Shown here piece by piece: positions 1-64,000 of a stretch of DNA of 64,000 bases (positions within the stretch are counted from its first letter, which is position 1; every line of letters starts with the position of its first letter). The notes under the pieces were generated by a model, which saw nothing but the letters and a program-made list of their open reading frames with translations, searched no databases and had not been told where the DNA came from. The position numbers and the translations under genes were made by a program. The DNA lies in the IMG/VR virus record IMGVR_UViG_3300037418_002568, positions 1-64,000 of that record; one strand, given 5' to 3'. This DNA comes from a virus (lineage: Duplodnaviria > Caudoviricetes).

Positions 1-16
1 CCCGACTGTGCGGTAG

Positions 17-400
17 CTAGCTGATCATCACCGTGACCAGGCAGCCCGCCGGGACGGCGAGGCCGGTGCCGGTCTGCACCAGCTGAACATCGACGACGTC
101 GCCGGCCTCGAGCAGCACCGGCGACGCCGGGGTCGCCAGCGATACCGGGTTCTCGGCGGCAGCGTTGGTGCCGGAGGTGAACGCCTTGGTGGCGAGGGTG
201 GCGACCACAGTGCCCGCGCGCAGCTGGCGCACGTTGACGGTGAAGTAGTTGGTGTTGGTGCCGGTGATGGTCGACGGCGCGGTGAAGTAGATGGCGTTGA
301 TGGTGTCGGACTGACCCTGCTCGGGGTAGTAGACACCGGCCATCGTCACCGACGTGGAACCACCGGCCGACTGGGCGGGAAGAACAGCGCTCAAACGCAT
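17..400 (-). CDS. putative virion structural protein (beta-rich)
   Basis: 127-aa T/V/A-rich ORF directly downstream of the tail chaperones in the tail operon. Confidence 0.5.
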   Translation of the reverse strand: MRLSAVLPAQSAGGSTSVTMAGVYYPEQGQSDTINAIYFTAPSTITGTNTNYFTVNVRQLRAGTVVATLATKAFTSGTNAAAENPVSLATPASPVLLEAGDVVDVQLVQTGTGLAVPAGCLVTVMIS

Positions 401-416
401 TGGCCTTGAAACCTTT

Positions 417-1225
417 TCATTCGAAGAGGGCCCCGGAGGGCTGGGTGAACTGGTCGATCAGCGCCTGCATGTTGCGCATCCGTTTGCGCTCGCGGGCCTC
501 GTCCAATGCGGTGATGGGCCGCGGCATCGGCGCGATCGACGGCGGGTCGGCGCCGGCGGCGGCGATGACGGCGGCCTGCACACCCATCAGGGCGTCGATC
601 ACCGACAACAGCAGATACGTTTCGGTGGTGTAGCCCTCCGGGGTGGCCGCGGGTTCCTCGGTGAACTCCGGATCGTCTTCGCGTTCGAGCAGCTTGTCCG
701 CCAAATCCGGGTCCATCGCCAGTGCCGCCTTGTAGTGCGCGCCGCGCGGCAGCCGGTCCTTGAACGACCAGACGGTGCGCCAGTCCAGCTCGCGCAGGTG
801 CGCGGGCCCGAAGCAGCGCCGCACGTCGATACCCCGGTCCAGCAGGTCATAGTCCAGGGCTGGCCCATAGCGTTCCCAGAACGCTATGAGCCCTACGATC
901 CCCCCGGCAGAGCAGCCGCACCGGCGCCGAAGAAGTGGTCGTAGTAGTCGCGCTGGAACGCCAACCACTCGTCGGCCGGACGGTCCTCGAACAGCGCATC
1001 CACCTCGGTGTACCGCTCGCCCAGCAGCGCGGCGATCTTCGATTCGTCGTCGGGGGCGTTGCGGAAGGCCTTGAGGTGGCGGCGCGTCGGCATCGCCAAC
1101 ACGATGTCCGGGGTGAGCTGGTAGTGGCCGCGCCGCGCGGGCGCCAGCTGATCTTGCAGCTCGTAGAACCGGCCCTCACGCGCCTGCTCGGGGGTCTGTC
1201 CGTCCTCGGTCTTCTTGCCTGCCAT
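417..1225 (-). CDS. tail assembly chaperones (G and frameshifted GT forms)
   Basis: ORF 893-1225 ends LPGGS*; overlapping -1 frame ORF continues to 417; slippery GGGGGGA at 899-905; lies downstream of major tail gene. Confidence 0.8.
899..905 (-). other. programmed -1 ribosomal frameshift site
   Basis: CCG GGG GGA TCG TAG; -1 slip gives GGG GGG ATC GTA into the long open frame. Confidence 0.75.
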
Positions 1226-1274
1226 CTGCTCTCCGTGGGGATTCGTTTGTGGGGGAATGGATTTCAGCGATGTG

Positions 1275-1463
1275 TCACAGACGCAGCGCGCCGTCGGTGC
1301 CGATCACGTCGATGGGGCCCGACGAGCCGCCGCCTTGGGCGCGGGCGTCGCTGGGGTGGGCCTGGGCGATCGACTCACTGCCGACCATGGAGTACTCCGA
1401 GGCCGGGGTGGAGGTGACCGGGGTGGCAGGGGCGGACGAGTTGGGGGTAGCGGTCTGACCCAT
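1275..1463 (-). CDS. small hypothetical protein
   Basis: 62-aa ORF tightly packed in tail operon, SD-like GGAAG upstream. Confidence 0.45.
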   Translation of the reverse strand: MGQTATPNSSAPATPVTSTPASEYSMVGSESIAQAHPSDARAQGGGSSGPIDVIGTDGALRL

Positions 1464-1465
1464 GG

Positions 1466-1756
1466 CTATTTGCCTTCTTCCTTGCTGGTCGGGGTCGGTT
1501 CGGATTTCCGCGGCACGAGCGAGGCGATCTCGTCGAGACCGACAACGCTCGGGGTCGAGCCCTTGACCGGCGGTTTCTCCGGTTCCGGAGCGGGCGCCGG
1601 GTTCGGCGCCGGGGCCGGGGCGGAGGCGGCGGGCTTGGGCTTGTGGCCGAGGGAAAACACCGCGGTCACATACGCCGCCGGGGTGGTGACCTCGTATTCG
1701 TGGCCATCATCGGCGACGAGGGTGACCGGGAAAACGGTCGGAATGGTGTTGGGCAT
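1466..1756 (-). CDS. hypothetical Pro-rich protein
   Basis: MPNTIPTVFPV... with AAGGAG SD, just downstream of major tail gene. Confidence 0.55.
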   Translation of the reverse strand: MPNTIPTVFPVTLVADDGHEYEVTTPAAYVTAVFSLGHKPKPAASAPAPAPNPAPAPEPEKPPVKGSTPSVVGLDEIASLVPRKSEPTPTSKEEGK

Positions 1757-1830
1757 GAGGCTCCTTGCTGACCATGCCGACCCCGCCCCCACCAGCAGAT
1801 GGTGGAGGCGGGGTGCGGGGCGCGCCGTGA

Positions 1831-2754
1831 CTAGGTGACGGTGACGGAGCAGGTCGCGGTGAGCGGCGAGCCGGCACCCGGCGGGGTGTAGGAGGCGGTA
1901 ACCGTGGTCGAACCGGCCGCCACCGGGGTCACGATGCCGGTGGAGGCGACCGTCGCGTAGCTGGTCTGCGAGCTGGTGAAGGTCACCGACGCGTTCGGGA
2001 TGACGGTGCCCATCTGATCCTTGACCACCAGCGGCGCCGACGGGGAGCCGGTGTGGGACAGCGACAGCGTCGTCGGGGTCACGGTGATCGCGGACACGGT
2101 GTAGGTGAACCCGGTCTGGGACAGGATGTTCTTCCAGCCCAGGCCGCCGAAGCCGTGGCCCACCGCATAGCCGACGGTGTCGTCCTTGAACGCGGTCAAG
2201 GTGAGCTTCTGGGACACCAGGGTGGTGGGGGTCCACTGCTCGCCGGCGTACTTGGTGACCGCCACCTTCGGCATGTGCTTGATGATGTAAATCGGCGCGG
2301 CGTCGTTGCCGTCCTTACCGATCACGATCGCCGAGTAGTAGGTGATCTGCGGGGCGATCGGCTGGGCGAAGAACACCTCACCGCTCGACCCGTCGGCCAG
2401 CACCGCCGCGAGGTTGGTGTTGGTGGTCAGCTGCAGGGTGGTGACATTGGTTTCCTGCGGCTCGAATTCGAGCGTGGTCACATCGTCGGTGACGTCGTCG
2501 CGGGTCGGCTCCAGCTCGCCGTAGGAGTCGATCGGGGCCGCGGTGATGTTGCGGGCGAACGCGACACCGGACTTCTTGTCGATGTAGCCGACGGACTTGA
2601 ACGCGGTCGGCAGGGTTTGCAGGGTGGCGGTGGAGTCGGTGTAGGAGGTGGGCGCGGCGGTGTACCACGGCGCCAGGAACACGACGGCATCCAACGGCTT
2701 GAGCAGCAGCGAGTTCTGCGCTGCCTTCAAGGCGGAAAGGGTCGTACCAGTCAT
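1831..2754 (-). CDS. major tail protein with C-terminal Ig-like domain
   Basis: actinophage MTP motifs (GYIDKKSGV, SYGELEPTR); C-terminal VTPTTLSL...VTFTSS...ATV Big-2-like domain; synteny. Confidence 0.85.
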   Translation of the reverse strand: MTGTTLSALKAAQNSLLLKPLDAVVFLAPWYTAAPTSYTDSTATLQTLPTAFKSVGYIDKKSGVAFARNITAAPIDSYGELEPTRDDVTDDVTTLEFEPQETNVTTLQLTTNTNLAAVLADGSSGEVFFAQPIAPQITYYSAIVIGKDGNDAAPIYIIKHMPKVAVTKYAGEQWTPTTLVSQKLTLTAFKDDTVGYAVGHGFGGLGWKNILSQTGFTYTVSAITVTPTTLSLSHTGSPSAPLVVKDQMGTVIPNASVTFTSSQTSYATVASTGIVTPVAAGSTTVTASYTPPGAGSPLTATCSVTVT

Positions 2755-2793
2755 CCGGTAGCCTCTATTCAGTTTTCTGTAAAGCGTTGCAGG

Positions 2794-3249
2794 TCAAGGG
2801 TTTTGGCGACGCGCCATCATCCGGAAAGCGACTTCCACCGTGCGGTTGAGCGGATCGGCGTCGCCGATCTCCAGCTCGCCGGTGATCTCCTCGCACCAAT
2901 CCACGAGCACCCCGTTCACCGATCCGGCCGGGCAGGCGAGGACCGCCTCACGCACCTGACGCGCCAGCCTCCAGCTGGCCGAACGGGTGTGGCTCATGGC
3001 CACGATCCGCACGTTCGCGGTGTCGGTGATGGCGTTGAAGTCCAGGCCGCCGCCGTCGCGGCGCACCCACAGCAACGGCAACGCCGCCTGCAGATCATCA
3101 GCAGAAGGCGGCAACGTCTGGCAGGTGTAGGCGATCGGTGTCAACAGGTCGATAAGCACCTGCTCCCAGTCCGGGAACTCACCCGGCTCCGGGTAGGGGG
3201 CATCCAGGGCCACCGACAGCGACCCGGTACCGGTCTCGGGTGCGGTCAT
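2794..3249 (-). CDS. tail terminator
   Basis: FPDWEQVLIDLL / LPLLWVRRDGG motifs; immediately upstream of MTP. Confidence 0.7.
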   Translation of the reverse strand: MTAPETGTGSLSVALDAPYPEPGEFPDWEQVLIDLLTPIAYTCQTLPPSADDLQAALPLLWVRRDGGGLDFNAITDTANVRIVAMSHTRSASWRLARQVREAVLACPAGSVNGVLVDWCEEITGELEIGDADPLNRTVEVAFRMMARRQNP

Positions 3250-3560
3250 CCGCCGGCCTCCCGAATCGTCGGGATCGACCGGCGCAGCACCCATTCCGGC
3301 GCGCGAGGCCCGGCCCGGGAGCTGCCGATCTCACGCCACTTCGCGTAGTAGCCGGTGCAGTAGATGATCGCCTGGAAGTTGCCTTCGGCCGACGACCCGT
3401 CACGGCCCTCCACGTGGGAGGCGTTGTAGCCGGTGTCGACCACGCTGTGGGAACGCCAATAGTCCATGCCCGCGCGGGCTTTGCGGCGCATCAGCGCCTT
3501 GAGCTGCGGGGAGGACTTGGGCACTTCACGCAGGTTGTTGCCGGTGGGGTTGTACAGCAT
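3246..3560 (-). CDS. head-tail connector (HK97 gp10-like)
   Basis: VDTGYNASH and EIGSSR...WVLRR motifs; synteny. Confidence 0.65.
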   Translation of the reverse strand: MLYNPTGNNLREVPKSSPQLKALMRRKARAGMDYWRSHSVVDTGYNASHVEGRDGSSAEGNFQAIIYCTGYYAKWREIGSSRAGPRAPEWVLRRSIPTIREAGG

Positions 3561-3910
3561 CAGCTCACCTCCTCCACCGTGAAGTGGATGAACGGCGACC
3601 ACCCGGTGAAGGGGTTGCGCGGACGGTTCGGTTCGGACACCACCGCCACCACCACCCCGCTGGGCAGCTGCACCCAGTCCGACTTGCGCACGTCGGAATC
3701 GGCGGGGGCGCGTATGTCGATCACGACATGGGCGCGCGACTCCCGTTCGGCGTGTAGCTGCCAGCCGCGGCCGGTCAGATACGGCATGTCGCACGGGCCG
3801 ATCCAGTGGTGGATCGCTCGCGCGCCGTCGCCGAACGGGTCGTAGGAGGGGGCGCGGATGATCGCGAGCATCGACCCGGCCGGGAACGACAGATCGGAGG
3901 CGACGGTCAC
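3560..3910 (-). CDS. head-to-tail stopper
   Basis: DPFGD and NPFTGW motifs; synteny. Confidence 0.7.
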   Translation of the reverse strand: MTVASDLSFPAGSMLAIIRAPSYDPFGDGARAIHHWIGPCDMPYLTGRGWQLHAERESRAHVVIDIRAPADSDVRKSDWVQLPSGVVVAVVSEPNRPRNPFTGWSPFIHFTVEEVS

Positions 3911-3920
3911 CGCGGCCTCC

Positions 3921-4391
3921 TCACATCAGATTCGGCCGGTTGCCGCACAGTCCGGCGTTGCGCAGGATGACCACCGACGCCTGGCACAGGTCGTTGATCG
4001 CCTGCTCCTGCCATTGCTGGGTCATGGCCACCGCGTAGGTGACCGACCCGCCGGGCACGGTCTGGGAATGGATCACCGGCTCCAGCCCGGCCAAACCGGC
4101 ATCAGGGTTGAGGGCGGCGTTGACCCAGTAGGTGACCTGCTGGCACACCGCGTCGCAGAACGCTTGGCTCAGTACCGGATCGGTCGGCTTACCGTCGTCG
4201 GTGCCCGCCGGGGCCGACGACGGAATCGCGTCGCCGGGCCCCAGCGGGTAGACGTAGTAGCGGTCGGTGCGGGTAGCGAAACGCACCATCTCCGAGGCTT
4301 GGCGCAGCAGCGCGGCCACGTTGGCCGGGAGCTGGTCGCTGGTCAGCCACCCGCCGCCGGTCAGGTCGGTGGAGGTCGCATAGATCAGCAC
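3921..4391 (-). CDS. head-to-tail adaptor
   Basis: YATSTDL...LLRQASEMVRFAT...DAVCQQV...ILRNAGL; downstream of capsid. Confidence 0.75.
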   Translation of the reverse strand: MLIYATSTDLTGGGWLTSDQLPANVAALLRQASEMVRFATRTDRYYVYPLGPGDAIPSSAPAGTDDGKPTDPVLSQAFCDAVCQQVTYWVNAALNPDAGLAGLEPVIHSQTVPGGSVTYAVAMTQQWQEQAINDLCQASVVILRNAGLCGNRPNLM

Positions 4392-4406
4392 AGCGACCCC
4401 CCGCCC

Positions 4407-4631
4407 CTACTTGCTCGACTTGGCGGCGGCCGCCTTGTCGTCCGGTTCGGCCTTCGCGGTCGTGGTGACCGGGGTGGAATCGTCGACCTGCTCCCACTGG
4501 GCCCACTGGAACCACGGGGTCGACTGCGGCTTGCCGGGGCGCTTGCGGCCGGCGCTGCGGTCCGGAGACCAGCTCGCCAGCTCCTCGGGCACCTCGACCA
4601 CGGTTCCGTGAGTCTTGTGACGCACCTTCAT
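4407..4631 (-). CDS. small capsid-associated hypothetical protein
   Basis: 74-aa ORF between capsid and adaptor. Confidence 0.5.
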   Translation of the reverse strand: MKVRHKTHGTVVEVPEELASWSPDRSAGRKRPGKPQSTPWFQWAQWEQVDDSTPVTTTAKAEPDDKAAAAKSSK

Positions 4632-4643
4632 CTTTCAGCCCTC

Positions 4644-5558
4644 CTAGCTGACGGTCAGCGCGCCCTGCAACAGGCAGGCACGGTTGGGGTCGAGGGTCTT
4701 CACGCCGTACAGGGTGTCCAGCGAGCAGATGAACTTCTTGTGGTTGATGTCGTAGGCGTAGGCCACACGAATCGACAGACCGTTGTAGGTCTGCACCGAC
4801 GCGAACGAACCCGGCGCCAGCTCCAGCGGAGCGCTGGCGAAGCAGAACGCGGTCTCGTGGAACATCACACCGACCTCGGTGGTCGGCAGGCCCGCGGCGG
4901 TGTCGGCCGGGGGCGAGGCGATGTTGGTGGTGACGAAGATGTCGGAGCCGAACAGGCTGGCGCCGAGCGAACCGGCACGCAGATCCTCGTTGGTACCGGC
5001 GTTCATCACGTACTTGAGGTCCTGCGAGTTGAGCCACTTGGCCTTGGTCGCCGGGCCGATGATGGTGTGGCGAGCCGACGACGGCAGGTTGGCCTGATCG
5101 AGCACGCGGCCGGAGTCGATCAGCACCTCGGGGGTGTCCCAGGTGTAGCCGGAGTTGGTGCCGACGGTGTTGGAGATGTTCGAGCGCAGCGACAGGATGT
5201 CCTGATCGACCTTCTCCGCCAACGCCATGCAGGCCGGCGTGAGCAGCTGCTCGTCAAAGTTGACGATGTCGAGGGTCAGCTGCTCGGTGGTGACCGCGAA
5301 CGACACGTCGGCGATGGTGTCGAGGGTGACCGGGATCGCCGACTCGTTGGCGGACTGGATGGTGATGCCGGAGGTGTCGTCGAACTCCTCGGCGGTGAAC
5401 GTGGTGGGCTTGCGGATGTTGATCGTGTTACCGATCTTCTGAGCCGAGAACTGCGAGCTCACGTCGGTGTAGACCAGCGGCACCATGACCAGCGACGGGT
5501 ACAGGTTCGCCAGGGCGCGCTGGGCGATCAACTCCGGGGTGAGAAAGACATTCGCCAC
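4644..5558 (-). CDS. major capsid protein (P22 coat/HK97-fold family)
   Basis: MANVFLTPELIA...GNTINIRKP...DTLYGVKTLDP signature. Confidence 0.9.
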   Translation of the reverse strand: MANVFLTPELIAQRALANLYPSLVMVPLVYTDVSSQFSAQKIGNTINIRKPTTFTAEEFDDTSGITIQSANESAIPVTLDTIADVSFAVTTEQLTLDIVNFDEQLLTPACMALAEKVDQDILSLRSNISNTVGTNSGYTWDTPEVLIDSGRVLDQANLPSSARHTIIGPATKAKWLNSQDLKYVMNAGTNEDLRAGSLGASLFGSDIFVTTNIASPPADTAAGLPTTEVGVMFHETAFCFASAPLELAPGSFASVQTYNGLSIRVAYAYDINHKKFICSLDTLYGVKTLDPNRACLLQGALTVS

Positions 5559-5624
5559 GACGGGTTGCCTCTATTCAATTGGTATTCGGTTGTGCGCGCC
5601 CACAGCTGGGCGCGGGAGGGGGGG

Positions 5625-6479
5625 TTATCCCAGCGGTTGGCCCGGGATCGGGTCGGCGCTGACGCCGCGCTCGACGCCGCGCAGGAACCGCGAATGGACC
5701 TTGCCGCCCTTGCCGCCGGACAAGTCCCGGAACTTCTCGTCGATGAACTGCTGCACCGATGTGTTGGTCGGCGCACCGGAAGACGGGTCCCCGGAGCCGG
5801 CGGCGTGATTGCCACCGGAGCGAGGGGCAGCCACACGCGCGGCCCGATACCGTGGGTCGGCGTCGACAGCGGAGCGGATCACCGCATCCACCGCCGTGCT
5901 GAACTCCGCGGAGCTGGGGTCGAGTGCGAGCACGTCGGGCCGGGTCATGAACTGCCGCGAGTCGATCAACGCCAACGGGTCCGCCCCAGCGGTGGTGGCA
6001 CGCCGATACAGTTCGGCCTCCACCTGCGCCGCACGCGCCGCATCCGCAGCCGCCTTGGCGGCAGCCTCAGCAGCCGCGCGCTGGGATTCGGCTTCGGCCT
6101 GGGCGGCCTTGGCCTGCTCCAGCAGAGCTTCCGGGGTGGGCGGGGTGTCGTCGTTGACCAGGCCCAGAGCCTTCCCCAGGTTCTGGGTCAATTCGCGGGT
6201 GGCGTTCGCGGCGGCTTCGGCGGCGGCCTTCTGGGCCTTCTCCTCAGCGTCGGCGATCGCCTTCTGCAGTTCGAGACGGTTGGTCTTGGCCTCTTCACGC
6301 AGTTCGTGGACATACTTCTCGCCGAACACCTTCTCCCCGGTGGCACCGGCGGCCGGTTCGACCGGCTGATCGGCAGGGGGAGCCGGCGGAGCCGGAGGCG
6401 CAGCAGGCGCCGGCGGTGCGGCCGGGGTGGGGGTTTCGACGGGAGCGGTGCCGGGTTCGGCAGTGTTTTCGGGTGGCAT
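5625..6479 (-). CDS. capsid scaffolding protein
   Basis: Pro/Ala-rich N-terminus, YVHELREEAKTNR coiled coil, DPLALIDSRQF; upstream of capsid. Confidence 0.8.
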   Translation of the reverse strand: MPPENTAEPGTAPVETPTPAAPPAPAAPPAPPAPPADQPVEPAAGATGEKVFGEKYVHELREEAKTNRLELQKAIADAEEKAQKAAAEAAANATRELTQNLGKALGLVNDDTPPTPEALLEQAKAAQAEAESQRAAAEAAAKAAADAARAAQVEAELYRRATTAGADPLALIDSRQFMTRPDVLALDPSSAEFSTAVDAVIRSAVDADPRYRAARVAAPRSGGNHAAGSGDPSSGAPTNTSVQQFIDEKFRDLSGGKGGKVHSRFLRGVERGVSADPIPGQPLG

Positions 6480-6594
6480 CTGGGATGGTTTCTCTCTCCC
6501 GCATCTGGCGGGTGAATGGTGAGAAGGGCACCCCCGGGCCTCGAGCACCAGGGGTTCGGACACCCGCGGCCATCGGGCCGTCGGGAAGCTTGTG

Positions 6595-7620
6595 TCAGGG
6601 CAGCCGGTTACGCCAGAACCGCAAGCGGCCCAACGCTTTCGCTGCCGCGCGCGGGGTCAGCGCCAGCGCGCGGCGGCGGTGGGCGGCGCGCATCCCGACC
6701 CGCGCCCGCGCGGCCACATCAGCCATCAGCAGGTCGTCAGGGTCCGGGGCGGGCGACGGGTCCGGCAGCGGGTCACCGGGGGTCCAGGGCCCGATCGAGC
6801 ACCGGCAGTTCGGGTGCAGCAGACCGGCCTCGATCGCCTCGGCCATGGTCGCCGCGACGGGGGTAGTGGTCGGGCCGATCGCGAGCAGCTGCCCGTCGAA
6901 CGGCGCGCATTTGTCGCAGCAGTGCACGCGTGTGGTCACCACCACCACGTTCTGTCCCGACGCCAGCAGCGCTTGCGCGGCCGCGGCAGCGCGGGCGTGG
7001 GTGGCGGCGGTGCGCGCCACCATCGACATGTAGGTGGTCAGGTTCCAGCGCCGGCCCAGCTTGTCGACCAGGGCGATGATGCCGGTGTCGGCGTAGTCGT
7101 CGAGCACCTGCTGCGCGGCATCCAACCGGGCTTGGGTGGAGGGCATGGCGCGTTCGATCACCGCGGCGACGAGCTTGCGGTACACCCCGTCCTGAGAGCG
7201 GGTGACCTGGGCACCGGCGCGGGTCAGGTCGGTGATCATGCGCGCCACGATCGCGTCCACGCCGGGCAACCCGACCATGTCGGTTGGGTGCGGTGCCCGC
7301 GCGGCCGGATGCACCGCGACCGGCACCCCGCGCGTCGACAGCTGCGCCAGCATGTCGTTGCGGCCAGCGACTTCGGCGGCGGCGGCCTGCCCACGGGCGG
7401 CGGCGACGATCTGCGGCATGAACTGGCGGACCAGCAGCCGGGACCGGGTTTGGGTGGTCAGCAACGCTTTCCACCCGGTCGCGGTCCCGGTCGCCACCTC
7501 CACCGCCGCCGAGCGGGCCGCGGCCAGCAGCCGCGCCTCCAGCATGGCCAGCGCAGCGGCCACGCTCGCCGCCACCGCGCCATCGTCATGCTGCTGCTGC
7601 GCTGGGGCCGGGGCGGTCAT
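6595..7620 (-). CDS. minor capsid protein (MuF-like)
   Basis: GRRWNLTTYMSMVART, CCDKCAPFDG, GLLHPNCRC motifs. Confidence 0.85.
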   Translation of the reverse strand: MTAPAPAQQQHDDGAVAASVAAALAMLEARLLAAARSAAVEVATGTATGWKALLTTQTRSRLLVRQFMPQIVAAARGQAAAAEVAGRNDMLAQLSTRGVPVAVHPAARAPHPTDMVGLPGVDAIVARMITDLTRAGAQVTRSQDGVYRKLVAAVIERAMPSTQARLDAAQQVLDDYADTGIIALVDKLGRRWNLTTYMSMVARTAATHARAAAAAQALLASGQNVVVVTTRVHCCDKCAPFDGQLLAIGPTTTPVAATMAEAIEAGLLHPNCRCSIGPWTPGDPLPDPSPAPDPDDLLMADVAARARVGMRAAHRRRALALTPRAAAKALGRLRFWRNRLP

Positions 7621-9326
7621 CCGCCGCTGTTGGCCATGTCACCGATGCTCGACTGGGTCGGGAACGGCGACGGCGGACGGTATTTGCGGGTCTGCAACGG
7701 TTCGGTGTTCGGCGCCAACGTCGAATCACCTCCAGTCGCATCGGTGAGGGCAGCCAGGTCGGCGCGGATACGCTGCACTTCCTCGTTCACCTCGGCGGCG
7801 GTCCACTCCGGGTGCCGCTCGGCCACAGCCTGCTGCGTCGAAATCGCCTGCGCCGCCATGAGAGCCGCGATCGTCTGCGCCATCTCCAGCGGGGCCTGCA
7901 TCGAACGAGGCGGGAAGTTGATGTCCGGGATATCGGAAATCGCCGACCCCGACCCGAACACCTGATCGTCGATGTTCATGGCCGTCCGGGCGAGCGCGCC
8001 AACGCCGTTGCGCCACAACGACATCTTCTTGCTGCGAGTGCGCTCCGACAGCGAGTCACGCGAGTTGACCTCGGTGGCGGTCACCGCCGGCGACAGGCTG
8101 GAGTCGGTGAACGATCCCGGCGAGATACCAGCCCCACGCAAGATCATGTCCAGAATCTCGGACACGGTGCGGCTGTGTTCCTGCCACCGGATGTTGAACT
8201 GATTGGCGAACAGGCCCGAGTTGTTGCCGGTGGCCATCGACCCGATCGTCCCGCGCAATGGCGTAAAGATCGCCTGCTCACCGTCGAACGTGGCGCCCTG
8301 TCCCGGGCCCTGATCGGTCAACAGGGACTCGTCGACGAACAACCTCGCCTTGCCGAGGTCGATGTCTCTCATCCAGGAGGACACGACTTCGTCGAGGGCG
8401 TCGAACAGCATTTCGATACCGTCGAAGTCCGACCGGCCGAACGGCGCCAGGCCCGGTGTGCGCCGCCATTTGCGGTTGGGCCGCTGATTGGGCACGTAGG
8501 CGGCGGTCAGCCACGGCACCCCGGTGGCGATCGCGCCTTCGGAGTCGACCACGTCGGCGGCCCACGCGGTGTCGGGGGAGGCCTCCAGCGGGATGCGGCG
8601 ACCAAGGTTGCCTTGGTCGCCTTCATACAGCCCATGCAGGATGCGCCCCGGTTCGTGGCGTTCCAGGTGCCGAATCCAGGTGCCCTCCTCCGAGGCCACC
8701 ACGCTCCAGAACGTCACCGCCTGCAACTGGTCATAGCGCCACGTCGGCACCGCCATATCGGCGGAGTTGACGCCGAGCATGACGTGATCGGCGATCTGCT
8801 CGTCCCACCACAGCCGCAGAAACACCCCACCGTGCGCGGAGGCGAGTTCGCCGCCGGCGCCGAGGGTGGTGTAGGTGTCGTCGCCACCCAGCAGTTGGTC
8901 GAGGCGCTTTTGCGCCTTGGTCGGGTTGGAGACGTTGTCGCCGTCGGCGATGTAGGTGGTCGGCGGCTCGGCGAACAACAGATCGGAGCTGGTGCGCGCC
9001 AGGTCCGCCGCGATCGGGACATGGATGCGGGTGAAGTTCTGCAGGTTCGGCCGACCCCAGAAGAACCGCTGCAGGCGGCCGACCAGGCCACCGGCCCACG
9101 CGGTGGGCCGGACCATATTCTCCTGGATGTAGATGTTCTGCAGTTCGGCGACGTCGCCGGCGTACCAGCTGTCCCAGATGTGGAATTGCTTCTGGGACAC
9201 GTCGAACGGCTTCGGCGGCCAGGACGCGCCGACGATCGGCAGGCCCTCCACGGGCAGCTGCTCGGTCTGTACCGACGCCAAACCGAACGAGGGGACCAGA
9301 GCCAGGTTCGCACTGGGCGCGAGCAT
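7617..9326 (-). CDS. portal protein (SPP1/A118-like)
   Basis: HVPIAADLARTSSDLLF, GRSDFDG...LDEVVSSWMRDIDLGK, TATEV motifs. Confidence 0.9.
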   Translation of the reverse strand: MLAPSANLALVPSFGLASVQTEQLPVEGLPIVGASWPPKPFDVSQKQFHIWDSWYAGDVAELQNIYIQENMVRPTAWAGGLVGRLQRFFWGRPNLQNFTRIHVPIAADLARTSSDLLFAEPPTTYIADGDNVSNPTKAQKRLDQLLGGDDTYTTLGAGGELASAHGGVFLRLWWDEQIADHVMLGVNSADMAVPTWRYDQLQAVTFWSVVASEEGTWIRHLERHEPGRILHGLYEGDQGNLGRRIPLEASPDTAWAADVVDSEGAIATGVPWLTAAYVPNQRPNRKWRRTPGLAPFGRSDFDGIEMLFDALDEVVSSWMRDIDLGKARLFVDESLLTDQGPGQGATFDGEQAIFTPLRGTIGSMATGNNSGLFANQFNIRWQEHSRTVSEILDMILRGAGISPGSFTDSSLSPAVTATEVNSRDSLSERTRSKKMSLWRNGVGALARTAMNIDDQVFGSGSAISDIPDINFPPRSMQAPLEMAQTIAALMAAQAISTQQAVAERHPEWTAAEVNEEVQRIRADLAALTDATGGDSTLAPNTEPLQTRKYRPPSPFPTQSSIGDMANSGG

Positions 9327-9364
9327 GGACAGCTCCCCTCGTTATTCAGTTGTGTCGCAATGGT

Positions 9365-9805
9365 TTACGGTTTGGCGATGATCCCGTACAGGGCGTCGAC
9401 GGAAATCACCATCGACCGCCATTGGATGTCGTAGGCCTGCACCACCCGCACCGCGAGACCGTCGACGACCTCGACGGCCGCGAACTCGCCGCGCGGAGGA
9501 TGCAGCCGCGCGAACACCGGTCGCGCCATGGGGCCGACGTCGGCGACCTGGCGGTCGATCTGCTGCACCAGCGCGGTCGCGGCCGGTTCAAGGAACTCGT
9601 GGGCGAACTCGGACACCGACTGGCACAAGTCGTCGGCGGACACCAGGAACGACACGTCGGCGCACCGGTTCAGGTGCAGCGACACCACGGCACCGGTGCG
9701 CGGATCGGTGACGTTGATGGTGTCATCGAGGGCGTGTTCGTCGTCGCGGCCGGCGTTCAGCGGCGGGGCACGACAGCCGGTAGCGGACCTGCCACGCCGC
9801 CTCAC
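9365..9805 (-). CDS. hypothetical protein
   Basis: ORF upstream of portal; start uncertain. Confidence 0.4.
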   Translation of the reverse strand: MRRRGRSATGCRAPPLNAGRDDEHALDDTINVTDPRTGAVVSLHLNRCADVSFLVSADDLCQSVSEFAHEFLEPAATALVQQIDRQVADVGPMARPVFARLHPPRGEFAAVEVVDGLAVRVVQAYDIQWRSMVISVDALYGIIAKP

Positions 9806-9864
9806 GCGCCAGCTGCGCCGGGGTCAGCACCGCTTGGCGCTGACCACCGACGCTGGTGGCGGTC

Positions 9865-10275
9865 TCAGGCACTCGGGGTCGCGTCGGCGGCCGGGGCGTC
9901 GCCGGTGGCGACATCAGCCGACAGGTTGCCCGTCGGGGCGGCGGACTCGTCGGCCGGCGCCGGAGCATCCTCGGCCGGGGCCGGAGCGTCCGAAGCCGGG
10001 GCGTCGGCGGCCGGAGCGTCCGAAGCAGGGGCGTCGGTGGCCGGGGTCGAGTCGGTCGGGGCGGCGAAGCCCTGCGCCACCTCGTGCACGCTGGCCACGT
10101 CGGTCTCGAGCTGGGCCAGCGCGGCAGCGACAGCGGCCGAGTCCTCCGGGTTGGCGGCCTGGGCGGCGATCAGCGCGGACACCTGTGCCTTGATGTCGGC
10201 TACGCCCTTGGCGATGGTGGCGGCGTCGGCCTGCAGCTGGTTGTGCAGGGAGGTGATGTCGTCGAGCACGGTCAC
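9865..10275 (-). CDS. coiled-coil protein with acidic APA-repeat tail
   Basis: GGAG SD + GTG; heptad pattern then DAPA repeats. Confidence 0.55.
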   Translation of the reverse strand: MTVLDDITSLHNQLQADAATIAKGVADIKAQVSALIAAQAANPEDSAAVAAALAQLETDVASVHEVAQGFAAPTDSTPATDAPASDAPAADAPASDAPAPAEDAPAPADESAAPTGNLSADVATGDAPAADATPSA

Positions 10276-10486
10276 AATGGACTCCAAGGTTTCGAGGATG
10301 AAATAGGGGGCGACCGCGGCGCTGGTCTGCTCGTGATGGGCGCGGCCGACCCGGTAGAGGGCGAGCAGGCTCATCGCTACGCCGAAGCCGACGCCAGAGC
10401 GGAAATGAGCGCGGTCAACAGTTCAGCAAGGGTGCTGATCATCGGTGTTCTTCTTTCTCTCGGGACTTGTTGGGGGACAAGCGTTT

Positions 10487-11014
10487 TCAGTTCGTCAGGT
10501 AGCCGACGAGGTAGGTGATGGCCATCGCGGCCGCGCCGCCGCACACGGTGCGCACCACGGGCCGAAGCGCGGGGGTGTCGCCGAGCCGGGCCGCGGTGGC
10601 GCCGGTGGCGATCAGGGCGGCGATGACGGCGGCGACGGTGACCGGGACCCGCCAGGAGACGGGGCTGATCAACATCGCGATCAACGGCACCAGCGCGCCG
10701 GCGGTGAACGACACCGCCGAGGACGCGGCCGCAGTCCACGGGTTGGCCACCTCGTCGGCGAACATGCGCCCGTCGGCGACCATGGGTGCTTCGGCGTCGC
10801 GTTGGGTGGCCACCGACACGTATTCGCCCAGCGCCATCGACACCGCGCCCGCCATCAGCCCCGCCAGTCCGGTGGTCAGCAGCACCGACCGGCCGGTGTG
10901 GGCGGCGGCCACGCCGATGATCAGCGCCGACACCGACACGATGCCGTCGTTGGCGCCCAGCACCCCGGCGCGCAACCGGTTCATGCGGTCGGTGTCGGCG
11001 TGGCGGGGTTTCAC
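10487..11014 (-). CDS. VIT1/CCC1 family transporter, internally shortened
   Basis: NRLRAGVLGANDGIVS, AGAVSMALGEYVSV, NPWTAA motifs. Confidence 0.85.
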   Translation of the reverse strand: MKPRHADTDRMNRLRAGVLGANDGIVSVSALIIGVAAAHTGRSVLLTTGLAGLMAGAVSMALGEYVSVATQRDAEAPMVADGRMFADEVANPWTAAASSAVSFTAGALVPLIAMLISPVSWRVPVTVAAVIAALIATGATAARLGDTPALRPVVRTVCGGAAAMAITYLVGYLTN

Positions 11015-11304
11015 GGCGCCACCTCCTGCTCGATGACGGGCGGGGTGTGGGGTTGGCCGTTGTGGCGGCGGTGTGACGGGGTGAAGGCGGTGCCGCGCCA
11101 ACGCCACAGGCTGTAGCAGTCCAGGGCGATGAACACGATCGACAGGGCGATGGTGCCGGGCTGCCCGGTGGCGACGCCGGCGATGATCCACACCAGCTGC
11201 ACCACTATTCCGGCCATCCAGCCGCGTCGCGGGGAGCGGGAGGAAAACCACGCCCCGGCGATCGAGATGGCGGCGGTGACCCACGACCACTGCGCCAGGC
11301 TCAT
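11011..11304 (-). CDS. PnuC-like small membrane protein
   Basis: three TM segments, WSW...GW..G...QLVW...WRW pattern typical of actinophage PnuC-like proteins. Confidence 0.6.
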   Translation of the reverse strand: MSLAQWSWVTAAISIAGAWFSSRSPRRGWMAGIVVQLVWIIAGVATGQPGTIALSIVFIALDCYSLWRWRGTAFTPSHRRHNGQPHTPPVIEQEVAP

Positions 11305-11672
11305 ATCGCGTCCTGCAAGATGCCTTCGATGCTGGCCAGCGTCGCCAGCATGGTGGTGGTGTTGTCGAGGGTGTGCAGTGCGACCTCGGCGTTCTTGGTG
11401 TCCTGGCGGCGCTGGGCCAGCAGGATCAGCGGCGCGGCGTAGGCGGCCTGGGTGGAGAACGCCAGGTTGAGCAGGATGAACGGGTACGGGTCGAAGCGCA
11501 GTATCACCGCGCACACGTTGACGACGATCCAGCAGACGATGATCGCGGTCTGGATGCCCAGAAACGCCCACGACCCCATCCCGGCGACGGCCAGGTCGGC
11601 GGCGCGTTCACCGCGGGTCAGGTCTTCGCCGGTACGCACCGCGGGATGGTTGCGCCACAGATGGTGGGTCAC
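11301..11672 (-). CDS. DUF1003 membrane protein
   Basis: MGSWAF...FDPYPFILLNLAFSTQAAYAAPLILLAQ signature. Confidence 0.9.
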   Translation of the reverse strand: MTHHLWRNHPAVRTGEDLTRGERAADLAVAGMGSWAFLGIQTAIIVCWIVVNVCAVILRFDPYPFILLNLAFSTQAAYAAPLILLAQRRQDTKNAEVALHTLDNTTTMLATLASIEGILQDAI

Positions 11673-11953
11673 TTCTTCTTGTCCGCCTGCCGAGCCTTGG
11701 CGATCTTGGCCTTGACCTGGGGGTCTTTGCCGAACTTCGAGCGGGCGACCTTGTCGAGCACGGCGTCACCGGACATGCTGTTGCTGTTGTTGCGCAGGTT
11801 GATCGCGGAGACGGCGGCCTTCTTGTCCGGCAGCGGGTACTTCTTGTCTTTCCCGGATCCGGACTTCGCCCGCGCTGCGGCCGAGACGTTGCCACCGGCG
11901 GTGCGGTTGGACTTGGTGCCACCACCGGAGCCCATGCCCTTCTTGGCTGCCAC
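11669..11953 (-). CDS. small basic hypothetical protein
   Basis: Lys-rich, KYPLPDKKAAVSAI motif; GGAG SD. Confidence 0.55.
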   Translation of the reverse strand: MAAKKGMGSGGGTKSNRTAGGNVSAAARAKSGSGKDKKYPLPDKKAAVSAINLRNNSNSMSGDAVLDKVARSKFGKDPQVKAKIAKARQADKKK

Positions 11954-11992
11954 CGCAATCTCCTCGTATTCGGTTGTCGCACAACAGGTTTG

Positions 11993-12065
11993 TAGCGGAG
12001 GTGGGAGTCGAACCCACGACCTCTGGATTATGAGCCCAGCGAGCTACCGACTGCTCTACTCCGCT
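11993..12065 (-). tRNA. tRNA-Met (CAT), initiator-like
   Basis: AGCGGAG acceptor, GAGC/GCTC D stem, CTGGG-CTCATAA-TCCAG anticodon arm, GGTTCGACTCC T arm; no encoded CCA. Confidence 0.92.
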
Positions 12066-12237
12066 TTGGCCGACCCTGGCACCCACGGCACCCAGGGAAC
12101 TTGCAAACTCGTGCGCCCCACCACCGCCGGCGGCGCGACCGGGACCACATGCGGATCCAGCCGCAGCGCCCACCGCAGCAGGGCCCGCGCCATGCGGGTA
12201 CGCGGGGACACACGGAACCGGATACGCAGCACGGTCC

Positions 12238-12498
12238 TCACTCCTGGGCGATCATCCGCTTGAACTGGGTGGACGCGAACTCGCACAACCCGAGCGTGTC
12301 CGCCAAACTCATGTCGTCGCCGGTGGTGGCGTACACGTCGGAGGCGAAATCGCCGTCTTCGTCGATCCACTGCCGCTGCGCCACCACGAGGTACTTCGTG
12401 ATCACCCCTTCGGCTTCGGGGCTATAGGCGCGATGCTGCTGGTCGATAGCGTCGACGAGGCGTTCATCGGCAGCGGTCTGGGCGGGGTTGAGCGCCAT
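12238..12498 (-). CDS. hypothetical protein
   Basis: MALNPAQTAADERL... with SD. Confidence 0.55.
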   Translation of the reverse strand: MALNPAQTAADERLVDAIDQQHRAYSPEAEGVITKYLVVAQRQWIDEDGDFASDVYATTGDDMSLADTLGLCEFASTQFKRMIAQE

Positions 12499-12636
12499 TC
12501 GGCGAAGCCCTTTCGTTCGTGTCCGGTGCCCGGCCGAGGGCGCGCCTCCTCGGCCGGCGCTATGCAATTGTGTTGCGGCCGTTGGTAACCCAGTGGCCGC
12601 TACTGGGAGTCGGTGGGCCCGCCTACACTGACGCGC

Positions 12637-13119
12637 ATGTGGGACTGCGAGGCATACGGGCCGGAAGGCACACGGATCGGGGCGCTGTGTTTCTTCGGCG
12701 GTGAAGGCGAGCGGCATTGCGTCGACCCCGAGGATTGCCACCAGGCGTTGACCATCGAGCGTCAGCGCGTGTTCGGCGTGATCCAGGAGGGCGCGGCCAA
12801 GGGCAACCCCGACATGGAGTATTTCGCCAGGGCGTTCACCTCGCCCGAACAGCTACTCGGCGGCAGCGAGAGCGCCAGTGACGACCCCGATATAGACGCC
12901 ATAGACCTCGATATAGACGCCATCAAAGCAGAAGTGCGGGACCTGCTGCGCCCACCGCCGCAGACACCGGAAGACCCGGAGACGACTGCCCGCCGGTGGG
13001 AGCAGTTCCAACAGCTGAGGGCCCTCGTCAAGGAAAACCCGATCGCCCGCGCCGAACTCGCCGAACTCGTCGCCGAAGTGGAGGCCGTGATGGGCGAACC
13101 GCCGGCCGAGAATCAGTAG
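12637..13119 (+). CDS. counter-oriented hypothetical protein (moron-like)
   Basis: TACACT -10 element 7 nt before ATG (leaderless); opposite strand to flanking operon. Confidence 0.55.
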   Translation: MWDCEAYGPEGTRIGALCFFGGEGERHCVDPEDCHQALTIERQRVFGVIQEGAAKGNPDMEYFARAFTSPEQLLGGSESASDDPDIDAIDLDIDAIKAEVRDLLRPPPQTPEDPETTARRWEQFQQLRALVKENPIARAELAELVAEVEAVMGEPPAENQ

Positions 13120-14251
13120 TCGCGCGGGAACCACGGGTGCAGCAGCCGGTTGATCAGCTGCGCGCACATCCACGGGAACAGCACACTGCTACTCATCACC
13201 GGCTCCGATCCCTGTGTCGCATCTGGTACCGTTCGGACGTCGCGATTCGTACTCGCGCGTCTGTTGAAACAGGGCCCGTTACCGCGCTCCGGCCAAAGAG
13301 ATTGGGTGTAACGGGCCTTTTCACTACCCATCGCCACTGCCGTTCATCATCTCCACGGCGTTGAACAGCGCCCGTGTCGCCAGATACAGCTGCTCGATCG
13401 CGTACTCGTTGCTCGGGTTGGTGTGGCGGATGACGTCGAGGTGTGCGCGGGTGGCCTCGAGGTAGTCGGTGAGCTCGTAGTTGCCGCTCACGGGCGCGGG
13501 ATGAACGGCCGTACCGCCATGATGCCGGTGAAGATGGCGATCAGCAGTAGCAATATCTGGTCGGTGGTCATAGCGGCTCCGGCATCCAATCGGTATCGAG
13601 CATGGTCTGCTGGCAGTGCGCGCACTGCGGGCAGGGTCCGGCCTTGCGCATCTGCCAGCCGTCGAGGCGGGCGATCCAACGGCCGCCGTTCTCGTCGACG
13701 GTCATGAACGGGGGCCGGTGGGCGCTGGTCTCTTCGATCACCCACTGGGACACGACATGGTCGGCGCGGTAGGTGAGCCGGACCCGGCCGGGTGTGCTGC
13801 CGTTGTCGCGGATGATGTCGTCGGGGTTGACGACGCCGCGCAGGTTCCATTCGGCGTCCCACAGCCGGATCAGCGGTTGCGGGTTGGTGATCGGCGGTAA
13901 CGCCGGCGGGGCGCTCATCCGGTCACCGTCCACGCTCCGAGCCAGATCAGCGGTGCGGCGATGGCCACGAATGGGGCGATGCCCAGCAGCCACACCGCGG
14001 TCCAGCGGCGCAGCGACAGGTGGGTCAGGTCGTCGGAGAGGGCTTGGCGGGTGGTCTCCCACACCCCGGCCGCCATGATGATCACGCCCGTGATCGCGAC
14101 GGTCAGCCCGAGGGCGGTCACGCGCCCGTGGAGCCGGTGGCGATCAGGTGCACGATGCCACGTTCGAGCGCGAAGTCGTTGGCCGACACCGCATCCCATA
14201 CGGCGTTGGCGATCAACGGCAGCAGGAAAGTCCACATGGCGGGTCTCGCTT

Positions 14252-14530
14252 TCAGAGGTCGTCGAGTTCGGTCCAGTCCTCGGCCAGCAGATCGGTTTGG
14301 CTGGCCAGCCACGGCACGCCGGTGTTGTCGGCGGTGTAGATGTCGATGTGGGGCCGGTAGACCACTGTGGAGCCCACCAGGGCCGGAAACGCCTGCCCCA
14401 GGGTGCGTTCGGCCTCCACGGTGAACGTGGAGCCGGGGATCAGTACCAGCCACATGCCGCGCCCGTTCCAGCCGGTGCGGGTGACCCGCCGGCCAGCCTT
14501 CAACGCGGTGAGAGCTTGTTCGAAGGTCAC
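14252..14530 (-). CDS. tad2: DUF2829 / Thoeris anti-defence Tad2-like protein
   Basis: MTFEQAL..LKAG.RV.R.GWNG.GMWL...TADN..VPW.ASQTDLLAEDW matches Tad2 family signature. Confidence 0.85.
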   Translation of the reverse strand: MTFEQALTALKAGRRVTRTGWNGRGMWLVLIPGSTFTVEAERTLGQAFPALVGSTVVYRPHIDIYTADNTGVPWLASQTDLLAEDWTELDDL

Positions 14531-14620
14531 GCGACACCCCACGACCACACGGCCAGCGGCATCATGAACACCGGTTCGTGGCCCACCGGGCGGTGCAGCC
14601 ACACGCTCACCCACTGCATG

Positions 14621-14989
14621 TCATTCCTCCATCAGGCAACTGGTCGACCCCGACGGGGTCACGCTGTCGACGAACTCGGCCAGCCGGGCGCGGGCCTGCT
14701 CGGCGGTGTGGCCGTCCCACTTGGCGGCCCGTTCGCGTTCGGGGACGTAGAAGCGGTCCCATTCGCGCATCGGGTAGTGGTGGCTGATCTGCCCGGTCGG
14801 CAACTCGGCCATGACGATGAAGTAGTCGCCGCCGAAGCACAGCTCACCGTCGTGGTGGCGGCGGGACTTGTGCACGTCGTAGGCGTCGAAGTAGGCCCAG
14901 TCGGAAAACAGCAGCGCCGAGTACAGGGCTCGCCACTGATACAGGTCGTCGAGGGTGTGGTACCCGTCGCCGATTTCGGTGTCCGTCAC
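14621..14989 (-). CDS. WDGH-motif phage protein
   Basis: DGYHTLDDLY..R, KSRRHHDG, LPTGQISHHY, WDGHT motifs. Confidence 0.7.
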   Translation of the reverse strand: MTDTEIGDGYHTLDDLYQWRALYSALLFSDWAYFDAYDVHKSRRHHDGELCFGGDYFIVMAELPTGQISHHYPMREWDRFYVPERERAAKWDGHTAEQARARLAEFVDSVTPSGSTSCLMEE

Positions 14990-15125
14990 GGTGGTGGCTC
15001 TCCAGGGGGTTGGGGAAGGGGGTTGCAGCGCGCAGCGGGCCCTCCCCAGAGGTCGCCACGACGGATCATGGGGCACGCTTGCGGAAATGGACGAAACCGT
15101 TTGACGCGCTGCAAGATCGGGGCCG

Positions 15126-16409
15126 CTAAGCGGCGAGGTCGATGGTGCGCCGCCACCGGCGTTCGGTGGTGGCGATGACGTAACGGGCGGCATCCAAGCT
15201 GTGGTCGGCGATCTTCACCGGCGCGTCCAAGCCCTTCTCGGTGGCCTTGGTGTCCCAGGAGTAGCCGGTCACCTCGGTCAGGAAGCCTTTGCACCGGTCG
15301 GTCACCAGCAGCTTCCCGGCGGCCAAAAGGCTTGACGTGGTACGGATTCCGTACAGCACGTCGTTTTCGGCGGGGTGGGTGTAGATGCCGTCTTCACGCA
15401 GCTGCACCCGGAACGAGGCGGCCGCGGGGTCGACGATGATGGAGCCGTGCTTGTGGCCGTGCGAGTCGGGCAGATGCGGTTTGTTGATCCACTCGCCGAG
15501 CTGTTCGGCCAGCTTCGAATCCGTCCACCGGGCCGCGTCGTCACGCGGGTTGTAGCGCCACTCGTCGATCAGGTACAGCTTGTGGTCTTCACCGATGCCC
15601 AGCATGAGGGCGGCGGTGGCGTTGGTGGTGCCGTAGTCGACGCCGACGCCGAGGATGTCGACCATGCGGGGCAGGTCTTTCCACGCGATGACGTGCTGAT
15701 CTTCGTCCCAGCAGTCATAGACCGCGCCTTCGGCCGCGACCCACAGGCCCAAAATGAAACGGCGATACCACAGGCCGGTGTACTCCGCGCGCAGGCTGCG
15801 TTTATACGCCTCATCCAGGCTCGGGTTGTCGTCGAGGACGAAGTGGAATCGCCGCCAGTCCGGCAGCTCGTCGAGCTTGTCGAGGTAGTCGGCCTTGAGC
15901 CAGTGCGCCGGGCCGTCGGGGTTGGTAGTGGCGAACAACTGGGCCCCGGGCACCGACATACGGGCAAGCAGCTGCTTGAAGAAGTCCTTGTGCAGCACCG
16001 TCAGCTCGTCGAGGAACGCCAACTGCACCGTCATACCGCGCAGCGACGATTCGGAGGCGGCGTCGTCGGCGCCGAAGATGTGCACCGCGCGCCCGAAGAT
16101 CGTCGCCGTCGGCGCACCCTGCTTGTATTCGACGAACGGCCGGAACATCCCGAACGCCGGGTTCTGCTCCAGGGGTTCGAACACGTTGCGCCACACGGTA
16201 AGTCGGGAGCGGCCGACCAGCACGATCGAGCCGAGGGTGCCGGCTTCGCGGATCTTGGTCAACATCAGCCACGTCCACGCGAAGCTCTTACCGGAACGCA
16301 CCGCGCCTTCGAAGATGTTGCATCGCCCCGTCGCCCGCGCGAACGACAAAATCTGTTTGCGTGACATCCCCGCGGCCGGCGTCGTGGCAATCGACCCCGG
16401 CTGACTCAT
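15126..16409 (-). CDS. terL: terminase large subunit (PBSX family)
   Basis: Walker A GAVRSGKS, FLDE Walker B, TTNP, nuclease DYG...DHSLDAARY. Confidence 0.95.
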   Translation of the reverse strand: MSQPGSIATTPAAGMSRKQILSFARATGRCNIFEGAVRSGKSFAWTWLMLTKIREAGTLGSIVLVGRSRLTVWRNVFEPLEQNPAFGMFRPFVEYKQGAPTATIFGRAVHIFGADDAASESSLRGMTVQLAFLDELTVLHKDFFKQLLARMSVPGAQLFATTNPDGPAHWLKADYLDKLDELPDWRRFHFVLDDNPSLDEAYKRSLRAEYTGLWYRRFILGLWVAAEGAVYDCWDEDQHVIAWKDLPRMVDILGVGVDYGTTNATAALMLGIGEDHKLYLIDEWRYNPRDDAARWTDSKLAEQLGEWINKPHLPDSHGHKHGSIIVDPAAASFRVQLREDGIYTHPAENDVLYGIRTTSSLLAAGKLLVTDRCKGFLTEVTGYSWDTKATEKGLDAPVKIADHSLDAARYVIATTERRWRRTIDLAA

Positions 16410-16858
16410 CCGAGCGCACCCGCCGACCCATAACCCAGATCGGGGTTGATCTTCTCGGCGGCCTCCACGATCGCCTTCTGCAGCTCATCCAGCGCCACCC
16501 GCGCCTCCAGGCTGGTATCAGGCGGGGGAGCCTGATCCAGACCCAGGTAGCGGGCACGGCGGTCCATGATCCGCAACGCGGCCGACACGGCTTTCGTGTT
16601 GCCCGACACCGCGTCCCGCCACAAACCCAGAAGCATCTGATCGAGCCGATGCATCTCCATGTCAAGAACCGCTTGCGCCGGTTCACGTTTCAGTTCAGCC
16701 AGGGCGTCGGCGACGTCGCGGTAGGCCACAGTCCGGCTGCAACCCAGCTTCTCGGCGATCGCCGTATAGGTGGCACCGGCCAGCCGCAGCTTGAGCGCCT
16801 GCTCCTGACGGAACGCACGCTTGATCGAGGCCCGGCCGGTGCTGTTCTTCCGCACCAT
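16406..16858 (-). CDS. terS: terminase small subunit (HTH)
   Basis: ALKLRLAGATYTAIAEKLG HTH, IMDRRARYLGLD; overlaps terL start. Confidence 0.75.
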   Translation of the reverse strand: MVRKNSTGRASIKRAFRQEQALKLRLAGATYTAIAEKLGCSRTVAYRDVADALAELKREPAQAVLDMEMHRLDQMLLGLWRDAVSGNTKAVSAALRIMDRRARYLGLDQAPPPDTSLEARVALDELQKAIVEAAEKINPDLGYGSAGALG

Positions 16859-17300
16859 GCGGGCTCCCAACACGGTCGTAGGTGGGAGGCCGGGTTCGGG
16901 GCGCGCAGGGGCGCAGGGGAAATGGTGGTGGTGCCCGCGCCCGAGAGCGAACAGCGGCAGGCACGATCCCCGCGTTCCATACTCCGCACACCCGGTGAAC
17001 CCGGCCTCGATCCGCCCCCGCACACAGGGCGGACCGGCAGTAACCCGCGCTCACCCGCCGCGCCTGGGGCGCGTAGCCAAAGAATCGGGGGCGAAGGTTT
17101 TACTGCACGAATGGAATGCGCGGGGCCGGCGGTACTCGTCTACCCAAGCGTCACACCCGGGGGCAATGGGGGCAAAACCCCGGGGCGAACAACAGGAAAC
17201 CAACCACACACACGACCGACGATCCTTCACACCGGCCCCGCACGCGGTCAGCGTATCGAGGCGGTTTCGACACCTCGGGCAAAACGTCCAACAGACCGAT

Positions 17301-17582
17301 TCATGGCTTGGGTTGGCCCGGCTTGTCGTCCCAGAATGTGCTGCGACCGCGCTCCCCGCGTATCCATGCGGCGTCTTCACGCATCGACTGGGCAAGGCCG
17401 TCGGGATCGAGCACGGTGGCCAGGATGGTTCCGAATTCGGCGCGGGCGGCCCGGTCGGCGTCGCTCATCCCGCGGCGCTCCTTGCGGAACCAATACTGCT
17501 GCTCGGCTTCGAGCCGGTCCAGCAGCTCGGACCGGGTGTGGGTGTCCAGGTCGGCGCGGGTGAGCCGGACGAAGCGTGCCAT
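17301..17582 (-). CDS. hypothetical protein
   Basis: TAGGAT -10 shortly before ATG (leaderless). Confidence 0.5.
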   Translation of the reverse strand: MARFVRLTRADLDTHTRSELLDRLEAEQQYWFRKERRGMSDADRAARAEFGTILATVLDPDGLAQSMREDAAWIRGERGRSTFWDDKPGQPKP

Positions 17583-18040
17583 CGCTCGATCCTATCGGGG
17601 CCGGGCACCGGCGAAAGTCCTTACCGCACACGACGACCCCCGCCGCGGAGGTGGAAGCGGCGGGGGTCGTGCGGCCCTGGAGGTGGAAAGGGTGCTACTC
17701 GGTGGGTGCAGTGCGGGGCATTACCACCGCGCAGACCTCCAGGTCGGCTTCGTACGCGCTGGCGAGCAGGTCAGCCAGGGAACGCAGCCGAGACAACAGC
17801 ACCATGCGGTATCCGCCGGCCAGTGGTTCGGCGGATACCGCGGTGCCCAGCCCCGTGGCAGCGTCGGACCACCGGCCCAACCCCTCGCGGTCGGAGCCGG
17901 TGACTTCCACTCGCGCCAGGATGTCCCCGAACCGACGCACCCCGGTACCGAACACCAGGGCTACCGGCACCTCGTGAGTGCGCATCTTGTCCTGGCAGGA
18001 GGGGTTGCGGAAGTAGTCGCTGCTACGGGGCGTGGTCATA

Positions 18041-18247
18041 TCAGGAGACGAACTCGCCGGCGTCGACCGCGAGGTTGAACGCCGCGACCTCCTGGTGGGT
18101 GAACTTCAGCACCGGGCCGTTCGGGTCCTTCGAGTCGCGGAGCGCGCGGCCACCGTTGGGCAGGTTCGCCCACTGGACACAGTTGCCCGAGGGGTTGGTG
18201 AAGCTGCTGGTCTTCCATTCGAGCTTGTCGGTGTCGATCTCGGCCAT
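18041..18247 (-). CDS. DUF397 (BldB-like) protein
   Basis: WKTSSF...GNCV...RDSKDPNGPVL.F signature. Confidence 0.9.
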   Translation of the reverse strand: MAEIDTDKLEWKTSSFTNPSGNCVQWANLPNGGRALRDSKDPNGPVLKFTHQEVAAFNLAVDAGEFVS

Positions 18248-19253
18248 TTCATTCCTCTTTCTCTGGTTGGGATTTCCACTTACTGGGCAAAAAGGTCTCG
18301 ATGTAGCGGGAGTCGTCCACGCACTGACCGCAGGTGGCGGCGTGGCTCGACCGGCGCCAGTGCAGCCCTCGCAACACGGCGATGTCGGGATCGGTCTTGC
18401 GGGCGGCGATGAAGGTGTTCAGGTAGCTGGTGATCCACTCGATGGAGCCGGTCTCGTGGACATGGCCGTCACTGTCGATCAGATCCCAGCCGTAGGGCTG
18501 CTCCCGGTGGAGCTCGACCTTCATATCCACGCTCGCGGCGAGCGCTTCGACGTCGGCTAACGTCTTCTCCCAGAGCGGATTCCAGTGACTCACGCGACCC
18601 CACCCGGGGTCAGCACCGGCAGCTCGCCAGTACGTAACCCCGGATGGATGACGGGCAGCTCGTTGCTGTCGAACACGGCCACCACACGGTCGGTGCGCAC
18701 CTGGTCCCACAGGTCTTCGTGTTGGCGGTACCGGTCACGGACCGCGGCCAAGTCGGGCAGCTCGTCCTTGAGGAACGCGGTCACATCAGCCGGGCCCGGC
18801 TTGCCGCGGACGGTGAACTGCAAGATCACCGCCTTGGAACCTTCCAGTCGCCACAACGCGATCTTGACTTCGCTGTCGGTTTCGACAGCGGACTCGCGGA
18901 CACGTTCACGGTTCACGCCGCACACCCCCTCACGCCGCGGATCACGTGCAGGGGGAGGATGCGCTGCGACAAGGGCCCGCGGCCCTCGGTGCTGGGGGAC
19001 GCAGTACTCCAGCACCGAGGGCGCTGGCCGGGGACGCAATGGGCGTCACGCAACCCCGCCACCACCCGTTCGAGAAGGTCGACCGGGGGATGCTCATGCT
19101 GCTGGTTCGTGAGCGTGAGCCCTTCGCGGACAGCAGCTTCGCCGGGAATCCGACGAGTCGGTTGGTTCATTTTAAGCCCCGATCCTGCAGATCAGCCGGG
19201 GCAGGCTAGAATTCGCCATTGCAGGTGCCTCTTCCCAGGTCCCTTAGCCTGTC

Positions 19254-19282
19254 ATGACGGATACGTCATGAATATGACAGGA
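19254..19282 (-). promoter_or_regulatory. operator-like repeat copy 1
   Basis: ATGACGGATACGTCATGAATATGACAGGA; 24/29 identical to 20030-20058; contains ATGAC/GTCAT dyad. Confidence 0.6.
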
Positions 19283-19328
19283 ACTGTAGCCGCACCGGCG
19301 AGGGCTGTCTAGATTTCCGGCGAACCCG

Positions 19329-19982
19329 TTACGACCGTGGGGTTTTGACTTCGAACTCCGGAATGGCCTTGAGCGTCCCCGACATTGGGAGCAGCGCCTC
19401 GAGCGCCGCCTCAGCGGTCTCACGGTCGCGAGCCATCGAACCCCACCCGCATTCGTTGATTCCGTCGTGGGACAACCCCATCCAGCGCCCGACGGCCACA
19501 TGGCCCTGCGGGTCGAGGGTGAGGTGGATGGCGCCGTTGCTGGCGACACCGTCGGTGGTCGCCACGTACCAGCCCGACAGGCACCGGTCGCGGATCAGAC
19601 GCAGTTCGCCGGTCCAGGAGAAACTTCCGGTCGCCTCGTGCGCCGGGTCGGGCGAACCGGTGACCAACAGGAAGTTGCCCTCCTGGTGGATGCGCAGGAA
19701 TTCGACCTCCACCCGCTCCTCGTCGTTCATCCACGTCTGCCACGCCGTCCACCACTCGCCGGACAGGTTGACCGTCGGCGCACCGTGACCGGCCAACGTC
19801 GCCAGCGAAATGTCGAGCGTCGCAGCGAGTTTGGACGCGATCGGCAGTGAGGGTTGCGCGCCGTCCTCGGGGTCTTCGTAACGGGCGATCTGCCGATCGG
19901 AGACTCCGACCTCCTTGGCGAGCTGCTTGATCGTCAGCCCCCGTAGATCGCGGTAGTGGCGGATGATCTGATGTGTTTCCAT
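19329..19982 (-). CDS. XRE-family HTH regulator with C-terminal beta-barrel-like domain
   Basis: RDLRGLTIKQLAKEVGVSDRQIARYE HTH; LSGEWWTAWQ C-terminal domain. Confidence 0.8.
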   Translation of the reverse strand: METHQIIRHYRDLRGLTIKQLAKEVGVSDRQIARYEDPEDGAQPSLPIASKLAATLDISLATLAGHGAPTVNLSGEWWTAWQTWMNDEERVEVEFLRIHQEGNFLLVTGSPDPAHEATGSFSWTGELRLIRDRCLSGWYVATTDGVASNGAIHLTLDPQGHVAVGRWMGLSHDGINECGWGSMARDRETAEAALEALLPMSGTLKAIPEFEVKTPRS

Positions 19983-20029
19983 GCGTGCCCTTCTTCCAAA
20001 ACGAGGAATCCTCGGAGATGATGACTGAC

Positions 20030-20058
20030 ATGACTGATCCGTCATCAACACGACAGGA
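20030..20058 (-). promoter_or_regulatory. operator-like repeat copy 2
   Basis: ATGACTGATCCGTCATCAACACGACAGGA upstream of the XRE gene. Confidence 0.6.
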
Positions 20059-20376
20059 CCCTAAACTACTGCCTCCGGTGCCGTCCAGCATGAGTCTGGG
20101 CGGCGGTGCAGGTGTCCGCCGCTACGCCCATGTGCTGGCATCAGTGGATGTGAGCTGCGACGATGCCGCGAAATTACGGCAATGGGCAGACGCTCAGATG
20201 AAGCTCGGAGCGGTGGTCGATGCCGCGTTCATCGCCACCAATGACCCGTTCGTCACCCTGCGGGTACCGGTGCCGCGGCTGGCACATCTGGTCGCCGCGG
20301 TCTACTCCGCCGGTCTGGAAATGGGGGATGTGAACCTCCCGCGCACCGCCCCCGAACCACCGCCCGAACCGGGCGC

Positions 20377-21429
20377 CTAGACGATCTTGTTGAGCGGGTT
20401 CTGCGTCCACTCGTCGCGCACGTCGTAGTACTTGTGCACCGTCGCCGAACCTTCTGCGTGCAGGGTGACCCGGGTGATCTCACCCAACGAGGCACCCGCA
20501 TCCACCGCGCGGGTGACGAACGTGCGCCGACCGGAGTGGCCGGTGTAGCCGACGTTCAACCCTGCACGCCGCTCGGCGTCGGCGATGATCTGCCGAATCG
20601 TCTTCTCCCCGATCCCGTGCGGTGTCAGCGTGTCCGACCGCGACGTCAGCCGGCGGAACGCGGGCCCGGTCGTGATCGCCGCGGCCTGCTGCCACCGCGT
20701 CCACGCCGCCACCGGACAGAGCGGGCTGTCCTGCCGGGGGACGGCCACCGTGCCGGCGCGGCCGCCCTTGATCACACGGATGGCCACGGTCATGCCGCGC
20801 TCGGTGACCTGGATGTCGGGCACCATCAGCCCGATCGGCATCTGCCGGGCATCCAGCCGGGTCGCCAGTTCGCTGCGACGCCGGGCCAGCCCGAACCACA
20901 TGGCCAGCACCGCGGTATCGCGCAGACCGCGCAGAGTGTCGGGCTGGGCGGCCATCATGGCCTCCAGGTGCCCGTCGGCCAGGATCGGGGCCCGTCGCGG
21001 CGGCGCCAGTTCCCCGCGCTGCACCTGCTCGGTCTCCAGCCGGGCCACGGCCTCGGCGACGTGCTGCTTCACCAGCGTGGTCGGCTCGGCGTCGTCTTCG
21101 CGCAGATGGACGTAGATGCCGGCGAGCCGGTTGCGGATCGTGTCGGGCCGGACCCGGCGCTGGGAGTACCAGCCGACGAACCCGATGAGCGCGCCCTCGG
21201 TGTTCGCTGTCGGCGAAATCCCCATCTGTCCGCAGTATTCGCGCCACAGGTTCCAGGCCGCGGCGTAGGTGCGGCGGGTGTTGGCCGGGCGCGCTGTGCG
21301 ACGCAGCTCGGCAGCCAGCTCGTCGAGCTGAGCCAGCCGATCCAGTTCACCACCACCGGAAAACGACGCGACGACATCTATCTGTTCGCCCATTCCGCCC
21401 ATTCTGCCGGGGATCACCGACAGGTCCAA
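20377..21429 (-). CDS. tyrosine recombinase (Cre/XerD-like)
   Basis: N-terminal NTRRTY...W domain; RD...RRRSEL, K, HSGRR, H, Y catalytic residues. Confidence 0.9.
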   Translation of the reverse strand: MDLSVIPGRMGGMGEQIDVVASFSGGGELDRLAQLDELAAELRRTARPANTRRTYAAAWNLWREYCGQMGISPTANTEGALIGFVGWYSQRRVRPDTIRNRLAGIYVHLREDDAEPTTLVKQHVAEAVARLETEQVQRGELAPPRRAPILADGHLEAMMAAQPDTLRGLRDTAVLAMWFGLARRRSELATRLDARQMPIGLMVPDIQVTERGMTVAIRVIKGGRAGTVAVPRQDSPLCPVAAWTRWQQAAAITTGPAFRRLTSRSDTLTPHGIGEKTIRQIIADAERRAGLNVGYTGHSGRRTFVTRAVDAGASLGEITRVTLHAEGSATVHKYYDVRDEWTQNPLNKIV

Positions 21430-21729
21430 CGCAAATCACCCGCCCTGCCCCACTCGGCCTGCAAACCGAAACGCTGTGGGCGGACGGGTGATTCACCTGA
21501 CTTTTCCAACTCGGCCGCTACTCAGGAGATCGAAGGCAGCGACGGCGTCCAGAATACACGAAAACGCCCGCCCCTCCACTCGGGCTGGCACCCGAAAGAC
21601 TGTGGGGGACGGGCGATTCCGGCGTTTGGTCGCCCCGCCTGCCCAAAGGAAGGCAACCGACAACGAAGCTACCCCAGGACCGGATTGTTCGACAGCTTTG
21701 CGGCCAACGTCGGACAAACCGCGGACAAT

Positions 21730-21933
21730 TCAGCTCGCGGCGCGCAGCTCGGACTCCGGGATCAGCGCCCACTGCTCGTCGCGCCGACGCTGATCACGCT
21801 CGGCGCGCTCATGGCCACGACACCGCGGGCCCAGCATCACCTGAACCGACGCGGGCGCGTGGATCCAGTTGCCGCACCGCTTACATCTGCGCGCCAGCCG
21901 AACGTTGTCGCGCGCCTTGTACGTTGTCGCCAT
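21730..21933 (-). CDS. small Zn-finger protein (DUF6011-like)
   Basis: CKRCG...S...LGPRC. Confidence 0.6.
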   Translation of the reverse strand: MATTYKARDNVRLARRCKRCGNWIHAPASVQVMLGPRCRGHERAERDQRRRDEQWALIPESELRAAS

Positions 21934-22024
21934 TGTGGTTCACCGGGCCCCGATCGAATGTGTGTTCATTCAGTCCTCAGTGTGACACGACCGACCGACA
22001 AACTCGAGTCGTAATTTCAGCAGA

Positions 22025-22330
22025 TCAGCTGCCCAGAGCCTTGCGTATAACCTCGGCGTCGATCACGTCCGGGCCTTGGATAAGCCACTCGTCTTCGAAT
22101 TCGAGACCGGTGCGCGGGTCGGCGTCCGCAGCGGCCGACCACTTCTGGAGCCAGACCTGAGTGTGGGGGAAGCCCTTCCCGGCGGCGGCAAGGGCACGTT
22201 GCTGGGCGAATTCGGTGGCGAGACCGCGGGTCTCCGCACCCAGGAACGCTCCGACGGTCTGGGTTTCGTCGGTGTCCGTATGGTGCTCGGTAATCAGGTA
22301 GGCGATCTGCTCATTTCCCACAGTCTTCAT
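22025..22330 (-). CDS. hypothetical protein
   Basis: AAAGGA SD + ATG, in operon. Confidence 0.55.
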   Translation of the reverse strand: MKTVGNEQIAYLITEHHTDTDETQTVGAFLGAETRGLATEFAQQRALAAAGKGFPHTQVWLQKWSAAADADPRTGLEFEDEWLIQGPDVIDAEVIRKALGS

Positions 22331-22341
22331 CCTTTCATCTG

Positions 22342-22761
22342 TCAGGCGGCCGCGTTGAACACGTTGATGTCGGCCTTGCGGGCTCGGGCCATGCAGTCCC
22401 AGGTGCCGATCGAGCCGGGCAGGGGGAACCCGACGCACAGGTTCGCCCCGAGGTCGACCATGGCCTGATTGCGCAGCGAGCCGGCGGCGTTGCCGAACGC
22501 CTCCCACAGGGCACGGTGTGGTTCGGCGGTGATCCGGTATCGCGGGTAGCGGGCGGCGATGGTGGCGGAGCGGGCCCAGCAGTCGGCGATGTAGTCCAGG
22601 CCGGGCCCGCGCCGGGGCCGCCCGTCGGGGGAGGCCCCGTGCACGATGACGAACTCGGTGCCCCGCGGCTGGGCGAGCAGGATCGGGGTGAACACGCGGT
22701 CCACCGTGAGCCAGTCGCTCCAGTTGCGGGATCCGGTGACCAGCAGCCGGAACACGCTCAT
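22342..22761 (-). CDS. SLOG superfamily protein (DUF2493/YspA-like)
   Basis: LLVTGSRNW, IVHGA, AAGSLRNQAMVD, S.GT.DC motifs. Confidence 0.85.
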   Translation of the reverse strand: MSVFRLLVTGSRNWSDWLTVDRVFTPILLAQPRGTEFVIVHGASPDGRPRRGPGLDYIADCWARSATIAARYPRYRITAEPHRALWEAFGNAAGSLRNQAMVDLGANLCVGFPLPGSIGTWDCMARARKADINVFNAAA

Positions 22762-23324
22762 GCCGCGGCGATGACGTCTTCGATCCAGTTGAGTGACACC
22801 GGGGTCAGGTCGTGGGCGTCGACACCGACGTGGATTTCGCGGCCGGAGACCTTGTTCGGGCTGTGGGTGTGGCCGTGGATCAGCCACGCCCCTTCGTCGC
22901 GGAACCGCCACTGCGGGTACCGAACCTCGGCCGTGTGGTCGGCCGAGTACGGGAAGTGTGACAGCAGCACCCGGTGGCCGTGGATCTTGCGCACAGCCGA
23001 CTGCTGGACGGTTTCGAACACCTCGAGGTAGGCGCGCAGCCATTTGTGCGCCTGCGAGTGCATCGGGTGGCACGAGCAGTGGTTGCCCGGGATCAGGTGT
23101 TTGGCGCCGGGCCGGTCGGCGAACCATTGCAGCGCCCGCTCGACGTTGCGTTTGCCCTCCATCGACGTGTCGCCCAGCACCCACACCTGATCGTTGGGTC
23201 GTACGACAGCGTCCCAGGCGGCCGCCAGCGCGGCGTCGTGGCTGGCGGCCTCGTCGAATCCCCGGGTGAGGGCGATGTTGTGGTGGCCCACGTGGTCGTC
23301 ACTCGTGAACCAGAGTTGAGTCAT
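22758..23324 (-). CDS. calcineurin-like metallophosphoesterase
   Basis: SDDHVGH, LGD, GNH, SHFP, HGHTH motifs. Confidence 0.9.
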   Translation of the reverse strand: MTQLWFTSDDHVGHHNIALTRGFDEAASHDAALAAAWDAVVRPNDQVWVLGDTSMEGKRNVERALQWFADRPGAKHLIPGNHCSCHPMHSQAHKWLRAYLEVFETVQQSAVRKIHGHRVLLSHFPYSADHTAEVRYPQWRFRDEGAWLIHGHTHSPNKVSGREIHVGVDAHDLTPVSLNWIEDVIAAA

Positions 23325-23701
23325 GATCGTTTCTTTCGTCGGGGTGGTTCGCCGGTGATGTCGCGGTCGTGACGGTCACACAGCCACGCCGGGCACCAGC
23401 CGACCCAGTGACCGAGGGTGTCGAGCCCTTCGAGCAGAAGGGTGCTCACCTTCACGTCCCGTCGGGGGTCCCAGCAGATCGGCGAGCACCAGCGCGTGTA
23501 GTGCGACTTCTGGTCCGGGAACTTCTCGATGGGCAGCAGCGGGTTTCGCGTCTTCCACGGCAGCCACATCTGCATCCAGTCGTCGCGCCGGAACGCGAGG
23601 GTCAGCATCCCGACCGGGGTGCCGATGTGCAGGCGAGACGCGGCTCCGTTTGTCCTGCATATCGGGTCGTTCCAGCAGGCGTGCAGCGACCACCCTTTCA
23701 C
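23321..23701 (-). CDS. hypothetical protein
   Basis: overlapping start/stop with both neighbours. Confidence 0.45.
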   Translation of the reverse strand: MKGWSLHACWNDPICRTNGAASRLHIGTPVGMLTLAFRRDDWMQMWLPWKTRNPLLPIEKFPDQKSHYTRWCSPICWDPRRDVKVSTLLLEGLDTLGHWVGWCPAWLCDRHDRDITGEPPRRKKRS

Positions 23702-24177
23702 GACGCCGCCACCTCCTCGGCCGGTGCGTCGAGCTCCAGCACGGCCGTGAGCTGATCGGTCACCGCGCCCAGCAACACAAACAGCTGATCGGCCTCGTGA
23801 GGCTCCAGCGCATCGAACACCAGCGACAGCGCGATCGCCTCGACCGTGGGCGTCACGGCCTCAACCACCGCCAGCCCGCCGTCGGTGAGGACGGCATCGA
23901 CGTGACGGCGGCCGCCGGGCACGCCGACCCGGGTCAGCAACTTCTGATCGGCGAGCTTCTTCACCACATGCGAAAGCCGCGACAGAGACGAATCCGTGTG
24001 TCGGGCAAGTACTTTCAACTGCAACGTGCGATCGGGCGCCTCGGCCAGCGCGGCCAGCACCCGATACTCGAAGTGGGTCATCGAGTGCTCGCGCCCCAGT
24101 CCGGTGTCCAGAGCTGCCGGCAACCGCACACTCAGCGTCGTCAGTCTCCGCCACAGCACCTTCTCGATCGGGCTCAT
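23698..24177 (-). CDS. MarR family transcriptional regulator
   Basis: THFEYRVLAAL...SLSRLSHVVKKL...LTDGG. Confidence 0.85.
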   Translation of the reverse strand: MSPIEKVLWRRLTTLSVRLPAALDTGLGREHSMTHFEYRVLAALAEAPDRTLQLKVLARHTDSSLSRLSHVVKKLADQKLLTRVGVPGGRRHVDAVLTDGGLAVVEAVTPTVEAIALSLVFDALEPHEADQLFVLLGAVTDQLTAVLELDAPAEEVAAS

Positions 24178-27100
24178 ACCCGGCCTCCGATTTCCTCGAC
24201 GATCACGTTGGGGGCCAGCGTGATTCCGGTCTGCTCACACAGCTGTTCCAGCTCGATGACAGCGTCGCCGGCGGGGCGTTCGAAGAACCCGACCACCTCC
24301 GGTTCGCCCTCGCGGACTTCGTCGGGGTAGAGGTAGACCACACCGCGGCCGCGTCGGTAGTGCAGATACAGGAACCGGCCGTCACGGCCCCAGGCATCCC
24401 ACTGCGTGGGGCCGGTCTGGATCGCCTTGACGATCGCGATCACGACAGCAGCTCGAGCAGGTCCGCGCCCATCTCGTCGTCGTAGTTGTCGGCGATGACT
24501 TCCTCGGTGCTGACGTCGGGGTTCGTGAGCAGGGACGCGGCGGCGTTGACGACGAAGTTCAGCATGTCCGTGGTGTTTTCGTCGCCCTCGGTGTCGAACA
24601 GTTCGCCGGTCATGTCGACGGCCGCGTTCACGGTCTTGTTGATCTGGTCGGCGGTGTAGGTCGGTTCCAGGGTGGGCGCGCCGTGGGCGTGGGCGTAGAA
24701 GTAGCCGCACCAGAAGGCGGCGAACGCCTTCTGCTCGTCGGTGAGCTGGGGGCATTGCTGGTTGATGGTTCCGACGGCCTTGGCGACGGCGTCGCGGTCG
24801 GCGGGGTCGAAGGTGACCAGGGTTTCGCCCGTGTAGCGGTGAAAGAGGTGGACGGTGCTGTCGGCCTGCTGGATCAGCCAGTCGCCGTCCGGGGACAATT
24901 GAGCCATCGTGTTTCCTTCTCGGTGGGGATGTTGGCGCATCCGGTGGTGTCAACCACCACCAATATTACGTTACATGTACAGGTTTTACAACGATGCCGG
25001 TTCGGTGTCGACGTCGGGCCCGCCCGGGATGAGCCGCAGCTTCGGCCGCGGTGGCGTCGCCTCCCGACCACCCTCCAACGGTTCGGCGCCCGGCCGCGCC
25101 TGCCGGTAAATCTCATCCCAATTCCCGGAGTAGTAGCGGCGCAGCACCCCGCCGGTGTTGGCCGGCGGGACCGGTTTCCCGTTGGCCACCCAATCCCGTT
25201 GCCGCTGCTCGTATTCGGCCCGGCACGGATGCTTGCGGTGCCGGTTACACAGCCCGACCAGAACGGCCTCGCCGGTGAGCGGGTCGCGGTCGAGCCACGT
25301 CTCCGACGTCCGTTTGCCGCACAGGCCCTCACGTCGGATCATCGGCGCCACGCACGTACAGAGGTCGGCCCGCCCCACGGGCTCATACCGGGGGAAATCC
25401 TTGGCGATGACGCTTCTGCTCCAGTACTTCAAGTGGTAGGCGCTGTTGCCGTGGGCCAGCTCCGCGGTCTCGACCGTCCAGTTCCTCAACGACCGGCGGC
25501 CCTGCTCGCGGCGGTTGGCCAGCACCTCGTCCAGGGCCAGACAGAACAGCAGCAGGTCACCGGTCAAGTCGGGGTCGTTGATCATGCGCCGCCGACGCTC
25601 GTCGCGGGCCATGATCGCTTTCAGGTCAGTGGCCATCGCGGTCGAGCAGCGGCGCCACGGTCGGACACGGCCACGGCATGTGGTTCCCGGTGGCCCAGGT
25701 GTGATGCTCGTTGGTTCGGCAACGGACACACCGTGTTTCGTAGCCGTCGCCGTCGTACCGCCTCGCCACGAACGGCGCGTGCTCGTCCAGGATCGCCCTC
25801 ATAGCCTTGTCGTACTTGGCGATCGTGGTCCGGCACCTGTCGTTGATGCTGCGAAGCTCACCGACCTCTTCGGTGAGGTCGGCGTACTCCTCCGCGCTGA
25901 TGAGGCGGCGATTCCACCAACTCACTGTTGTCCCTCCTTGAGCAGCTGTTCGGCGGTGCGGCCGTTGACGATCAGCAGGTGCGCGACCCGCTGAGCCACC
26001 TGCAACGCCGTCGTGAAGTTGAACCGGTACCGCGCCAACCATTCCTCCTCGCCTTCGGCGGGGACCCGGTTGTAGTCGCGCTGGTAGTTGGCGTCGTAGC
26101 ACCAGTGCATGTGCTCGACCGCGTACAGACCGTTCCCGCGGTAGGCGACGCGCACCGTGTAGGCGGGGCAGTCGTCGTGGCTCTCGGGCAAGCACGACAT
26201 CTCCACGACGGCGGTGACGAAGTGCTCGATCACGACTCGTCCTCCACCCACAGCGAAGCCACCACGAATTCCTCACCCGGGCGGGCGTACTCCTTGGCGA
26301 TCTTGCACGACGTGTCGGCGCCGTGGCGATCCAGCACTCCGGCAAGGGTTTCCAGGCCTTGGGGGCGGCGGCGCACCACCACGTGGCCCAGCAGCTCTCT
26401 CATATCCATTTCTCCAGTTCAGTGATGTAGGCCAGCGCGTCTCGCAGCGCGCCCTCCACCGTGACGGCCCCGCCGCGGCCCAAGATGCCGGTCGGGTCGA
26501 TCGTCTGGTACGCGGCGAAGGCCATATCGGCGCACTTGGTGCGCAACGCCTCGATACGGTCGTAGTCCGGTGCCGGCAGGTCGGGCAGCGCCAGATCGAA
26601 ACTGTCGGCCGGGACGCCGGTCATGGAGGCGATCAGGTCGCGGGCCCTCGGCTCGATCTCGTGCCGGCCGCGCGCCTTGGCGGCGCAGTCGATCGCGGGA
26701 ACCTTGATCGCCCACGCCGATTCGTCGCGGAAGACCTCGACGGTGTAGGTCGGTCTTTCGTTGGCGGCCAAGGTGATCCAGCGAGCCCCGTCGTCCAGGT
26801 CTTCGATCAGCTCGAACATCGAAAGCGCGTCGTGGTTGTCGGCGGGGTGTTCTTCATGGGCCCACCATCCGCCGGTCGGGCAGTCGAGCCAACGGATTCG
26901 GCCGTTGCAGCGCACGCAGGTGGAGGTGGTGTCGTCGCTCATCGGGTCGGGTCCGTTTCGGCGAGGGGGCGTTCGTAGGGCCAGTGCCACTCGGGCCAGT
27001 CAGCCGCGGCCGGAACGGTTCTCGGCGGCGGGTCGTGGTGGATGTGGACGTGGAGGAATCGGCGCAGGACAGCGGGGGCGGTCACAGTTCCACGGTTTCG

Positions 27101-29300
27101 TACTTGCCCAGGCGGGTGCCCAGCTCGATGATGCGGGCCTCGTCGCGGCGCTGCTTGCCCGCGATCCGCGCCCATTCCTTCTCGCGCTCGGCGAGGTGGT
27201 AGTCGCGTTCGGCGGCGAACCACGCCGCCCACTGGCGGGCCAGGGTCAGTTCGTCGGTCTCGGGGGTGGTCGGTTCGGTCATCTGGTGTTCGTTTCCTTC
27301 TCGGTGTTGGTGTCCCGGCATTCGGCGCATATGCCGGAGGGGAGGCCGCCGGGCCCGCCGAGTCCGAGGCGGACGGTGACCCGCCGGAAGCGGTGGCAGC
27401 GTTCGCAGAACCCGTGCAGTTCCAACGACTTTCCTTTCGATCAGTAGCAGCGGATGCTGGTCAGCTCGGCGTCGGGGCTCTCCTGGATCCACGCACCGCC
27501 GCCGTTTTCCTGCGCGCGGCGCAGGTCGGCGTAGACCTGCAAGGCCTTGTTCACCACGTCGGTCTGGTTCTCGCCGGCGGCCTTCATGGCGTCGTTGAGG
27601 CCTTGGGTCGCGGGTGCGGAAAGGTTGACCGTGAGTCGTTTGACGTATTTCACTGCGTCGCCTCCTGTGTCTGCCAGCTGCGGGGCTTGAGCACCTTCTC
27701 CATCAGCTCTTCGGCGTAGGTGGTGACGGTGTCGTGGTAGTCGCCCCGGTTGGGGATGGCGTCGTAGACCGTGCCGTCGTTGATGTCGACGCGCAGACGT
27801 TCGGTGTCGCTGGCGTGGGTGTCGATCTGGATCACCATCGCGCCGTCGAGGCTGCTACGGAACGCGGTGATCGTGGCCAGGGCGGTTTCCGATCCGTCGC
27901 CGACGGGATCGGGCCCGTACACCTGCACCTCCCCACCGGGGATGGTCACTTCATTGTTGGGCATGTGTGGCGTATTTCCTTGTGTGTCAATCGTTGTCGT
28001 GTGCCGCAAGCCATCGCTTGGCGCGCTCGTTGGGGCACAACTCGCCCGGCTTGATGTCGTAGAAGTTGTGCATCTGGCAGCTGCCGTTGTGATCGAAGCT
28101 GCACGGCTCGTCGCTGACGGAGATCCCGATCAGCTCGGCGGCCTCTGTGAGGGCTGTGCGGGCGCTGCGCAGTTCGCTGGCGATCGCACGCACCGTCTCG
28201 CCGGGCACTCCCTTGGCTATGGAGTCGATGAGCGCGCCGAGGTCGTGATCGTCGAGATAGGGCGGGCTGTACGGATCAGGCATCGACTGGCGCTTCCGGG
28301 TGCGGCTCCCACTCCAGGCCGCCCTCCCACTCCACGCCGCCGTCGATGGTGGCTTCGTATCGCTGTTCCCACCCCCGCACCCGGAACGTGCCGACCTCGG
28401 TGGGCCTATCGTCGTCGGGGCCCTCGACGTACTGGTAGCCGGTCAGACAGTCGTAGTAGTAGGCCTCGATACCGTCGACGAGTTCGCGCGGACACGTCGG
28501 CAGGTGGTGCACGACGTATTGCGGCTCGTCGCCGTCGAGTTCGACTGTGGCGGTGTGCCATTGGTCGGTGACGCGGGCGCTCACCCGGGGTCCTCCATTT
28601 CGTGTGTCGCTGTGTTGGTGATGTCGGGGCCATCCGGCGGCCGCCTTCGCTGAGACGGCGGCCGCCTGGTGTGGTTGCTCACCGCTGGTCCTCGGGGCCG
28701 AGGATTTCAGCCAGCCCGGCGTCCAGGTCCAGGTGTTGCCCGAGCTCGTCGATCAACGCCTGGTGCCCTTCGCGTAGCCTTTTGTCGACCGCCGCCACCT
28801 CCTCGGCGGTCGGTTCACGCGCTTCGCCGGTGCTGGACACCGCTACGGCCCTTCTGGCGCGCATTGGCTTTGGTCACCTTGCGGGCGGTGGAGCGTTTGG
28901 CCGCGGTTTTGCGGGCCTCGGCCCTCTTCTGTTCCGCCTGCGTTTCGGCTTCCTTCTTGGCCGCCACGTCCGGGGGAAGCGTTTTGGGGGCCTTGAAGCC
29001 TTCCTGCGCGAGCCGGTACGCGCCGAGCGCGAGTTCGTCGACGCCGCCCTTCTGCTGATAGCCGGGCTGGTACTTCATGCGCGTGGTTTCCGACGACATG
29101 AACCGGCCCCACCGGTCGAGCCGGCGGCGGCGTTCGGTGCCGCACTCACGCAGGCAGACGTAGTCGTAGAAGTAGTAGGAGCCGTCGTCCAGGATCTCTT
29201 TGCCCGAGTTGACCGGATCGCTCCACTGGTGGTTTTTCTGGCCCCGGCATTTGAGGCCGACGTCGGGCAGGGCGTTGAAGTTGTTGCGTGGCGTGCTCAT
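24174..29300 (-). other. block of small phage hypothetical genes
   Basis: tightly coupled ORFs, e.g. 24440-24908, 24986-25637, 25922-26236, 26400-26943, 27441-27653 (RHH-like), 27987-28283, 28276-28584, 28815-29300. Confidence 0.55.
24963..24991 (-). promoter_or_regulatory. SigA-type promoter TTGTAA-N17-TAATAT
   Basis: one of four copies of the same consensus, each preceding a CGCCAA hairpin leader. Confidence 0.7.
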
Positions 29301-29740
29301 TCAGGGATCACTCCGTGTGCTCGGTCGTAGGCTTCCTCAATTTCCTTGGGGATACGGCCACCGTTGGGATTGACGTCGTAGTCGTTCTCGATCGCCCACT
29401 CCCTGATACGGGGCCGCTGCCGCGTGGCCACATAGCTGGGGGCGTTGAGGTTTTTCGACGACTTCCTTTTCCCTAGCTGGCCTTCCGGTGGCGGCCCGTC
29501 CACGACATCGACGTGAGTGTTGATAGGGCGGGCGACTTCCAGCTTTCTGGGTTTGCCGACCTTGCGGGCCTTTTCGGCGAAGTCGAGCATCGTCTTGTGG
29601 TACTGCTCCTCGGAGACCGGGCCCAGATCCAGTTCGTAATCTTGGCCCTCGTAGGCGAAACGGACTGTTACGCCTGTTTCTTCGCGCTGGCCGGTCAGGT
29701 CGTCGATGATGTTGATCGTCATCACGTACTGCTGTGCCAT
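29297..29740 (-). CDS. lsr2: Lsr2-like nucleoid protein
   Basis: IIDDLTG...VRF...YELDL N-domain; IREWA...GRIP.EI.EAY C-domain. Confidence 0.88.
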   Translation of the reverse strand: MAQQYVMTINIIDDLTGQREETGVTVRFAYEGQDYELDLGPVSEEQYHKTMLDFAEKARKVGKPRKLEVARPINTHVDVVDGPPPEGQLGKRKSSKNLNAPSYVATRQRPRIREWAIENDYDVNPNGGRIPKEIEEAYDRAHGVIPE

Positions 29741-30335
29741 TGCTATCACTTCCTTTCATGGTGTGTGCGTCGCTGAACCTCGATCGTGATGGTTCACCGT
29801 TGTGTTACCACGAAATCATGAACCATGCGGTTTGCTCAGCGTTTTCGACTCAACTCTCAGCCGAGCCGATTCGATCGGAGAGGGGAACGACCGGCACCCG
29901 GCGCGCGCTGTAGCGGGCAACCCACTCCGCACCGCGGGTGCGGAACACGATGTAATCCGGGTCGGCCGGGCGCGGCCTGTAGATGCGCAACTCCGGGTTG
30001 TCCTGGCGAATCCAGACCATCGCGTCCTGCTCGGATGTGGCTGTGGCGACAGGGATTTCCTTGTCACCGTCCACGGCGGCGATGGCCCACATGTGCTGGG
30101 TCATGCCACGATTCCGAACAGGCCGGGCACGACGATCTTCATCAGGCGCGGGCCTAGGCCGTCGTTGAGGTCGACGAGGACGGTGCCACCGGCCTTGGCC
30201 ACGCAGTACAGGACATGCAGTGTGTCGATGCCCATGTCGCGCAACTGCTCCTCGGTGATGTCGGCGCCGGCGGCGGCGAGCAGTTCGGCAGTCAGCTCCG
30301 CGGTCGACGGTCGCTGGGTCGGGATGGCGACGCTT

Positions 30336-30755
30336 TCATCGTGTGCCATTGGGTTCCTTGTCATTTCGTGGGTTGGTGTTCGGGTCGGCCGCGTGCTCGT
30401 CCTGCACGGCCGCGAGGATGGTGTTGAAGGCGTGTACGTCGCGGCGCAGCCCCTCGTTGACGTACTGCTGTACCTGGTCTTCGGTTGGCCGGTTCTGCAG
30501 CGCGGCCAGCGTCGCCAGTACGCGGTAGTCGTCCGGGTGCAGCCGGAGGGTGAATTTGTGGTTCGCCTGGTCCTGTTGGGCGCGCCGCGCCAACCGCCGG
30601 TGCGACATCTCCTGATCGGCCAGCAAGGTGCCGATTCGGGACACGATCTCGTCTTCGTCGGTGATGTCGAGCAGGTCACATATCTGGCGGGTGAGGTTCG
30701 TCAGGTGGGTGAGTCGGTCGCTGTCGGTGTCCATCCGGTTCTTCTTCTCGCTCAC
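30336..30755 (-). CDS. hypothetical protein with RHH-like segment
   Basis: HKFTLRLHPDDYRVLATLA. Confidence 0.45.
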   Translation of the reverse strand: MSEKKNRMDTDSDRLTHLTNLTRQICDLLDITDEDEIVSRIGTLLADQEMSHRRLARRAQQDQANHKFTLRLHPDDYRVLATLAALQNRPTEDQVQQYVNEGLRRDVHAFNTILAAVQDEHAADPNTNPRNDKEPNGTR

Positions 30756-30975
30756 GGGCGTTCGTTCCAGTACCGGTAGGCCTCGAGCATCGACAGGGGT
30801 GGGTTGGGGTCCCACCGGTAGTGCTCGGGGCTGTCGAGGCCTTCCATCCCGGGCCCTCCGGGCCGGGAGGTCATGCAGGCGTTGATGATCGTGTTGGTGC
30901 GGGTGTCGATGAGGAAGTACTCGGCCATCGGTTGGGTGGTCTTTCGGTGTGGCGGGTGGGTGTGTGGGTGAACAG

Positions 30976-31015
30976 CGCTTGTGTTCCGATAAGGACAGTT
31001 ATCGGAACACAAGCG
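30976..31015. other. dif/lox-like symmetric site (17-bp arms, 6-bp spacer)
   Basis: CGCTTGTGTTCCGATAA-GGACAG-TTATCGGAACACAAGCG, perfect intergenic inverted repeat. Confidence 0.6.
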
Positions 31016-31036
31016 GCTGTTCGAGCGGTGTGAACG

Positions 31037-31561
31037 TCACAGTGACGATTCGCCGTTGGGGTAGAGCAGTTCGTCCTCCACCAGCATCAGGTCGTCCGCG
31101 GCCATCGCGGCGCGCTGCTCCTCGGTCAACCGCAAATCCTCGGGCCAGTCGTAGCCGTCGTCGGCGGCCAATTTCTCGACGAACGCCAGAATTTCGGGAA
31201 ACGTATTGGTGGAATCGAACAGAAGATCGGCGTCGTCGCGGTCGATTCCGAGCAACGTACGCGCCGCCACCGACGGCCGCGCTGCCAGAAACGGCTTCGG
31301 CGAACCTTCGCTCATTTCGAACTGCGTAGGGTGGGCGATGTGACTCAACGCCGAATTCTCCGGCACCACCACGAATTGATCCCAGAGACGATCGTGGAGA
31401 CGCAAGAATTCATACCCCGACGCCACGACCGCGTGGCCCGCAAAGCAATACGACGTTCCGCATTCGTTGATATGCGCCCACATCGCCTGATTCCAGGAGC
31501 GGGGATCGGCTTTGATCCGGCGAATCACCGACTCCATCAACGGCCAGTTACCGACTCTCAT
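31037..31561 (-). CDS. CGTxxCxAGH-motif protein, paralog 3
   Basis: NWPL...IKADP.SW.Q...ECGTSYCFAGHA shared with two upstream ORFs. Confidence 0.75.
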   Translation of the reverse strand: MRVGNWPLMESVIRRIKADPRSWNQAMWAHINECGTSYCFAGHAVVASGYEFLRLHDRLWDQFVVVPENSALSHIAHPTQFEMSEGSPKPFLAARPSVAARTLLGIDRDDADLLFDSTNTFPEILAFVEKLAADDGYDWPEDLRLTEEQRAAMAADDLMLVEDELLYPNGESSL

Positions 31562-32097
31562 TTCGTCCTTCCCAGCAGTTCGGCTTCGACTTCGAGCAGC
31601 TCAGCGACATCCTCTTGGCTTCTGGGCGTCACAAGGGCGACCTCCACGCGGGTGCGCTGCCTGGGGGTGAGTTTCAGGTCCGCGGGCCATTCCACACCGT
31701 CTCCGAAAGCCCAGTCTTCGAGCATCAGCAGAATTTCACCGAAAGTGAGATGGGCATAGAACAGCTCTTGGGCGTCGTATTCGTGGATGCCCAGCACAAT
31801 CCGTCCCGCCGTCTCCGGCGGAATCACGTTGCACTGATTGAACGCCGAATACCAGCTCTCGCTATAGAGCGGCGAATTTTCAGTGTCGGGGGCCACCACG
31901 TACTCGTCGTCGACTTCGCCGTCCCCATAGACGAGGAACTGAAATCCCGATTTGACGATCGCGTGACCGGCGACGCAATAGGTGGTGCCGCATTCAGTGG
32001 CCTTCGCGTACCGGCCCTGATCGTAGGACTTCGGGTCGGCTTTGATACCGCGAATGACCTCGATCATCAAAGGCCAGTTATCGACTCGCATTGTCAT
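31558..32097 (-). CDS. CGTxxCxAGH-motif protein, paralog 2
   Basis: NWPL...IKADP...ECGTTYCVAGHA. Confidence 0.75.
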   Translation of the reverse strand: MTMRVDNWPLMIEVIRGIKADPKSYDQGRYAKATECGTTYCVAGHAIVKSGFQFLVYGDGEVDDEYVVAPDTENSPLYSESWYSAFNQCNVIPPETAGRIVLGIHEYDAQELFYAHLTFGEILLMLEDWAFGDGVEWPADLKLTPRQRTRVEVALVTPRSQEDVAELLEVEAELLGRTK

Positions 32098-32701
32098 CCT
32101 TTTCCGGATTCAGCAGGGCGGCGACGGCGGTGTCGTCGAGCTCCAGCAATTCCTTCGCCGCCTCGCGCACCGGCGCGAGCGGGTCCGGCAGCAGCAATTC
32201 CGCGTCGATCGCGCGCAGGACACGAACGTCACGGGAGACCTCCACGCACACCTCCACGGCGGCACGGTGCTCGGGGCTCAGCGTCAGGTCCGCCGGCCAG
32301 TCGACGCCGTCCTCGCGGGCCCATACCTCGGCCAGGTACAGGATCTCGGCGAAGGTGTTCCAGGCGAAGAACAGTAGGTTGGCGTCGTCGATGTCTTCGA
32401 TGCCCAGCACGTGCTGTCCGACGTCGAACGGCTGCGCCACGTCCTGGGAGTAGTCGATGTCGTAGGTGGCGATGTCCTGCAACGGGGACCCGGCCGGGAT
32501 CAGCACGGCGTGGCCGTCGAGGAGGCCACTATCTTCGATGGGGAAGGTGTATCCGCTGGCAATGATGGCGTGTCCGGCGATGCAGAACGCGGTCCCGCAT
32601 TCGGGGCGGCCGATCGCGTAGTGAAGCTGGTCCCAGGAGGCGGGATCGGCTTTGATGCCGCGGAGTATCTGGATCAGAAGATCCCAATTCTTAATTCGCA
32701 T
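32078..32701 (-). CDS. CGTxxCxAGH-motif protein, paralog 1
   Basis: NWDL...IKADP...ECGTAFCIAGHA. Confidence 0.75.
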   Translation of the reverse strand: MRIKNWDLLIQILRGIKADPASWDQLHYAIGRPECGTAFCIAGHAIIASGYTFPIEDSGLLDGHAVLIPAGSPLQDIATYDIDYSQDVAQPFDVGQHVLGIEDIDDANLLFFAWNTFAEILYLAEVWAREDGVDWPADLTLSPEHRAAVEVCVEVSRDVRVLRAIDAELLLPDPLAPVREAAKELLELDDTAVAALLNPEKDDNASR

Positions 32702-33757
32702 TACAGAAAATGTCCATTCAGGATTTTTTGAGGTATTCGACTCGCAATGCCGGGCCCCATTGGGCCTGGGCGACTTCGAGGCAGTCTTCGCACACGTACC
32801 GCTGTGTGGTGGTCACGAAGGCGCGCATGATGATCAGCGCGACCGCCTCCGGTGGCTCTTCCTCGTTGTTGGGGTGGCAGCGGCATTCGCAGGGCGGGGT
32901 GTAGTCGAAGTCGAGGTGATCGAGACATTCGACGATGTCGGCGGTGGGTGCGCTCACGGGTCGGTCTCCTTGGGATGGGTTCTTCTCATCGCAGGTGCAG
33001 TCCGTCGGCGGGGCACTGGTGGGCGCGGGCGGCCTCGGCTACGGCGTAGTGGTCGGGGCCGTGTTCGGACCAGTCGCACAGCGCGCAGTGGGCGAAGCGC
33101 CAGCCGGAATGGCTGCCGTCCCAGACCGTTACGTGGGGTTGGGCGAGGTCGAAGCTGGGCCAGCGGTTGTCGCGGGTGACGCGGAAACGGAAGGCGTCGA
33201 TCACCTGTTCGGTGGTCATCTCCAGCTCGGCGGCGCGTTTGACGGCGATATGCCAGGACTTCCACTGATCGTGGGTGACGGCGTCGCCGAGGGCCTGTAA
33301 GACGCCCATGACGTCGGCGAGGGTGCCGGAGGCTTTGTGGCTGCTGCCGCTGTCGGGCAGGGTATCGGGCATTGAGGTTTCCTTCTCGGAGCCCCTGGCC
33401 GGTGTTGGCGCACCGGCCAGGGGTGTGGTGATGGGGTGGAAGCCTATTCGGGCTTCTGGAGGATCTTTTCTTTGGCCTTGTCGATGTAGATCAGCTGGGT
33501 CTCCAGGCCGTCCAGCCACAGGTTGACGGCTTGGCCGGCGGGGCTGGTGCGCCACGATTCGGGCTTGGCCTTGTACTTGGTGTAGCCGTCTTCGATGAAC
33601 TCGGACAGCGCGGTCCGGGCGGCGGACAGGTGCTCGTCGATGTCGCAGAATGTGTCATCGGGCATTGCGAATTGGGCCACGGGGTCCCTTTCTGTGTTCC
33701 TTCTCGGGCTGCCACAGCCGGGAGTTGGCGCTCCCTGGTGTGGCTTCAACGACACCA

Positions 33758-33786
33758 ATATTACATACCACCACAAGGTTTTACAA
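33758..33786 (-). promoter_or_regulatory. SigA-type promoter TTGTAA-N17-TAATAT
   Basis: same consensus as 24963-24991. Confidence 0.7.
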
Positions 33787-33833
33787 CCCCTCCGACCAGG
33801 GCGTTTTGCCTGGTAGGAGGGTCGAAGGGCACC

Positions 33834-34187
33834 CTATGTAACTCGGGTCACGCCGCCGATGTCGTCGAACAATACCCGCCCGTGAAGACCGGTATTGACC
33901 GGGGTTGTCTCCGGGCGTGCTCGGCGGATCGTCGACACGAGCCAGCCCTCCTGTAGCGCCCACACCCGGTTGCGTTCGATGTGGTCGTGGCAGGCCCGGC
34001 ACAACGCGACCAGATTCGACGGCAGGTTGATCCGCGGATCAGAGGTGCCACCCATGCCGCGCGGTTTGCGGTGGTGCACGTCCTGGGCCCAGTCGTCGTT
34101 GCATCGCTCGCACCGGCCGCCGCAGCGCACCGCGATCACCATGCGGGTGGAGAAGTCGGGGCCGGTGTCGCGTCTACCGGTCGTCAT
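33834..34187 (-). CDS. HNH endonuclease
   Basis: CERC...HHRKPRGMGG...NLVALCRACHDHI. Confidence 0.9.
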   Translation of the reverse strand: MTTGRRDTGPDFSTRMVIAVRCGGRCERCNDDWAQDVHHRKPRGMGGTSDPRINLPSNLVALCRACHDHIERNRVWALQEGWLVSTIRRARPETTPVNTGLHGRVLFDDIGGVTRVT

Positions 34188-34328
34188 GGTCGACACTCCG
34201 CGCCAGGCAGGGGATCGCCGACGGCTCGCCGGTGATCGGGTTGATGCACCAGCGGCGCGGGGCGGCGCCGCAGGTGGGGCAGCGGCGGTCGATGCAGTCG
34301 GCGTAGGCCGCCGGCACCGGACGAGCCA

Positions 34329-35048
34329 TCACAGCCGTTCTCCTTCGTGGGCGTGGCGGGCGGCGTGCCAGTCCACGACGTCACCGAGCCGGTACAGCAC
34401 CCGACCGCCGGCCTTGATCGACGGGACACGGCCACGCTCACCGGCTTTCACCAGAGCGGCCTTGGAGATGGGGGTGCCGCCGAACCACGGCAGCAGCCGG
34501 GTCAGCTCGTCGGCGGTGCCGAACCGGTAGCGGGCTTGTTCCAGCATTTGCGCGCGCCGATCGGCCACCAGCAGCTCGACTCCGCACGCGCATTGCGCCC
34601 TCGACGCTTCCGGCGCCGCGTACACCGGTTGCCCGCACTCGCACAGCCCCAGATACACGCGGTCCGGTGGCCGGTCGACGGCGGCGAACCCGTTGGCGAC
34701 AGCGTTCACCAGGGCGTGTTCGAACCCTTCCAGCCCGGGATGATCGCCTGGGATCGACGGTAGGCAGGCGCGTAGCCACCGGGCCTGCTCGGCGGCGTCT
34801 TCGCGGCCGCGCCCGACGCGCAGCCGGGCGCAGAACACGCGCAACACGACCTCGATGTGGTCGGCGGCGATGGAGGCGGCCATGTGGAAGGGGAGCCGGT
34901 CTTCGGCGCGCACCCCGCGCACCGGGGCGCCGGGGGCGAAGCGGTGCCGGCGGGTCAGGGTGGTTTCCAGGTCGTCGAGCAGGCCGGGCACCCCGCCGAG
35001 CATCGTCATGACCACTTCGCGGGCGGAGTCGTCCAGGAACACGGTCAC
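34329..35048 (-). CDS. Zn-ribbon/HTH DNA-binding protein (putative late regulator)
   Basis: VDRPP...GLCECG...CACG and C-terminal LYRLGDV HTH. Confidence 0.65.
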   Translation of the reverse strand: MTVFLDDSAREVVMTMLGGVPGLLDDLETTLTRRHRFAPGAPVRGVRAEDRLPFHMAASIAADHIEVVLRVFCARLRVGRGREDAAEQARWLRACLPSIPGDHPGLEGFEHALVNAVANGFAAVDRPPDRVYLGLCECGQPVYAAPEASRAQCACGVELLVADRRAQMLEQARYRFGTADELTRLLPWFGGTPISKAALVKAGERGRVPSIKAGGRVLYRLGDVVDWHAARHAHEGERL

Positions 35049-35656
35049 GGGGTGCCTGCCCGGCCGTGGGCTGAGGCCACCAACTCCAGGTCGCTGTCGG
35101 CGATGATGCCGCGCAGGGTGCGGGTGGTGGTCACCGCCGCCGGCTCCCGCACTCCGCGCACGCTCATGCATTGGTGGGTGGCGGTCAGATACACCGCCGC
35201 CCACAACGGGTTGAGCCGGCCCATCACCGCGTCGGCGACCTGGGTGCCGATACGTTCCTGCACCTGCAGCCGCGCGGCGTAGCCGTGCACGACGCGCGCC
35301 AGTTTCGACAGCCCCACGATCGGGGCGCCCGGCGCGGGCTGGTAGGCGACGGTCGCCCACCCGGTGAACGGCAGCAGGTGATGCGCGCACGTGGACACGA
35401 GCTGGATGCCGGACACGACGACGGGCCCGGCGTCATGCGGTGCGGGGAAGGTGCGCTCGAGGTGGGTGCCGGGGTCCTCTGTGTAACCGGCCAGCATGGT
35501 TTCCCAGGCGCGGGCGACCCGGGCCGGGGTGTCGGCGGTGTGCGGGTCGGTGGCCAGACCGAAGGCGGCCAGCAGGTCGGCGACGGCGGCCGCGGCCGCG
35601 GATCGGGCGACTACGCCGGGCAGTTCGGTCACCGCGGCCAGATCACGCGGGCTCAT
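35045..35656 (-). CDS. folE: GTP cyclohydrolase I
   Basis: DTPARVA, CAHHLLPF, GLSKLAR, RLQVQER, HQCM..RG. Confidence 0.95.
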   Translation of the reverse strand: MSPRDLAAVTELPGVVARSAAAAAVADLLAAFGLATDPHTADTPARVARAWETMLAGYTEDPGTHLERTFPAPHDAGPVVVSGIQLVSTCAHHLLPFTGWATVAYQPAPGAPIVGLSKLARVVHGYAARLQVQERIGTQVADAVMGRLNPLWAAVYLTATHQCMSVRGVREPAAVTTTRTLRGIIADSDLELVASAHGRAGTP

Positions 35657-35658
35657 GG

Positions 35659-36381
35659 TCAGACTCCTCTGCGATCACCCCACGCGAGCACGTGCAGGCG
35701 ATGGGTGGCGTTGATACATAGGTCGGCGGCGCGGCGCGCGATGGCGGGCCAGCGGGCCTGGAGCTCGTCGACGGTGCGGCCTTGGGGCATCACCCAGATG
35801 CGGTCGCGGGGCCAGTCGACGAGCTCGGCGTAGGTGTAGGCAGCGTCTACGTCGGCCTCGGTCTCGACGACGAACTTGAGCACCGTGGCGGCGGCGAGAG
35901 CGGATTCGGAATGGACCAGGTCCACCCATGCCGGATGTAGCGTCGGGTCCTGGTGGCGGCGGTGCTGGCCCGCGTTGGCCAGCTTGGGGGAGATGGTGGC
36001 CGCGTTCAGGTAGGCGCGGGTCACCTGATTGGGTGGCAGCGTCCCGTTGGTCTCCAGCTGGATCGGGCAGTTCTTGCGCCGGGAGATGCCGTGCAGCAGC
36101 AGCTCCCACGCGGGCCGACGTTGATGCATCAGCGGTTCGCCGCCGGTGAGCACGGTCAGCAGGTTGGGCCGCACCATCGACAGCGCCACATCGACGCGGA
36201 CCCGCGGGTTCTCCTGTTCCAGGTCGTAGTGTTCGTCGTCCCACGTGTAGGGGGTGTCGCACCACGAGCACGACAGGTTGCAGCCACCCAGGCGCACGAA
36301 CTGCGCCGCCCGCCCCGCCAGCGGGCCTTCGCCTTGGATGGTGGGCCCGAACACCTCCGAGACGGGCAGCAGGTCGCTCAC
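35659..36381 (-). CDS. queE: 7-carboxy-7-deazaguanine synthase (radical SAM)
   Basis: TIQGEG, CNLSCSWCDT, TGGEP, ETNG, SPK. Confidence 0.93.
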   Translation of the reverse strand: MSDLLPVSEVFGPTIQGEGPLAGRAAQFVRLGGCNLSCSWCDTPYTWDDEHYDLEQENPRVRVDVALSMVRPNLLTVLTGGEPLMHQRRPAWELLLHGISRRKNCPIQLETNGTLPPNQVTRAYLNAATISPKLANAGQHRRHQDPTLHPAWVDLVHSESALAAATVLKFVVETEADVDAAYTYAELVDWPRDRIWVMPQGRTVDELQARWPAIARRAADLCINATHRLHVLAWGDRRGV

Positions 36382-36809
36382 GACGGCCACCCGGCGTCGG
36401 CCCGCCAGGTGGCGGTGTTGGAGAACCCTTCGGCCAGCTCCAGTTCCACCAGGTCCAGTTCGGGCAGCAACTCGGAGGTCTTGGCGGCGAAATACCCGGC
36501 CAGGGCTTCGGTGGTGGGCCAGGTCGGCAACACCAGCACCTTGAGGCCCATATCCCGGAACATGGTGCCCAGTTCGTCGTCGGGGCCGCAGGCGAAGCCG
36601 TGGTCGAAGTGGGTGTCGATCCAGCCGCGCACTGTCTTCTTGATCGCCCCGAACTCGACCTGTTCCAGGTCGAGGCCCGCGGTGGCGAACGTCCACCGGA
36701 TGCGCCACGAGTGGCCGTGGACGTTGCGGCATTTGGCGCCGGCGCCGCCGAGGATGGGGATGCGGTGGGCGGCTTCGGCGTGATGGTTGACGGTGATGTC
36801 AATGCTCAT
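36378..36809 (-). CDS. queD: 6-carboxytetrahydropterin synthase
   Basis: AAHR...C.NVHGHS...FDH...PTTE. Confidence 0.93.
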   Translation of the reverse strand: MSIDITVNHHAEAAHRIPILGGAGAKCRNVHGHSWRIRWTFATAGLDLEQVEFGAIKKTVRGWIDTHFDHGFACGPDDELGTMFRDMGLKVLVLPTWPTTEALAGYFAAKTSELLPELDLVELELAEGFSNTATWRADAGWPS

Positions 36810-37492
36810 CGCACGGCCTGCTTCCAGAATTCGGGGTCGCGGTAGTGGGTGGGGTCGGCCACCCCGGCCAGGTGGAAGGCCTCGCGGCGTTCGACGCAGG
36901 TCCCGCACCGGCCGCAGTGGCCGTCGGGGTTGCCCTCGTAGCACGACCAGGTCAGCGACAGCGGTGCGCCGAGCTCGTCGCCGATCGCGGCGATGTCGGT
37001 TTTGCTCTTCTGCACGAACGGGGCCTGAATGGCGACCCCGCACCCGAGCAGGGCGGTTTGGTTGGCGGCGGTGATGAACTCGGGGCGGCAGTCGGGGTAG
37101 ATGGCGTGATCGCCGGCGTGCACGGCGGTCAGCACGTCGGTGTAGCCGTGGGAGGCGGCCACCCCGGCGGCGGCCATGAGCAGGGTGGCGTTGCGGTTGG
37201 GTACGACGGTGGCGGCCATGTTGTCGGCGGCGTAGTGGCCGTGCGGGACCTCGCCGTGCCCGGTGAGCGCGGAGGTGACCGACGCCCCGAAATTCTTTAA
37301 ATCCAGTGTGTGCAAAGGGCTTTCGTAGTAGCGGGCGACATCGACGGCGGAGTTCATTTCCACGCGGTGGCGTTGGCCGTAGTTGATGAAGATCCCGGCC
37401 GGGTCGACCGCGCCCATCTTGGCGATGGCGTAGCCGAACAGGGTGGTGGAGTCCATGCCACCGGAGAGCAGGATCAGGGGGCGAAAACTCAT
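36806..37492 (-). CDS. queC: 7-cyano-7-deazaguanine synthase
   Basis: SGGMDS, YGQRH, VPNRN, YPDCRPEF, SCY, CGRCGTC. Confidence 0.95.
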   Translation of the reverse strand: MSFRPLILLSGGMDSTTLFGYAIAKMGAVDPAGIFINYGQRHRVEMNSAVDVARYYESPLHTLDLKNFGASVTSALTGHGEVPHGHYAADNMAATVVPNRNATLLMAAAGVAASHGYTDVLTAVHAGDHAIYPDCRPEFITAANQTALLGCGVAIQAPFVQKSKTDIAAIGDELGAPLSLTWSCYEGNPDGHCGRCGTCVERREAFHLAGVADPTHYRDPEFWKQAVR

Positions 37493-38430
37493 CGGGAGTC
37501 CTCCGTTTCGCCGACGCGGGCCACAGCGATCAGGGAGCCGGGGTCGGTGTCGGCCAGATGTAGGTGCGGGCCGTCGAGGTCCGCGAGGATTTCCAGGTGC
37601 GGGGCGTAGCCCTCCACGAGATGCAGATGCGGGCCGGCACCGGCCAGCCCACCCCACTTCGGTGCCGACACCACACCGAGCCGGCGGCGCATCAGCTGCT
37701 CGTTGACCGACGCTGAGAGCGCCGAGACCCGCACGATCAGCGGCCGGTTCGACGGCACCGACCGGCACACCTGCGACGGGGCGACCCCGTAATGCCGGGA
37801 CAGTAGTTTCGCGATGTCGGGGCGGTAGGCGGCGCGGCCGTCGAGGGGGAACTCCACCGCCTCACCGGTGCGCGGGTCGCGGATGCGTAGGCGCCCGTAC
37901 CGGTAGGCCGCGCCCCACCCGGAGGAGTCCACCGAGTAGAACGGCACCCGCAGCAGCTCCGGAGACGACACACCCCACCCGTGGAACCGCATGTCGGGCC
38001 AGTGGCGGGCCTGGTACTGGAACACCGCGATCAGCCAGCGCATCAGCTTGGCCTTCTGCCCCTTGTGTCCGACCATGCCGCCCAAGCCCATGAAGTCCAC
38101 GCCGCGGGTGGCGTAGTAGTCCATCAGCTTCGGGTCGGCGCCGAAGTGGATGGTGGGCACCGCGGGCAGGCCGTGGTTGTCGACGATGTCGTGCCAGTTG
38201 CGGCGCGTGGCGACGGGGTCGCCGATGACGTCGAGGGAGGCCACCCACGCCAGCCGGTGCGCCCACCGCTTGGCCCACCCGGCCAGATCGGCGGTGGTGA
38301 TGGTCGCGCCCTGTGAGGCGGCGGAGAAGGCGCCGGAGTCACCGATCAGACGCAGCCCGGCCAGCCGGTCGAGGTCGTAGCTCTTGTAGTAGTGAAACGA
38401 CACCAGCGCGTTGCGCGGCGCCGGGATCAC
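37489..38430 (-). CDS. dpdA: DpdA-like DNA transglycosylase (TGT fold)
   Basis: DSGAFS, LDVIGD, GLGG, HGWG, SVDSS motifs; directly upstream of queC. Confidence 0.8.
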   Translation of the reverse strand: MIPAPRNALVSFHYYKSYDLDRLAGLRLIGDSGAFSAASQGATITTADLAGWAKRWAHRLAWVASLDVIGDPVATRRNWHDIVDNHGLPAVPTIHFGADPKLMDYYATRGVDFMGLGGMVGHKGQKAKLMRWLIAVFQYQARHWPDMRFHGWGVSSPELLRVPFYSVDSSGWGAAYRYGRLRIRDPRTGEAVEFPLDGRAAYRPDIAKLLSRHYGVAPSQVCRSVPSNRPLIVRVSALSASVNEQLMRRRLGVVSAPKWGGLAGAGPHLHLVEGYAPHLEILADLDGPHLHLADTDPGSLIAVARVGETEDSR

Positions 38431-39074
38431 GCAGCGACCTCGTCATCGAGCAGCCGTAGCAGCGCGTCGTTGTCGGTGGCGAAGTTCTTGCGGTGGGCGT
38501 CCCACAGCCGGCGGGTGTGGGGGTCGATCTTGCGCAGCGACAGGTTGTTGGCGGTGTCGTCGGCGCCGGGTTCGCCGAACTCGTCGGCCAGCTCGTCGAG
38601 GGTCGGGGCGCCGGAGACGATGTCGTCGAGGGCTTCCAGATCCAGTTCGGTGTAGCCGGTACCGTCCAGGTCGGGCAGCGAGCGCAGCAGCTCCAACAGT
38701 TGGGCGTCGTCGTAGCCGCCCAATTCGGCGGTGCGGTTGTCGACGGCGACGATGCGCGCGGCCTGGTCGTCGTCCACGTCGACCTCGTGGACGGCGATTT
38801 CGGTCCAGTATTCCTCGCCGGGTTCGTATCGGCGGGCCTCGGCCAAATGCGCCCAACGTTCATCGTCAGGACTGGATTCGGCGAGTTCCCGGAACGCCAT
38901 CAGCAGGTGGTTACCGGCGAGAACTTCATTCTTTCGGCCGGTCAGGGTGCCTTTGTTGATGACGATCGGCCGGTATTGGCCGTGGACGATCAGCGATTCG
39001 CACAGACGAGACACATCGCCGCGGCGCGGATTACGGTGGTACGTCGCCAGATCATGAATGGGCTTGCTCGTCAC
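38427..39074 (-). CDS. ParB/Srx-like N-terminal domain protein
   Basis: NPRRGDV, GQYRPIV, VLAGNH, DNRTAELGGYD. Confidence 0.85.
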   Translation of the reverse strand: MTSKPIHDLATYHRNPRRGDVSRLCESLIVHGQYRPIVINKGTLTGRKNEVLAGNHLLMAFRELAESSPDDERWAHLAEARRYEPGEEYWTEIAVHEVDVDDDQAARIVAVDNRTAELGGYDDAQLLELLRSLPDLDGTGYTELDLEALDDIVSGAPTLDELADEFGEPGADDTANNLSLRKIDPHTRRLWDAHRKNFATDNDALLRLLDDEVAA

Positions 39075-39199
39075 ACCGGCAAACGATGCCGTGGTCGCGA
39101 CGGCGAGCGCGGGAAAGTTACCAACGGAAATGACAACCGTGAAATTCGCTTGTGCGTGTCGCGTGGAGAATCCAGCCGAACGTATATACGGTCACTGCC

Positions 39200-39436
39200 A
39201 TGGCTAAGAAGAGTCAACGCAGACGCATGGAGGGTCTGTCGGCTCTCTACGTCCACATCAACTCCGAATTGAAGTCCGAACTGGCAGCGGCCGCCGACGA
39301 CCTGGACACGACGCAGAAGATCCTGATCGAGGAAGCGATCAGCCTGCTGCTGGCCCAGGTCGAGCCCGAACGCCAGGCCGCACGCGAGGCACAACTCAGC
39401 CTGGATGGGGAGGTGCCGCTCGCGGAGGCGAGCTAG
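39200..39436 (+). CDS. ribbon-helix-helix DNA-binding protein
   Basis: LYVHINSELKSELAAAADDLDTTQKILIEEAI; upstream of rep. Confidence 0.65.
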   Translation: MAKKSQRRRMEGLSALYVHINSELKSELAAAADDLDTTQKILIEEAISLLLAQVEPERQAAREAQLSLDGEVPLAEAS

Positions 39437-39865
39437 AAAACACACCGGCCCCCCCGGATCAGTTCCCTGGCAAGGATTCCGAGAGGGCCGAACGAATTCA
39501 CTCGTGTGTGTGAATATCCGCGCCGCGAGGAGCGCCTACGGACAGGTCCAACTCTATCAGACCTGTCCGTGGCGCCGGTGTAGCTCGACACCCGGCGTTT
39601 TTTCATGCCCAGAACAAGGAGGTGGTGGTTGAGACCGACGAGTCGGGGCGGGTGATAAGTCATCCGACCACACAACAGAACAAAGAACGGCCCCCTGACA
39701 GAAGTTGTTGGTAGCAACTCCCACCAGAGGGCCAACGTCAAAGGACCAGCTCAGCGGCTAACTGATAGGTCCGATGATAGCGCACGTCCAATTGGACGTG
39801 AACACACCCACGCCCGGAGTGTCGGAATCGGCGCGCGAGGTGGTGTCGGCCAGCTCGATCTGGGT

Positions 39866-40936
39866 GTGGTCGACCCGTTGGGCCTCGACGTGCCCGCGGC
39901 CGCCTACGACGGGATCACCCGCCGATGGCGATCACCGCGATGGTGGCGTGCCCACGCCCTGGCGGTCTACGACGCCCACTACGCGCGCCTGCGCGCCGAG
40001 GGCGCGGTGCCGTCGGTGTCGCGGGCCCGGTGGATCGACTACCTCGAGGCCGAGTCTCGTCATGCCGACAAACTGTCCGGGCGCGACTGCCGCCCGACGG
40101 TGGCCGCGCTGATGGCGATCATGGACACCGGGGAGATGACGGTGCACCGGTGCCGCCGGCTGGCCAAGGAGTTTGGGATCCGCACCGAGGTGGTCACCGG
40201 CCGTCACCGCACCAAGGCCGAGCGGCTGGACTCCTGGCGCCGGGGCGATCGCGGCCGCGGGTGGGCGTCAGTGGCGGCGCTGCACGAATCGCATCTGCCT
40301 GTGGATAACTCGGAGGTGAAAACCCGGTACGAACAGGGATTTGTTACCCCACTGCCACATAGTGGCGGTTCTCGACCCGAGGCACCGGCGCAGCCGGGGC
40401 CGAGCCCGGCACAACCCGTGAGAGGTCGAGCCTTCGAACCCGAAGCGATGCAGCTGGCCAACTCGGTGCGCCGTGACGCTCGCTTCCCCTCGTGGGTGCG
40501 TTCCATGCCCAGAGCACGGCTGGCGGCGGTGTTGACGCGCTATGCCTTGGCGGGGTGGCGGACCACCGACGTGTTCACGGCGATGGGTCTGGCGGGGGTG
40601 TCGATTCTGGAGCGGCCGGTGAATCCGGCCGGGTATCTGGCGTTCTTGCTGCGCCGGTGTCCGATCGCGCCGCCGCCGGGCATGGTGGAGCGGGCGGCGG
40701 TGGTGGCCAAGGTCGAGGCGGAGCGGGCGGCCACGGCCCGGTATCTGGCGCAGTTGCGGGCCAAGACGGTGGCCGGGCCGGACTCGCCGGGACGCGCGGC
40801 CGCCATGGCGATAGCTGGACGTGTGCTGGCGGGGGAGCGGCGGCGCGCCAGCGTACGACTGTCGACCGAGGAGTTAGCTCGGCGTGCGCGGGTCGCCAGA
40901 GGCGGGGATAGGGCAACCCGGTGCCCTAGCGATTAG
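39866..40936 (+). CDS. repA: plasmid-type replication initiator (mycobacterial pLR7/pJAZ38-like RepA)
   Basis: HAD..SGRDCRPTVA.L, TVHRCR, GRHRT..ERL.SW..GDRGRGWASV.ALH motifs. Confidence 0.8.
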   Translation: MVDPLGLDVPAAAYDGITRRWRSPRWWRAHALAVYDAHYARLRAEGAVPSVSRARWIDYLEAESRHADKLSGRDCRPTVAALMAIMDTGEMTVHRCRRLAKEFGIRTEVVTGRHRTKAERLDSWRRGDRGRGWASVAALHESHLPVDNSEVKTRYEQGFVTPLPHSGGSRPEAPAQPGPSPAQPVRGRAFEPEAMQLANSVRRDARFPSWVRSMPRARLAAVLTRYALAGWRTTDVFTAMGLAGVSILERPVNPAGYLAFLLRRCPIAPPPGMVERAAVVAKVEAERAATARYLAQLRAKTVAGPDSPGRAAAMAIAGRVLAGERRRASVRLSTEELARRARVARGGDRATRCPSD

Positions 40937-41456
40937 TATTGCCGACCGATATTAAGCCGCTACACTTCACATCACACACACAGGAATTACCTAACGGTCG
41001 GAGTTCTTGCATGGGAACCATTAGATGGGTGGATGATTTCGGCCCGGTCCGCCTCGGTGTCCTACCTTCTCGAAACGGACATCAACCTATCCGGCTACGG
41101 GACACGGTGACCGGACAGACCATTGACCTGCATGGATGCGAGCGGGATCTGCTATTGGCGGCGTTCTGTGATACGCCCGTGATAGACGCTCGCCAGTTCT
41201 TTGCTGTGGGTCGCGAGATTGTGCAACGCGGGTGTGTATGCAAGAAAGACGGGTGCCCGGCGGAGCAGCGCGGGTTTGCTGGAGTAGCTATTTCGTAGGT
41301 TAGTCTGAACTAATATTCGCCATTGTGACATCTGGTTCGTCGGCCGCCCGGTAGGTAGTTACCGGGCGGCCGACACGGTATCAACCGGGGTTGACAGCAC
41401 AGCAGCGAACCAGCAGTATGCGGTTATCAGCGTCCTGACCTCCCAAGGAGCCGGAT

Positions 41457-42035
41457 GTGACCGCAACCAACCCCACTCCGTGCGAAACCGATCCGGGGGC
41501 CTTCCTGCAACCTGGCGAAGATCCAGCATGGGCCGGTAGCCCGCGGGCACGCTGGGCGGTACGACAGTGCCGCACCAACTGCTACCGCTTCACCGACTGC
41601 GCCCGCCAAGCCCTGTGCGCCGGCGACGTCGAAGACCACGACGGCCACTACGTCGCCGCGGGGGTCATCATGGCCGGGATCGTGTGCACCGGCAGCCTCG
41701 CCACCCGCGCCAAACTCGCCGCCCTCCTCGGCGAACCCACCCCCGTGACCACGATCGCCGGATTGTGCGCCGGCGGATGTGGGCGGCGGCTGGTCTCCGA
41801 CCCCACTGACGAATCGGAGACCAGGCTCGCCACCCGCGGTATGTGCTCGCCCTGCTACAAAGCCCGCCGCCGCGCCGGAACGCTGAGCGCGGCCAGCACC
41901 CGCCCCGACACCTGCCAGGGCCCGTGCGGGCTACCGCTGTGCACGCGCTCGCGCAAACTCACCGGCCACGTCGTCCACGAGGGCGGCGGCTGGTGTGTGG
42001 GCTGCACCCGCGCCCGCTCACGCGCTGCGGCATGA
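41457..42035 (+). CDS. WhiB-like regulator with extra Cys-rich C-terminal motifs
   Basis: CETDP...C.TNC....DC...GVIMAG followed by further CxxC/CxxxC pairs. Confidence 0.65.
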   Translation: MTATNPTPCETDPGAFLQPGEDPAWAGSPRARWAVRQCRTNCYRFTDCARQALCAGDVEDHDGHYVAAGVIMAGIVCTGSLATRAKLAALLGEPTPVTTIAGLCAGGCGRRLVSDPTDESETRLATRGMCSPCYKARRRAGTLSAASTRPDTCQGPCGLPLCTRSRKLTGHVVHEGGGWCVGCTRARSRAAA

Positions 42036-42818
42036 ACTCACCCGCGCAGTGACCAATCCCAGATACAGCACGTCACCGGCGGTGTAGCCGGTCCAGGGCA
42101 GCATCACCTCCCGCACCGACACCTCGAGCCCGTTGCGCAACACGTCGCGGGGGGCGTTGTTGGCGCGCACCCGCACCCCGCCCTCACGCCACAGCGTGCG
42201 GAACTCCGGATACACCCACGCCTCGGCGAGCACTTCGCGGGCGGGGGTCCGGGTATCGGGGTGGGCGGCATAGCCGCGGAAGTAGGCGACGGCGCGGTGT
42301 GCTTCGGCGGTCCAGTCGGGGAACACGCGCCGGGCGCGCCGGTCGCCGAACATCCAATCCAGCACCGAGGGGGCATCGGCCAGGCCCGGCCACAGGTCGT
42401 GGAATCCGTTGTTGGCCTCCAACACTCGCCATCCCCGGTAGAAGGCGGCCGCGTTCGGTTCCAGCGCGTCCAGCAGTGCGGCGGCCAGTGAGGCGCTGCC
42501 GGTGCCGGTGCGATAATCCGGCCTGGGCGAATGTCCAGCTAGCACCTCGAGGTGCGCAACCTCATCCGGCGATAAGCGTAATTGGTCTGATAAGTTCGCT
42601 ATGACCGAATCACCGAGGACTCCTGCTCTGTTCTGTTCCATCTGCTGGATATAACTCGATGACACCCCGACCCGGCGAGCCAGCTCTTTCTGAATCAGCC
42701 CCCGCCGTGTTCGACGGGACCGCAGGAATTCACCCAGGTTGGGCAACTCGGGCCGCGATGCCTCCGGCATCGGCAGGTCAGACAACGCACTCACATCTGC
42801 ACTTTCATTTGAACTCAC
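42018..42818 (-). CDS. MmyB-like XRE regulator with PAS-like ligand domain
   Basis: LGEFLRSRR...ELARRVGVS..YI..MEQ; WMFGD...PDW...EFRTLW. Confidence 0.85.
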   Translation of the reverse strand: MSSNESADVSALSDLPMPEASRPELPNLGEFLRSRRTRRGLIQKELARRVGVSSSYIQQMEQNRAGVLGDSVIANLSDQLRLSPDEVAHLEVLAGHSPRPDYRTGTGSASLAAALLDALEPNAAAFYRGWRVLEANNGFHDLWPGLADAPSVLDWMFGDRRARRVFPDWTAEAHRAVAYFRGYAAHPDTRTPAREVLAEAWVYPEFRTLWREGGVRVRANNAPRDVLRNGLEVSVREVMLPWTGYTAGDVLYLGLVTARVSSCRSA

Positions 42819-43334
42819 AAATGCAATCGTGCCCGGTCAAAGAGCTAATGCGGGATACGGCCAGTCGCACTCGAGAGTGTGAGTTGAGCGGACAATGTTG
42901 AAGAAAAAATCACCGGTTTGCTGTGTATCGTCGGCGTTCAGATCGAGTGCGAGGGGGTAGCCGAAGATCGGGGCGGGGCCCGATTCCCGGCCACCGGACT
43001 CACACCGCACCACCAACGATGAACAGGAACATCCGTTGCGATTCCCGATCCGTCTACTGGATATCACGAGCGTGGATATTCCCGGCGCCACCACGATCGA
43101 CACGCATATCACCAGCGTTCGCGGCCCCCGCGGCAGCCGAAACGGCCGATGGGTGGAAATCGAGGGTGTCGATCACACCCTCGATCACCAGCCCGAATGC
43201 CGCCACTATTACCTCGTGGCCACCCGCACCGGCACCTACCGGATCCCGTGTGTGCGGGAGGCGAGATGGGGCTGGCATTTCGGTGCGTGCTGCGACATCA
43301 CCGGCACCACCTTCCTGCCCGACGGCACCTGGGC

Positions 43335-43613
43335 CTAGCCGCGCAGCAGCGCCGCCAACGCCCGCCGCCCGGTCTCACTGACCCGATACCAGCGACGCGG
43401 CCGCCGGCCCGGCTCGGGATTGTCCTGCCAGCCCGAATCGACCCAGCCCTCCTCCTCGAACGCGATCAGCGCCGGGTACACCAACCCCGACGAGGACCTG
43501 GTGCGCTGACACAGGTCGAGCCCGTAATGGTCCTCATCCGGGAGGGCGAGAAGCACCGCGGCCACATGCAGCGCCACCTTCTCCTGGCGGCGCACGAGCG
43601 GGTTCCAGTTCAT
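43335..43613 (-). CDS. PadR-like winged-helix regulator
   Basis: YGLDL...SGLVYPAL..FEEEGWV...RPRRWY. Confidence 0.85.
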   Translation of the reverse strand: MNWNPLVRRQEKVALHVAAVLLALPDEDHYGLDLCQRTRSSSGLVYPALIAFEEEGWVDSGWQDNPEPGRRPRRWYRVSETGRRALAALLRG

Positions 43614-43891
43614 CGGCTCACCGCCGCCCACACGATCTTGCGCAACTGCTCCCGGCCGGCGTGGTTGATGGCGACCCCGTGGCGGTCGTTGTCGAAGACC
43701 TTGTAGGTGATCCAGCCCTTCTCGACGAACATGGCCAGCACGCGGGCGGCGGTGCGCGGGCTGGCCGACAGCGCACGCAAGTCCACTTCGACCGCGTCGA
43801 ACTCGTCGTCACACAACGCCACCAGCACAGCGGCAACGTGGGCGATGGTGCGCTGCCGGTACCCCTTCAACCATTTACGACTGATCGCCAA
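43610..43891 (-). CDS. winged-helix protein related to the adjacent PadR
   Basis: shares HVAAVL.AL and F.E.GW pattern. Confidence 0.5.
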   Translation of the reverse strand: MAISRKWLKGYRQRTIAHVAAVLVALCDDEFDAVEVDLRALSASPRTAARVLAMFVEKGWITYKVFDNDRHGVAINHAGREQLRKIVWAAVSR

Positions 43892-44246
43892 GGCTCGCCT
43901 CCCACGTCGGGTAATCCATGATGGTCGGATCGGTGCAGCGGCCCGCCACTTCCGCCAGCACCTCGGTGTGCCCGGCCAGCGCGTCGGCCTCGCTGGTGTA
44001 GCGGCGGGTCAACTCGTCGATCTGAGCTTCCTCGATCGGAAACGCCATCGTTTCGAACACCTTGGGCACGCCCCGGGTGTAGGTGGCGCCCAGCCACAGC
44101 GTCGACACCAGGAAAACGGTGTCGGGGTCGGCCCGGTCGACCACCACATGCCCGGCAATACGCTGGTAGCCGACGTCGCGCAGCAGGTCACAGAGCTGTT
44201 CGGCGTTCAACTCCACGCCTGCCCGGTCGTAGAAGATGCCGGTCAC
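43875..44246 (-). CDS. phage hypothetical protein (VSTxWLG/FETM family)
   Basis: VSTLWLG...FETM.F...RY.SE.DA..GH. Confidence 0.65.
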   Translation of the reverse strand: MTGIFYDRAGVELNAEQLCDLLRDVGYQRIAGHVVVDRADPDTVFLVSTLWLGATYTRGVPKVFETMAFPIEEAQIDELTRRYTSEADALAGHTEVLAEVAGRCTDPTIMDYPTWEASLGDQS

Positions 44247-44854
44247 AGCGGGGGCCCGTCCATCTTGTTCAGCACCTCATCGGCGGCACCGCGCAACAGG
44301 TACAGGCTGGGCAGGGTTTCGACGATCCCGCGCATCGCCCCGTACAGGGTGAGGCTGTCAGGCGAGCTCGCCACCGGGCCGTCCACGCTGGTGCGGGTCA
44401 TCACCTTCCCGCTCACGCGTTCCTTGATGGTGACCGCCGCGCCGCCACCGATACCGAGGGTCATGACCCGCAGCACCTCGACCCGTTCGGGCAGCTGGTG
44501 CACGGTGTGGGTGGCGATGGCGTGTTTCTGCTCGTCGGTGAGGCCGTCGGGGCCCGGCTCGATCGTCCACCCCTCGTACATGAACGACATCGCCGATATC
44601 GGCAGCAACATCTGCGAGTTCTCCATGAACCGGGTGACCGATTCGGCCATGGCCGGCGGGATCTGATCGACGCTGGAGTCGGCGTAGAGCGCGGTCATCG
44701 CCATGGGCACGAGCTGGGGAGCCATCAACCCCCACAGCGTGAAGTAGTTCGGGCCGTCCCACTGCTCATGCATGGCCACCATGTGCCCGGTGGCCTCGGT
44801 CAGCTGGCCCGCGGTGGGGCGGTGGGCGGCGATCCATTCCACGAGGGCGCTCAC
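44243..44854 (-). CDS. HRP-motif protein, paralog 3
   Basis: EW.A.HRPT..QL, WD.P..F.LWG, F.YEGW shared with neighbours. Confidence 0.7.
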   Translation of the reverse strand: MSALVEWIAAHRPTAGQLTEATGHMVAMHEQWDGPNYFTLWGLMAPQLVPMAMTALYADSSVDQIPPAMAESVTRFMENSQMLLPISAMSFMYEGWTIEPGPDGLTDEQKHAIATHTVHQLPERVEVLRVMTLGIGGGAAVTIKERVSGKVMTRTSVDGPVASSPDSLTLYGAMRGIVETLPSLYLLRGAADEVLNKMDGPPL

Positions 44855-45456
44855 CGGCCCTCCCGCAGCGCTTGGGCGATCTCGGCGACGGTGTCGGTGT
44901 ACACGAACGGCAGCACCGCCGCGATGTCCATCAGCTTGCGCTGCAACATCTCCCCGTGACTGTTGGCGCCGACCAGGTCGTCGGACAACTCGGCGGACAC
45001 GTGGATCAGCTCGTCGGTGGCGCGGGAACGTTCCATGACGTGGACGTCGCCCCCGACACCGACGGTCACCACGCGCGCGACCTCCTGGGCGTCGGCCCGC
45101 TCACGGACCTTGCGCTGCTCGAGCGCCCATTTCTGGTCGTCGGTGAGGTTGCCGCCTCGCGCGATGGTGGTGAAGGCCTCGAACTGGAGCGTGACGGCCA
45201 CGATCGGCACCGGGAACGGCTCGTTCAACGCTTGGGCCATCACCTGATCCAGCGCGTCGGGGAACCGCTCGGGGTTCTCGATCTCCATGATGGTCAGCAG
45301 CAGCGGCTCCAGGTCGTCACCGGCGACCAGCGGGGCGCCGTGGAGCGCGAAATGATCCGGGCCATCCCATTTGTGGTATTCGAGCACGTGGTGACCGGCG
45401 TTGTGGAGCTGATCCATGCTCGGACGGTGGGCGTCGACCCATTCGAGAGCTTTCAC
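44851..45456 (-). CDS. HRP-motif protein, paralog 2
   Basis: EWVDAHRPS...WDGPDHFALHG...TVGVGG. Confidence 0.7.
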   Translation of the reverse strand: MKALEWVDAHRPSMDQLHNAGHHVLEYHKWDGPDHFALHGAPLVAGDDLEPLLLTIMEIENPERFPDALDQVMAQALNEPFPVPIVAVTLQFEAFTTIARGGNLTDDQKWALEQRKVRERADAQEVARVVTVGVGGDVHVMERSRATDELIHVSAELSDDLVGANSHGEMLQRKLMDIAAVLPFVYTDTVAEIAQALREGR

Positions 45457-46136
45457 AGCTCGCCCCCGTCCTGGGTGGCCTGGGCCGCCTCGGGCATCTC
45501 CTCCGGTTCGGCCGAGTCCGGCTCGGTGTCGTCGGGATCGTCGTCGTCGAGTGCGGCAGCCAGCTGCTCGGCGAGGCCGCGCAAAATGAACATCTCCGGC
45601 AGCGCCTCGGCCATCGACATCAGGTACCGCGCGAACGGGCCGTGCGGGGCGCAGCCCTGGGCGGTGGTGTGGGTGCTCGTGCGGCCGGTGTCGCGTTCGA
45701 GGGAGACCATGTGCATCCCGCCCCCGACTCCGACGGTGATGGTGGCCAGCACTTCACGCCGGTCCGGATGCTGGTGCACGGTGCCGGTGTCGATGGCGGT
45801 CTGCTGGTCGTCGGTCCAGCCTTCGGCGTCGCCGATCAGCATCCAGCCCTCGTGCTGGAAGGTCAGGATCGTGATCGGCGCCGTCAGGTCGGGGTCGGCC
45901 ACGGCGCGGGCCATCAGCTCCGCGAACACCTTGGGCATGTCCTCGGTGTCGACGTTGGGCATGATCACGTTCATGACCAACGGCAGCAGGGTGCCGTCAT
46001 CGGCGACACCCCACATGGCCAGATGATGGGGGGAGTCCCAGTCGTCGCCGTGGAGTTCCATCAGCGATTCGGTGACCTTCGCCAGATTCTCGGCGGTCGG
46101 TCGGTGGAGCGCAGTCCACTCCAAAGGTGTGGTCAT
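45453..46136 (-). CDS. HRP-motif protein, paralog 1
   Basis: EWTALHRPT...WDSPHHLAMWG...TVGVGG. Confidence 0.7.
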   Translation of the reverse strand: MTTPLEWTALHRPTAENLAKVTESLMELHGDDWDSPHHLAMWGVADDGTLLPLVMNVIMPNVDTEDMPKVFAELMARAVADPDLTAPITILTFQHEGWMLIGDAEGWTDDQQTAIDTGTVHQHPDRREVLATITVGVGGGMHMVSLERDTGRTSTHTTAQGCAPHGPFARYLMSMAEALPEMFILRGLAEQLAAALDDDDPDDTEPDSAEPEEMPEAAQATQDGGEL

Positions 46137-46186
46137 TGAGTTTTCCTTCTCGGTATGTGGTGTGGGTGTTGGCGCACCCATGTTCT

Positions 46187-46215
46187 ATGTTACAGACCTT
46201 GACAAGGTTATACAA
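46187..46215 (-). promoter_or_regulatory. SigA-type promoter TTGTAT-N17-TAACAT
   Basis: same promoter family, precedes a CGCCAA hairpin leader. Confidence 0.65.
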
Positions 46216-46242
46216 CCTTTTCGAGGTCGGGGGAATTTTTAG

Positions 46243-46554
46243 CTACCCCGGGTTTCGACCCGAGACCTTACGCCGTCCATGCACGTTTGCAACCTTCTTC
46301 GGCGCCGGTCGGACCGGCTTGTTCGCCAGAATGTGATCGCACACCTCCTCGTAGGAGAACATCGGGCGATACGGGCGCGAATTCGGTACCGGCCCCGGCA
46401 CGAAGCCGGCATTCACGTACCCACGCCACGTCACCGGCTTCACCTTCCGGCCCGTCAGCGCGAAGTACAGCTCGCAGCACTGGCGGTAGTCCAGCAACCC
46501 GTCCGCAGGCGGGACGTACTGGTCCAGGGGCACCCAGTTCAGTTCCTCGGTCAT
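46243..46554 (-). CDS. small excisionase/MerR-like HTH protein
   Basis: KVKPVTWRGYVNAGFVPGP; AAAGGAGG SD. Confidence 0.55.
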   Translation of the reverse strand: MTEELNWVPLDQYVPPADGLLDYRQCCELYFALTGRKVKPVTWRGYVNAGFVPGPVPNSRPYRPMFSYEEVCDHILANKPVRPAPKKVANVHGRRKVSGRNPG

Positions 46555-46937
46555 AACACCTCCTTTCCTCAACACCATAGTACCACAATGTGTGGTAGTA
46601 AAAGTGAGGGAGTGGGGCGAAGGCCTTTTTGCGGCAAACCGGCCGGTTTGTTTGGGGGGGTGGGGGGTGAGGGTGTGCTCACCTTCGGAAGGGGGTGCTG
46701 GGCAACGCTGGGTTGCCGATGGTTGGTCGTGGGGTGGTCGACAGTCGGTGGTTGCCGAGGGTGTCCTTCGTGAGGGTGGGCTCGGCAAGGTTGGGTTGCC
46801 GAGGGCGGACCGGTCGGTCCGTGGGTGCCGGCAGTCGGAGACCGCCCGGTCGGTTGGGAAGGGCAGGCTCGGCTGTGTTCCAGTTCGGTGGTGGGTGGAG
46901 TGCCGGCACGGGGTCTGCTGTCCGGCCGGTCGGCCGG

Positions 46938-47097
46938 TGGCTGTGTGGCCCTGTGTGGCCCTGTGGCCCTGTGTGGCTGTGGTGTGTAGGGACAGGCTCG
47001 GCCGGTGGCCCTACGGCCAGCACAGGGCCTTACCTGACGGCCCTGTGGCTGTAGGCCCTGTGGTGGCCTTGTGGCTGTACCTGTAGGCCCTGTGGTG
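46938..47097 (+). repeat. degenerate tandem GGCCCTGTG(TG) repeats
   Basis: repeated ctgtgtggcc/ccctgtgg units in the non-coding gap between divergent arms. Confidence 0.65.
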
Positions 47098-48321
47098 GGA
47101 CGGTTTGGATGGTCAAAAACGTGGTCTGACCTGGGATTACATATTGGGTGCTGGTTCAAGGTTGTGTGACTACCACACTGTGTGTCAGTATTGACGGGTA
47201 CCACCGACCGGCCCCCACCACAGGGGCCACCGGAGGCCACACACACCCCCCGGCGGTGCGCCAACACCGCCCACCCGAGGAGGAACGCCATGCGCACAAT
47301 CCGCGTCGTCAAAACCACCGTGGCAACCCACGTGGTCGCCACCCGGCACTTCGTCGGCAACCGGCCCGAGACCATGGTCACGGCCATGATGTCCAGCAGC
47401 TACATGTACGTGTTCGGCTCCCACGGGGAAATCGCGGCCGGTGTCATGGCCTGCGCCTACGTGGTCGAGGCCGCGATCAACTGGCGGCGCGAGAGCCGCG
47501 GCGAATCCGCGGTCAAGCTGCCCGACTAGGTGGCTTGCGTCCCCCACCGGCCGCGCGCCGGTCGGCGGGGGGCGTTGGCCACCCAGCAGGGCGACCACAC
47601 CCACACACCCCAGGAGACCGCCATGCACCTACACAGCCTGCTCACACGCCTCACGCCGCGCCCCCGGCCGCTCGCGCCCGTCCCCGATCCCACCGTGGCC
47701 GCGATCCTGGCCACCCCCGGTGTGCACGTGTCCGACTACGACCGCCACAAGATGGCCCGCTACCTCGCCACCGCCAAGGCTGCGCACCCCGGGGCCACCC
47801 GCGCCGCCCTGCGCGCCCAGGTGGCCGCCATGCTGCGCGCAGAGGCCGCCCGCGACCTCGTCGGTAGCGAGCGGCGAGCCCACCACACCTGGCTCGCCGA
47901 CGTCCTGGACAGCACCGCCCGCTGACCGCTTGCCCGACCACCGGCCACCGCCGGTGGTGTGGGTTGGCCGCCAGACCGCGACCACAACCACACACAACCC
48001 TGGGAGACCACCATGTCCGACACCCTCACCACCGGCCCGCTGGCCGGATGGGACTCCATGCTCAACATCGTCACCAACGGCTGCGGCCAGATCGCCGTCG
48101 TCGCAGGCCAAAACGAAGAGGCTGTGCTGTTCGGCCCCACCACCGACCTGCACGCCGTCACCGAATGGGTGACCGACTACATGCTGCTGGATGCAGACGA
48201 CGAGGAGCCCATCGTCTGACCGCTTGCCCGACCCCCCGGCCCGACCGGGGGGTGTGGGTTGGCCGCCAGACGCGACCACCACCGGCACCGCGCCAACGGT
48301 GCCACACCGAGGAGGACACCC

Positions 48322-48525
48322 ATGCCCCGCTACCCGCACATCACCGTGCCCCTGGACCTGGACGGCGAAGGCGGCAACGCCCTGGCCATCCTGGGCCGCA
48401 TGACCCGCGCCCTGCGCACCGCCGGCGTTGACCGGCCCACCATCGCCGACATCGTCGACGAAGCCACCAGCGGCGACTACGACCACCTGCTGGCGACCGT
48501 CCGCGCGACCGTAACCACAAAATGA
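48322..48525 (+). CDS. conserved small phage/plasmid protein (GNAxxILG...SGDYDHLL)
   Basis: recognisable motif pair, strong GGAGG SD. Confidence 0.7.
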   Translation: MPRYPHITVPLDLDGEGGNALAILGRMTRALRTAGVDRPTIADIVDEATSGDYDHLLATVRATVTTK

Positions 48526-51419
48526 CCGGCCAAACCGGTGTTGGACCGTAAAAAGTCCGGCACCGGGACGGGCTGGCGCAGGAAAAACTACAGACCGAGC
48601 ACCGTCAACACACGTTGACGACACAGGAAAAAAATTCCGCCAAACGTGTCGTGTGCGCGTCCGCTTTGGCTGGTCGTTTTTCCCCTTGATCGTATTGTGT
48701 TGTGGCCGTGAGGTTTTCGGAACCGCGCGCGCCCCCGTACTACCACACTGTGTGTTAGTCTAGACGGGTACCAAACACCCCCCACCGGGGGAAACCGGTA
48801 CCGAACCACCCCCCGTGCGCCAACACGGGACCCCTTTTACCGAGAAGGAACCACCACCATGACCGAACTTACCTACGTCGGCGAACTGTCCGACGAGGTC
48901 GTATGGGACAACCGGGCCGTCGAGTACTGCGACTCGATGGACGCCGGACGGCCCTTGACCGTGGCCGCGGCCAAGATGATGGACCGATACCTGGAGTGTC
49001 CGGCCTGTCACAAACCGCGACCGGCCACCTTCACCGGGGAGCGCGTCGTGTTCGGCAACGGCACCCTGCCCACCGTGACGCTGTCCTGTGGCCACTACAT
49101 GACGTTCTGACCGAGCGGCCGTAAGCCTGCGACATCGACCCCTGTGGCCGGTGTCGGGGGCTGGCAGCCGACCGAGCCGCCACCCGTGGCGCCAACCACG
49201 GGGACCAACCACCGAGAAGGAAACCCTGACCATGACCACCACCGGATCCGGGTCGCTGTATGCCGGCGTCGTCGGTACGGCCGAGCTGACCGAGGCGCAG
49301 GCTGCGACCGTGCGCTACTGGCTGCACAGGGCCATGCGCCGCATCGCCGACGACGGTGTCAGCCCGCTCGACATCACGCCGGACGAGCTGCGTCAGACCG
49401 CGGCCCGCATGATCGCGACCGAGCTGGAAATCTTCACCCACACCCCGACCGAGCTGGACCACCTGCACGCGGTGCTGGCCGTCCTCGACACCGAGGGGGG
49501 CCACCGATGACCAACCTGGACGTGTCCCTGCTGGACACCGTGCGTGCAGCCCTGGGCATCGACGACACCGAGGAGTCGTGGCAGGCCGAGGGCGTGCCCA
49601 CCGAGTTCCGGCGGTACGTCGACCGGGCCGCGCAGTCACTGCTGACCGAGCCGGGCCCCGAACCGCGTGCCGCCGTCGTGACCCCGCGGCGGGTCTGCGA
49701 GCGGGCCATCGGGCTTATCGACCGCGACATGGTCGGCCAGCACGGCTGGCGGGCCCACGTGCTGACCCAGACACGTCGCCTGTTCGCCCGCGTCGGCTGA
49801 CCGAGGAGCCACCATGCCCGCTATCGCCACTGTCTACGAGGAGCTTGACGCGGCCGTGCTGGACGGCATCACCCGCTTGGGTGTGGGTGCCCCGCGCAAC
49901 GAGGTCACCGCGGTGCAGGACGCGATCACGTCGCTGTACCGGGCGCAGGGCCTCGTCACCGATCGGCAGTGCGCGGCCATCGTCGAAGCCGCGTTCAAGT
50001 CGTCGGAACGTCGCGTCCGCGAGACCGCCCGGCGCTGACCGAGCCACCACACCGATTCCGGCTAGGAGAGCCATGGAAACCATCGACATCACACCGGACC
50101 CCGACGGGATGATCCGGTGGGCGAAGCAGGGACTGCGCGAAGCGCCGGCCGACAGCAACGACGCCCGCGTGTTCCGCAAGGTCCTCGCCGAGTACGGCAT
50201 CACCGACGAGGCCGCCCCGACCGAGCGCTGATCCGGCCGTGCGCCTCCCGTACCGATGACCGAGCGTCGTCGGTACCGGGTGGGCGGGTGGCCGGACCAC
50301 CCACCACCAGTCCCGCGCCAACGGGACCAACCGAGAGGGAAACACTCATGCTTTACATCGAGACCGCCTGTGCCAGCACCCTGCTCCACATCGCCCACAG
50401 CGAGCCGTTCGCCGACCTGCAGATCGGGTGGCCCGACGGGCACCTCGTCATCACCCCCGAGGCCGGTGGGCCCACGGCGGCGACCTACATCCACACCGTG
50501 GCCGCGGTGCTGGCCCAGATGGACCGGCGCTGTGACCGCACCCCGGACCGGCGGCCGGTCGACGAAGTGACCGAGCAGCTGACCCAACGCATCTGGGTCG
50601 ACGCCGTCTGGCGAGGCGAGGGCTGGGTGGAATTCCCCGCGCTGCTGGTCATCGACGACGAGACCGTGCCGGCACTGACCTAGTCGACCGCTTGCCTCCC
50701 ACGCCGACCGATGTCGGTGTGGGTGGGTTGGCCGCCGACAGCGACCACCGAAATGCCTGTGCGCCAACACGGGCCCAACACCGAGAAGGAGACCACCGGC
50801 AATGGACACCCACGACAACCCGCTGATCGGGTTGGTGCTGCCGACCGAGCTGCGCGACACGTTCGACGTGTACGACTCGATGAACGAGGCCATCGCCCGC
50901 ATGACCCGGCCGATGGCGTCACCGAGCGACGTGCTCGGGCTGACCCCCGACGCGATCCGCCAGACCACCATCGAAGTGCTGTGTGAACGCGCGACCGAGC
51001 AACACGAGGAAGGCTGGCGGCACGGGTACCTGCGTTACCTCGACCTTGCCAAGCAGCTGTCTGCGTTCGGGCGCAACGAGCCGTACGCGGCCGACGTCGT
51101 CGCGGCGACCGAGGAACTGGAGGGCTGACCGTGACGCTGTTCGAACAATGCACCGGGGGTGCGGAGCTGACCCCGCACCAGGCTGCCATCGCCCGCCGGT
51201 GGCTGCACGCCGCGGCCCACGAGCTGGCGCGCGAACCCGACGGGGTCACCCTGCTCGACGTCGAACCCGACGCGTTGCGGGACCGAGCGGCCGCGCTGCT
51301 GACCGACGACATCGACTTCGGGCCCCCGCGCCACGACGACACCTACAAGGTGATGGCGTCGGTGTTGAACGTGCTCGACCCGGACTAGGTTCCGGTCTGA
51401 TCACGCTGTCCATCATCTC

Positions 51420-51448
51420 TTGTAAAGTCTGTACGTAGTCCGTAACAT
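51420..51448 (+). promoter_or_regulatory. SigA-type promoter TTGTAA-N17-TAACAT
   Basis: same promoter family, precedes CGCCAA hairpin at 51464. Confidence 0.7.
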
Positions 51449-54400
51449 AGTTGGTGGGGATGACGCCAAACATCCCCACCACCACACCCGAGAAGGAAGC
51501 CATCATGCCCACCCCCCGCACCACCCCGCTGGTCAAGACCGAGCCCACCGTGCTCGACGACATCCTGCACCTGCCCCACCTGCCCGGGACCGACGAGGCC
51601 ATGCGCAACGACATCCGCCACTACGCCGGCGGGGCCATCGCCAAGCTGGCCGTAGGCACAGCCCAGCGCGACTACTTCGGTCTCAACGCCAAGGCCATCC
51701 GCCGGGCCACGACTCTCGCCCTGACCGAAGCCGCCTACGACAAGATCGCCGATGGCGACACGCAGCGCGGCGACGAGCTGATGTGGGCGGCCAACGTCCT
51801 CGCCGGTGTCGACGGCGAAGACTCCTGACCGACCACCAGCCTGCCCACCACCGACCCCTCCTCCTCCGGTGGTGGGGAGGGCTGGCCGCCGGACCTACCG
51901 AGCAGCCACACCGAACACCCGAAACCCTTGTGCGCCAACACAAGCCAACCGAGAAGGACACCCATCATGACCGAGACCGTCGACCCGATCGAGGACGCCG
52001 TCATCACCGGGGCCTGCGCCACCGCCCACGCCTACCGCTGCTCGCCCGCCGTGTGCGGCTACGAGGCCATCGCGTTCGGGCACTGGTACGTCCGCCACGG
52101 ACGGCCCGAAGGCCGGTCCCTCGACCTGGGGGCGGCCATGTACGACCAGCGCTACCGCGACCTCGCCGCCGGGTTCGGCCGGATGAGCGAAGACACCATC
52201 GGCACCGACCTGCGCCAACGTCTCGCCATCGCCGACGCCCACCCCGGCTACCTGAAAGGGGTGCGTCGGTGAGAACCACCTACACCAGCGACCACGGCAC
52301 ACGCACCGTCGGCCGACGGCGGGTAGTCGACCGCGGCTGGGTCCGCGCCGACATCCTGACGACCAGCGACGGCCGCACCGACCGCCAGGATGTCCACGCC
52401 ACCGGCCGCAACGACCTCAGCAACGCCCACAGCGGCTACCACCCCGAGTGCGGGTGGTGCTGGCTCGGCTACCCCCACACCGAGCAAGCGCACGCCGCCA
52501 GAATCACCCCGCCCGCCTGACCGATTGCCTGCCCACCGCGCCCGGTGCGCGGTGCGCGGGTTGTCCGCCAGGACAACCCATATCCCAACCACCGAAAGAA
52601 GCAACCCATGAGCCAACCGACCGACGACCCGTTCGCGTCCACACTCGACGCCCTGCGCTCGCAGTGGGTCAGCCTGTCAACCGCTGGCGGCCGCTACGTC
52701 AGCGGCGTGGTCGACAACGTTCACGACGGTGTGGTCACCCTGACCAACCGCGGCGGCGACATCATCCACCAGGTGCGTATCAACACCCTCGAAGTCATCG
52801 ACTACTGACCCCCGCACGCCAACAGGCGGGACCAACCGAGAAGGAAACAAACCATCATGACCGAGCCCATCGTCTACGACCGGCCGGCGCCGGACTGGCT
52901 GTATGTCGGCGCCCCCGTGGTCACTATGCGCCGCTGGTCGGGCCGCACCACCGGCGTCGCCCGCACCGAGGTCGCCAAGCTGACCAAGCGAGACATCGTC
53001 CTCGCCGACGGGCAACGCTTCCGCCACGACAGCCAATCGACCCGTTTCGGTGGTGACGAGGTGTACTACATGCGCAGCAACCACAGCTACGAGTACACCT
53101 ACCTGCACGCGCCCGACTCCAAGGCTGTCGCCAACCACAAGGCGGCCCAGGAGGAGGAGAAGCTCAAGAACCGTGTGTTCCAGGCTGCCCGCGACCTGAG
53201 TGGCGGCTGTGTGGACCGGGAGCGTATCGACGCCATGGCCGCCGTCATCGACGAATGGCGCGCCGCCGCCCACCCCGAGAACGCGGATGACGCAGGGGGC
53301 GCGACCCGCGACTACGACAGCCTGTATCGGGCCATTCAGGCCGGGGTGGAGCATGTGATCGACGGGCAGGACGAGTGGAAGAAGCTGACCCGCGCAGAGC
53401 TGGTCGACAAGATGATGACCATGCATCGGGCAGGGCTGAACCCGCGCATCTCCGAACTGGTGGTGCGTCTCGCCTCCACCCCGGAGGAGGTCTAACCGTG
53501 GCACGCAAATACACCGTGGACTGGTCCGACCAGGCCTTCCCCGAAATCCAGGTCCACGAGCCCACCGAGCACGACCCGGGGCAGACGTTGGCCGAGGCGA
53601 AGCGCGAGATCATCGACCACTTCACCTTCGAGATCCAGCACGCCCGCGACCGGATCGCCGCCGCCCGCGCTGTGCGCGCCTCCCAGATCGAGCAGGAGGA
53701 GGGCTGATGGCTCTGCAACGCAAGCCGCGGTGGTGGCCGGGCGTGTGGTGGTACTGGGGACCGTTCACCACCCTGCGCGCCAACCTCCTGCCATGGATGG
53801 GCAGCGACGGCAACGACACATGGTGTCGGCAAACGATCGCCGTGCCGCTGTTCGGTGTCGGCGCCATCGTGATCGGGCTGCGCTGGCACCTGCTGGCCGA
53901 ATGCATGGCCAAGTACGGAGACCTCGAATGAACCTCGCGACGATGATCGGCCGCCGCGCCTTCCGTGGACCCGCCTGCGACCACGCCTCACACGGGTGCC
54001 GGTGCTTCGAGGTCGGCGGGCCGCACAGCCGCAAGCCATTGAAGCGGCGGGCCAAGGTCGCCGAACGGCGGCGCACGGCCCGCAAGATCGCCACCGAAGC
54101 CAGGAACGGAGACAACGAATGAACATCGAACAGTTGCGGGCGATACCCGAACACGTGGCGATTGTCTCGACCGAGGGCAGCCACGCCATATTCCAAAAAC
54201 GCAAGGGCGACAAGTGGATTGCCGCCCACCCCGGGGCGGTGCAGACCACCTCGGAGGGTCTAATGGAGGGCCCGTACCGCGGCCGGTTCCGGGTCATCTA
54301 CCGGCCGCCGATGAACCGGTTCACCGTGGTGGATCAGGTGACGGGCGAACAGATGTTCCCGCTGCGTGACCCGTTCGACTTCGACGCTGCCGTGTCCGCG

Positions 54401-56569
54401 TGTGCCGGGCTCAACAGCGAGCCGGGCGCGGGTGGCCGCTACAACGTCCTGCGCGACGGTGAACGCATCCCGATCGACGACCCGATCTGGAGCAGCTGAC
54501 CGGTTGCATCATCCCCGGCTCGTCCCGGGGGTGGTGTTGCCCGCCAGGGCAGCCCGTGCGCCAACACGGGCCCTCACTACCGAGAAGGAAAACATGCCAT
54601 GACCACTATGGACACCCTCACGCCCGGCCAGAAGGTCGAGCTGCAGTACTGCGCCACCCGTGATGGGTACGTGTCGCTGCTGTCGGAGGCCACCGCCACC
54701 TACTTCGTCAACTACGGCGAGGTCGAACCCGGCCAGGTCCACCAGCGCTACGCGTTCTTCCGTACCTGGATGCCCGAGGGCGGGATGCACGAGTGGAACG
54801 CCACCAAGATCGGCGGCCGCTGGCTGTGGGACATCCGCCACGGGGGCGTGCTCAAGGTGACCGAGCAGGAGGTGGCCGCCCATGACGCGGCGTAAGACCA
54901 CGGCCACCACCAGGACCCGCTACCAGCGCACCAACCGGTGGATCGACCGCCGGCAGGTGTTGTGCGAGTGCTTCGCCCGCGACCCCGAGGGCCGCTGCCG
55001 TGTCTGTGGCCAGCTCATCGACGACACACCTCACCCTCCGGCCGTCCGCGGCGGGTTCGGGTGGATCTACGAATACGCCAACGGCTCGGTGCACCGCACC
55101 TAGCCATCATCGCCACGAAAGAAGAAGGATATGAAGTTCATCGGGGACGCGCTGACCATGCGCGAACAGATCACCACCAAGATGTCGGGCCCACAGTCGG
55201 CCGGGCGCTGGAGCCACAACCGCACCGAGTTCAACGGCGACCTCATGGTCGAGGTTGTGGGCGCCATCTTGACCTGGGCCGGGCCGCGGTGGCGCGGCTC
55301 GTGGGAGGTGTCCGCCCACGGGTCGGTCTCCATCGACATCTCGCTCACCGAGCTGTACCGGCTCAAGGTCACCGTGACCAAGCAGGCGCAGGTGTCGGCC
55401 CTCCAGATCGACGAACCGATGCCCAACCCGCCCGCCTACCTGACCCGCCCGACCCGCAACCGAGCGGTCGGCCGCAACAAGGATGCGACCTGGGGTTGGC
55501 AGGACGGCGAGGTGATCCCGAAGCCGCGGGAGTACACCGCGTTCATCGAGGCGTGGCTGAACCAAGTCAACGCGGCGGTGACCGATGCCGAGGCCACCGC
55601 CTACCACCTCCACACCTCGCGCACCTATCTGGAGGCCGCCGACCACCGTGTCGAAAGGGCGGCCGAGGAGCTGAAGTGGGCGACCCAGAAGCGGCAGTTC
55701 TGGCAGACCATCGTCGATGACCTGACCGAAACCCTCGCCCAGCAGCAGACCGCGGCGGAGGTGTGACCGTGGGACAGTATTGCCAGTACTGCGACCGTCG
55801 GTGCTTCGTGCCCAACCCGCTCAAGCCCGGGTGGCTGCTGGCCACCTGCACCGAGGGGATGGCCCACGACCGGCGCGCCGCCGGCTACGACATCGACACC
55901 GCCCGCGACATCGTCGCGCTGCGCGTCACCGAGGCCATCGAACCCGAGTTGCCGATGACGCGGCCCGACCGAGCGCGGGCGGTGTATCAGTTCTGCCAGC
56001 GCATCCGCGGCCAACGCGAGGAGGTGTACCTGCCCAACGATTCCTACGTGGCGGGCGAGTTCGGCTGGCCCAACACCGCGGCCCGCGCCGCGCTGCTCGA
56101 CCTGGTCGCCTCCGGAGCCCTGGCGACGCGTGGCATCTACCACCGGGTGCTGGAGTGGGACGGCCGCGTCACCCTCGCCACCGCCCCGACCATCCCCGTG
56201 AAGGAGCAGTCGTGAACCGTATCGACTTGGACGAGCTGCGCGAACGGGCGATCGTGGTCGACGAGCACGGGCAGGGGTTCCAGAAGCACGGCCGCAAGGC
56301 GTGGGAGTTCTGGTACGCCGCCAACGGCGAACAGTTCCAGATCGAACACGACTCGAAGTGCTGGACGTCGCTCGGGCTGGCGCGCGACTTCGAGGGGCTG
56401 CGCCTGGTGTGGCAACCCGACGCCACCTGACCGGTTGCCTCATCCCCGGGGTCTGCTCCCCGGGGGTGGGGTTGCCCGCCAGGGGCAGCACACCCGCGCC
56501 AACGGGTGACACCTACACGAGAAGGAACACAGATGACCGAACACAACAACACGGCGGGAGAATCGACCG

Positions 56570-56806
56570 ATGAACCGCGGCACGATCTGGCGTTGGAATC
56601 CCCGCACCGGCACCGGCGTCATCCGGCTCGCCGACGCTTCACCGGAGCTGGCGTGGTTCCACTTCTCCAGCTTCGACGACGCCTCCTTCCCGGAGGTGTC
56701 GGTCGGGTTGCCGGTGGAGGTCGACGTGGACCACACGCCACAGGAGGACTTCGCTTGTCGGGCCTGGCGTATACGGTGGGCGTTGCCGTCCTCGTGGCAG
56801 TGCTGA
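56570..56806 (+). CDS. cold-shock/OB-fold-like protein
   Basis: GTIWRWN...G.GVI...WFHFSS...G..VE...A..I resembles CSD RNP1/RNP2. Confidence 0.6.
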   Translation: MNRGTIWRWNPRTGTGVIRLADASPELAWFHFSSFDDASFPEVSVGLPVEVDVDHTPQEDFACRAWRIRWALPSSWQC

Positions 56807-57201
56807 CCGCGGCGCCGGCGTCGGCGAAGCCGGGCGAGGTCGACTTCACCCCCGCGAACCCGTCCTACCGCTACGAGGGTGAGCACGGCATCTTCACCGG
56901 CGACGCTGTCTACGACCCGGCCAACTACCGGCTGATGTGGTCGTTGCGGCTGTCGGACTCGGTGCGGGCGATCGTGCTCGGCGACATGGCGTGCAGCGCC
57001 ACCGTGGACGGCAAACGCGGCTACAGCGACAACCACCCGGTAGTGCCCAGCAACTACCAGTGGCATTCGATCGTGCCGAACCTGCAGCTCGACACCCCGT
57101 ACCGGTTGGTCGCCAGCTGTGGGTTCACCGCGCAGAACGGATCCACCACCGCGCCCGGCCGCGTGGACTACACGGTGGCGTTCACGCTGCACTCGGCCTG
57201 A
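56755..57201 (+). CDS. secreted protein
   Basis: AGGAGG SD + TTG; signal peptide ...VAVLVAVLTAAPASA; two Cys. Confidence 0.55.
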   Translation: MSGLAYTVGVAVLVAVLTAAPASAKPGEVDFTPANPSYRYEGEHGIFTGDAVYDPANYRLMWSLRLSDSVRAIVLGDMACSATVDGKRGYSDNHPVVPSNYQWHSIVPNLQLDTPYRLVASCGFTAQNGSTTAPGRVDYTVAFTLHSA

Positions 57202-57899
57202 CCGGTTGCCTCACCACCGAGGGGTTCGCCTCGGTGGTGGGGTTGCCCGCCAGGGCGCACCCCCGCCAAGGGGTGTCATCTACACGAGAAGGAAACCGAC
57301 CGATGAAACCACCGGCGAACTGCTACCGGATCATCCGCAAATGCGTGTGCAGGAGAGTGCACACCCACTACTACAGCACCCGCGACATGCGCGACGCGCA
57401 GGCGGCTCGGTGGGCAGACATCGACCAGAACGATGTGATCCTCGAATTCTGGCACCCCGACCACAACCAAGACCGGCTAAACCGGGGCTGGGCGTGCGAC
57501 GGCGTGCAGTCTCCGCAACCGCGCCGGACCGCCATCGTGAACGACACCGAGGGGGCGTGAAGCACATGCAGGAGTGGCAGGCACAGCAGCTCCGCGAGCT
57601 CGAGGACCAGATACGGGAACACCGTATGCGTGCGCTGATCATGCTGTGGCTGGTCGGCTGGATATTCGCCACCGGCATCGGCATCGTCGCGTTGGCCACG
57701 AGTATCGCCGCCCTGATACCCGGCCACGTGCCCGGGATCGGATGGTGGTCGCTCGGGCTGTGGATCGTCGCGGCACTCATCGGGTACGGGGCCTCCTGGT
57801 GCTGGAGGAACGCGTGATCATCGGCTGGGATACCGATGTGTGGTTCGACCGAGACGACCCCAGCGAGTACAGCTGGCCCGACGACGAGGACGAGCGCGA

Positions 57900-58268
57900 G
57901 TGAAGCTGTTCGTCGATGACGAGCGCCCGGCCCCCGCGGGCTGGGCGCTCGTCACGTCGTGCCCCGGGGCGGTGGCGTTGCTGGAAGGGCTGCGCCTGGC
58001 CGGCGCCCGACTCGACGCCATCTCCCTCGACCACGATCTGTCGACCCGCATGGAGGACTACGCCGACCACACGGCGAGACCGATCGTGCTGTGGATGTGC
58101 GAGCGCGGGTGGTGGCCGGAGCAGGTGTACGTGCACACCTCCAACCCGGCCGGGCAAGAATGGCTGACCGGGACGGTGCGCCGGTACGCGCCGGCGGGCA
58201 CCCTGCGCGGGTACGGGCCCAACTACTGGGGCACCTGCGTGGACGAGCCGTCCGAACGGTACCGGTGA
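57900..58268 (+). CDS. cyclic-phosphate-processing receiver domain protein
   Basis: KLFVDDERPAP.GW...ISLDHDL...VHTSNP.G signature. Confidence 0.8.
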   Translation: MKLFVDDERPAPAGWALVTSCPGAVALLEGLRLAGARLDAISLDHDLSTRMEDYADHTARPIVLWMCERGWWPEQVYVHTSNPAGQEWLTGTVRRYAPAGTLRGYGPNYWGTCVDEPSERYR

Positions 58269-58269
58269 C

Positions 58270-58299
58270 GCAGGCCCGGCCTGGCAGGGCCGGGACTGC
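58270..58299 (+). terminator. hairpin ending the plus-strand arm
   Basis: GCAG.CCCGGCC...GGCCGGG.CTGC right after the last plus-strand stop. Confidence 0.5.
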
Positions 58300-58522
58300 T
58301 GTTGCGGTGTGACGCGCCAACGGAACACCACCGGTGAATTCGGCTGCAACCCACTTGAGCGGAATTCGGAGATTATGGACAGGCCCCCGGGTAGCGCCGG
58401 GGGCCTCTTATCCAAGCGCTTGCGGAGCGTTTTGCGGCTTTGGTCCCGGCGGAAACGTTGGTCGCCCTTGCTGGTCCTCTGCCTCACGTAGCTGTCGGTG
58501 TGCGCCGCGAGCGAGTCACACA

Positions 58523-59323
58523 CTACACGGGCACTACGTTGCGGCGCAGAGCGGCCAGCGTCGCGCTGTGCAGCAGTCCGTTGGTGGCGACCGCGCTACC
58601 GCGGTGCGGTCCAGGTGTTCCGTCCAGGGCGGTGAACCGGCCGCCGGCCTCACGCACCAGCACGTCGAGGGCGGCGAGATCCCACAGCGCGGCCTCCGGT
58701 TCGGTGGCGATGTCGAGCGCGCCTTCGGCGAGCAGGCAGTAGCCGAAGAAGTCGCCGTAGCCGCGGGTGCGCCACACCCGATCGGTCAAGTCGATCAGCT
58801 CATCGCGCAAACCGTGTGCGCGCCAGCCGGACAGGTCGCAGATCGCGAGGCTGGCCGCGTCCAGCCGGTCGACGTGGGAGACGGCGATCGGGCGCGGCTG
58901 GCCGCCGGCGAAGCTCGTCCACGCGCCTGAACCTGTTGCGGCCCACCACTGTCGGCTCAACGCGGGCGCGGAGACGACACCGACGACGGGGACACCGTCG
59001 CGCAGCAGCGCGATCAGGCTGGCCCACACGGGAACTCCGCGCACGAAGTTCTTGGTGCCGTCGATCGGGTCGATGACCCACTGGCGGCCGGTGAGTCCGG
59101 CCTCGCCGCCGAACTCCTCGCCCAGCACCGCATCGTGTGGCCGGTGTTCAGCCAGGAGATCGCGCAGCACCCGCTCGACTGCCAGGTCGGCATCGGAGAC
59201 GGGGGTGAGGTCGGGTTTGTCGTTCACCGTCAGGTCGAGGGCCCCGAAGCGTTCGCGGGTGATGCTGTCGGCCGCGTCGGCCAACAGCAAGGCGAGGTCG
59301 AGGTCGCTGGCGTGGTCGCTCAC
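58523..59323 (-). CDS. hisN: histidinol-phosphate phosphatase (IMPase family)
   Basis: [39 protein letters not shown]; closely resembles actinobacterial HisN. Confidence 0.9.
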
Positions 59324-59363
59324 ACGGTCACCGTAGTCGAGTGGGACGACACCCGAAACGAAC

Positions 59364-59400
59364 GGAGGCCCTGAACCGAAGGGACGGTTCAGGGCCTCCG
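59364..59400 (-). terminator. intrinsic terminator-like hairpin downstream of Ro60
   Basis: CGGAGGCCCTGAACCG...CGGTTCAGGGCCTCCG inverted repeat. Confidence 0.65.
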
Positions 59401-59521
59401 CCCTGCTAGTGCAGGGGAATACTTCTCTCGTTGTGACTCTCGCCCGTGAAGGCGCCGTGTCATCCCCGCCGTCCCTAGTGGACATAAGGGCGGTGGCGCA
59501 CAACAGGTTACAGGATCGGGG

Positions 59522-61183
59522 CTACAGTCCGCGGGCGAAGTCGGAAACCAGCGTCGGCACCGCGGCGTCGAGGCCCGCGATGTCGAGCATCCCGGCGTCG
59601 GTCGGGTCGGCGATGGTGAAGTTCGTGGCGGTCATGGCCAGCACGATGAGCTTCGCGTTCGGGTTGACCCGACCCCGGTACTTCGCCAACGCCTGGTGTG
59701 GATGCTCGGTGCCGTACCACGTTTCGTTGTCGGTGATGACTACGAACGTGTCGATTTCGAGGCCCTGGGTCAGGGCGTACTGCATGGGCAGCGCGCAGTC
59801 GGTGTTGCCGAACGGCAGCCCCGACACCACCCGCACCGCGTCGGAGAGTCGCTGGCGCGGAGAGATGGCCAGCTCGCGCAGCGCGGTGCCGTACCCGGTC
59901 CAACCGCCGCGCTGGCTCGGCGAGCCGGCGGTAAATCCGACGATCTGGTGGCGGGGCTCGGTGTTGGCGATGACCAACGCGAGCGCCGCCGCCGCCTCCC
60001 GGGCGGTGATGTTGAGGCCCGCGCAGTTCGCACTCCCCATCGACCCGGAGACGTCGAGGCCCAGCAGCCACCGCTTGCCGGTCGGCTCGACCGCCGGGTA
60101 GGCGCGGTAGAACGCATCACCCAGGGCGTCCACGATCGTCGCCGCCGGGTTCCAGGTGAGGTTGCGGTTGCGGCCGAGCTCGTAGGAGCGCTGGGCCAGC
60201 AGCAGCCAGAACGGGTGCACGCGGCCCTTACGCAGCCGGTCGGCGTCGCTGAGCTGGGCGGCGACGGTGGCGGTGCGGTCCGACAGCGGCGACAGCAGCC
60301 CGAGGGAGGTCAGGCGCGGCAGCTGACGCACCAGCGCCGTCTGACCCATCCCCGCATCGAGCAACGCCTCCCACACCGCAGGGGTGGCCAGCGACTCTTC
60401 GGGCAGCATCTCCCAGGTGAGCCGGTACTGGCTGATCAGGTTCGGCAGGTCGGCGACCTTGGCAGTGCGCGCACGCTGGTACCCCTCGACCAGCGTGAGC
60501 CCTGTCAGGTCGGCGGTCTGCCCGAAGCGCGGGGAGCGCGGGTTGCGGCCCTCGGCCTCGATGGCGATCCAGTCGTAGAGGCGGCGGTGCTCGTCGCTGG
60601 CGGTGTAGCCGGCGTCGTGGGACAGCATCAGCAGCTGGCGGTGCGAGCGGCGCCCGCGGTGTCGGTACTTGAGCACCTGGTAGGCGAGGTCGTCGATCGG
60701 CTTGTTCGCATACCAGCCGGCGACCGCGCGGCGCACGGCGCGACCCCAGCCGCGGAACTGTTCGAGGTAGTCGATGAACTGGAACAGGTGGGTGCCGGTG
60801 CGCGCGACCAGCGGTAGCGCTTCCAGCGCGGTGCGCCGCCCGTACTCGTCTTCGCTCAACGAGGCGGCGGCGGCCAACGCGAACAGGGCCGGGTTCTGCT
60901 TGGGGGCGCGCCCGGCCACGGAGATTTCCACGATCTCGTTGACCAGGTATTCGGTGCGGGTGCGGGCGAAGTCCATCACCACGGCCGCGTTCTCCTTGGC
61001 CAGGTCCTTGGCGCCGACGTAGTAGGTGCCGCCTTCCACGCCCAGGATCAGGAACCGGCGCAGCCGGGATTCGGGGGTGACTTCGAAGGTGAATCCGCCA
61101 GCGTTGTTGGGCACCTGGCGGGGGTCGGCGGCCTCGGACTGCGGCGTGGTGCGCAGGTTGATCGAGGACAGCACATCGCTCAT
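59522..61183 (-). CDS. rsr: Ro60/TROVE domain RNA-binding protein (Rsr)
   Basis: NNAGGF, RFLILG.EGGTYY, GWGR, KYR.R, vWA MIDAS DVSGSM, TDC, TDNET, IADP.D. Confidence 0.95.
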   Translation of the reverse strand: MSDVLSSINLRTTPQSEAADPRQVPNNAGGFTFEVTPESRLRRFLILGVEGGTYYVGAKDLAKENAAVVMDFARTRTEYLVNEIVEISVAGRAPKQNPALFALAAAASLSEDEYGRRTALEALPLVARTGTHLFQFIDYLEQFRGWGRAVRRAVAGWYANKPIDDLAYQVLKYRHRGRRSHRQLLMLSHDAGYTASDEHRRLYDWIAIEAEGRNPRSPRFGQTADLTGLTLVEGYQRARTAKVADLPNLISQYRLTWEMLPEESLATPAVWEALLDAGMGQTALVRQLPRLTSLGLLSPLSDRTATVAAQLSDADRLRKGRVHPFWLLLAQRSYELGRNRNLTWNPAATIVDALGDAFYRAYPAVEPTGKRWLLGLDVSGSMGSANCAGLNITAREAAAALALVIANTEPRHQIVGFTAGSPSQRGGWTGYGTALRELAISPRQRLSDAVRVVSGLPFGNTDCALPMQYALTQGLEIDTFVVITDNETWYGTEHPHQALAKYRGRVNPNAKLIVLAMTATNFTIADPTDAGMLDIAGLDAAVPTLVSDFARGL

Positions 61184-61268
61184 CGGGTGGTTCTTCCTTC
61201 TCGTAGGCCCCGGGGTCGTTGGCGCGACCGGGCGGGGCGTGGTGGTGTGCAGGGCGAGACGGGCGTGT

Positions 61269-61403
61269 GGGCGCCGACCGGGTTATTTGCCGATGCTCTG
61301 CCATCTGAGCTACACGCGCCCCCGTAGCGCTGTTACGGGGGGCACGAGGCAGGAATCGAACCTGCGACCAGCGGATTAAAAGATAACCGCCCGGCTGAGG
61401 CCC
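61269..61403 (-). ncRNA. YrlA-type Y RNA (permuted tRNA mimic)
   Basis: GGGCC...CGGTTATC; T arm GCAGGTTCGATTCCTGC before D arm TAGCTCAGATGGCAGAGC; closes with AACCCGGTC. Confidence 0.85.
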
Positions 61404-61427
61404 GTCTCGATCTGCAGTTGTGGTGGG

Positions 61428-61496
61428 TAGCGGGCGTGGGGCGCCTACCGGGTTGAGTGGAGTGTCAGCCGATAACCGGCAGGCAAGGCCCGCTAC
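61428..61496 (-). ncRNA. minimal Y-RNA-like stem
   Basis: GGGCC...CCGGTTATC-short loop-AACCCGGT without tRNA module. Confidence 0.6.
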
Positions 61497-61509
61497 CACT
61501 TCTCGACGG

Positions 61510-61645
61510 GAGGATGGGACGTGTGGTGCTGACCGGATGTGCCGCTGCCGAAGTCGCGGCACCGCCAGCGGGGGGTTGCGGGCCCCGCCGACAGGATTCG
61601 AACCTGTATATCCAATAGATAACCGGCCGGACGAGGCCCATCCTC
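61510..61645 (-). ncRNA. Y RNA with T arm and degenerate D arm
   Basis: GGGCC...CCGGTTATC, ACAGGTTCGAATCCTGT, closing ATCCGGTC. Confidence 0.75.
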
Positions 61646-61684
61646 GTGTCGAGCAAATCTGTGGGGGTGGTGGACGGACATGGA

Positions 61685-61803
61685 GATCCGACCGGGTTTA
61701 CGCGCTCTGCCGTTGAGCTACACCGCCAGGGCCGCTGAGCGGTGACGGGGACTTGAACCCCGCAACCTCGTCCTCCTCATGGATAACCGGCCGAAAAAGG
61801 CCC
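61685..61803 (-). ncRNA. YrlA-type Y RNA (permuted tRNA mimic)
   Basis: GGGCC...CCGGTTATC, CGGGGTTCAAGTCCCCG T arm, TAGCTCAACGGCAGAGC D arm, AACCCGGTC. Confidence 0.85.
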
Positions 61804-62180
61804 GCCCACAGGGGATCACATATTTTGTTGGTTCGGTGCTAGTGCTCTCTGCCGCGTAACCATACACACATCCACCGGATTCGGGTAGCAATTTCATCCC
61901 GTCGTGTCGCCGTACTCGCCCAGCTTGTCGTCGTTGGCGTTTTCGGAGGCCATCGCGAGCTCCCGGGCGGTGGCTTCGAGGGCGGTGGTGACCTGTTCGG
62001 CGATGCCGTCGAACAGCTCGATCACCTCCCGCGGGAGAGCGCGGCGGTCGTGTTCGGCCAAGAACTCCTCGATGTCGGTGCCGATCACCGCCAGCGCGTC
62101 GCGCAGGAGGGCGATGTGGCCGCGCATCTTGTGGCGGGCACGCCAGCAGGTGGCCGCATGGTGCAGGGCGGTGGTGTCGC

Positions 62181-62582
62181 TCACGTCGCGGCCGCTCTGA
62201 CCGGTGCGCCGGTGGCCGCGGTGTAGGTTTCGCACGGCCACGCCACGAACCCGCCGGTGAGCCGGGTGCAGGCCATGCAGCACCGGTAGCTGATGGTGGG
62301 CGGCTGGTAGACGGTGTGCATGGCGACGACGTGGTCGAGACGTTGCCGGGTCCCGGTCAACGCGAGCGCCAACGCGTCGGCGCGCTGGCGTTCGTTCTTG
62401 AGTTCGTTGAGCAGCGACAGCACCCCGCCGTCGGGGCCCAGCCACCCATACACCCATTCCCCGTTCGGCAGGACGGTCCCGACCAGCCACGCCGGGCCGT
62501 CCTGCCACGGGAACCCCTCGTAGGTCAACGGCAGGAAGTGCGCCAGCTGTGCGAACAGCGCATCCGGGAGCCGCCCCGTCAT
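62181..62582 (-). CDS. hypothetical protein with C-terminal Zn-binding motif
   Basis: H...C..C...WPC.T motif. Confidence 0.55.
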   Translation of the reverse strand: MTGRLPDALFAQLAHFLPLTYEGFPWQDGPAWLVGTVLPNGEWVYGWLGPDGGVLSLLNELKNERQRADALALALTGTRQRLDHVVAMHTVYQPPTISYRCCMACTRLTGGFVAWPCETYTAATGAPVRAAAT

Positions 62583-63220
62583 CGCAGACGCACCAGGGTC
62601 GGGGTGGGCGTCTTCTGCTCTCCGGTCGGGTCCGGTGGCGGGGTCCAGTCCGGTGCCGGCTCGTCGTCGCGGTCGTCACGCGGGTGCTTGCAGTACTTGC
62701 AGTACAGCCGGTTCCAGCGGTGGATGGTGGTCACGGACGACGTGCCGCCGATCCACGCGACGAACGCGGCGAAGCTCAGCCAGCGCACGACCGGCTCATA
62801 CGCCGGCGGCAACACCTTGCTGAAGGCGAGGGTGAGGGTGAAGACGGCGACGACGGCGAGCTTCTTCCATACGGGGCCGCTGTGGATGCGGTGGTAGTAG
62901 CGCAGCCAGCGGTCATTGCGTTCGGCGGATTCGGTGCCGGACTCCATGATGCGGCCGTGCAAGCAGTAGTCGCAGAGCCTGTCGTCGTGGTAGTCGGAGG
63001 CGAAGTAGGCCAACATCATGGAGGTGCCGATCCAGGCGGCGGCGTTGTCGAGGCCGTAGAAGACCAGCCCGTCGGTGAACTGGGCCGCCAGCTCCAGGGC
63101 GAGACTGATCACCGCCAAGGCCAGGGCGACCCGCAGCACATTGTGGCCCAGCCACATCAGCGCCCGCCGGTACCACGGCGGTTTGCTCTCCCACTCGTCG
63201 CCACTCATCGCAGTGGTCAT
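62579..63220 (-). CDS. membrane protein (4 TM, CxxC motifs)
   Basis: hydrophobic helices with H...LCDYC and H...YCKYC. Confidence 0.6.
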   Translation of the reverse strand: MTTAMSGDEWESKPPWYRRALMWLGHNVLRVALALAVISLALELAAQFTDGLVFYGLDNAAAWIGTSMMLAYFASDYHDDRLCDYCLHGRIMESGTESAERNDRWLRYYHRIHSGPVWKKLAVVAVFTLTLAFSKVLPPAYEPVVRWLSFAAFVAWIGGTSSVTTIHRWNRLYCKYCKHPRDDRDDEPAPDWTPPPDPTGEQKTPTPTLVRLR

Positions 63221-63453
63221 CGAACTATCGTCCTTTCAAATGTAATCGGTTGTGTCACTTGACTTTCGGGTAGAACACGCGTTCGGCTTCGATCAGGGTG
63301 GAGGCCGCGTCGACCTCTGCGGGGGTGCCGTCGAGCATGGGCAACACGTCGCGTTCGTCGAGCATCGGCAGGTGATCGAGGGTGCCGCGCCGGTAGGCGG
63401 CGATCAATGCCACGATCGTGTCCGCTTTCAGGCGCGGCGGGTGGGCGCGCTCG

Positions 63454-63756
63454 TCACGGGGCGGGCCGGCGACCATGGGCCTGGATCACGGTCATTTCGG
63501 CTTCGGGGCGCTGGTGCACGAACGCGTCGATGACGAAGGTGCGAGTCTGCTCCATAGCGATCGGGTCGCCGGCGATGATGTCGATCGCGGCCTGCGCCGC
63601 CTGTCCGGCCATCGCGTCGGGGACGCGGCCGAACTGGTTCAACGCGGAAGCGATACCGCCCTTCATCCCCGACAAGTACACCTGCAGCAGGAACGTGGGG
63701 TTGGCGATCAGCCACTCGGTGACCGCCTCGGGAATCTCGATGACCTCCTCGCTCAT
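63454..63756 (-). CDS. hypothetical protein (paralog of upstream partial ORF)
   Basis: YLSG..GGIA, GDPIAMEQTR. Confidence 0.6.
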   Translation of the reverse strand: MSEEVIEIPEAVTEWLIANPTFLLQVYLSGMKGGIASALNQFGRVPDAMAGQAAQAAIDIIAGDPIAMEQTRTFVIDAFVHQRPEAEMTVIQAHGRRPAP

Positions 63757-64000
63757 TCGAAGTCACCACTGTTCGGCACGACGTAGGCCTTGATGTGCCG
63801 GGCGCGCACCGGTTTTCCGTGGCGGACGTAGTCAGCGATCATCGAGCGGGTCTGTTCGAAAGCGATCGGGTCGCCGGTGAGGCTGGCCATCAGATTCGCG
63901 CGGCTGCGCGCGGCTTCCTCCTCGGTGGCGTCGGTGCAGTTGATCAGCGTCGTCGCGATGCCGGTCTCGATGCCCGACAGGTAGATCGCCAGGATCAGTT
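63753..64000 (-). CDS. partial hypothetical protein (runs off window)
   Basis: manual translation: LAIYLSGIETGIA...GDPIAFEQTRSMI...DFE*. Confidence 0.55.
   Translation of the reverse strand, partial: LILAIYLSGIETGIATTLINCTDATEEEAARSRANLMASLTGDPIAFEQTRSMIADYVRHGKPVRARHIKAYVVPNSGDFE

Follow-up and report, generated by a model that had tools for sequence, protein, structure and literature searches.

The genome of an uncultured soil phage of actinobacteria (97,881 bp) raises the question of why one small hairpin with a constant loop recurs in front of so many start codons, and what would read it there. The window, i.e., the whole stretch of DNA that was first read (64,000 nt), holds most of the copies.

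Anatomy and copy number of the leader element

The CGCCAA leader hairpin occurs in 21 copies in the 97.9-kb genome, 17 of them inside the 64-kb window and four outside it (66472-, 67336-, 72048+, and 76128+). All 17 loop positions given in an earlier sequence-only reading carry CGCCAA on the strand named there, and the stem sequences it quoted were correct on re-check; its description of the motif as genome-wide is to be narrowed, as the copies precede non-structural genes only. The parts follow one order, namely, hairpin, G-poor spacer, the Shine–Dalgarno (SD) tag (C/A)CGAG(A/G)(A/G)GGA, and start codon. The stems are Watson–Crick paired, 4–13 bp long (mostly 5–7) and usually closed by a G-C pair, and the loop is invariant in 21/21 copies. 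The spacer between hairpin and tag measures 4–15 nt in 20/21 copies and 44 nt in the remaining one, and the start codon lies 5–17 nt past the tag. Every copy (21/21) lies between genes, on the sense strand of the gene that follows, and the placement upstream of an SD sequence and start codon that had been described was found in all 21. Two copies have enlarged loops, as had also been noted, ACGCCAAA on an 11-bp stem at 51464 and ACGCCAACAG at 52817, and both retain CGCCAA. Among the stem pairs, 134/136 are Watson–Crick, with one G-U and one A-C; since wobble pairs are nearly absent, they cannot serve to prove that the strand that folds is RNA and not DNA.

The spacer is composed of 51% C, 24% A, 15% G, and 10% T (170 nt, 18 copies) in a genome of 34% G and 33% C, a strand asymmetry such as would be expected of a segment that stays single-stranded in RNA. 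When 10 leaders were folded, all MFE structures contained the hairpin, and most left all or most of the SD tag free of pairing. SD strength is -6.6 kcal/mol in 15/21 leaders, with a standard deviation of 1.7 vs. 3.5 for other genes.

Leader modules along the window

On the minus strand, the module at 24905..24942 has the stem GGATG/CATCC (24927-24942) around CGCCAA, a 5-nt spacer, an SD tag at 24914-24921, and an ATG at 24907; it scores 24.8 bits with the covariance model R1 and lies 25 nt past the -10 of a promoter-like TTGTAA-N17-TAATAT (24963..24991, -). A degenerate variant at 27280..27337 (-) has a hairpin (27315-27337) in which the 7-bp stem CCGGCAT/ATGCCGG closes a loop of 9 nt containing CGCCGA, followed by the SD tag and the ATG of a 66-aa ORF, and gives no R1 match at E<=10. 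The module at 33370..33423 (-) has a 13-bp stem (33392-33423) around CGCCAA, a 4-nt spacer, an SD tag at 33380-33387, and an ATG at 33372 (R1, 31.5 bits); its hairpin is present in the MFE structure (z -5.5). It is followed by the module at 33678..33735 (-), with the stem GGGAG/CTCCC (33720-33735), an SD tag at 33698-33705, and a GTG at 33680 (25.8 bits), 27 nt past the -10 of a second TTGTAA-N17-TAATAT (33758..33786, -). The module at 46134..46180 (-), with the stem TGGGTG/CACCCA (46163-46180), an SD tag at 46144-46151, and an ATG at 46136 (29.1 bits), stands before the first of three paralogues in tandem; its loop is 12 nt past the -10 of TTGTAT-N17-TAACAT (46187..46215, -), and the hairpin therefore coincides with the predicted 5' end or lies close to it.

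On the plus strand, the module at 47252..47292 has GGCGGTG/CACCGCC, SD GAGGAGGA at 47277-47284, and ATG at 47290 (33.9 bits), followed by 48284..48324 with GGCACCG/CGGTGCC, SD GAGGAGGA at 48309-48316, and ATG at 48322 (28.6 bits); a long GC-rich terminator-like hairpin precedes the latter. Next come 48812..48861 (+; CCCGTG/CACGGG, SD 48842-48849, ATG 48859; 31.0 bits), 49183..49234 (+; CCCGTGG/CCACGGG, SD 49214-49221, ATG 49232; 27.5 bits), and 50310..50350 (+; GTCCCG/CGGGAC, SD GAGAGGGA 50333-50340, ATG 50348; 27.2 bits). The module at 50755..50804 (+; GCCTGTG/CACGGGC, SD 50783-50790, ATG 50802; 27.6 bits) has the only G-U pair among the stems. The two enlarged loops belong to 51452..51507 (+; loop ACGCCAAA, SD 51490-51497, ATG 51505; 23.0 bits), the loop of which is 15 nt past the -10 of TTGTAA-N17-TAACAT (51420..51448, +), and to 52811..52859 (+; loop ACGCCAACAG, stem CCCGC/GCGGG, SD 52838-52845, ATG 52857), which falls below the R1 reporting limit and begins 2 nt past the upstream stop codon. 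Between them lies 51927..51969 (+; CTTGTG/CACAAG, SD 51951-51958, ATG 51967; 28.2 bits). The module at 54552..54601 (+; GCCCGTG/CACGGGC, SD 54582-54589, ATG 54599; 29.9 bits) has two hairpins upstream, one terminator-like and the other a mini hairpin whose loop is GCCAG. It is followed by 56491..56535 (+; CACCCG/CGGGTG, SD 56519-56526, ATG 56533 of a 222-aa frame; 27.7 bits) and 57257..57305 (+; GCACCCC/GGGGTGT, SD 57286-57293, ATG 57303; 23.3 bits), the sole copy with a C-G closing pair. The last module in the window, 61181..61229 (-; GGTCG/CGACC, SD 61195-61202, ATG 61183; 23.8 bits), precedes the Ro60 gene, so named by Pfam.

Selection on stem and loop

The window contains 90 CGCCAA vs. 47.8 +/- 5.8 in shuffles (0/100 shuffles reach 90). 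The whole genome contains 146, and the stems that close them directly have a bimodal length distribution, with 0–3 bp in 123 and at least 4 bp in 23 cases. These 23 comprise 19 intergenic leaders and four hairpins in coding sequence without an SD tag (79858, 87027, 89295, and 92986). When loops closed by at least 5 bp were counted for all 4096 hexamers, CGCCAA ranked first with 18 cases, and the runner-up, the reverse complement of CGCCAA excepted, had 10.

Among 20 copies, 86.4% of stem cells are paired vs. 50.8 +/- 3.1 in shuffles (0/500 reach it) with the loop constant, which agrees with the covarying stems and fixed loop first described. Two-sided changes amount to 44 cells and are seen in 7/7 stem pairs, and sliding the 3' partner out of register lowers pairing to 32–43%. 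The covariation set was partly chosen by its stems, which biases the inner four pairs; this is covered by a stem-independent test, in which CGCCAA occurrences were split by the presence of GAGRRGGA within 60 nt downstream. With the tag, 19/23 are strict hairpins and 2/23 have enlarged loops, vs. hairpins in 4/123 without it (Fisher p = 2e-16). The covariance model R1, trained on 20 leader copies, gives these 21.7–33.9 bits, and the best other match in the genome, within the portal gene, scores 18.3. Selection of the stem for pairing, with the loop fixed, is supported.

Gene class, promoters, and downstream genes

On a gene map made by our own codon-usage prediction with three manual corrections, the hairpin precedes 21/45 non-structural genes with an upstream gap of at least 40 nt vs. 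0/25 in the virion regions, which confirms its reported absence from the virion operon. GAGRRGGA within 25 nt of the start is found at 25 genes, 21 of which have the hairpin. The four promoter-like sequences named above are among seven SigA-like promoters in the genome (TTGTA[AT]-N17-TAA[CT]AT), and a CGCCAA hairpin lies downstream of 7/7. From -10 to hairpin loop, the distance varies from 12 to 65 nt in the seven promoter-proximal copies, and from upstream stop codon to hairpin it varies from 2 to ~700 nt; the distance to the SD tag is fixed, and therefore the fixed partner of the hairpin is the ribosome-binding site.

The hairpin-linked genes are mutually unrelated, as an all-against-all blastp pairs none of them with another of their number, and the element therefore recurs independently of gene duplication. 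For 20 proteins (17 hairpin-linked, the CGCCGA-variant gene, and two neighbors), Pfam recognized Ro60 only, and PHROGs assigned 20/21 hairpin-linked genes only to families of unknown function. Among the 113 other genes, none of the 25 of 38 Pfam families listed is an RNA-binding, sigma, or antiterminator family; the phage does have the deazaguanine DNA-modification genes QueC, FolE, PTPS, and radical SAM (Pfam). The ORF at 56570, put forward earlier as a CSD-like candidate partner, more likely belongs to the frame that starts at 56533 (222 aa) and gives no Pfam match.

Relatives and known start-associated elements

A 6.4-kb metagenome contig (L103) is syntenic with 65.6–72.0 kb of the genome, with tblastx identities of ~48–62% in the main segments and proteins about 50–60% identical. 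In this one relative, the hairpin is present at 3/3 orthologous leaders (R1, 24.1, 22.4, and 21.2 bits), and one of them has a compensatory stem change from GGTG/CACC to GATG/CATC. One conserved copy sits within a three-way junction, the second hairpin of which is altered in sequence with its shape kept. The R1 search of six other actinophage records gave nothing above 17.4 bits, pattern scans of IMG/VR and 185,579 species genomes gave no multi-copy contig, and no phage record showed nucleotide similarity. Rfam had no match, consistent with the earlier view that this is not a described family, and no description was found in the literature. The motif thus appears confined to the phage lineage sampled here.

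The element belongs among the actinophage start-associated leader motifs. The cluster K SAS is a motif at the ribosome-binding site position with 11–19 copies per genome, conserved beyond SD needs (2011, PMC3203893), and a 2025 survey still asks for experiments on start-associated motifs (PMC12699233). SAS and ESAS, as described, resemble the present element in being asymmetric, gene-oriented, located before genes of different families, and often accompanied by an inverted repeat upstream. The SAS consensus is, however, a different 13-mer, and ESAS has conserved 17-bp arms around a variable spacer of 4–13 bp, the reverse of the free stems and fixed loop found here; the difference in anatomy already proposed is borne out by the published description (PMC3203893).

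Microbacterium cluster EF phages have ten conserved motifs at the ribosome-binding site position and an upstream hexamer-centered element (Jacobs-Sera et al., 2020; PMC7302621), and thus share with the present leaders a linked upstream element around a well-conserved hexamer. In 50,000 of the 56,707 bases of AnnaSerena (cluster EF), this element is a ~45-nt conserved block of promoter-like appearance, and its hexamer GTAGAG has no covarying flanking stems (best 3–4 bp); the AnnaSerena element, unlike the present one, does not form a hairpin with a fixed loop. Inverted repeats of 17–18 bp are described from cluster O mycobacteriophages and cluster EG Microbacterium phages (PMC4351075; PMC7302621), likewise in many copies and short intergenic gaps, those of cluster EG 14–22 bp upstream of starts. 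In contrast to the present element, their arms are invariant and the center variable, the cluster O repeats are described with no orientation rule, and the authors read both as sites of dimeric DNA-binding proteins. The PeSL of T4-type phages combines a terminator with a sequence-conserved early promoter and acts in recombination (PMC2839356; PMC4122927). It is similar as a small repeated stem-loop cassette of variable regions, where it separates small early genes that are not essential, but here loop and SD are constant and most copies are without a promoter.

Classical sites, compared by description only, are alike in principle, as a short hairpin or site near the ribosome-binding site is read by one phage protein that controls translation or elongation. 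The coat protein operator of an RNA phage is a single site in the genome and contains the start codon, T4 RegA controls many early messages through sites not known to be hairpins, and nut sites (lambda N/boxB) occur once per operon.

Proposed role and alternative explanations

With about even confidence, the element is regarded as a candidate RNA operator adjoining the ribosome-binding site and bound by a putative, probably phage-encoded factor; both its action as RNA and the existence of a trans factor are suggested by sequence. It would be a cis-acting mark in the mRNA leader that sets apart a single class of translation units, non-structural and probably early. In this mark, a short stable hairpin would present the invariant CGCCAA loop, the C/A-rich, G-poor spacer would presumably stay unpaired, and CGAGAAGGAA, a fixed ribosome-binding tag whose strength is uniform and moderate, would lead to the start codon. 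The hairpin would be the operator of a post-transcriptional regulon, where one sequence-specific factor may read the loop ~20–45 nt upstream of start codons and set ribosome access and/or mRNA lifetime for the 21 units together. This factor would most likely be a phage-encoded RNA-binding protein, because the motif seems restricted to this phage lineage. If true, a single factor probably controls the whole class, about 21 non-structural genes.

It is possible, though unlikely, that the hairpin acts in cis only, insulating the ribosome-binding site, serving as a ribosome standby platform, or capping messages against 5' exonucleases after inter-cistron processing, with its loop fixed through ribosome contact or a special loop fold. 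The unpaired C/A-rich spacer and the uniform SD (-6.6 kcal/mol, 15/21) behind the hairpin would suit such a function, as would the copies 46169 and 51464 at a predicted transcript 5' end; in the 47–58 kb array, moreover, long terminator-like hairpins come before the leader copies, which would give every cistron one hairpin at its 3' end and one at its 5' end. A loop with six invariant bases in 21/21 copies and the relative nevertheless exceeds what stability or insulation needs, and CGCCAA is retained even in enlarged loops. In 5/7 promoter-proximal copies, the loop is 25–65 nt from the -10, often with other hairpins between, so these five are not 5'-terminal caps. TTGGCG, which is complementary to the loop, occurs once in a 1,089-nt part of a Streptomyces 16S gene, about as expected by chance, and Streptomyces may not be the host.

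Processive antitermination of the nut/boxB or put type, reading through the terminator-like hairpins between genes, seems improbable. Its signature would be a hairpin with a conserved loop, placed past the promoters in early leaders, and many strong GC-rich hairpins just past stop codons in the array might terminate. They are without U tracts, however, and a sense-strand terminator scan finds none there; copy 52817, 2 nt past a stop codon, has no terminator nearby. The 21 copies, against one or two per operon, have their spacing fixed to the SD (4–15 nt) and neither to promoters nor to terminators, no boxA-like flank is common to them, and the 25 of 38 Pfam families listed include nothing NusG-, N-, or Q-like, so the boxB-like role once suggested fits poorly.

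A phage antisense RNA pairing with the loop or CGAGAAGG has little probability. Its trace would be CCTTCTCG, the antisense of the tag, in two intergenic stretches, 41065(+) and 19071(-), the former with TTGGCG 90 nt downstream, the right order for pairing; yet of the eight CCTTCTCG that the genome has outside leaders, two are intergenic, close to the chance expectation, folding of the surroundings does not surpass that of shuffles (z +0.6, -0.3, and +1.4), and no promoter or terminator was seen at those stretches when read by eye.

Very improbable is a mobile regulatory cassette that provides short homologies for small-gene shuffling, like PeSL. The flanked genes are unrelated ORFans in a variable array, and a run X2 contig, ~98% identical to the phage and differing by block replacements, has an aligned block that starts at 48275, 9 nt ahead of the hairpin at 48284. 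The other breakpoints (47985, 50014/50212, 54112, and 57807) are away from hairpins; with only ~8 + 10 bases common to the copies and stems of different sequence, recombination would find little homology, and it would also leave the kept pairing and fixed SD distance unexplained.

Equally remote is a signal in the DNA itself, where an enzyme of replication, modification, or recombination would recognize a hairpin or cruciform formed in single-stranded or supercoiled DNA. Stems that are 134/136 Watson–Crick allow both strands to fold and deazaguanine DNA-modification genes are present, but no phage gene besides the tape measure is of RNA polymerase size, none of 25 long intergenic gaps in the virion regions holds the hairpin, all seven promoters of the one class would transcribe it, a few bases tie it to SD and start codon, and its orientation matches the gene in 21/21 copies on both genome arms.

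Phage genome and leader copies

The phage is a siphovirus-type actinophage of metagenome origin with a GC content of 62-72%, and its genome is a single contig of 97,881 bp that has the window as its first 64 kb. Both contig ends, at 17-343(-) of the window and 97771-97872(-) of the genome, code for one stretch of 33 residues (97% identical); judging by this overlap, the genome has probably been assembled in full, as a circle or with terminal redundancy. The gene map used here is our own codon-usage prediction of 183 genes, with three starts corrected by hand. It includes three tandem sets of paralogous genes with three, three, and four copies at 28-47% identity (31037-32701, 44243-46136, and window 63454 to genome 64671, all on the minus strand).

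The sequence-only reading had listed 17 hairpins with the loop CGCCAA in the window, and all 17 were recovered on the same strands, each within an inverted repeat followed by a purine-rich tag and a start codon. The enlarged loops that it had noticed at 51464 and 52817 are real, and both still contain CGCCAA. Four further copies lie beyond the window at genome positions 66472(-), 67336(-), 72048(+), and 76128(+), giving 21 leader copies in total, together with a degenerate copy that carries CGCCGA at 27315-27337(-).

Anatomy of the leader hairpin

The stem is 4-13 bp long, mostly 5-7 bp, and is closed by a G-C pair in 18 of the 20 aligned copies. The spacer between the hairpin and the ribosome-binding tag measures 4-15 nt in 20 copies, the exception being 72048 with 44 nt, and it is composed of 51% C, 24% A, 15% G, and 10% T (170 nt from 18 copies, omitting the two enlarged-loop copies and 72048), compared with 34% G and 33% C in the genome. 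The tag reads (C/A)CGAGAAGGA in 17 copies, GAGGAGGA in two, GAGAGGGA in one, and GAGAAGGAG in one, and the start codon follows 5-17 nt later, being ATG in 20 copies and GTG in one.

Ten leaders were folded, and the hairpin was present in every minimum-energy structure, and in the majority of these all or most of the tag stays single-stranded. Pairing between the tag and the 3' end of 16S rRNA, a Streptomyces locus being the one inspected, is predicted to be of moderate strength and to vary little: 15 of 21 leaders give -6.6 kcal/mol, and the mean is -7.5 (sd 1.7) in hairpin leaders against -8.0 (sd 3.5) in 162 other genes. The stems of 22 hairpins contain 134 Watson-Crick pairs, one G-U, and one A-C, so wobble pairs cannot tell RNA from DNA.

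Enrichment and covariation

CGCCAA occurs 90 times in the window, about twice the 47.8 ± 5.8 found in shuffles (none of 100 shuffles was as high), and 146 times in the whole genome. The length of the directly closing stem is bimodal over these 146 sites, with 123 at 0-3 bp and 23 at 4 bp or more; the latter comprise 19 leader copies and four coding-sequence sites lacking a tag. When all 4096 hexamers are ranked as loops closed by at least 5 bp, CGCCAA comes first with 18 cases, and the next one, other than its reverse complement, reaches 10.

The sequence-only reading had also held that the stems differ in sequence and stay paired. On an ungapped alignment of 20 copies, the seven proposed pairs are formed in 86.4% of cells as against 50.8 ± 3.1 in column shuffles (0 of 500 reached it), the inner pairs being biased in this test by copies partly chosen for their stems. 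Changes on both sides are seen at 7 of 7 stem pairs (44 cells), and sliding the 3' partner by 1-3 columns lowers the pairing to 32-43%. The bias is answered by a stem-blind test in which every CGCCAA with GAGRRGGA within 60 nt downstream was taken and stems were ignored: the 23 sites so chosen comprise 19 strict hairpins and two enlarged loops, compared with four hairpins among the other 123 sites (Fisher p = 2e-16). A covariance model built from the 20 copies scores them at 21.7-33.9 bits, and the best other site in the genome, inside the portal gene, at 18.3 bits. A CGCCAG variant at 52556-52581 scores 16.0 bits by the same model.

Genomic position and gene class

On our gene map, every one of the 21 copies falls between genes and has the orientation of the gene that follows, the latter as had been claimed earlier. 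In the non-structural part of the genome (24.4-80.5 kb), the hairpin precedes 21 of the 45 genes with an upstream gap of at least 40 nt, and it precedes none of the 25 such genes in the virion and lysis parts; genes with gaps below 40 nt never carry it (0/69 non-structural and 0/44 virion/lysis). The motif had been called genome-wide; four copies extend it beyond the window, but it is confined to non-structural genes, the absence from virion genes having itself been noted by the sequence-only reading. The GAGRRGGA tag is found at 25 genes, 21 of them with the hairpin; likewise, (C/A)CGAGAAGGAA or a one-base variant lies 5-17 nt before the start of the 21 hairpin genes and four others.

The SigA-like promoter pattern TTGTA[AT]-N17-TAA[CT]AT occurs at exactly seven sites in the genome, all intergenic and each followed by a CGCCAA hairpin: window 24963-24991(-), 33758-33786(-), 46187-46215(-), and 51420-51448(+), and genome 66530(-), 67407(-), and 76060(+). 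At these seven copies, the loop lies 12-65 nt after the -10 hexamer. Over all copies, the upstream stop codon is between 2 and about 700 nt away. The hairpin thus varies in its distance to promoter and stop codon and keeps a constant one solely to the ribosome-binding tag. The spacers of the seven near-identical promoters also share CCTGTAC-like bases.

In the 47-58 kb array, a long GC-rich hairpin that lacks a U tract and starts immediately behind the stop codon precedes most copies; three cassettes have, in addition, a GCCAG-loop mini hairpin ahead of the copy. The order between these small genes (window 47.5-57.3 kb, e.g., 54497-54551, 56432-56490, and 57200-57256) is stop codon, CCGGTTGCC, a GC-rich hairpin of 13-15 bp without a U tract, GGGGTTGCCCGCCAGGG, which forms the GCCAG mini hairpin, and the CGCCAA hairpin.

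Most of the predicted genes downstream of the hairpin are ORFans. A Pfam search of 20 proteins (17 hairpin genes, the CGCCGA-variant gene, and two neighbors) returned only Ro60, with TROVE and vWA_Ro60 domains, and one sub-threshold match; of the 21 hairpin genes, 20 were compared with PHROGs, which gave three matches, each to a family without known function. The hairpin-linked genes are not paralogues of one another.

Relatives of the phage and of the element

No DNA relative was found by megablast of 46-58 kb against 50,697 phage records; the nearest portal protein, from Gordonia phages, is 53.8% identical, and the 351-aa gene at 65381-66436 has widely distributed homologues with at most 52% identity. 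The covariance model gave no match above 17.4 bits in control records of similar composition, namely, the Gordonia phages Aleemily and LittleMunchkin, the Rhodococcus phage Jace, the Mycobacterium prophage prophiGD54-2, and two IMG/VR contigs. Related loci in IMG/VR were sought by portal, with none found, and by Ro60, with one contig at 42% that has no hairpin copies. A pattern scan of IMG/VR yielded 91 stretches with one match each, mostly coding, and a scan of 185,579 species genomes yielded eight; all were single and chance-like.

The metagenome pattern scan returned 25 stretches, of which only one is a true relative, the 6,367-bp contig L103, which is syntenic with genome 65.6-72.0 kb (tblastx about 48-62% in the main segments; blastn 65-72%). 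L103 has a CGCCAA hairpin at 3 of 3 orthologous leaders (24.1, 22.4, and 21.2 bits), and no other scanned locus has more than one model match. In the leader of the 351-aa gene, the stem GGTG/CACC has become GATG/CATC, and the tag has also diverged. Matches with a good stem before a start codon were seen in the low-GC contigs L110/L117 and L128, with no second copy there, and these single matches are within chance expectation after such a scan.

Before a small gene adjoining the repressor-like gene, the leader hairpin is one arm of a three-way junction, located beside an HTH/metalloprotease pair at genome 72030-72110(+) and at about 240-335(-) in L103 (z of the folds -2.9 and -4.2). The outer stem and the second arm have the same shape in both, and the second arm differs in sequence. 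An 18-nt probe from this copy found one unrelated contig of 50% GC without another copy.

A contig about 98% identical to the phage is present in the soil sequencing run X2; the hairpins lie outside the 40 listed of its 637 difference rows. No RNA dataset is among the listed runs that hold this lineage. An Rfam match had been named as a check on novelty; with Rfam 15, a tRNA was the sole match in the whole window at gathering thresholds, and a search of 46-62 kb at E<=1 yielded nothing beyond sub-threshold YrlA matches and a tmRNA fragment, none at the hairpins. A description of the CGCCAA hairpin was not found in the literature searched, which covered the main texts and abstracts of openly accessible articles.

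Comparison with described elements

The closest described elements, in the sections covered of the respective reports, are the start-associated sequences (SAS) of cluster K mycobacteriophages and cluster EF Microbacterium phages, which are conserved motifs at the ribosome-binding position of some of the genes, in many cases linked to a further element upstream (PMC3203893; PMC7302621), and whose function is described there as still untested (PMC3203893; PMC7302621; PMC12699233). The tag described here is the same kind of element, an asymmetric, gene-oriented motif of approximately 13 nt at the ribosome-binding position, but its sequence differs from both 13-mers given in those sections (PMC3203893; PMC7302621). 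The linked element (ESAS) of cluster K is described, in the part covered, as two imperfect 17-bp inverted repeats with a consensus and a variable spacer of 4-13 bp (PMC3203893), whereas the arms here, of 4-13 bp, have a consensus only in the closing G-C, and the 6-nt center is invariant. The conserved arms and variable spacer of the one, against the free stems and fixed loop of the other, bear out the distinction drawn by the sequence-only reading. In clusters O and EG, the arms of the inverted repeats do not vary, and the authors interpret these repeats as DNA sites (PMC4351075; PMC7302621).

The cluster EF ESAS was also considered as an element of the same anatomy and was rejected, since in 50,000 of the 56,707 bases of Microbacterium phage AnnaSerena it is a conserved promoter-like block and not a hairpin. 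This block (7864-7933, 36000-36054, 47113-47182, and others) spans about 45 nt and has a GTAGCGAAA-type box followed some 17 nt on by a GTATAGT/GTAGAGT box. What is new is a start-associated actinophage leader motif with a covarying stem and an invariant loop, the kind of tag being already known. Gene-start motifs of actinophages (SAS/ESAS and related repeats) are known, their function has been shown by nobody, and the CGCCAA element is the clearest structural case of them so far.

An intrinsic terminator closes a transcription unit with a GC-rich stem and, behind it, a U tract. This assignment was rejected: a C/A-rich spacer and SD sequence follow the hairpin, seven copies lie 12-65 nt after promoters, and a terminator scan of 44-62 kb found no sense-strand terminator at the copies. 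The PeSL cassette, described in the sections covered as a terminator stem-loop with a strong early promoter, conserved in sequence for homologous exchange (PMC2839356; PMC4122927), was likewise rejected, as a promoter is present at only 7 of 21 copies and lies upstream of the hairpin, and the stems differ in sequence.

Possible function of the element

The gene-linked orientation, the position, and the SD-locked spacing suggest a signal read on the transcript at the ribosome-binding site. Stems that are free to vary, together with a fixed loop and SD tag, suggest that a folded single strand is recognized rather than double-stranded DNA. All six loop bases persist in the enlarged loops and in a relative with 50-60% protein identity, which calls for a reader specific to the sequence; this reader is more likely to be phage-encoded than a host component because the motif is confined to this phage lineage. 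We therefore favor, at about an even chance, the element as the operator of a post-transcriptional regulon that covers a probably early gene class, the timing being inferred from the SigA-like promoters. The fuller proposal, that the hairpin is the operator of a previously undescribed RNA-binding protein by which a temperate actinophage switches about 21 early messages at the ribosome-binding site, is put forward tentatively, at somewhat below an even chance. A putative bound factor, at about -20 to -45 from the start codon, could act on the 30S subunit, as an obstacle or as an aid, or shield the message.

Among the 25 Pfam families listed, of 38 in 113 other genes, there was neither an RNA-binding family nor an N-type family of the kind that serves a nut site. 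Two small, very basic, Cys-containing ORFs lie inside the array, at 54882-55103(+) and 53928-54122(+), with no homologues in 50,697 phage records; judged from their charge, they are possible candidate nucleic-acid binders and no more than guesses. The ORF at 54882-55103 has an Arg-rich N-terminus, and in one of the two such an N-terminus is followed by CxC...CxxC.

A hairpin acting by itself, as an insulator, a standby site, or a 5' cap, agrees with the unpaired spacer and uniform SD but does not account for the invariant loop, and we consider it unlikely. The complement of the loop, TTGGCG, occurs once in a partial Streptomyces 16S, close to the chance expectation. The sequence-only reading had offered either boxB-like antitermination or a translational regulon. 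A lambda-type nut site has boxA and boxB, is promoter-proximal with one per early operon, and is served by an N-type protein. The conserved loop and the many inter-cistronic hairpins agree with such a signal, and the ORF at 54882-55103 may be a candidate for an N-like arginine-rich protein, but the 21 copies are locked to the SD and share no 5' flank, which makes antitermination improbable; the post-transcriptional half of that proposal is the favored one.

Targeting of the leader by an antisense RNA would fit CCTTCTCG, the antisense of the leader tag, which occurs in two intergenic stretches with similar flanks, at 41058-41078(+) and 19060-19080(-), with TTGGCG at 41155; however, these stretches fold no better than shuffles, and this role of the motif is decidedly improbable. 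A gene-shuffling cassette is suggested by one block boundary of the X2 relative 9 nt from a hairpin, but it accounts for neither the pairing nor the spacing and is given a very small probability. A DNA-level signal, allowed by the almost purely Watson-Crick stems, is contradicted by the gene-linked orientation and the SD linkage and is just as remote.

If a phage protein binds the hairpin, the favored post-transcriptional reading would constitute a new regulon for early genes, including the phage Ro60, and a first way into the mechanism of the start-associated leader motifs that have stood unexplained in actinophages since 2011; high-GC bacteria would gain a compact orthogonal hairpin-protein pair, with a new RNA tag and binder for mycobacteria, Streptomyces, and relatives. 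If the hairpin works without a factor, it would be a natural design of insulated ribosome-binding sites for high-GC messages. The element lends itself to simple loop, stem-breaking, and compensatory mutants.

Other features near the leaders

A palindromic operator-like site, ACTACCACA-NN-TGTGGTAGT, probably serves a repressor; its three occurrences (window 46582, 47172, and 48742) fall within the divergent control region of 46.2-47.3 kb and ahead of the gene at 48859. The phage Ro60 gene has, just upstream, two sub-threshold Rfam matches to the Y RNA-like YrlA, at 61265-61393(-) and 61698-61771(-), with 38.3 and 25 bits against a gathering threshold of 69; the Ro60 leader hairpin lies directly downstream of the first of these.
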